42,115 nt of DNA from Perkinsus chesapeaki ATCC PRA-425 (Eukaryota > Protista > Perkinsozoa), in NCBI GenBank assembly GCA_013115145.1, contig JAAPAO010000293.1:1-42115 (forward strand), read 5' to 3'. Positions within the stretch are counted from its first letter, which is position 1. The number at the start of each line of letters is the position of its first letter. Positions 1 to 42,115 of the stretch are shown here, piece after piece. Both the position numbers and the translations under genes were made by a program. The notes beneath the pieces are model-generated. The model searched no databases and was not told the origin of the DNA. It saw only the letters and a program-made list of their open reading frames with translations.

Positions 1-505
1 TGGACGGGCCTGATGGATGGGCTCGAGGTTGGATTAGGACGGGCAATGACATTCCCACACGGGTGAAACGCCAGCAAGGTGGCGGGGGCGTCATGATTTG
101 GGCTGGCATCGTTAGAGATAAAGTCATAGGCCCCGTTAGAGTCCCTGATGGTGTGAAGATGAACTCGAAAGCGTAGTGTATAAAATAGATGGATAGTAGA
201 CTACAAAAGGTTTTTGCTGCCAATGGCGGCTATATAAACATGTGATTCCATGTTGATATGAGTTCCTAGTCTCTTTTTGACTGATAACTGTCGCGTTACA
301 TATCGAATCTGGCACGGTCATTTTCTGCGCAAAACGGTTTCATGCCTGTAAAACTTGCGAAACGGTTGATCGATTCGTGTAAGGTAGATCATTTCATTTA
401 GTTGTTTTCTGGCTTTCATCTGTTGTTGTTTCATTGAAAAAGTCGTCCATCAGAACGAAATATGAGCAATAATGTTGCTTGCCTATCAAACTGATACATA
501 CAGTA
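1..505 (+). mobile_element. Tc1/mariner DNA transposon remnant: 3' part with internally deleted DDE transposase; runs off the window start
   Basis: Frame from nt 3 reads DGPDGWARGW...RQQGGGGVMIWAGIV...IGPVRVPDGVKMNSKA*CIK*MDSRLQKVFAANGGYINM* (stop 243-245). These are Tc1-family motifs, with stops and most of the catalytic core missing. Right end (~505, ...TACAG-TA) is tentative. Confidence 0.8.
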
Positions 506-799
506 CTACTTACATTACTAATAATATTAACTTAATTAATCACACTCACAGTAGAGTGATACTTGTAATAGGATAAGTATCAGATATAACAGTGCATTAA
601 ATAATAATAATCGATACGTTATAAGCCTTGCACTGGCCAACATACGCTACTCAAGTCCATCAGACTCAACCTATCAATTCCTCCTACCAACATGATTACA
701 CTGAGCAATCGACTTAACAGCAAGGTTCGCTCTCTCTACCCTCGCGCCGATGAAACGAGACACAAGAAATAATTAAACATCGAAATCGATCCGCAAGAA

Positions 800-3700
800 C
801 TATCCACATGATAGTTTCGGAGTCGCATTAGGTAATTTAAAAGTTGAGTACCAATAGGAGCAGGAGGTAGTAGAGTAATGCGTACGGATGCGACTGTAAT
901 AAAAACCTCCTCCCACAGGATGCACTGCACTGGGGAGGCAGTCAGAGAGTTGAGTAGTGATAATAGTAGGATATTGTGCATCACTCCCCCACTACTGGCA
1001 AATGTAAAGAGGATATACTGTACACAGTCTGGTCAAAAATTGTCAGGTCAATCTGAACAAGTTATATGAACTATAAAATGTTTTCTCATGCTTGGGACTT
1101 ATCATTCACGAAAGTTTCATGTTCTTAGCCCCTGAATTGGTGAGATTATGAAGTTTTTTCATTTTGGACAATCAAAATCGAACACACTGTATGTTATTAT
1201 CTAGAATGCCCATTCATCAAGCCGCATTGCCGGTTGTTCCTAAATCCTCAGAAATGCCCGAATTACTGAGAAAATGTTGAGCAGTGCAAAGCGATAGTGA
1301 TGCATACGAATATCCTTACAGTTGTAATAAAAACCTAAAGTCGCCCGCACGATGCACCCAACACACCTCAGTTCCACCTCGTCCATCAAATTGCAATTTC
1401 CTCGGTGGCAATACTGGTGACGGCGAAACGAACACACCCTCCTTGACCGCGCTGCTTTCATCATGCCGTCTTCGCTTCTCCGAATGTTGCCGATTTTCTT
1501 CTTCACGTTTCTTTCTCTCTTCCAATTTCCTTCGGCTTTCCTCCTCAACTTTCCTCAACCTCTCCTCCTCCTTCAAGGCCGCTTCCTTCGCTTTTTCCTC
1601 CTCTTGCATCTTCAACGCGGCTTGAATCTTCATCTCCTCCAACCGCTGGTTCTCTTTATTCCGTTCGTCGATGACCTTCAATGAAATAGAAAGGTAAATT
1701 CTCGAATACTATTGCGCTTCTGAAAAACTGGCAGTTCTTTAACACTGTTGAGCATTTGCCTCCTTTGTATGCTCTCATTGACCACTCATCGCAATCACAG
1801 ATGAGTAGGTCATTTTATAATAATTCAAACTTTTCAGGAGGCGTTCCGAAAAACGGCCACAAAAGAATGAATCTCAACTCAGCCGACCAAATAGATACAG
1901 CAACCGAATCGGGCCCAACACAAGGTGTCGCGACACAGACGGAGAAAAAAAAATAATAAAAATTAAATACATTATAAATAATATAAAAATTATAAACTGA
2001 ACATATTATTATGAATAATAAAATTTATTGATAAGTAAAATGCAACAAGTCTATCGCGTTATAAAATATATCCGAAAATTCCACGAGTAGTAGCGTTCCC
2101 GCAGCCCGGCTGCTCACCTGTCTCGCCGACGCCAGCAGCCTTCCTGTTGCCTGTCTTATTTTATATGACAACCAAATCTTATTAGCGAATTGCTGCAAGG
2201 CGTGGAGGCGTCTGAGGAGGTCCATTTCGACGCTACAGGCGCGAGGAGATTCTACTTGGCCGATTTCACAAGCTTTGGCAGCCTTTGGCAAATAATAACC
2301 GCGTACACAGCGGACTTGAATCTTTGTCTTGCAACCCTTGCCAGGACTTCCATAATGATATTTTCGTCCACCTAAGTCAACCTATTTCGTATCTTGCACG
2401 GTTAACCTCAAGAAACCTTGGCCTCTCCACTGCCCTTCAGCTTTTCCAGGAACTCCAATTGCCGTGCGCGGAGGAATACCCGAGTCAGACCGACAGAGAA
2501 TTCAGTCGAAGGGATACCCAAACCGTGAAGAAGCGCGAGGATGAAGGATCGGCTGAAACAGCAAAAATCGATCTCGAGCAGTTTCAAATTAAATCGCCAA
2601 ACTACCACGATCTACAGTGTGCACCACTTTCATATTCAAACGCATGAAAATTCAATATCTTCCCGAAACGACCAAATTTTGAGCTGACCTTTTCAAAGAT
2701 TTACCATCCAATTGTACGTTAAACCTTGAAGGAAATATGCCAGAAAAGGCACCAATTTCCATTCCCAACGTAACCAATAACGAACAGCCCAAACCATATG
2801 GCGGCGGCAACCGCTTCAAGACAGGTAAGAAAATGCGCATTTGATTAACTTTTGCGAAGTGAATCTCAAAAACCAATTAACTATCCTTCTCCATGCGCTT
2901 GCTTGAAGCCCAGATTCTAAAGCAACCTCGCCGCGAATCAATTCCCTTACTCATCCATATCGTGAAATCTCTTCGGCATTATATGTCGGTAACGTGTAAC
3001 CAAATCCTTTATGGGCAATCTGTTAGGGTAGCCGTAATGCATCATATTAACCAGTTCAACTGTGCCACATTGGACCACTTGAGAGAGAACATATCGCTGA
3101 GAATACAAAGGAGTTCAGAAAGCTGCTGGATTTTATTTTTTAGCCAACATTGTATAAATATTATTTATATAATAAATGTAAACCCCGTTACAAAATAATA
3201 GAACGTCACATAATTTTCGAATATGTCCTTCAATTTCAGGAGTTTGTTGATGTTTCTTTGACAGTTAAGCCTCTAGACCGTATAAATCATGACAGATGTG
3301 CCAGCGATGTACTCCTCGCTCACCCGGTAAATTTCCGTGAAACTGCCGGAAATTGCGCGGCTACAAAATTATAGAACCTTTCGCATTTCTCGCGAATCCT
3401 TGCGCGCTAGAGGTTTGTAACACAGCAGCATCCTTACTATGTCGCATGTGAGGAGTACACAAATTGGAATAAATTAGTGCGGAACCAGCCTGCGCCTTAT
3501 TGTCCTGAATCGTCTTATCAGTAAGAAAATGGAGCTGTGCCGATACCGCTCGGCTTAGCTGACCATGAGGTTCACACTGCGATGAGATTTCAGTTATAAC
3601 TCGTTTCGGTTATGGAAAAATCTGTCAATATAATCAGCGCGTCTGAAATTAGCACGCAAACACACCCTAGCGCGGCCGACTAAGACTCGCTCGCCATCTT

Positions 3701-6700
3701 TTCGCTGAAATCCCAATAATGTGACTTATCTTCGACTTAATATTCGAAAATTATGTGACGTTCTATTATTTTGTAACGGGGTTTATTATATAAAGTTATT
3801 TATTAGTTCAGTACAATTTTATTTGCATTAAATTTCGGCAGAAATTCCGACAACGTCAATTCTGTTACTCAAATCTCTCATCAGCGCATTCACACAACTT
3901 CATCCAACTTTCGGAGTTCTATAATAAAAATGATACACAAACGTTGAATGCTATTTAGTAAATAACAAATGATAGCCGCCGGAAATAGGGGAAAAAGAAA
4001 AATTGTCAAAAGCAATACACCACAACAGTACTGGAAAATTGAAAACAATTATTTTCCAACAGAACGAAGAAAATCGAAAACATGTTGATCTGATTTCAAT
4101 TAATAAAATATCGCTATCAACACGTCATTTTACAACTGTACCTATTTTTCTGACCCTCGTGGACCTCTATGAAGAATAATAATACAGAAATCAAAATAGT
4201 AACTGCCTAAAATTTCTAAATTTCCCGGGAAAAATGGTAGTAAACAATAACGAAGCACTGCAAAATTCGAAGAAAATACATCCTATAATATTGCAAATAG
4301 TGTAATACACTTATGTACAAAGAATCATTGCATTCTTTGTAAAAGACCATAAGCGATAGTGCGCAGGACGACTCCCCCATCGCCGACTTACTCTGTCGAA
4401 GTGATTTGGAGTTTGATGGTTATTTGGGTTGAAGCAGCGAATGTAATGAAGGCCTGTTTGGTCAAGCATCTTCAACATCTTCTCCAACTCATCAGTGAAG
4501 TGCTTTCTCACCGACTTGAACTTCTCGCATTGCATTGAGCAACCCTGACAAATTTTCATGAAATTCAGGAAATTTTTCAGTGAAGATGTGACGAGATATT
4601 CCCAAAAAACCGGTGAGATAAAGATACTCGTCAGTTACTGAACGATCTCCAACGAAGAAAATCGATTCACTTGGAAAATTAAACATACATTTCTTGGTCG
4701 CAAACTAATTTTCAACTCTAGTGGTAAAAATAATATTTTTACCACTACTACTTTTACTTCATACTGCGAAATATTTTTTAAAATATCATTTAATTGACTC
4801 CAATATATTGAAACTTATCAATCTATTATCCCATAACAGTGTTATCATAACACTTCCCTTTCATGCATAATCTCACTCCAGAAAATCATTCCATCCAAAA
4901 CTACATTCAAAGCGGGATGATAAATTTCACCAACTTGCCCCTGAACCAATACTCTCGAAAATTGTCCTTACCAAGATTCGAACCCAGGACCTCTCTCACC
5001 TCAGCATCGCCCAACTCCTTAATCCATGGGTTTGTGCTTCCCAAAATAAGACTCTCCATTTCGGGGACCATTCGATCATTATTCTTGTCCATCCAACCGC
5101 TCACTGTGTAACTCACATCGCCTGGAAAAATTTTTGTTCGCACATTAATTTTGGTAATAAATTGTTGGAGAGTAGTCATTTAGATCCAAAATTTGAAGCT
5201 CAAAAATTTGCAATTTAGGAAAAAAAGAATCCAGGAAGCGATTCGAGACCGCAAGTTGAGTTGATATGGCAACACTGAGGAAACAGATTAAGTACTTTGG
5301 AGGAAAATTTCCGCAAAATTTCATTCAATAAATAATATGCTACCAACGCTTTCACACTTTCCACATCACTGTTACAAATAGATCAAAAATTTCGGAAAAA
5401 TTTTCCATTTTTCGTGAAAAAATTAGCAATTTTTCCTCACCAGCATAGTGGGTAATAACAAATCCACTTGTTATCTTTTCTCGGTCAATTTTCGCTCCTT
5501 TTCTAAATCCTCTATTCGGCGGCACACGCTGCGGTTTAGGAGGCTTCAATTTACACCCAGCACTTCCATCAAAGAACCTCTGTTGAACCTGCTCATTGAA
5601 AATGCCTCCACCGGGGATCGAACCAGGGACCTTTAGATCCCGAGCTTACCTCTGCAACGTATTTGTCATCATCTTCCGGCATCCCTCGAGAAGCTCTCAA
5701 ACAGCAGTCATCCAAAATGCTCAGCGCGCCACTAAAAGCACCATTATTTACTACCACTTTTTTGAGAGTCATCGCGAGAAAAACAAACTTTATAATAACT
5801 ATTAAAACGGCAAAAATTACTAAAATCACCAAAATTTTCCGACTTTTCCCAAAAATTTTCCACTTACTGTATAACTCTAACCGTAGGTGTTGCATCCGGT
5901 AATGGTACAGCTTCCCATTGTATTCCTTCAGCTTGATAAGCTTGTTGCTCCCTATCCAATACCTAACCACGCTCACCCGATTAGTCGGAACAAAGATCAT
6001 CATTTTTTATCCGCAATTAAGGCTGGAGATTGGCGCAATAGGAAAATCCCGCTCTTTGCAAAAATTTCGGTAATTTTTCCTGTGTAATTCTCCCCTCGCA
6101 CATTCGCGAATTTATACGAAATTTCCTCAATTTCACCCGAAATTTCTGCATTTTTTTTCGGAATATCCGTAATATTTTCCCGAAATTTCTGTAATTTTTA
6201 CCGAAATTTCCGTAAATTTTGCATGTAACCCTCACCTTCGACACAAAGAATTGTTGAAGTCGTTCATTGGTGAGATTGATAAGCAGCTGCTCGTACGAAT
6301 TCTTCTCCAAACTTTCGAATCCGTAAATATCCAAAACTAAAAATGGTGAACAAAAATCGCTTCGCTCCGCCGAAATCTTGCTTACTTCCAATGTGATTAT
6401 ATAATCTCTCCATGTCATTCGAGCCATCATTGTACCCCATCAGGGAATTCACTTTTTTCACGATCCTCTCGAAAAGTCTTTTGTAGATAATACGAATTAA
6501 CGTATTTAGAGATTGTGCCACCTGAAAAAAATCGAACAAAAGTTTACCGAAATTTTCCGTAAATTTCCTGAAATTTACCGAAATTTCGAAGCTTTGCTGA
6601 AATTCCCCTATTTCCACAAAATGTCAGAAACTTTATATCCGGAAAAAACTATTTTTTCCACAAAAACATATATTTGTTGTTGATATCCACCCTTACTTGT

Positions 6701-9700
6701 TCAGGCGTCCGAGCGACTTGATAGGAACTGGCCGCATTATTAAGCTTCATTCGACGGTATCTTAGGTTGACGCCAGTTTCGTGGCGAATAAGCGGAGCGA
6801 AGCTCTCTCACAGCAAAGTTTTGTTGAGCAACATCGTGTCCAATCCCAGAAGCGAGGCCGCATCATCCAACAAGAGAAACTCATTGGCGACCAAGTTAGA
6901 GGCTGAGGGAAGGAATCTTTAGGTTAACCGTGCATGATACACAATATGTTAACATAGCGACCATACTTGTATCCATTCCTCCTTGAGACGGTGGCTCAGG
7001 CTCTGCTTGACTCGCTTCTCCAAGTGTCCCTTCGACCGGACCTGTGAATCGACAAAGAATGAGAATGTGGGACTGACAACTCGATCAACAGCAAAGATAT
7101 TTTTGAGGTTAACTTGGCAACTTACGAGGAACAAAGATACTTAAAAGATTCCCCTCGACTTGCCTTCCCCAGCCTCATCCTTATCTTCCTCGAATTCAAC
7201 CTCTCCCAATAACAGCAAAGAAGCAACAATCGAAAAAATATCCCTGGAAAAAACGTCACTGCGCCACGAAATTATCAATGCTTCTTACTCCTGATCCTCC
7301 TCAGTTAGTCCCACAGCTTTCAAGGAGTCGCCTGAAAGGAGAAATTGCGGAAAATTCCGAGAAAATTTCAGGGAAGAAAGGACTCACTACGATTACTGTG
7401 TACGAAATTTTCAGGTAGAATCTTTTATCGATCGAAGTTTTGGTATTAAAGGAGTCCAATTACAGAATGATAAAGAACATCTCAAAAAGAAAGGTGAATT
7501 AATTATTGTATTTTGAACAGTTTTTATTGAACAATTTTCCGAAAATTTTCTGGAATATAAAAACTGGAAAAATTATATTCTCACCTAATTTTTGAAAGAA
7601 TATAATCAATAACAAATCTCGTAAGAACAAATTTAACTTACAAAGCTCCACAAATCTCGCCGCATCATTTGCTCTTTGCTCGTTACTAACAACCGACTCC
7701 CCTCCTTGATTGGTTAGAGAATAATCTCGACCTGCACGCAGATGAGCTCAAGCCAACCTAAAGATACTCACCATCATCACCACGCAGTTTCAACTTCTCC
7801 TGCTGGTCCTCGCTACAACCAGCTAGTAGTTGGTAAAATACATGATAATTTCTGATAATAGCATCGTCACTGCGCCACGAAATTGTCTCTTACCTTTCGC
7901 CAGCAGCATGACTCGTCACACGAGCGCTTTCGAGGAGGAATGGTTTCAAAGACGCGCAGACGAGTCGACCTCCTTTAGTGTACCATAATGACGAATATTT
8001 TCCGAACCTGATTATAAGGGAAATCTTGCCATCTTACTCCCACTTGCATTTCCTTAACGCCCTGCCTTACCTGCTGCTGTTATTGTTTCTCACTGTACGT
8101 GCGTTGCCGAATGCTTCCAAGATAGGATTTGCCTTCAGAACCTTCGGGGGAGAAATTGGGGAAAATCCGCCATGAGAATTTCGGAAAAAAATACGAATTA
8201 CTAAATTTTCTAAATTTCTTAATTTTTGAGAAAACTCTAGAGAACCCTGAATTAGAAGTCCTCCATTAGAATTTCATGGCGCGCAAGAATTCTCACTTTA
8301 TCATACAGCTCTCCCACAGTATGCTGTACTTGGCCCGTTATTGAATGCACCTGAGGAAAGGAACATTACATCTCAGAAAACAAGGAAAAATTTCCCATGC
8401 CAGACAATAGTACTACACGAGTTATATTGCTACTATACCTAGGTATCGAATCATCAGTTCAATCATACTCTTTAAAGTAATAAACCATTCCTTATAAATC
8501 TAACTGTTAAAGAATTTAATAATTATCAACCATTAATTGCCCACTGACTGTCGTGACTATTAGTTGAATATTATCTCTATGGATTACTCCGCTGTTACGT
8601 GATAAAGCATCATCTATCAGCATCATAAAAAAGTTGTTCTCGCAAATTTTTTAGTCCTAACTCGTTCTCGTTGGCACTTCACGCTCGAAAACGTAGGGTA
8701 ATAAAATATTTTGTAAAGGAGTTTATTTTTCTCGATCGATATATAAAAAATTATTTACTTCATTTATATTGAAAATGGCGGCCGGCTATTCGGCCGCTAA
8801 GACCCATCTACCATATGAAACGGGAAGGTGAGCTCGTATCACGAAGAGCACAACAGAGCGATTCAGGCAATACCAAATGGGCATCATAAAAATGCCTGAA
8901 ATAAAATATAAATTTGCATTTTTAGTGGAATTATATTTAATAATTAATTTCTGTCTAAGGAAAATTAATAATATCTTAATTTACTTTTTACACTTTCACT
9001 CACATGTGGCGTATCTTCTGCCCATCCACTTGTTTGTTTTTTTGCCAAATAAGACGCCACAATCTTCGCCGTTTCAGTCTTGCCAGCTCCAGATTCGCCG
9101 GATATCAATATGGCTTGAGACTGTTGAGTTGAAATCTGAACAAACCGAATAATATCCACAATTGCCGGCAGAATCACCTCATCACTACATTAAACTCTTT
9201 ATTTTCAAGAAGCTCAGTTTTCAGAAAATCTCACAAAATCACTCGCATTTCCAGGAAATTTGGAATTTTCCACGAAAATTCACCAAAATTTACCAGTTCC
9301 CCCCAAAAAAATTTCCACTTACAAAATTCCTATAGGCCGCCTCAGCAATCGCATAAGGATGCGGTGGCATCGTATGTGGCGGCTTTTTCCAGTACTCTGG
9401 CATCCTGTCCTCTCCTCCCAATAGCTTATATGGATTCACAGCCAACAGCACACTACTAACATATGTATACACCAAATCCTTGCCGTATCGGACTTCCATA
9501 TTGTGAAGAATATTGGCCTCATCGATATGAATTTGCATCGTTACGTCCGAGTGGCCCCCGGGAACTTCATCGACCGTTTTATCGTAAATCTTAATTTGAT
9601 TCAGTGGCACAATTTTTGTCCCTCCCACGGAAGACTTTCTGCTCCCTCCGATGCTCCTGTCCAGCCCCTCCGGGAACTCCACATTCGCTCCGCCTCGACC

Positions 9701-9799
9701 CGCCAACGAGGCGATCGTCGCCAAACGGTAACCGTGTTTCTTCCACGGCACCCAAACCATGTCACCAGATTGAAGCGAGGGGATCTCAGTCGAAGTCAT
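800..9799 (-). CDS. Multi-exon unconventional myosin heavy chain, class VI-like (alveolate MyoJ/MyoK-like), with IQ-like and coiled-coil tail
   Basis: ATG at 9799. Spliced exons give [15 protein letters not shown]-loop [83 protein letters not shown] and [15 protein letters not shown], then an E/K-rich coiled coil (1400-1680). The 3' end is uncertain (800-1316); 800 assumes two terminal exons with similar GFYY..IR.HY motifs. Confidence 0.93.
3181..3783. mobile_element. Non-autonomous TIR DNA transposon (~600 bp, TA target duplication, Tc1/mariner-type) inside myosin intron 3097-4391
   Basis: 3179-3224 (TAAACCCCGTTACAAAATAATAGAACGTCACATAATTTTCGAATAT) is the exact reverse complement of 3740-3785 (46 bp including the flanking TA). 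The interior has no intact ORF; a minus-strand RTIRRRL peptide resembles a Tc1 HTH remnant. Confidence 0.88.
4963..4999 (-). pseudogene. tRNA-Pro-like 3' half forming the 5' end of myosin intron 4545-4999
   Basis: Minus strand GTGAGAG-AGGTC-CTGGG-TTCGAAT-CTTGG-TAAGGAC-A-ATTTT resembles eukaryotic tRNA-Pro positions 37-73 (GTGCGAGAGGTCCCGGGTTCAAATC...). The intron is supported by the in-frame join ELGDAE|[12 protein letters not shown]. Confidence 0.6.
5603..5640 (-). pseudogene. tRNA-Phe-like 3' half filling most of the 61-nt myosin intron 5589-5649
   Basis: Minus strand GATCTAAAGGTCCCTGGTTCGATCCCCGGTGGAGGCA then TTTT. The first 26 nt match eukaryotic tRNA-Phe(GAA) from position 37 (GATCTAAAGGTCCCTGGTTCGATCCC). 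Splicing is needed to keep the frame (KYVAE|VQQRFF); the unspliced frame stops. Confidence 0.8.
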
Positions 9800-10279
9800 G
9801 ACAAGAATAACAGTTACAGGCTTGCACAACCGAATTGACAACTCGAACTCAATGCCACAAATCTTCGTAGTGCGAATTCTTTGAGGACTACACAGTGCTC
9901 GCCTACCTTAGCCCAGGTTCTAAGTTCGCTCATCGACGATAAATAATTCATACAGGGAGATGTAAAAACTGACCAAAATTTTCCGAAACTTAGCCAAAAA
10001 AATCCCCTTTTCGAACACATCTATGCCCAAAAATAGCTATTTCCGAGATCTATACACACTTCTCATTCACCAGTAACGCCTTTCATTCCAACAGACATTT
10101 TGGCTCATTGAGCGACTTCAGCAAACTTCCCGGCAGACTTGCTTAACCACAGAATGGAGCGAAGAGATTCACATAGAGCTTCGATTGGATAATCATATCT
10201 CACAAACAACTGTTATTCTCGAAAACTAACTCAACAGGTTCAAATACAGCTACAGTACATCACCAAAATAACATATTTT

Positions 10280-10693
10280 TCATCTGGCTTCTAGCAAGAG
10301 TACGACTTTCCCATCAGCATTGATCCAAAAGCCTTCCCCACTACGAACTCTGTGAACCTCCCCAAAATCACCCCCTCTAGAATGGCCACCGCACACATGG
10401 TCGTAGTTCAGCAGGAAGTCAAGGTATCTTTTATCGAGCTCCTTGTAAGCATCGACAACAAGGAGCTCGTCCCTTTCCATAGCGACGCCAAATTTGCCTT
10501 TAAACTTCTTATTTCCGCAGGATACTTCCACGACAACACTTCTGGCATCCGAGTTGAAATCATATCGAAGCTTTGCCTCAGAACGAGCCACCCGGCAGGT
10601 ATATATGTGATGAGGCACCACTGATACCAAACAGACGAGCAAGTCTGTCATGAAACAGCAGCAGAAACAAAAACGAAGGAGGGGCGAAAGCAT
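10280..10693 (-). CDS. Hypothetical protein, probably secreted (~137 aa, single exon)
   Basis: Open frame from ATG 10693 (MLSPLLRFCFCCCFMTDLLVCLVSVVP...) with a hydrophobic N-terminus and globular-looking remainder; no family recognised. Confidence 0.45.
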   Translation of the reverse strand: MLSPLLRFCFCCCFMTDLLVCLVSVVPHHIYTCRVARSEAKLRYDFNSDARSVVVEVSCGNKKFKGKFGVAMERDELLVVDAYKELDKRYLDFLLNYDHVCGGHSRGGDFGEVHRVRSGEGFWINADGKVVLLLEAR

Positions 10694-12156
10694 AGTAAAA
10701 TAAACCAAAATTAAACTTTAGCACTGGTAACTCAAAAAGTCACCCGCCTGAAAAATGAACAAGACAAGGTTCTTTGGGCGACACACCACGTGTGGTTGCG
10801 GCGGTGAGCTGTCGATTCGCTGGCATCCCCGTTCTAGGCCCAACTTAAACCGTATAAGCAGCAATCAGTCCTCATCGTTTCACGCGCCACAAAATACAAA
10901 CAAAATCTGCCTACTGCGAGACAATGGGCATCTTGCTGGTACTGTACTAGTAGTACAGTTTAACCCTCTCTCGGTCCTCAAGTTGCCCATCGAATCACCA
11001 CACAAACAAAATAGACAGGCGACAGTCGACCGAAATTTCATCACTAAATCAATAAAGCATTTAACCTACCTTTTACAATGCGAACCTATCCGTTTCGGAA
11101 GTTCCTTTTCCAGAAATAGCTTTTGAACTTTTGATGACGAATGAGTAAATGAAACTTGTTGGGACACAGCATGACGTTACGATCCACAATACCGCTTCGT
11201 CACGGCCCATTTCAGCTGCGCGCGCCAAGATATCAATAGATAGGCATGAAACGGTTGATCGATTTAGTGTCATGTTTTCGATTCTCGTTGTATTACTCAG
11301 TTCCAAATTTCGCTCGATTTCGAAAAAATACGAAATATTCCATTTCATTGCGTCCGAATGTATTTCATTATCAAAAAAGGAAGTATAAGAATTTTATATC
11401 AATATACTTCAGGGCCACCCGCGACGCCCGAAAATTGATTTCGCGAGTCTCACCAGAGCAAACACAACATCCCAGTGGAATTCAGTCTCCCTACACTCTA
11501 CCCCGATTCTCACCAAGAAACGTATTCCCGCACCGTAAGGAACAAGTCCAAGTAAATCCCTCATTTCATCTTCGACTGTGTGACCATCTCCTTCGTATAT
11601 AAGCTAATTGATACATATATGAGTATCAGCTCAATCAAATCTTCCTTGGACAATTTTTCCGACCGTACTGCAATACACTCATAGAGTTTTCAAAACTAAT
11701 AATTGATTTCCTCGATGAATCACTGCGTTCCTCCAAGTCTACAGTTCTTTCGTTCAACCCTCAAGTGTGACAAAGTTCAAATATCGAAATAATTCTTACG
11801 CAGTGGGAAACCGAGGGCTCTCGAACGTCACCCCGCCCACTTTTCGAGCCTTAAAGCGAATACGGAACGACGGCGAGGTGAAACATGACAGTCCAGAATT
11901 TCACCTATTTAGCGATTCCGAAATGATTATACACACTATAATTATTATAGTAATAATAATTAGTAATAGTACTTTACACAATACTGTCATACACTGTAAT
12001 GTACATATATTATGATATAGAAATAAATTACGCCACCCCACCGCTAACAAACCAAACACCGAAGCTATTCCCCGAAGCTGCATAGTGGAACCATTTATCG
12101 AAGAACAAAGATATTCTTCCGCGTGCGCAACATCAACAACAACATCAATAACGCAT

Positions 12157-15100
12157 TCACTGCATCCTCGCAATAGCCTCTTTAGCTTCCTTCTCTCCCA
12201 GTAACCTAACACAGAACAAATCGATCACCAGGGCGCGCGCTTTTTACACCATTCTCACCTCACCGTAGCCTTATGGCTGCCACCCTCGCCAAGACTTGAC
12301 ACCGAGGCCGCCGAGCTCGGACGACCCGAGTTGGTTCGACGCCTTTTGGCAGCAGGCTCGGCAGCTGCAGCAGCGAGGGGGTCCGAAGGGGGGATAGTTA
12401 CGACGTAGAACCACCTGAATATACATAATCGATCACGTGATCGATTTGTGCTGTCACCTGTGGTAGATGTGTTTCGGTTCATTTTCATCCTTTATTTTCT
12501 CCTTGGATGTTATTTTTCCTTCCGTACCATCCGAGAGCTTCACTTCCTTACCAATCATGTCATCCGAACCAAGCCAGACGTCTGAAAATAATAATTACCC
12601 CACCTCTAAAAACAAGACAACTTTTTTGAGGAGAGCCAACGAATGAATGTTGAAACCGCAAAAAAGTTGAAATGCAAACTTCCCCTAACTGGCCTTCTCT
12701 TGACCACACCATTCAACAGTTACAGTTTCGACAACACACGGTGATGTGTAAATTCTTCCCCGAAAAATTTCAGCTCAATATTCCTTCTTTTCGGAAATAT
12801 TTCAATTTTTCCCGCGGCACTATATTCTTCATTTCTACATTCCCTCCTACCTTTAACTTCCCCTCCCTTCAACCGCCTAGCTGCGGTCTTCACACTAACA
12901 GGCATGTGGTCATCCTTACTCACACTGACACCATTCCAGGCCAATTCTACGGAATGCTGGGAGCCACCGCCGACCTGGAAAGGAAATAGGAAATATGATA
13001 ATTCATCGTAATTATAATAACATTATATTCATTATTATGACAATAACTATTCTATAACATAAATTATTTATTATGAATAAAAATGAAAATATAATATTTT
13101 TCCCAAGAAACTGAGTAACTCCTCAGAAGAGAGCTTTGAAGAATCAACCAACAATCAAAACAACCAAACACGAAAATGGCCAAAAACATCTCCACGGAAT
13201 TCTGCATGATTCATCCAAAGATGACCCGAATTCTCCTCCCAATATATTCTATATAAGCGAAATGAAAGATTCCAATACAAATCGATCACGTGATCGATAA
13301 ACATCCCGACGGTTTCACCTGCAATACAAACTTCGATTCGAGTTGTTTGCTCTGAACAAGATAAGGCGACAATTCATCTGTGGCGTCGGTGGAGCTCGTT
13401 GCGCCTGATGCACTCTACGTAATCTATTTTGCATCTTGCATGGTCCAACCTTTGGATATGTCTCTGGGGCAGTTTCCTAACTGGTGAGTCTCACCAAATC
13501 CCCAAGTGTAGAAATCTCCACTTTTCGTGCACGCAAGGGCCTAAAACAATGAGTATTTCCCGTGCGCCACAAAAATAAACCGTAACGAACGACTCATTAC
13601 GGACCATTTAAATGAGAAAAAACCCCCAAAAAATTTTCCCCCATATTTTCTCATCGTCCCAGACGAATGATCACTACAAATGAGAACAACCTTTAATAAA
13701 GTCACGCGCCACGAAATTCCACTTACATGTGATCCGCCCGCTGCGACATGCATAACATTTTTCAACTTTGATAATTTCGACGGATTCGTCACATCGTCAT
13801 TTCCACCACCCAACCCAGAATAGTCCCTTCTTCCCCAGGTGAACCTGAAGAACCGTTGAGGAAATGCAAGATTTACCGAGATTAGCAAGATCTCCTACAC
13901 TTCTCCCTCGGTAGTAAGGGCCACTGTATGGAAGCTTCCTCCGACGATCTCTTTAACGGAACATCCGAGCTTGGTCGATGATAAATTTTCTACTTCTACC
14001 GGATATCCTAAAACACAATGAGTATTTTCTGTACAAGGAAATTTTTCCGGCAGAAAATTTTCCGAAAAGTTCTCGGAACTTTGGTCGAGAATTCCATAAT
14101 AGAAAGGGCGTAGACGCCCAAGCTTCAAATTCCCCAAAAACGCCACCTAAATTTCTGGGCGGCCGCCTCAACGCCACGCAGGTGCATAGGGGTGGCCAGG
14201 TGGGCGATACCTCAGGGGCATTGGTGAGTGTCTGCATAACAGGTAAGTGTACATAAGGAGCGGCATGTCACTGAGCTTTAGTATCTGGGATAGTCTATCC
14301 CTAATATATACCCATCATTAATTCTCTGCACACTGTTGCTGTCGATATTATTACCGGGCTCTAAGGAGATTCTAAGTGCTTGCACTGAAGGTAGTTGATG
14401 CCCGAGTAGAACCAAGGCCGATGGCCCATGGCCGATGGGCTAATGGCTTGTCACCGTAAGTTGCTTCAACAGTGTATACAACATTTCCGGCCACCGAACC
14501 TTCTATTGAGTAGTAGCGCTTGGCCGAGCGAATGGCGTCTTTCAGAGCTTGAAGGTTAGTACGCTGTTTCCTCAGCTCCGTCTGTAATGAGTGGGGGCGC
14601 CCCCAAAATTATAAAATAATGGGGGGGCCCCCCCAAAGCGTAGCCTAATTTTTTTTGTATTTTAAACAACGTCAGGAGAAAACGAAGTATTATAGTGAAC
14701 AAAANNNNNNNNNNTTTTTTTTTTTCTTTTTTTTTTGTTTTTTTTGTCTTTCCTCCCGTTTCTTTTTTTTTTGGGGTGGGCACCTATATTTTTTTTTTTT
14801 GGCGCCCCCCCCCCCCACTCTTCCGCTACCATTGTTTTGCGATCTTTCGACACCAGGTACGGTACCTAGGAGTTACTAGAGGTACCAAGTGTTATCCCGA
14901 AAGTTATACATATTCCAAGGTACACCTCAAATGACAACACCACGTCGACCAACCCTGTAACTTACTCGACTCGTTGACCCCGGTGCGGGGCAACGTTCCG
15001 CTACCAGTGTTTTGCGATCTTTCGACACCCGGTACGGTACCTACACTTTCTCGCTTCATATTATGAAGCGAGAGACTAGAAAGCTCTCGCGGGCACGTTG

Positions 15101-18100
15101 GTCTAAGCGAAGTTGTAAGTAAGGCTTCAAAGCTGTCGAGCTGTCGAAGGGAGTAGGAAAACTTATTCGCTGCATTGCCACTTCAAAAGTGGCACTTCTG
15201 CTACCATTGCCAATAGAAGTGTCAAAGGACTCGAAGTTGGCATTGGCGTCTTCTTCAGTGGTCTCGGACACACTGGATGCCGAGAGCATAGCTTCTTCTA
15301 AACCACGGCGCTTTTGTGGCGGCGCGGGTACCTTGCCAAGGTGCCCTTGGTCCAAGCGAAGGTGTAGGGCGTCGGAGAGCTGTCGAAGGGAGTAGGCAAT
15401 GGCGTCGACACTGTCCTTAGCTGAGAGTGACCTCCTACTGAACTCGTCGAATGCCACCGCTCCTCCTGCAACAAGCTCTCTCTGCATGGCGAAGATAGCC
15501 GTTTCGAAGCCCAACTTGTCAGCGTTGGAAACGCTTAACCATATGGCGAGGGTAGCATCTTCAAACAAAATAGGAAGTCTATCAATTGCTTGGTCATCGC
15601 CTCGATGATTTGCTTTACAACCGATTCTATAACGTTGAGACCATTCAGAGAAGTCACCACTGGCGACCTAACAATACCGCAACACCGATACAGTATCGGC
15701 GATACGGTACTGGTTGGTATCGTTACCGGGAACGGACCGTCACCGGTACCGTCATTGACGGTAGTAGAGCATACTGTGAGTGAGCTTCAAGCATAACAAG
15801 GAGCTGCTACCCAATTGAACTTCAATTATTGAAGAAATGACGTCCAAATTTATCGGAGAAAACTATCAGCCACCAGCGGAAGAGAACTGCCCCCCCTGAC
15901 TTGGGGAAGCCTGGTCACGCCCATGGATGAATGGAATTATTCCATCCAATTTTCACAGATAAAAATCTTTAGTTATCGTCACGCGCCCATTAATTAACTT
16001 ACGAATAGGCTCTGCGGTCGTTTTGCCCAAACCCAGCTGAGCAAAATTATTCAAGCCACAACCGAACACTCTTCCCTCCTCAGTCGACAAGAATGTACCT
16101 TAAAAACACATACCATCAATCCGACCTAAAGTACCTTACAGTTAGCCGAGGCAAACACTTTATCAATCGAGCCTCTCTCTTTTTTATTCCAATTAATCGG
16201 GTGAGGATGAAGCTTCGACGAAGTGGCTCGCTTGGACCTTCTAGTGTGCTTCAACAGGACAGCTTCCTCCTCTAATAAAAACGCCATTATAGGCGAGCAA
16301 TAAATACATTGTTTTTTGGACGCATTTAAACAGCCGTAAATATATCAATACTCCCGATGCTGCATCGGTATAAAAGCTAATTATGATATAATGTTGTCAT
16401 CTAGCGATATCATCTGGAGATAGTACCGATTATTGCTCACGAAGCTTACCACAAAGCCTACCATCATGTAAATATATATCTGTAATATTTACCACACTCT
16501 CATAGTTACTTCGACTATGTACAGTATACGTCAGATATTCACTTTTCACGGACTTGCCCAATGAAGTTGTATTTATGTTAGATTCTTCTTTAGTCACTAG
16601 TCAACTAACAGCCCTTGTTTACCAGTTTGTATATTTTACTAACCATTAAACACGGCTAAAAATAAACTAAATTGTCCTGCCGTAGGATTCCTACGACACA
16701 GTCTACTACATTATTATATATGATATTTGCATCGACGCATACATAATTTTCCCTTTCATGAAAATATTTCCGGAAAAAAATAAATTTTCCCCACAAATCT
16801 CTCCTTACCGGTCAAATTCTCATCTCCACTTCCACCATGACCGAGTTGTCCAAACTCATCATTGCCCCAGGCATAGACCTCCAGGATCCTACTCCCTAAC
16901 AACACTGACGATTCTCACGCGCCAAAAAACTATCAGAGATAAACTATCAAAAAAGGAATCGTTTTTATCGTTTTAAACGATCCTACAAAAACTTCAGCTA
17001 GAGGCACCCGACGATTCGAAGAACGGTGGCACCATAAGACTCGATTAATTACAGCGCCGGAAAAGGAACTAGTTGGCGAGGAAAATGAAAAATTTGAAAA
17101 TATAACATGGAAAATTTCAAGCAACAAAATGGAAAGGCCGGCAAATAAATTGGATCATTTATTAATAAATTTATGATTTCAAAATGCTGCATCATCCCCG
17201 TTGAAACGTAAACTAACCTCAACCAAGATTCAGCACACACATAATACACTACGAGTAGATACTCCAGTGGATATGTCGCCATCCTCTCACCCCATCAACC
17301 CCCGGTTCAACCCCTCCTCACTTGTTTTTCCTCCTCGACTGCTCTCCACTGTCGCCAATGTATGGTTAGCTCCACTGGCAATCGCTATCGCTCTACTCGA
17401 GGCTGTTCCCAAACCAGGCACTCTCATCGGGTCATAACTCCTCTTCAACGGGTCAGCACTCATACCATTATGGAAGTCGGGAAAACCCAAGTATCCAGAG
17501 GAATCCTAAAGAGCCGACTTCGAAGGAAGAAAAATGAGTAAGTGCATTTCCAAAGAAGTCATCCAAGAGATCAGTTATCAATCATCACTGACAGAGTCTC
17601 GTTGATCACAGACCGCGAAATTCGGCTATTCGATTATATAATAGACCGGTTGCATCATCCCCACGGCAACCATACTAATAATAAATGATCCCCATCTTTA
17701 ATATCATAAATTATGTCGATCATAAATATCTAACTGATGGTAAAAATAGATTCCAAACAAATTATCAATTCCCAATTATAAGTGATGAAGCCTTGTTCAG
17801 AATTACGGCTTCCGATCATCCTATACCAAGGTTATCATTTGATGGCAAACACACTATAATAAATAATAATCAGGCCATTAATAAGACAAATTAAGTTGAT
17901 GATAAATATATAATTGGAATAAATTTCCAATACTCCATCGGACAGTTACGAAAATTTTATCAAGCAAAACCAAGGAGCCTCGAAGCAACCACAGATAAAA
18001 CGACCAACATCAGACGATGCTCTATAAGGAATAACCGCCGTCAAACCAATCACGAAAAAAGCAGTAACACCCCACTTAGTTTTAATTATACAATAAATAG

Positions 18101-21100
18101 TAATGAATATAGATATCTCACAATAAACATATGAAAAGGATGGACAAATAAATACACATCAGTATACTAATACAGGTAATAATTGATATGACAAAATGTG
18201 AGATAAATATCATTATATAGATACCTGTGATTTCATATAAAATGAGCATAGAACTATGAACTAATAAACCCAAGGGCATCGATGATATGATATGGTTGTG
18301 TCACGCTTCTTACCGGATCGCGTCACCTGGTAACCAGAGCCACAGGAATCCTTTCAAGTCCCGTATAACCGTCCCCCCTATATCACCTTATAAGTGCCAC
18401 ATAGCCACACTCGACCAGCGTCATCCAAGAATGTTGAATGGTTATCTCCAGCAGCAATCGAGCGAACTGCCACTCCTACACAACAAACCCTGTCAAATTT
18501 GTCAAATCCTATTCCAGACTAAAATTTCCAATGCGATGAGTAATTCTTCAGTGGCGCCTCAGAATTCTATAACTTCACCATTTTACATCCTGGCCTCAAT
18601 CCGAGATCGTACTCGAGGGAAGACAGAGGCGTGCAGTGCTATCATGCTGGCCCGATGATAGCAGTAGATAGAATTATTTAACGCAACTCTATTTAATGAT
18701 GGTCTCAATACAGCCGATGTACTACCCCAGAAGAGAGGATAAGCTAATCTATTCCTAACTTTCATCAAGTGCCAGATATCCGAAATTAGTCGTGAAACGA
18801 TCGGCCGATTAAGTGTAGTATTTCCTACTTCATTCGTGCTTACGAAACGGGGGTGAGGAAATGCTGAATATCGCATTTAATTGAAAATTACATTTCTATA
18901 CCGCTCCCTCCGCTACTACCTTCCAAACCATCAATAGGTCTCGGTTGATTCTCTGGTCCAAGCCTGCCCAGGGCACCATCATCATTACATCCCCATGAGA
19001 ACCTAAATCGATCACGTGATCGATTATACACCAACAGCTATCCATAGGAATCCAATAGAATCCCTAATGGTGCGATAAATTATCAAACCAGAGGGAAAGT
19101 CTCATCATTGCATTAATACGCTACTACCCGCAGCCATGCGAGGTAATTCCAAGGAATTCAGCACAAATGCACTCGCTCATCTCTAAGCCTCAAAACTTTA
19201 GCAAACGCTTATTATGGCGATCCCATAGGATTCTGACGTGGCAAAAAGGGAGAGCCGAAACAGATATCTCAACAATGAAATTTACTATTTATCAAAATTT
19301 AACAGATTTCCCAATAACAATAAATAATTATTATAAAATATATCTGGTTATGACAAATTCACTGCAATTGTTATGCAAAGCTTACACCTTTCCCGTAGTC
19401 GAGTCCAGAGCCAAAGTATGCAAAGCTCCAACAGCTATCTGGGTAACCTAAAAGATTCCCAAAGCTTGAACCGGAAAAGATTCTTCCGAGGTTACTACAG
19501 CTATCTTATACCCCAAAGTAGACATGCATATCTTGTCAATGCTCGTCGGTTTCCTTCGCTCAAGCACCGCATCTCCGAGGCCGAGTTGGTCGCATTCGCC
19601 AGAGCCGTGAACAAATACCGAACCTTCGTATAACAAAATCCTCAATGTTTCCGAAGAAATTTTCCCTATCAACGAAGAGGAAGTCAGTAATAGTTTTCAT
19701 TCGATAAAAGCTTTCAATGAACCTTTGCCGATAAAATGGCGATTTCATGCAGGAAAGGTTCATTAGATGATTCTCAAACGACGCTTAACTTACCAACAGA
19801 AAGTCTATCTTGCGCAGGGGGACTTAGAGCCGCAACAACGTATTCTTTCCCGGATTTTTGCTCCGTCAGTTCAGGAATTTCACCAGAAATTCGCGAAATT
19901 TCACCAAAAATTTGTTAATTCATATATGAATCATCTACACCTCTAAAACCTCAACAAGGTCCAAGTACGTTCGCTGAAAATCATCAACCTTGGGCGAAGA
20001 GGACCAATTCTCTCCCGACAAGTTCGGATAGCCCCACAGTAGTACCCATATGGATGAGACTCTCATCACCAATATCAGGTTTCTCCGCCAGGTCCTTCAA
20101 CCTGAAAACAGCGATAATTTTTCCCCCAAAAAATTCTCACTTTTCTCCCTCATTTTCTCGACTCTCAATCGTCGGCATGAAGCCTCCTCCTCCTCCAGCG
20201 GCAGCAGTAGTTCCAGATCCGAAGACTATCGGCTTGGACGGAGATGATGTGCTTGATGGGGCGCCAAATACAAATGATGATGTCGCGCTGGGAGGCGATA
20301 CACTGAAAAAAATTTTTTCCGGAAAAGTTTTCGTAGTGTAATTTTTTTCAAAAACACCACGAGTCTCAACTCAGAACCCACAGCATCAAATAGCTCCGAG
20401 TGGAGATCTGGACTCAACGACTTCTTACAGGAAAATTTCTGATCCACTGCGCGCCAAAATTCTCAGAAATTCAAAGATTAATACCAATAATTCGACCAAT
20501 GGGGGAATTCCGATACGAAATTCACGCACGTTGTAGAAACCCCAGACGCGTTTATATTCAAGCTCCCCCACCTTCCATCCGAGATTGACCAGTCGGCAAT
20601 TTAATTATGGCGCCGGTGAACAGGCGGATATCCACAGTAAAACAATGATACCAGAAATGAGAAATTAATGATAATTCAGTGAGTAAGAGTTACCTATCGC
20701 AGAATTAAGAATAAAAAGAGGATTATTATTAGTGATACTAAGTGAATACTAATACTAATAGTATCACTAAAAGCAATCACGAAGGTATCGATGGGAATCT
20801 ATAAGTTATAAATAAATACCGATGAAGATACTAATAGTAAAATGTCTCCCATTACTTACGTTTCTGCCGTTGAGTTTGCCGCGAAAGCACCCTCACTTTT
20901 ACTCGCACCAAACACAAATCCAGTGCCAACTGGTTCAGCAGTCGAAGACTGACCGAAGGTGAAGGTCGAAGCAGCATTCGAGGAATCAGCCACGCCGAAT
21001 CCTGTAGGCTTCGGAGCTGAAAAATATAATTTCCTGGCGCGGTGAAACATTTCGAACTACCTGCTGTACTAGAACGAAATTTAGCAATCAACTTTTGTTT

Positions 21101-21945
21101 TTCCTCTTCTTTCTCTTTCTTAATGCGATCGATGTCCTCCTGACTCAGCGTCGGGTTGGGCTAAAACGGCACAGCTATTTCCGTTAAACCACTCACAATG
21201 ACTGATAAACGTTATATTCTCTACCCCACAGATTTGTATCCCTCTCGGGTTCGAGATGTAGCGACGCGGGCTCGTCTTCGCCACTTCAGTCGCTTCACAC
21301 AGGGACACCCCACACACATCATAAACCATAATGTGGGGTGTGATCACGATTTAAACGGCGCATTTTGTGATTGAAGTTCTTCTACAATTACCAATCTTGA
21401 TATTCTCTCGATTAAAAATTATATAGTGAAGATGTCTGTCGAAATGCCTGCTAAAGTCGTCACAGATCAGAGCAAGGAAAACAAGTGATGGAAAGCACAC
21501 GCTCTCTACTCCATGCGCAGAACGCAAAGCTAAATGAATTCCATTAATGCTGCTCATTGCAACCTGGAAGCAGCCATTTTCAGCAGAAACCTTCCATGTT
21601 TATGAATACATTTACAAGATTAGATTCAAGGCATTTACGTTACGATATTTATATTTCCCATATCCCTCTCAACACATTACTATACTGATACATAAAATAG
21701 CTCATATAAATATCCACTCTACTCGATGTTCTATATAAAGGATTCATATCTTCTACTTCTCGCTCATGCCTCCTCATGAACCCATTTCTCCTCCCCTCCC
21801 ACGGTATTACAGCCTCGCACACAACACATATGATATCCTCCTTCTTGTTCCGACAGTAACAACCATCGCATCTCCATCCATCTGGATCATTCGCTGCAGC
21901 GTTGGCGGATTTGAAGTCATTTGTTGTTGTCGAAGATGATGACAT
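12157..21945 (-). CDS. RCC1: RCC1 (Ran GEF) with N-terminal RanBP2-type zinc finger and FG-like low-complexity region, plus C-terminal basic NLS-like motif
   Basis: Exon 1 has WRCDGCYCRNKKEDIICVVCEA|PNP (zf-RanBP2), followed by GF/FG-containing segments. RCC1 repeats: GSGECDQLGLG, AVGALHTLALD..GKVFSWGCNDDGALGR, AAGDNHSTFL..GRVWLCGTYKDSSGYLGF, ASGANHTLA, VYAWGNDEFGQLG, GRVFGCGLNNFAQLG, VGGSFHTVALTTEGEV, AAGGSHALAC..FYTWGFGETHQLG, VGGGSQHSVEL. AKRRR near the C-terminus; TGA at 12157-12159. Confidence 0.9.
14821..15043 (+). repeat. 48-bp direct repeat pair (14821-14868, 14996-15043) in the large RCC1 intron
   Basis: TTCCGCTACCA(T/G)TGTTTTGCGATCTTTCGACACC(A/C)GGTACGGTACCTA occurs twice with 2 mismatches, 175 bp apart, next to an assembly gap and the Gag remnant. 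Confidence 0.85.
15056..15957 (-). mobile_element. Degenerate Ty3/gypsy-like LTR retrotransposon fragment (Gag; tentative 5' LTR and PBS) in an RCC1 intron
   Basis: Minus frame GDFSEWSQRYRIGCKANHRGDDQAIDRLPILFEDATLAIWLSV...AFDEFSRRSLSAKDSVDAIAYSLRQL fits the retrotransposon Gag pattern. The upstream segment TGTGAA...GTTCA (15957-15816) followed by ATTGGGTAGCAG resembles an LTR end plus an iMet-type PBS. No pol gene and no second LTR were found. Confidence 0.62.
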
Positions 21946-22237
21946 GGGGACAGTTTTGCGGTGGTAAAGTACGTTAATATAGTAGCCGAAACTGAGGGGA
22001 AAATAAACTAAAATAACTTTCCAAAAATATTATCGAGAGCTCCCGAACGCCAAAACATTCGCCTCTCTCAAAAGGTCATTCAAAAAAACAATTTTGAGGT
22101 CGCCCTGTGCCTGGAAGATTGACGTCAAGGTATATTGAGTTTGAGTTTTGATCGATCTAAACAGATGTAAACGAGGTCATATTACCACTGCGCAGCTTCA
22201 TATAACTACTTATAAATAAAAATATTATCATACAGTA

Positions 22238-22588
22238 AGTAAGCGAACAATTAGTGTAATTTAAATAATGATAGTAAGGGAACAATTAGTGTAATTTAAA
22301 TAATGATAGTAAGCGAACAATTAGTGTAATTTAAATAATGATAGTAAGCGAACAATTAGTGTAATTTAAATAATGATAGTACAAGNNNNNNNNNNNNNNN
22401 NNNNNNNNNNNNNNNNNNNNNNNNNNNNNNNNNNNNNNNNNNNNNNNNNNNNNNNNNNNNNNNNNNNNNNNNNNNNNNNNAGTAAGCGAACAATTAGTGT
22501 AATTTAAATAATGATAGTAAGCGAACAATTAGTGTAATTTAAATAATGATAGTAAGCGAACAATTAGTGTAATTTAAATAATGATAGT
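22238..22588 (+). repeat. 35-bp tandem minisatellite spanning an N gap (22386-22480)
   Basis: Unit AGTAAGCGAACAATTAGTGTAATTTAAATAATGAT; 4 copies before and 3 after the gap, nearly identical, with no spacers. Intergenic, ~300 bp upstream of the RCC1 ATG. Confidence 0.95.
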
Positions 22589-23514
22589 GCTATTGATTAA
22601 TAGTACATTACTACAAAGAGATAATCTTATTCAATCAAAACTCTTCTATAAATCCGCTCTAAACCCCTCCACAAAATTATATCACATACGGTTTTCCAGC
22701 GCTAGCTCATCTAATACAAACAGTTTAACGTTCATTTTTTGTCAGTTGATCCTACGGGGTGTATGAATAACGATAGTCATGATTGTGATGTCAGTTTCGC
22801 TCGCCCAGTGAAATTTTGTGAAACTGCCAAAAATCACGCTTCCACAAAATTATATCAATTATATCAATATATCAATTATTCAATCAAAACCCTTCCATAA
22901 ATCCGTTCTATAAAAAAAAATATTATATCGAATACCACCTGAATGTAACGAACTAACCCCTGCCGACTCTGCTGCCGAGGTGGTATTGCTCAAGACTCCT
23001 TCCGCTCCAAACCCCAGCCTGCCCTATCATTTGAGGTCTAATATAACCCGACAGATCTCCTATAAACCCAATAAAGGCTAGTAACAATACTTGACTTTAG
23101 AACACGCGAAATCTTATAGTTACACTTCTCTCCACCCAACAACATTCAACAACTACAACTAAACAATGGTTTAATCCACTCTGCCATACCACACACTGAA
23201 ACGGCCGGCGATTAACCTTCATCGTTTCCAATGACCAATGATCAGGGCAGCAGCAGGGTCGAGTCCAGTAGTAATACACTCTCCTACCTCCCCCGGAAAT
23301 TATCAACTCGAATCATATTGGTATACTAGAGACGTTTGGCAGGACCATATTCTTAACCTACATAACAGCAAACCGTCATCCAATTGCATATGCAACTTGT
23401 CACCAAATAGTGAAAATATAAATGGTATAAACATATAAGAAGTATTATCGATTACCTCCTCACCATATAAGATAAATAATAATAGGAATACTCTACACAC
23501 ATCTACATAACACA

Positions 23515-26500
23515 TCACGCATGTATGGATGGCAAAGGGGGAGAAGGTGAAGAAGATGATGCGACAACAGCAGCAACAGCAACAGCCGCCCCGCTTCTTG
23601 TGGCCTCTGAATCGGAGACAGGTTCGCCATCAGGAGCTGAAATAAAAACATACCATCCCGGAATAGAACCGACGACCTCTGGATATACAAACAGCCGCTC
23701 TACCACTAAGCTACCTGGGAACACACCATCCTTCCGCATCTCCGATTGACTTGAAGATGGCATCGCCTTAACCCCTCCTCCTGCTGCTGCTGTGTCGGCA
23801 GTGCGTGATGGTATTGTCTTCTTGAACTCTACTTTCAGCCTCTTACTTCCCAACTTGAACCCATTCAAGCTATCAACGGCTTTCCTCGCCTGAACAGCAT
23901 CCAATAATAACCAATAATTTACTCCTATACCTACCCACCCTCGCACGAGGGTGATACCAAGCACATTTAAGCTATCAAGTATTACATTATTGAAGCCACT
24001 ATTAATAAATAGTTCTGCGCGCCCTGAAAACTTTAGTACGCTCCAGTATCCTGGCGTCAAAGTTCGAAGCTGTTTTCATATTCTCTTTCGCCAAGTGTTC
24101 TAATACGAAATCTTAGAATCGTACATCACTCAATAGCGAACGATAAATCACTAAAAAACTGAATATTTTACACGTTGGGGGCGCTGTATATCTCACGGCC
24201 AGTTGTACACAGAAATCGGACTGAGCTGCCCAACTACACCTATGCCGGCAGTTCCACTTCTCTCTCCCGCACGAGCAGAGTGTGAACCAGATTTATGTGT
24301 ACCAATCGTTAACACCCCTACTCTGCTGAAACCCAAAGCCACCTTAGCCGAGATCCGCCTTACACTTTCAAAATCAAAGTAGTTTACAAAACCGTAACCC
24401 CTTCCAGCAACAACCTTGACAGAATCGATAGCACCATACGGCTCGAAAAGGACCCTGAACAAAACTTTCTCACGCGCCACGAAATTCACGAGTACTTAAG
24501 TGTAGCATCATCGCATTCGGGCGGTAAATGGAATATAAACAAAGCTGTGAGGGTTTGGTTCGTCGTTGGTAACGCCAGGAGTGCCGATGAACTATTCAAC
24601 GTAGAGAGCTTACCTAAGATGAAAAAAGTAATTCAGAAATTATTTTTCTACAGTAGAAAAAGATTTGCACTTTAAAATAAATTATTTATAGGCAAACTGC
24701 TTGCTGGGTGTTTCGGTTGATCCAGAACAAACGACGATCAAATCGCGGAGCTGCACCAATACTCCCCAAATTCCAACGCGCCTTCGAGCGGTCAGCAATT
24801 GAGTCAATAATTTGACGTTCATATCGCACAAACTTTGATATTCATGTATGACCTTTATATATCAATAACAATAGATCACGCCACGCCCCACGCTTCAGTT
24901 AGTGCACGAATCGATCGGAAAGCGCTTCTACTAGACTTTAGTACCAACTACAGGCCTCTGGTTCGATTCCCACATGATATAGCTCTAGTCTCAATGATGA
25001 CATATATGCGTCTGTATCCACTTGACGATAATATACAGGATGCTCCAATTTGGTATGCAAACTATCAAATCTTATTTACTTACCGCATTAGAGCGGCTTA
25101 GTAAGCCAAAACTTGAAAATACATTTATTATAACTATGGAGATCCAATGCAACATCGATCAACCGTTTCATGGTTATACTAGACACGAGCGTGTTTTGGT
25201 GATTTGTATATCGAACTGAAACACTCTGTATTTTAATACACAGTTACTGATATAACGCTGATACGATACTATACCATTCCTGAATGAGCAAAGCTACATC
25301 TATAAATAATATTCTAACGTCATGCGTCTATAATATCTTCACGATTTAATCTATTCAGACTCGACCGACCTACACCTACCCGCCAAAGGTGTTCGCTGAC
25401 CGCCGCCGCCCGAGTTGTGCCGTGATAAAGACGATGCCATGAAATCTGCGACATATCTGACAGCACTTAATAACCTTCCCATACGATGCAATGGGAGTGT
25501 AAAACTAAGTACAAAACATTATGGAATTTATTTTCAATTTTAAAATACGGTATTTTTTCTAGTATCACATACCCCAATCAATGCTCACCAGTACTAGGAG
25601 TTCGGACGTGGAGTGGCCTGCTGCCGAGCTAGATATTTCCATGCCCCTGACTCCACACTTCAATACAGCTTCCCTACTCCATTTTGCTTGAATTCGTCAC
25701 GTCGCCCAGAAGGACAATCATTTTTCCTTCTCCCCAAACGTACTCGTTCCAGGCGCTGTCCCAACTAGCTTGTTGACTTTCGTCCACCTGCGGCGCTGCA
25801 GTACGATAACCGCCACGACGACGTGCGCTGGCTGAAATCGATCACGTGATCGATTTCGTTACCTTCTGCAAACGTACCGGTGTTGCTACTGGCAAATCGA
25901 GCTCTGTACTGTGTGCCCGAATGAACTCGTTGTTGAGGCCATCTGGCAACCACTCAAGTTCGAACCGCGGTAGAGGCAGCATTTTCACTAACTTACGATA
26001 GTCCCTCCGTTCCAGTATCATCTGTCTTTAAATTGAAAGCACCAGTCGAAAGGGAACGACCACCTGAGCGATACGGAGCTCTGCGAATCATTAGCAAATT
26101 CTGTTAGTTGGCCGCAAGTTCGATCCCCAGGCCTATCACTTTTATGCGGAAAAGTACTATTAATTATTGATTATCAATAAGTATAAGGTACTTGATTATA
26201 TATAACTTAGTTACTATATAATTTATCTATTATAAATATTATACACATAGATAGACTGTATAATTATTATTTATTAAATATATATTACTAGCTTACGCAG
26301 CACAAGTAAGATACCAAATTTTATAAATTATTTCTTATTAATTATAATATATAAAAGTAATATATTCCACTTGCCTGCTCAGTATTATAAACACACTGTA
26401 AAATAGTTATCATTTTCCCTCACTATGTCAACTATTCGAAAACACATCATAACCTTCTGACTAAATACCAAATGGCTCTCGACCATTCTACCTCTGGAAG

Positions 26501-28504
26501 TCCCTCCGCCAGCCACAGGTTCGATCCCCGGGTAAGGCATATATAAGCCACTCTTAGTACTGAATAATTGGTACCGTACTGCATCCGAATCAACACGGTC
26601 TGGACGGAACTCTGGCCTGAATAATAGAAATAACTGTTCAACGAAATATGAACCACATATGTGGTCAGTCGGATACCGGAAACACACACAAATAACTGTT
26701 AAAATCAGCAGATGCAAATTTCCACAAAATCCAACAAAAGATATTTCAGGAGATGGCAAGCATTGTTGAAAATAGACTGTAATTAGGGGATAGAACTGGA
26801 AATACACTTATTTCATCTCTTCATTTTCTGTTTTTCCGTTTTTTTCCCGAAAATCTTTACCCTTTTTCTCCGACTCCCTACCTCCACGGCTTCAACTGCA
26901 GCGTCGTAGTAATATTCGTTACCTCATCCGTCAGCTGCACCCCGGCAAACGCCCTCATGGCATTGTAGGAGCTCTCTTCGGTGTCAAACCGCACCACAGC
27001 AATTCCACGAAATCTTTCTCCATCTTGATCGAATAGCATCCTTATACTTTCAATGTGACTTTCATAATCGGGCCCAAATAAATCATTCACCTGCAGCCAT
27101 ACCAGTGCGTAGGAAGTATAATTACTGATAACCAAATAATTTAAAGCAATATGCGCTATAGAAGAAAGGTTGCAGACTCAAGTCGAGGTAACGTGGGAAA
27201 TATTAGTATTGATAGTGATATATTTTTATAAGTTACCGTCTGTTAACGGTAAGCAATATGTACCAGCAATAAGTAAGCAATAATGATTATCAACCGATTC
27301 ATGCGTTATTTGTATTCAACTATCGGTATACGAATCGAAATTGCTATTATTTTCAATAGTAAATATGTGTCACTATTATTACTTCTGTATGAGTGTATGA
27401 TGTCGGTATTCCTGATACGTACAGATTGCTGTGAATGTTCGCTTTCCAAGCTGGCCGGGCAACAGAGACTTTCATCCTTTTACCCTCGGGTAGTCGGGTG
27501 CCTGTCAAATATATCTTTACCGCACTATGAAGAATTTCCTCAAAGATATCTTTACCGCACTATAAAGAATCTCCTCAAAGATATCTTAACCGCACTATAA
27601 AGAGTTTCCTCAAAGATATCTTCACCGCACTATCAAGAGTTTTCTCAAAGATATCTTTACCGCACTATAAAGAGTTTCCTCAAAGATATCTTTCACGCAC
27701 TATAAAGAATTTCCTCAAAGATATCTTCAACGCACTACCGAGACTCATTCGTGAATCTAGTTACTCAATAGACAGTATCAGCTAAACCAATGGCGTACAA
27801 CCATCAGTGCTTCGTTTAACTGGGAAGTTGTGATGATATCTTCATCACCAAAAACATCGAATTTCCAAGCTTATAAGATTATCAATAACTAGAATAATCC
27901 TGTCCGCTTAACTCGATGAAGGCTTTCATAAAATTTTTCAATTACAAACACTAGCATTTTGATATTGGTCTGACGCCATCTTTTATTACTATTCAACGCG
28001 TCGACAGCCGCTTGAGCGTCCTCGTTTGATTCGAAATTAACAAATCCAAAGCCCATTGAGATTCCTGTGGTCTTGTCACGGACAACCTAAAAACGAGAAA
28101 ATCTTACTGAAATTTGCAGTCTGGAAATTTACGTCAGCGCAGTTATAATTCCGAGAACCGGCTGTTCAAAGTCTCCTAGGACTCGATTGAAGATTTCAAG
28201 TGAATCCTAGGAGCAATTCTGAAACGCAGGAGAGGTCGCCTATTGAGAAGCAGGCAAGTTGGTAATTTTCCCGAAATTTTCGGGAAAATAAGAAATTTTT
28301 GCGGGAAAAAATAATGATCCGTTATTATCCTTTTGCAGTATTTTTGTGAGAAAAAATGGGGAGTAGTTATTTAATATCACAGACGAAAAATTGGTGAATT
28401 ACCTTAATTGACTGAATCGGTCCGTATCTTTCGAACATCTCTTTAAGGTCAGATTCATTGAACGTAGTGGGAAGATAGTTAACAATAAGATTCGATTTAT
28501 CCAT
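23515..28504 (-). CDS. ELAV/Hu/CELF-like RNA-binding protein with at least three RRMs (could be two adjacent genes)
   Basis: RRM1: MDKSNLIVNYLPTTFNESDLKEMFERYGPIQSIK|VVRDKTTGISMGFGFVNF...ALN|STRLPEGKRMKVSVARP. RRM2: SNLYVSGIPTSYTHTE|VNDLFG...RFRGIAVVRFD. Distal RRM: LFIFHLPPECDDATLK|VLFEPYGAIDSVKVVAGRGYGFVNY and ARKAVDSLNGFKLGSKRLKVEFKK. Linker exons at 25300-26600 are only partly resolved. The ATG at 28504 directly follows a TTTCAG acceptor, so upstream exons or trans-splicing are possible. Confidence 0.8.
23645..23714 (-). pseudogene. Degenerate tRNA-Tyr(GTA)-like sequence forming nearly the whole 78-nt intron 23637-23714
   Basis: Intron GTAGCTTAGTGGTAGAGCGGCTGTTTGTATATCCAGAGGTCGTCGGTTCTATTCCGGGATGGTATGTTTTTATTTCAG. 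It has a D arm GCTT/GAGC, A box, loop TTGTATA, AGGTC variable loop, degenerate B box and a T-run. The anticodon and acceptor stems do not pair. Confidence 0.7.
25832..25862 (-). other. 31-nt GT-AG intron consisting of a 24-bp perfect palindrome
   Basis: GTAAC-GAAATCGATCACGTGATCGATTTC-AG. Removal gives the open frame GTFAE|ASARRRGG; retention shifts the frame. Confidence 0.7.
27506..27737 (+). repeat. 35-bp tandem minisatellite (~6.6 copies) in an intron of the ELAV-like gene
   Basis: Unit consensus CAAAGATATCTTTACCGCACTATAAAGAATTTCCT with 1-3 substitutions per copy. It abuts the 3' splice site at 27502-27504. A 17-bp piece recurs at 28608-28624. Confidence 0.95.
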
Positions 28505-29614
28505 CTGAAAGTTGAGCTATTATGTATCTTGCACGGTTGAGCTGAGGATACTTACTATTATATAGCCAGATTAAAGTTATTAAGATATATTAATATAGTA
28601 CCTAAAACGCACTATGAAGAATTTAAGATAATTTCATGATTAGACTTACTCTAATATTTGATAATAAATAATTACAAGACGTAGAAGGCAAGTGTAGGGA
28701 CAATTTGATACTAAACGCCAAGATTTCACGCGCCACAAAATTATTTTGGACGTCGTCGCGCGCCATGAAATTGAAATCCGGTTCAAATCCATCCATTCGG
28801 CCGATTGGACCTCAAGATAGTATTTCAATCTCAACTATCGCTCAACAGTCGTTTAGGCCACAGTCCAAAAATAGTGATACTTTCTGTTCGAGCAACAAGG
28901 GCTATTTTACACCTTCCGACAAGGTCGGTGAAGCAAGGACACTTACTGCCCAAATCCACTCGACCTTGAAGCCTCACCTACTCTGATGAGCATTCAGTTA
29001 CCATACACGACTGGTAGCTCTGTATCCCTCTATCGGCGAGGAGGGTAGAGCTGGACCCAGTCATATAGCAGATGTCTACGGTATAAGCCGACCAGGTTAA
29101 TTTATTCGATTTGTTTTTTCGTGATTCTCATTAGTTATAATAATTGTTAATGTTTCATTTATATGGTATTTGCTAATAAAGATATCTCCTACCGACCTCG
29201 AGCAACAACGGATGGACTGGTAGTAGTACTGGGCTTAAGCCGGCAATGTTGTGCTCGAAATTGAAGTTATCACTGGCCCATTTAATGCATTATAAAATCA
29301 ATTACCATGTTTATTTGACAAGATATTATATAATGCATTAACCCATATAATATACTCAATATAATGACTGAATATATTAGTTAATATATTAAACTATTAA
29401 AATAGAGATTATGGCTGCAGGTGACAGCTGAGACTCGAAAATGGCTTGAAAGGGAGATTATAGTAAATTAGTAATAGCTTGACTTGGTCAAATCCGTCAG
29501 TGTTATTATGAAAATGCACTGCCTTCGGCGTTCTTAAACCAAGTGTATCGAAGCAGCAGGCATGTTTTCCAACCTAGCAGCATCAACCTGGCTGACATCT
29601 GAACATTTTTCGCT

Positions 29615-30398
29615 CTAAAGTAGCTTCTCACCGACGACCGTCACGAAGTAGATAAACTCAAGAATTAGAGACTTCAGTTTGGTGACAATAGGAGGTTTTT
29701 CAGAGGATGCAAAACTCCGTCGAGTCGCTGTCATCAACATTTCGATCATCGAGGAGAGCTCCAGCTCGGACTTCGTCATTGCCGATAATAGTGCACAAAC
29801 GGAGGAGTAAGGAGGGGGCATTCTGAAAAATATCGATATTTTCGTGATGATTTTTTATAGTTGATTTTGAGTGAAGATCTGAAGCCACTAGGTAGTGAGA
29901 GCTCTTGTTGTTGATTATAAAGTAGCTGATTCACTTGTGATTGGTTCATAAAGTTGCCTATACGAAAGAGACCGTAAAAGGAGCTATTAGCATCATCAAC
30001 CGTGTAGCTGTTGAGGTGGATAATATTACTATTCCCTTGATAAGATGTACTTTATGAAAGGCCTCATAAAATTATTTAATCATTTAACGTGCTCTTGTGA
30101 AGTATTATTTCCCAGTTGCTTCAAATTAGCACTTTAAACGAACATTCGGTCCAAAGTGTTAAAATAGGCAAAGTCATTGCTAAAATTTTCTTAAACAGGT
30201 ATTTTTGGCCTCCGGTGCTTATCAGTTGTTGATGAATTTCCACCAGTCCTTTTCCGCATGGGACATCTGGCATCCGTCAGGTGTCGATCGAACTTCAGCG
30301 AGAGGACACTCAGATGGAAGCGCTCGGAAGTCACCAACGTTACCACTCTTAAAAGCGAAAAGGAATAAAACAGTTAGCGGCGAGAATACTGAGGTCAT
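29615..30398 (-). CDS. Possible multi-exon hypothetical protein with signal-peptide-like N-terminus
   Basis: MTSVFSPLTVLFLFAFKSG... from ATG 30398, and a second GC-richer open segment at 29615-29821; exon linkage not established. Confidence 0.25.
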
Positions 30399-30581
30399 AA
30401 CATACAGCAACGATCAGGGAGCACGTTTACCATCCAGAGGATGGAAAAAAACTGATTTTTATGGAAAAAAAATCAAAATATTTCCTAGGATGTAGAATAC
30501 GAACCGTCAGCACCAGAATCGCTATTATGTTCATGTAGAATCATCGCTTTTTATGAAGTTGGGCGTCGGTCGGCCAAGCAA

Positions 30582-31034
30582 ATGTGGCAGGTCCGAAAAT
30601 TACAAGTGCAAAACGATAATCTTCGTCGAACTCTCCGGAACACTCTACGGTGGATCAAAACCTCCAGAGGGGAACCGGCTACGACTGGCAAGGAGGAGGA
30701 AGCGAACGAAGGTCGGAAGGGTGGTGATGACGGAGGGGTGGAAGCTGTGACGTGTTGTGGTGAATGCCGAAAGTTGATTGAATGCAACACTTCTTTGGTG
30801 GAAGTTAATAGGAAAATACTGGCAGAGTATCGAGCAGTCAAAGCCGAAAGGGATATACTACTATCCAAGGTAAATGGGGGGAGAGAAAGGTTGAGTGGCA
30901 GCGCGGTTAGTGCGTTATGTCTTCATGCGAAAGGTTGTGGGTTCTATTCTAGGGTGGGTCATTTTTAGATTCACAGTGCGAAGGGCATCGACCTCAGATA
31001 TTTCTGCTCACCCGATGAAGAAGTCATTTTGTAA
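30582..31034 (+). CDS. Hypothetical coiled-coil protein (two exons; may extend upstream to the acceptor at 30488)
   Basis: Frame open from 30489 (DVEYEPSAPE...MWQVRKLQVQNDNLRR...RAVKAERDILLSK). GTAAAT...TTTTAG intron, then IHSAKGIDLRYFCSPDEEVIL*. Confidence 0.4.
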
Positions 31035-31931
31035 CATGAATCATTAAATGTTATTCATAATAATGAGCTATTCACTCACCGGAAATGATGTTGAGTTTTT
31101 GTTGGGTTCGCCGCATGACCATTCGAAAGTTGTTAATATGACACTTGTTGATGCTCTGCCGATAGATGAACGGGTGGTGACTGGAGAGTTGGCGAGTGAA
31201 CGGCGAAAGAAGGACTGGTGGATGGGGATGGTAATAGAGGAAGGTGGTTTGGCGATTATTAACTTGTCATCAAGATGTGCTGGATTATTACGTTGTTGTT
31301 GTTGAGGGCAGGACGTGCCCTGTGATAGTGATATTGCCGCGCCGAGCCTGTAGGACTCGCAAGCTGGCCACAAGTAGCAAGTAGCCGTCTTGAATAACGT
31401 TATTACCAGATTCTATCTTCTTATTAGTGCAGCAGCACTCCCCCTTCGACCATATAAATTCCAGTCGAAGCAAAATTTCATTTCTAGCATAGTCGTAACG
31501 ATACTGGTATGTTTGATTAACATTTCACTCTATATCATAACAGTGACATTCACACTTATGACACATGAGCTTCACTCGCTGTTGAAGCAGCTCTACAATA
31601 TTCTTTGAGGGTGCGAGTCCATTTCTACTATATTCGTTTCGAACACCTTCGCCGTTGCCAGAAAGCGGATCTTCCTTAATATACATTATCCGCCATTCAG
31701 AGACGATTTCTACTTTGGCCCCTATCACACGTTAAATTCTCGAAGCTTGGCTTTGGAATCCTAAACACAGAGCTTTTGCACTATGGTGCACGCAAACACA
31801 ACCGTTTGGCGGAGAAATGATTGAGCGGGATTATATGCGTAAAAATAGATCTGCGCGAGGAGCTATTACTTATACTTGGTGCTTGCCGTTTCTATGTAGT
31901 TTGTAAAAGTGTATTTTAGGGTATAATAATA

Positions 31932-32205
31932 ATGAGTATCATCTTTATGGTGGTTGGACTGTACGCGGTAATTTTCTCTGACTTCATGCCTTATACTGGT
32001 ATTGGACTGTTGGATTGGGTGAAAGATGATTGGTAAGGGGGGATGGTCTAGTCGTTAGTATACTTGCCTTTCATGCCCATGGTCGTGGGTTCGATCCTCG
32101 CTTAATCCATATCGAAGTGGTTGTGGAATGTTCGATAGCCTCCCTGAAAGTTCATATTTCCTCGCGGTTTTCACCCTTCGTCGCCGACGCAGTGCTAGAC
32201 ACTGA
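31932..32205 (+). CDS. Possible small membrane protein whose single intron (32033-32117) is tRNA-like
   Basis: MSIIFMVVGLYAVIFSDFMPYTGIGLLDWVKDD, a strong GTAAG donor at 32033 and AG at 32116-32117, then a short open frame to TGA 32203-32205; no family recognised. Confidence 0.3.
32037..32109 (+). pseudogene. Full-length (73 nt) degenerate tRNA-Glu(TTC)-like sequence
   Basis: GGGGGGA-TG-GTCT-AGTCGTTA-GTAT-A-CTTGC-CTTTCAT-GCCCA-TGGTC-GTGGG-TTCGATC-CTCGC-TTAATCC-A. Canonical spacing, intact T arm and B box, Glu/Asp-type D arm; the anticodon and acceptor stems are partly mismatched. Confidence 0.72.
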
Positions 32206-33691
32206 CGCAACTGGTTGAATCCCCACCGGACACGTGGGCAAGGAACCAGCCCTTCGATCTCAAGAGCCTGACATTGATGAACCACGCCACAGTCTATCCA
32301 GTCCGGGATTGGTGGCACTTTGTCGGTTAACCCACGAGAATAGTGCAATGAGGAGGCAACAGTGGCGATGCACATGTTTTAAAATTGATGTGATGAGCAG
32401 TTTTGTAGGAGTTATATATAAGCACGATGTTGTCGTGTAGGAATGATATTTACGTACCATACTGATATTCGTCATTTATATAAGGGAAGTTTGTGATAAA
32501 ATTAATAATAATAATAATAATAATAATTATTCACAGCCTGCCAAAATTAGGCAATCTAGTCAATTTGGAAAATACTGCTGGAGGACCATATATTATTGTC
32601 TTCGCGCGCCAATTCTAGGAGTTAGCAAAAATCATACAAATGCGCAGCAACTCTACGATATCCATTTTTGAGCTCCCCAGGCCCGACAACGGAACGGAGT
32701 GGTGTGCTTCACTTGGCGACAGAATTTCGGACACCATATCTCTCAGAGATTCTTGCTAGTAACTGGAAAAATGCAAATTTACGGAAATTTCCGAAAAAAT
32801 TTCCGAATTTTTGGGAATTTCATGCCCGCTATATGTCTTCATGACATGTCTGAATTTCATGTCTAAAATATAAGCCACTTATGACTTTGTGGCTTCCATA
32901 AGTCCCTTATGTGGTGATGATTCCCCTCCTTCCCTGCTGTTAGGTACTATTCGTGTCTAATACCAGCATTAGTTCCATTATATTTTATATTTATGCTATG
33001 GCAGTGGACGAGCACACAATATTTTCGATATGCTTGACATTGTCCACCTCTTGTGTTCGATTAATTAATCGAGGACTTCGACCAGCGCGGTTTAACTTCG
33101 GCAGGAATATTAGATGCGCCTCGGTGACTTGCGGATGATTGAATCGTGTTCCGCGTCAAACACTGGCGTCTCAGGGGAGTGGTGAAACCTTATCGGACTT
33201 GACTTCATTGCAACATTTGGTGGTGATGAAGAAGACTGTACAAAGTAGAGGATGAAGAATCTTTCGCACCCGCTCGAAAACCGCCGGTTAGTAATTGTCT
33301 AAGTGTGTTATCGATGAATGATTAGGAGGAGCGGATGGGAAATATTGTAAAGTGAGGCAAGAATCTGGAAATCTAATCTTAACTTAGTATATGAGTAGCA
33401 ATACTAGCGTCGAGCTGAGCTTAACGCTCCATCCAACAACAAATATACAAATTGTATAATACAATATGCTGCTTGTAATAGTTGATACCTATAGAGTGAG
33501 ATAATATTAGTGAAGTTGGCGATGAAACAGATCTGAATGAGGCCTCAGTCATGTTATAATACTTCGTACGCATACCAGATCTTGAAGTTTGAAGAGGTGT
33601 TGATAATTGCGTGAATGAACAAGCTGTCGGAGTGCGTAATATCTGGTACCGCTCTTTAGAAAAAAGGAAAAGGGGTATCGGAAAAACAGCA

Positions 33692-33770
33692 GGAAATTTT
33701 CGGGAAAATTTCGGGAAAATTTTGGGAAAATTTCGGGAAAATTTCGGGAAAATTTTGGGAAAAAATTTCA
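33692..33770 (+). repeat. 11-bp tandem repeat GGGAAAATTT(C/T), about 7 copies, ending at an AG acceptor
   Basis: Directly visible; similar GAAAATTTC-rich tracts fill several other introns (e.g. 6100-6220, 6540-6600, 32780-32820). Confidence 0.85.
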
Positions 33771-33805
33771 GTAGTTTTCGCTATTTCACAGTATTATTGG
33801 CTTTT

Positions 33806-36417
33806 ATGGCAGCGGGACCATCAGGGCGGCTACCTCTCATCATTGATGAAGACCCAAGCACTCCATTGATCGAGGGGCCATGTAGGGACGGAGACCAATG
33901 GCATCTAAGTTGCCATTTCAAAGTAAACTGCTTCTCATACTAGCTCACTCATCTTCCTGTTGTAGGCGACGAAAGAGAGGGCATCAGCGGAACCGATACT
34001 GTTGTTGGCGATGGTCTTATTGGGGCTGTCACCAATGGCCATTATGCTGGCTTGCAGTAAGTTGGAATACGCTCATTCAGTTTTAGTATCCAAAACCGCT
34101 CGATAGGGGGAAATAATTTGCATGAGGAATTTCTCGCACACGGTTCATCGGTTATCGAAAAATTTAGGTTGAACTTGAGGGTTTTCACGTGGTTAAGATT
34201 TCGGGCGAAAAGATGGGGCGTTTTCACGCGCCCTATTGAGAGTTTGGTTACCATTGTGCAGCTCGCTGTGATGAATGCGAAAAATTTCGGAAAATTCAGG
34301 GAAATTCTGGGGAATTATGTAATTTTTGATTTTCAGGCTCGAAACAGATTCACAGCCTTTTAGTGGCAATGGTTTTAATGCATATATTGGTCATGTTACT
34401 AATACCGATTATTTTTATATTGGCAAGTGAAAGGTCATCGAGACGATCTTATAAGGAATATTTCATAGGGGTGAGATAATACAGACAATCGTTCACATCT
34501 TGGAAAGTACATAAATATTCCTAGTGCGAAGATATGCCTCATCACTCTGCACAATTTCATTGTTCTCTTTACCGGCTACGAATCGGACTGTTCTGCAAAC
34601 TCGTATTTTAGCGACTTTGCCTGATCACATAATGCTGGAAGAAATTTCCAAAAATTTCCGAAATTTTTGATTGTTCATGTCCACATTCCCACCGATGGCT
34701 GGTGAATCCTCCCGGATGAGTCTTGAGTAGACGAAATGACGGTCAGGACTTTTGCTCCGCTCCGCTTGGTTTTGATTGAGATTTAATAACCTTTATACCA
34801 GCACTACCAGTTGAGCTATCATGGTCAGGCCATTCGTCGTCCGAATTTCCCGATAAGCATCTTGTCGTTCTTGGGTGTACTTGCAGCTGGTTGTATCTTC
34901 TACGCGGCTCTACGATGTCGACATTCACCGCCCGGTAGGAGTGCGGTATGCATACCAAACTTCCTCCAACAACTGGCTGAGTATGGCTTCGGTGAGCACC
35001 TCGTCGATGACGGGTTTTCATTTGTTATTTCAGATGTACCTTTCTCGTTCCTTGTCGCGATTGGATTCTACTTCGGCGTTGTGAACCCGATCCTTGAGGA
35101 GTGGTTCTGGAGGGTGTTCCTCTATAGAGAGCTCGGACAAAGGTAAGACTACCGTCGCGATGCAGGCTATTAGACAACACTTTAACTAAGTTGGTCACCC
35201 GGGACTTGAACTAGATGTGAACTATAGTATTAGCCACTAGGCAGTTATATAAGCAGCTGCATAATGCTTATAATAATTACTTTTAATACTTATTAATAGT
35301 ACTGCACGTGCACAGCCAACACAGTGCGGTCAGTGGACCTGGGAAAGATACTTTTTATCAGTTTGTTTAAATTTATTAATAGATGTACAATCCCTTACGG
35401 CAGTACCGATGAGAATTGATTCCCCCAGCATTAAATGCTGGAGAGAATGCTGAGCATTCTTTTTTCGATTATCAGGTTTTTCCCGTCGTGTGGAACTCCT
35501 CCAGGTCACATGTACACAGAAGAGAAAAATTCGGTCGATCTGGAAGGTAGGCAAATCTATTTATTAGTATGCTGCTTTGCACTAAAGAGTTAAACGCGTA
35601 CTCGACGAGTCGTGACTTGATTCCCACACGCACCGTTCAAGTGGGCGGGAATATGTGAAGAATCAGAACAGTTGCAGTAGTTGCCACTTACTACCGTCGC
35701 CAGACTAAAAAGCTTCCGAGGACTGCCCATTGGACTCGTACCATCTTGCGTGATTGATTCTTTTCTGGTCATCCTTGCCGTTTCAGATGCATGTACATCT
35801 TCAACTTGTCTCATCAGAAGTATCTCCGAGGTGCCTGGCCAGTTGCTCATATCCTCCCTTTACGCATGCTACCACTTCATTATTGTCAAGGACCTTCTTG
35901 AGAGCTATTCCTTGGCGATCGCAGCATTCTGCGGTCTGGTGAGCAGTTCGTGCGGATTGATTCTCAATCCTTCTATCGCGCAGAAATCGAGGCTACTTGA
36001 AAAGTTAGCATTGTCTGCGCCGTTTTGCCCATTGTATCATAGCGGTCATTTAAGGTCTTGCACGCACTTGACGCCGTACTGGTTTTGTTTCCATTGGTCG
36101 TCTAGAAATTGTTAGTTAGAGATCACAGTGAGTCTCACTGAGCAGGTGGTAGGAATGGAATTGTTTCTTCCTCCAGATAAATGGGACAAATGACACAATG
36201 GCTCTGTCAGGTGCTCCTCGGTCGTGTGTTATCCTATTATTGCCGACATGAAAGGCGTTTTGGCTTTATCGCGGCATGCTTCCTGCATTCTGGACTTGAC
36301 TTTGTAAGATTCTTATTACTCTTCACATTGAGCACCAGTGGTGCTGCACCACACACCTTCGCAAACGACGCTATTACTAGTAATCTCGCTCGCCCGAAAG
36401 AAGTCGTTTCTCGGTAG
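33806..36417 (+). CDS. CPBP family (type II CAAX protease/Abi-like) intramembrane metalloprotease, multi-exon
   Basis: Spliced TM-rich exons from ATG 33806 (MAAGPSGRLPL...PILLLAMVLLGLSPMAIMLAC|SSKQIHSLLVAMVLMHILVMLLIPIIFILA). CPBP motifs NPILEEWFWRVFLYREL, SSLYACYHF and ACFLHSGLD occur in the correct order. The 3' end is approximate. Confidence 0.78.
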
Positions 36418-37334
36418 GTGTCTGCCTGCAATGGTGGACCGAGTTCCTTCAGTGCTGAAGCATGTGTCACTTGGAACTTTTTAATGAGAAAAGTGTCTCC
36501 GGCGGCGAGGTCTAGGATTTTCAAAAAGATATACAAATCCTTCAACGTTCAACGATCTTGAAGATTCTAGAGATTGAAGTCTAGAAAGTTTGATAGAAAT
36601 TGATGCGATTCCGAGTGGAGAAATAACCACTTGTGTTCTCATGGCTCCTTATATATGTGTAGGTAGTGGATGTTGCAGTACTATGGCAAGTTCTGGCAGC
36701 AAGGACTTCACCAACTTGATTCATTAAATAAGATAACGATTGCAACATTTTTGTCAACATAACAGGAGACATTTTGTGGCCAATAGCATTTGTGTTACAA
36801 ATCTCGTTGTTTCTGTGACCGATATATTTCGGCATGCGAAATGTAACTTCCGAACTAGTTGTTTTTTCCACCAATTTTGTGTGCGATGTCGTCCTCCGAA
36901 ACTGCCATGCGTCTTCGCATTGCTCTTCTCAAGTGAGTTGGTTCATAAGGCTCGCCGAGCTGAGATCCGAGGGGCTTTAAAAACAGAGAGACTGATGATT
37001 TCCCGAATACAGACGTATCAACTCATTTGAAGAATGCACTGCAACTTAATCGCTGCAATTAAGGCAAATCCGGTATAGCGGGGCACTGTCACTCGACAAG
37101 TGGGAGAGGCTAAATCATCGTTGCTCTGTCCTTTTACACAGTCACTGGTACAGAAATCACGCTGAATTTCGACTCGAAGTTCTGAAGCCGAATGTGGGAA
37201 ATCTTCGCGAAGCAGATCCAAGCATAATAGTTCGGCAATTATCGAGAAGTGACTCGAAGGCTTGAGTGCGCGTCCTCCTCAGGCACCCGAAACGTCTGGC
37301 GTTGAAGGCGAAATTGGCCGCCATTCCTCCGAAA

Positions 37335-38025
37335 ATGGTGTCGATACAAATAAATAATAATAAATACGAAGAACCGGCTAACCAAACGATATTGCAAGTC
37401 GCCCACAAACACGGAGTAGGTGGAAATAGTGAAATCAGTGATTCGCGTTAAGAAGCATTATAATGTTAAATGAAAGTGTTTGGAAGTCAGAAATATTAAT
37501 TTATTATTCAGGTAAGGATTCCTCATAATTGCCGTGCTGGAATCTGTTGGGCTTGTGAAGCCAACGTGAATGGTAAACCAACGCAGACTTGCTACACACC
37601 AATCCAAGATGGCATGTAAGAAAAAATTCTTCTAGAGCACCTTATTCATACGGTTGGTCAGTAGTATCTAATATTTCTGCAACAATTGAAGGTTAACCAT
37701 CCCGGTTCGATCCTCGGTCTCGCTGGGGATTCTTTCACGGGGCATCTACTCGTGGAGGGCGTGTTATTGTAGTGCAAGATAATGTGCGGCCCGACGAAAT
37801 AAAAGAGAAGTCGTTTGGATATTCACATTTGACAGAGACTGATATCGTGAATTATTATCGGACGAGGATAGACTGACGTTTATATACAGTATGCCTCCCC
37901 GCTACTATATTTCTCCACGATTTTTCGGAAGGGCTCGGTGATGATCAACGCATTGTGGTTATAGGTATGTCGTAGAGAAGGCGAGAGAGATGATGCATTG
38001 GAGGCAGCACACTGGCGATGAATAA
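37335..38025 (+). CDS. Small 2Fe-2S cluster-binding (ferredoxin-like) protein, ~83 aa, 3 exons
   Basis: MVSIQINNNKYEEPANQTILQVAHKHG|VRIPHNCRAGICWACEANVNGKPTQTCYTPIQDGM, with a CX4CX2CX11C motif. It either stops at TAA ~37619 or splices (AT|G) to YVVEKAREMMHWRQHTGDE* ending at 38025. Confidence 0.78.
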
Positions 38026-41000
38026 TTTTATTTTAACTTTGAACTATGTTGTTTAGTGAAGTGCATTCATGAACCTAAGATATTCGAATTTAACAACATA
38101 GTGCGAGTATTTACATTATCGTATTACCGTGTACCTAGTTCGGTGTCCACTGCAGTCGCTGGATCCCTTTACTGTTTGTTGTACTCCTTAATAGAGCAAA
38201 ATCACCTGTTCTCGAGGACACCCACAATGCTATCTGTTTGTTGGCATTTCCTGACACAATACTCTGTCCCCTTCCATTAATACACAATTTGAGCTTCGTG
38301 CTTACAAGTGGAGACCTTGTCTTTGTTATTCTGGCCATTTCCGGCTGCTACACAGCGCCTGTCTTGGCGTAGGTCCTCAATCATTTCCTTATTTCATCTT
38401 TTTTGAAGTGTTCCAGTGGTCACTGATAAGACTCGACTTCCCACAACACTTTGCTCGAATGAGTCGAAAGCAGCTAGTGTCAGCTATTTAGAGCCCCTCA
38501 TAACATCCAGGTTCACTCTCGGCTGCCCATTACCGCCCGATCTCCTCAGCCCTCGAATAGGAGCACCACCATTATAGTGTGTCTTTGTTTCATCAATTAT
38601 GTTGAGTCGATTGTCATCACCACCGAAACGGTTGAATAGCTCGTTTATATCTGTCCGCTATTATTGGCAAAAACCCGGCAAAGAAGTCATCAAACCGAGG
38701 TGGGGCTTCACATTCAATCTCTGGTTTATCTTCTCACAGATATACTTATTTCGTGGATTCTGAATGCGAAACGGGCAACGGCTGGAAATGGCTCGACGTA
38801 AGCCAGCTGTTGCTCCGGCAGTTTAGCTTTTTGATTTTAGAACTATTACGGTCAGCTTGGGAAGGCATTGACGACCTGGTGAGACATCGTAACTAATACT
38901 GTTGACTTTGCTCGGGGCGAGCAGCTCGTCTTGTGTCGCGTAAAAAGTGCTTTTAGTTCGTGTCTCACGGCCTTAAGTTGCTGATGAGTTCTTGTTCGCG
39001 TGGGAAGATATTCTAGAGACTTCACTTTTTATTGATCAGGAAAAAGATTCGCCGTCGAACGCCTTGGGATGGTTACAATGAAAGATCTGTTAAATGTCGA
39101 GAAACGAGTCGAAAGTGGCACGCTATGGTTATTGGAAAAGAGAAGAAAGGCAACGCATGACGACAGATGGATTTTGTTTCTGACTAAAATTAAGCTGTTT
39201 AGTTTGTCAAGTTAGTGTGATTCAACCTAATGGAAAGACTCCGCGAGAACATAGTCAGATTTTTAAAGCATAAGTGTAAAAAGTACGATCCAACACAACC
39301 AAGAAACATACAACAGCGCATCTTGCGCCATCGAGGATCTCTGGTTAAAGACCATACTTAGTAGGCGTTCAACTCAACGGTGGCTCAACGCTCCTGCAGT
39401 ACTTCCAGACTAACCAGAGCTCGAGCCACTGAATCACAGTGGAATTTCAGTCATACGAATTCCTTATTATTGGTCAGCAACTTCAAGTTAGTCAGTTAAG
39501 TTGTTTAAGTTGAAAGTCAGTCAAAGGTGGTCATTAAGTTGATCAGGAAACTTGAAAAGTCGGTTGAAAAGTCCCGCCCTGATCACTCCATTCTCCGCTC
39601 TGAGCAAAGTTCTTCTGGTTTCGAATACCTAAGTGTCCGGACGTGTACTTATTATTAAGTGTGTATATTGAACTATTAGTCATTCAGTATTAACAGTAAT
39701 AGTACCTAAATAAATTTATGAACACGTACAGAGTAATATAATAATAGCAATAGCTACTAGATGATTTATCATCCTTAAACTAACACTGATATCTAGCTGG
39801 ACTGACATCTGATCGCTCGTTGAAATAGTTATCGACTACGTTCCGGTAAGTCAGGACTCGCGGTCATGAGTCACAGGCTTTCAGGACCGTCGAGGAAACG
39901 AGTTGTGCGCCGGCCAGGTGTGGAGCATACCTCTTGCGGCGCCTTGTGTCAAACGAGGGGGCAACATGCACAGTTGAACTGGCTCAAAACCATAATACCA
40001 GCGTGGACTGTGATGGTGTGAGCGGGCTTCGGGTCTCACAGAATCCTGTACCTTGGCAGCTATATGAATTAAAATACGATGAGATTACCATGTTTTTTGA
40101 GCCGCCAAGGTAACACTGCGCACAGGTTTGCACTTGAACGATTTACGGGTTTCATACCAGTCACATGTGACTCTTTGCGTTAGAAAGGGAGTAATTCATC
40201 AAGCGCCATATCATGAGGTCTAGTATGAGTTTTACGGTAACAAAGATAGTCAAAGAATCATAACACGAGCTGATACGATAACAGCGCACAGAAACGAAGC
40301 CGCAGTTCCCGAGTACGCAGTCCTCCGTTGCTGGGGGAAATGGTCTCTCCAATTGGTGGTCGCCTCGCTTAACTAGGACTTATGCATGGACAGCCTCAAA
40401 CTTTAAGGCTCAATAGGGTTCATTTGTGGGTCCCAGCAAGGGATCTCAACCACCTAATTAGCGCTTGCGACAGAATATCTTCCTTTGCGCGAGGTGCTCC
40501 ACGCGCCATCTTCCACATGGCGCCATCGTTTCTACGTAAAGCTAGTGGTCCTACATTATAGAACATTGTTAGTGGAAGGAGGTCGCGGAAGTAAAGGTTC
40601 TTCCTGTTATAAGCGCCAGATTTTTAGCAATACTCGGATCATTGCACTAAGTGCAATGCAATTACATGAAAACTGGGAGAGTTGTGGAGGCTCGTTGTTC
40701 TACAAAGGCGGCGGCATTCCCTTTACGATGGCGATGTGTTTCTGTTGATAGTTCTTCTGTCTCAAGACTCCTAGTTCTCCATCAGCTAGCATGCTCAAGC
40801 TCTCTGCAAGACACCTCATGCTTATTAGTCTACTCCTCGCTGCTGTTACCGTCAAGCCGCCACCAGCCACATCCAACATGAGCGAGCCAAACAGAGTTGA
40901 GTTAACGATGCTGAATCCTGCAATCGTCTCCTCAAGTGCTTGTGTGGCTTGTCGCGTTTGCATCAACCCTTTGATTATTATCCCGATATGCTTGGATCTG

Positions 41001-41653
41001 ATCGATAAGTGCGATGGGTCCTCTTGTCCCTGCTGCGACAACTGAACCAAAGCTCATGTCCGTCCCCAAAGTGTTGCGCATTTCGGGTTTTCCGGCTTCC
41101 TGATTATGTCCTCTTTCTCCTTGTACAAAGTCTATATTAGTACGAGTCAGGTCACTATACAACGCATCTAATCTAACCAATCAAATGCTATTTGTTGTTT
41201 CGAATAAGTCCCGAGTCGCTGATCTAAGGCTTCCAGGGCTTTCCAGAGGCATGCTTTAGTTCTGTACTAGTTGTGGTGCTATTTTCTGGCATACTGTATC
41301 AGTGGACTTTGTTGTACTAGTGAACATCTTCCATGTGCTACGATTTCACAGTACTTTATCGGCGGTTGCCTTGTCACTATGAAACCATTCGTGTCACTGT
41401 GAGTACCGTTGTTGCGTTCTCTGTCTATCTGCATGTTACGTACCGTAAGCTAATCCGTACTACTTATACTAAAATTATAATAAATGGAGTCAAAACTATG
41501 AACACAATAACGACAAGGCAAAAAAGGAAACTAACACATCATACTTTAGGGAATAACCAGGCCACAGACCAACAAAAGGAGGTGCACAGAGTACCCGAGT
41601 GGGTATGAAGTTACACAAACTCCGAAATATAGAGAATATGACAATAACATACT

Positions 41654-41878
41654 TTAGCAAGGAATATCAGCAGCTGTGCCAATCTCTTTAAGATTGTGAC
41701 ATTTATGATCTTCACCACAATAGCTGAAGATACAATCAGGACGTTCATCACAAATACGTTGACAATGTTCTCCACTTAAACGAAGAAGTGCATCCGCGAT
41801 CATAAAGGCAGAATTACCACCAGCTTGAACATAATTAAGTAGAAGGCAGATGATGGCGGTGAAGTAGACGAAGAACAT
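41654..41878 (-). CDS. Small secreted cysteine-rich protein (74 aa)
   Basis: Signal peptide MFFVYFTAIICLLLNYVQA, then HCQRICDERPDCIFSYCGEDHKCHNL...PC* (6 Cys in the mature part). Resembles the small Cys-rich secreted proteins I associate with Perkinsus (recollection, not searched). Confidence 0.6.
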   Translation of the reverse strand: MFFVYFTAIICLLLNYVQAGGNSAFMIADALLRLSGEHCQRICDERPDCIFSYCGEDHKCHNLKEIGTAADIPC

Positions 41879-42115
41879 TATTATTCAACAAGGTTATAGT
41901 CAACAACTGTAAGATTAACATTACATCGTGAGGCATTGAAAGTTGTGGAATGATCAATTGGAGGGTATTCCATTGCACGCATGCACAAAATGAACATGCA
42001 CTGTGTAATAATGAAACGATTGTGAGTGCTTCAAACCGTGTCACTGATGAGATTTGATGAGAAAGCTAGTTGTTCTCTAGGAGACTGCTGCACGCGACAC
42101 GGAGCGCCGTGACGC

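Follow-up and report, generated by a model that had tools for sequence, protein, structure and literature searches.

The origin of intron sequences and the rise of new introns are long-standing open questions, and to our knowledge the sources of introns in mass that have been documented so far are transposon-type introners. Introners form families of similar, recent copies; as a rule they are DNA transposons that bear terminal inverted repeats and create target-site duplications. A tRNA-derived SINE has a head related to tRNA, in which the A and B boxes are located, then a body and finally a tail that is A-rich or related to a LINE. Yeasts and mammals have small numbers of extra-TFIIIC (ETC) or B-box-only sites, most of them between genes. 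Introner elements are known from Micromonas, Aureococcus, fungi, dinoflagellates and, as 'invasive intronic elements', from Amoebophrya (PMC7789003; reviewed in PMC11282704), the last-named carrying inverted and direct repeats and using non-canonical splice sites (PMC7789003). Exonisation has been described for Alu/SINE sequences (PMC2394776). In Perkinsus marinus, Dada DNA transposons of 4.7–11 kb insert into intact tRNA genes, of which this species has more than 500 copies (PMC3706591).

The DNA stretch analyzed here (the window) is a whole contig (C2106; 42,115 nt) of Perkinsus chesapeaki, a parasite of oysters and clams. Similar to introners, the repeats present in its genome coincide with spliceosomal introns in many unrelated genes and supply part of the splice signals, but, in contrast to introners, they are remnants of tRNA genes with canonical GT-AG borders, highly diverged, without detectable duplications, present in both orientations and common to two species. 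With the tRNA-derived SINEs and retropseudogenes they share a Pol III-type B-box sequence dispersed among genes, and those of their copies that are truncated at the 5' end but intact at the 3' end look like products of target-primed reverse transcription, as SINE-type copies do. Unlike SINEs, the Perkinsus units have neither a SINE body nor a LINE-type tail and end with their own terminator T-run; moreover, they make up the core and the 3' splice region of 40–100-nt introns instead of being passengers of long ones, and their core is conserved between species. Isolated conserved B-boxes without a functional tRNA gene are also typical of the ETC sites, but Perkinsus would have about a thousand of them, intronic and tied to splice sites. 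The Dada transposons come from the same genus, in which tRNA genes are numerous and serve as substrates of mobile DNA (PMC3706591), albeit they do not explain 40-nt tRNA 3' remnants in the introns of protein-coding genes. The first, sequence-only reading of the window was aware of no prior description of such introns, and the literature search found no published account of introns made of tRNA remnants.

According to that reading, four GT-AG introns in unrelated genes consist almost wholly of, or begin with, sense-oriented tRNA-like sequence of different isotypes, while a T-arm fragment lies in a fifth, probable intron. All five pieces were found where it had placed them, and an nhmmer profile built from the genome-wide copies recovered each of them together with five further ones; at least ten tRNA-like remnants are present in the window, with no working tRNA gene among them. 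ARAGORN predicted no tRNA genes in the window and Rfam RF00005, which the reading had proposed to use, gave no match there even at E ≤ 10. The B-box pattern GGTTCRANYC matched the window 8 times against 1.2 expected, a number reached in none of 100 shuffles. The splice junctions were inferred from homology, from reading frames and from a single gene model in the public record. Three of the claimed introns are independently backed, two of them in a myosin gene (by frame, Pfam and orthologues) and one in an RRM gene (by KAF4664228.1). The two assembly gaps (14705-14714 and 22386-22480) are each more than 1 kb away from any element and fall in neither the RRM coding sequence nor, if myosin starts at ~9,900, that of myosin; they have no bearing on the finding.

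The first of the myosin introns (5589..5649, − strand, 61 nt), recognized by sequence and reading frame, consists of GTAAG, tRNA positions ~32–73 (T-arm, 3' acceptor strand and A73), TTTT and CAATGAGCAG (nhmmer E=3e-6). It had been called Phe-like, a name made insecure by CGG at the anticodon position. Its orthologue in L132, a sequence from another Perkinsus species, has 47 nt with the same core, and the piece has two close copies elsewhere in the genome (86–92% over 39–47 nt). One of these two, an unlinked copy at C2834, has sequence in common with this intron from the donor GTAAGC on, with unrelated flanks, and the shared donor fits whole-intron copying better than independent decay. The second, 'Pro-like' intron (4546..4999, − strand, 454 nt) is located in the loop-2 region and was delineated by sequence and by continuity of the Pfam Myosin_head profile, which is matched at 486–530 upstream and at 548–597 downstream of it. 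Its first 43 nt (4999-4957) correspond to tRNA positions 37–73 plus the T-run (E=1.7e-4), whereby the donor GT represents tRNA positions 37–38, as had been claimed. No second BLAST-level copy of this piece was found in the genome. The reading had also proposed a comparison of the myosin gene with sister species: both introns do have orthologues in L132, but at the site of 4546..4999 the orthologous intron, 104 nt in length, contained a faint remnant only. In some old myosin paralogues the sites of both introns fall inside unbroken exons.

The protein KAF4664228.1 (520 aa, P. chesapeaki) mapped onto the window with a 100% match and 12 GT-AG introns, one of which is exactly the 'Tyr-like' intron of the RRM (ELAV-like) gene (23637..23714, − strand, 78 nt, phase 1). 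It extends from tRNA position 7 to ~73, followed by GTTTTTATTTCAG, and when it was aligned with tRNA genes of the same genome, its donor GT was confirmed to equal tRNA positions 7–8. The isotype is again doubtful: the piece is closest to tRNA-Cys(GCA), being 81% identical over 58 nt to at least nine such genes of the same genome, and its BLAST matches are real tRNA-Cys genes only. The sense orientation holds for the claimed pieces but not as a general rule, since the same RRM gene also harbors antisense copies, three intronic and one exonic. The 54-nt intron at 25943..25996 (− strand), mapped by the gene model, is taken up by a tRNA 3' remnant in antisense orientation, reading AGTTCGAACCGCGGTAGAGGCAGCATTTTC on the + strand; this call comes mainly from reading the sequence, the nhmmer match at 25958-25966 being weak (E=6.3–6.8) and inside the range of shuffled controls. 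Two longer introns of the gene model contain antisense remnants detected by nhmmer: 26064..26491 (− strand, 428 nt) has one at 26110-26145 (+ strand), near the intron 3' end and also evident from the sequence, and 24614..25379 (− strand, 766 nt) has one at 24949-24973 (+ strand). The exonic copy, an antisense B-box-like remnant at 26512..26545 (+ strand; nhmmer E=7e-4), falls, according to the exon map and the protein, within the coding exon 26492-26616, where it codes for MPYPGIEPVAGG.

Further putative introns belong to genes of the + strand. The stretch 30870..30968 (99 nt), recognized from its sequence as a putative last intron, starts with GTAAAT and ends with TTTTTAG, with an entire, decayed tRNA-like body in between; no stop interrupts the frame before the donor, and a 21-codon exon with a stop follows the acceptor, while the nhmmer match (E=0.37) is weak alone. 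The 'Glu-like' stretch (32033..32117), likewise a putative intron by sequence, includes GTAAG, a 73-nt tRNA-like body without the T-run and then TATCGAAG (E=2.4e-4); its donor is plausible, its acceptor and frame are only candidates, and no other BLAST-level copy of it was found in the genome. Finally, in a gene resembling plant-type 2Fe-2S ferredoxins, the probable last intron, with putative junctions at 37617..37772 (156 nt), is preceded by an exon ending in ..CRAGICWACEANVNGKPTQTCYTPIQDGM before GTAAGA. Inside it a decayed tRNA-like body (E=0.024) adjoins neither of the splice sites, and the T-arm at 37701-37725 is part of it, in line with the earlier reading.

The proposal of introns built from tRNA-gene sequence proved to apply far beyond the four introns, to a class present genome-wide. 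The tRNA B-box 10-mer GGTTCRANYC had 4062 matches in the genome versus 1628 in the control, the B-box followed by 9–17 nt (3' acceptor) and TTTT had 1381 versus 29, and AAGGTC-N24-ATTTT had 125 versus 18, the B-box being intact in most of the 125. In copies picked by the flanks alone, the 10-mer was intact in ~84%. Among 68 unique B-box + T-run sites, sampled from the first-listed contigs, ARAGORN recognized tRNAs in 7, and the remaining 61 (~90%) were not tRNA; this sample was chosen for an intact B-box and T-run and is alone no proof that those features are selected. Extrapolation from the sample and the pattern counts gives on the order of 1,000–2,400 tRNA-gene remnants in the genome. A large share of them is predicted to reside in short spliceosomal introns, whichever their orientation, and frequently to account for nearly the whole intron, and many copies represent an entire intron of 42–60 nt from GT to AG. 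By the same extrapolation, about 1,000 short introns, if not more, appear to be made largely of decayed tRNA-gene pieces. Removal of the GT-AG introns restored the reading frame: Myosin_head, DUF726, PAP2_C and the exon peptides of the pair C290/L132 were continuous only across the predicted intron, with the Pfam profiles resuming from 146–193 to 195–239 for DUF726 (L106) and from 1–20 to 24–59 for PAP2_C (L091).

The commonest remnant is the 3' part of a tRNA gene, comprising the variable loop, the T-arm with the B-box, the 3' acceptor strand, the discriminator base and the Pol III terminator T-run. Most copies have lost the 5' acceptor strand and the A-box half, and near full-length bodies were kept by only a few (23714-23637 and 30870-30968 in the window; L055, L079, L097 and L099 in the sample). 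The free T-stem pairs 51-63, 50-64 and 49-65 were paired in 43, 51 and 46% of copies, respectively, compared to 28, 61 and 41% in a slid control and to 100% in the real tRNAs of the genome, a chance level indicating that the remnants are no longer tRNA genes. Neither the logo nor the sequences revealed a body or tail common to the 61 copies, whose units end at the terminator T-run. Small sub-families reach 86–92% identity over 39–47 nt; close copies were few, and most copies had no BLAST-level relatives.

The position of the T-run relative to the splice site was characteristic. In 36 of the 61 fragments the first AG was at most 12 nt from the start of the T-run, and in none was it at 13–19 nt. 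The host-gene strand of the sampled sites was judged by GC skew, a marker that matched the strand of the window's Pfam-typed genes, both + and −, while comparison of the longest ORFs in sense and antisense flanks was uninformative. Flanks were skewed as in a sense-strand gene at 30 of 35 near-AG sites and at 6 of 23 other sites (one of 24 had zero skew); taken by skew, the T-run–AG coupling was present in 26 of 33 sense and 5 of 21 antisense copies (Fisher p=1.6e-4). The AG in the sense copies follows the T-run within 8 nt, which suggests that the T-run plays the part of the polypyrimidine tract, and this AG coupling extends the claim of a Pol III T-run in the polypyrimidine place to sense copies genome-wide. 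Relative to the host gene, about 35–40% of the copies have the antisense orientation, and these are also able to fill whole introns. The 3' boundary of the element coincides with that of the intron in sense copies, the 5' boundary varies between −9 and −60 nt relative to the B-box, and long introns contain some copies in their interior. The donors were spread over offsets of −9 to −26 from the B-box with none fixed, and a constant break point at tRNA position 37/38 was not observed across the genome. A spliced-ORF test of the 61 sites gave a median of 26 codons versus 25 and 25 in frame-shifted controls, a non-significant result of a test underpowered because of short exons and many candidate donors. 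A reverse-complement donor motif beside the T-run was present in 7 of 21 antisense copies versus 5 of 33 (p=0.18). The hexamer TTTTAC was seen in four antisense copies, which is suggestive only.

The remnants are old. Target-site duplications were not detected: the longest direct repeats on the two sides of the element averaged 5.8 nt versus 5.7 nt in the control. The myosin genes of the window and of L132, compared via tblastx anchors, are 75% identical in exon nucleotides and 86% in amino acids, with saturated four-fold sites (36%). The core of the sense intron 5589..5649 nevertheless retained 23 of 30 positions, and in the C290/L132 pair, where frames and exon peptides are conserved around an intron consisting entirely of an antisense element, the core kept 22 of 23 positions, compared to 8 of 19 in the acceptor and T-run part. 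That these cores survived while four-fold sites became saturated suggests that they are under selection. Eleven further pairs of orthologous introns from the myosin gene were only 25–30% identical, with best 30-nt windows of mostly 15–20 of 30, although one apparently non-tRNA myosin intron (6966-6903) was conserved equally. General conservation of the last 30 nt in short introns was considered and rejected, the identity there being ~30% in the eleven control pairs. In both orthologous introns compared (n=2) the element was present in both species, and this provides no presence/absence evidence for gain. Judging by these two introns, the B-box core of the remnants is conserved between species.

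The explanation that we favor, and regard as probable, is that the introns harbor ancient tRNA-gene remnants whose core is under selection. The tRNA genes themselves, or copies of primary Pol III transcripts, would have entered or formed introns long ago, after which intron shrinkage in a compact genome would have removed everything but the splice signals and the constrained core. The core GGTTCGA(A/T)(C/T)C would be held by selection because something reads it, the candidate readers being a TFIIIC-type B-box-binding factor acting on DNA or the splicing machinery using the near-palindromic core motif 20–30 nt upstream of the 3' splice site. The alternative offered by the sequence-only reading, that introns are a deposition site for tRNA fragments, is compatible with the data. 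More tentatively, the tRNA 3' module from the B-box to the terminator might be a selected building block of Perkinsus introns, with either an ancient element having created about a thousand introns or the B-box still being recognized by TFIIIC or acting as a signal similar to a branch site.

It is also conceivable, though we would not bet on it, that the elements are functional B-box sites of the extra-TFIIIC type, or another DNA-level signal, placed in introns as the sole tolerated non-coding space within the genes of a compact genome and having a splicing role only secondarily. The B-box in the flank-selected copies stayed intact despite decayed stems, the core is conserved in the sense and antisense orthologous pairs while the antisense T-run part is not, and the information content is far beyond what a branch site needs. 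On the other hand, the B-box was common to all source tRNAs, making its apparent conservation partly ancestry; conservation was seen in two orthologous pairs, and the tight T-run/AG coupling of the sense copies implies that splicing constraints also shape the elements.

Somewhat less likely is an ancient tRNA-derived introner, in which a Pol III-type element (tRNA body + T-run, usually 5'-truncated) would have been inserted into early perkinsid exons, each insertion making an intron. The donor would have been provided by either the element or its target and the AG by the target, with the T-run as polypyrimidine tract, and the copies of today would be the decayed products. The copies equivalent to a whole intron fit such an origin, as do the donors at tRNA positions 7–8 and 37–38, the donor GTAAGC, a hexamer that the tRNA-Thr genes of this genome carry in their anticodon loop and stem, the similarity of the Phe-like intron and its C2834 copy from this donor on between unlike flanks, and the unbroken exons of some old paralogues at both myosin intron sites. 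However, neither target-site duplications nor a near-identical copy family was found, both orientations can fill whole introns, the element occupies orthologous sites in two species, and the donor offsets vary instead of being fixed, albeit trimming to the minimal intron length would give such a spread as well.

The reading's further proposal that tRNAs are being turned into introns at present, by a currently active introner or retroposon, is largely refuted and now very improbable. It could refer to the small sub-families mentioned above and to the abundance of tRNA genes and tRNA-targeting Dada transposons in Perkinsus (PMC3706591), but the copies are diverged, with T-stem pairing decayed to chance, no target-site duplications, more than a third of them antisense, no other BLAST-level copy for the Glu-like and Pro-like pieces, and orthologous elements older than a species split with saturated four-fold sites. 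That the introns house functional tRNA genes, as they do in C. elegans, is the least credible reading, with a few near full-length bodies in its favor against the absence of ARAGORN/Rfam hits in the window, 61 of 68 sampled sites unrecognized, lost 5' acceptor strands and unpaired T-stems.

The finding means that a ubiquitous type of cellular gene supplies the body of many introns and, in the sense copies, the polypyrimidine tract, with a B-box core that survived a divergence sufficient to saturate synonymous sites. In perkinsid genomes such remnants will confound tRNA scans and repeat masking. Genomes of P. chesapeaki and P. olseni are public, and there are records of P. marinus (PMC3706591). 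The system is tractable for asking whether Pol III-type elements can seed introns, what the minimum for a 40–50-nt intron is and whether intronic B-boxes are bound and functional. If the B-box is indeed still read, Pol III promoter elements would be linked to the splicing or the chromatin of Pol II genes in these parasites.

Neither ARAGORN nor Rfam, the latter run with the gathering score and again with E<=10, detected a tRNA gene in the 42,115 bases of the window. The five tRNA-like pieces proposed by the sequence-only reading were all seen in the sequence and found again by a profile: the Phe-like core (5640-5611, (-); GATCTAAAGGTCCCTGGTTCGATCCCCGGTGG) and the Pro-like piece (4999-4957, (-); GTGAGAGAGGTCCTGGGTTCGAATCTTGGTAAGGACAATTTT) in the myosin gene, the Tyr-like piece with the tRNA body from position 7 on (23714-23650, (-)), the Glu-like piece with a 73-nt tRNA-like body (32038-32110, (+)) and a T-arm (37701-37725, (+)). 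The B-box pattern GGTTCRANYC occurred 8 times against 1.2 expected, a number reached in 0/100 shuffles. The profile, derived from genome-wide copies, recovered 5/5 of these pieces and five further ones, at 24949, 25958, 26110 and 26512 (+), all within the (-) RRM gene, and at 30927 (+).

Intron status was judged by homology, no RNA run being listed. Neither of the two assembly gaps comes within 1 kb of any element or touches the RRM coding sequence, and with the myosin start read as near 9,900 both are outside the myosin coding sequence as well. The GT-AG introns claimed earlier were upheld by homology for the Phe-like and Pro-like pieces and by the public gene model for the Tyr-like piece, while the Glu-like one remained a candidate. 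Unspliced reading of the 61-nt Phe-like intron (5649-5589, (-)) breaks the frame between the flanking exon peptides, the Pro-like intron (4999-4546, (-)) divides the Myosin_head profile 486-530 from 548-597, and a myosin exon matched a Perkinsus olseni protein with 89% identity. The RRM-gene product KAF4664228.1 ('hypothetical protein FOL47_005246 [Perkinsus chesapeaki]') aligned to the window at 100% with 12 GT-AG introns, one of which coincides exactly with the Tyr-like intron (23714-23637, (-)). Past the proposed acceptor of the putative Glu-like junction (32033-32117, (+)) only 29 codons precede a stop. The T-arm at 37701 falls within a 156-nt stretch that is probably the last intron of a ferredoxin-type gene, and a putative 99-nt intron (30870-30968, (+)) consists of GTAAAT, a whole tRNA-like body and TTTTTAG.

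The earlier description of the pieces as sense-oriented is incomplete, as the same RRM gene also has antisense copies in introns of the public model: a 54-nt intron (25996-25943, (-)) is occupied throughout by an antisense remnant, and two others contain one (26491-26064 and 25379-24614, both (-)). A further antisense B-box remnant, GGTTCGATCCCCGGGTAAGGCAT, is located at 26512-26545 (+) within the annotated coding exon 26492-26616, where it codes for MPYPGIEPVAGG; lying about 20 nt from the donor, it is possibly an exonised piece of an element. The annotated 46-nt intron 25832-25877 (-) of this gene has a perfect palindrome, AATCGATCACGTGATCGATT.

Pattern counts in the 41.7-Mb genome, with the reversed pattern as control, gave 4062 matches to GGTTCRANYC (control 1628), 1381 to the B-box followed after 9-17 nt by TTTT (about 900 distinct; control 29) and 125 to AAGGTC-N24-ATTTT (control 18). 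The last pattern did not demand a B-box, and among the matches listed about three quarters had one. First-listed sites, taken irrespective of content, made a sample of 68 distinct sites, 7/68 being ARAGORN tRNAs and 61/68 fragments with the common logo aAAGGtCgCgGGTTCGATCCCcgG....GGCATTTTT. Two sampled fragments were checked against Pfam: a 46-nt stretch, GTAAGCGAAAGGTCCCTGGTTCGAATCTATGCAAGTACATTTTTAG, divides the DUF726 profile 146-193 from 195-239, and a 60-nt stretch divides PAP2_C 1-20 from 24-59. The tRNA-gene remnants in short introns form a large and ancient class, present in both orientations. Introns built from tRNA sequence turned up in none of the full-text literature searches, whether for Perkinsus or for other organisms; the nearest published items are introners (reviewed in PMC11282704), whose Amoebophrya representatives (PMC7789003) differ in structure from the Perkinsus introns, and the Dada transposons of P. 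marinus, a species with numerous tRNA genes, into which these elements insert (PMC3706591). In agreement with the latter report, the real tRNA genes of P. chesapeaki (Arg-TCT, Ile-TAT, Thr-TGT, Cys-GCA) are organized in dense multi-copy clusters with many slightly differing copies, on contigs C2943, C2831, C1502, C1261 and C2406 (fetched loci L013-L030 and L121).

The distance from the start of the T-run to the next AG was bimodal, with <=12 nt in 36/61 fragments, 13-19 nt in 0/61 and >=20 nt in 25/61. The coding strand in the window is G-rich (GC skew about -0.08 to -0.23 for the (-) myosin and RRM genes and positive for the (+) Rce1-like gene), and flank GC skew was used to mark the sense strand. 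By this measure, 30/35 of the nearby-AG sites were sense (22 vs 1 at strong skew) against only 6/23 of the remaining sites; conversely, a nearby AG was present in 26/33 sense and 5/21 antisense sites (Fisher p=1.6e-4). About 20/36 nearby-AG sites had a GT 6-26 nt 5' of the B-box, implying whole introns of roughly 40-60 nt; others had an almost complete tRNA body with tRNA positions 7-10 as the donor. Hence, in sense copies the terminator T-run is directly 5' of the 3' splice-site AG, the place given to it by the sequence-only reading, and probably acts as the polypyrimidine tract.

The orthologous myosin gene was found in a different Perkinsus species, on the 10-kb Logan contig L132, with exons identical at 75% of nucleotides and 86% of amino acids and four-fold sites saturated (36% identical, n=238). 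The sister-species check of the myosin introns gave a divided outcome: the Pro-like element is nearly gone from L132, while the Phe-like intron corresponds to a 47-nt intron, GTGGACTGAGAGAACCCGAGTTCGATACCGGGCAGGGGCATTTTCAG, with 23/30 core positions the same. A second pair, found by starting from the L132 side (L132 8210-8232; C290:3840-3874 in P. chesapeaki), is antisense in both species and occupies the whole of a phase-1 intron (44 or 47 nt), which lies between conserved exon peptides and must be spliced out for the frames to be open. The two elements agree at 22/23 positions of the core, AAGGTCCCNGGTTCGATCCC, but at only 8/19 of the part with the acceptor and T-run. Eleven other orthologous myosin intron pairs, used as control, were 25% identical in the first and 30% in the last 30 nt, with 15-20 matches in the best ungapped 30-nt windows and 23 in one other intron. 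The core is thus conserved between the species, as is the T-run where it adjoins AG. Occurrence in orthologous introns makes the elements older than the species split, and the two conserved cores indicate purifying selection on the B-box core, at least in these two cases.

Further observations came from the two myosin genes. Intron 6903-6966 (-), without obvious tRNA likeness, equals the tRNA-like one in conservation (23/30 in the best window; L132 about 2654-2700); its common motif, GGTTAACC/GATCAACC then CAAAGATT, may represent a B-box that has decayed or some other signal within introns. Introns such as 9322-9136, 6696-6522, 6235-5963 and 5448-5126 are several-fold longer than in L132. Short repeats resembling GGAAAATTTCCG / GAAATTTCGGTAAA fill them, suggesting lineage-specific expansion through a small repeat. 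L132 3147-4327 has 1179 nt between conserved blocks against about 31 nt in the window (6369-6337, no GT at the expected offset common with L132), so that at this orthologous site either the introns differ greatly in size or the gene models do not agree. The L132 intron 5471-5724 contains a D-arm type, tRNA 5'-half-like stretch, TATGGTAGAGCGGCTGCGTGG; its P. chesapeaki counterpart is the far longer intron 4386-3099.

In the three T-stem pairs free of the search pattern, pairing was no commoner than in the slid control (100% in real tRNAs), so the tRNA-like fold is not maintained and has been lost. The units have A73 followed by the T-run, not CCA; their source would be tRNA genes or primary transcripts thereof, the introns having presumably contracted around a constrained core. 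The elements may have created introns, as suggested by copies making up whole introns, by donors encoded in the tRNA sequence and by the donor common to the Phe-like intron and its relative on contig C2834, where the common sequence starts at GTAAGC between unrelated flanks. Alternatively, they may have colonised existing introns that were then trimmed, with which the two orientations, the scattered donor offsets and the lack of a target-site duplication signal in a direct-repeat test across elements are consistent. An active, tRNA-based introner, as envisaged earlier, is not supported, since the copies are diverged (most without BLAST-level relatives, the Phe-like intron with two), lack duplications and predate the species split.

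Two candidate reasons for retention of the core can be named. It may be kept because TFIIIC or a similar factor binds the B-box, or for a role in splicing of the near-palindromic motif, which is situated about 20-30 nt 5' of the 3' splice site in either orientation.
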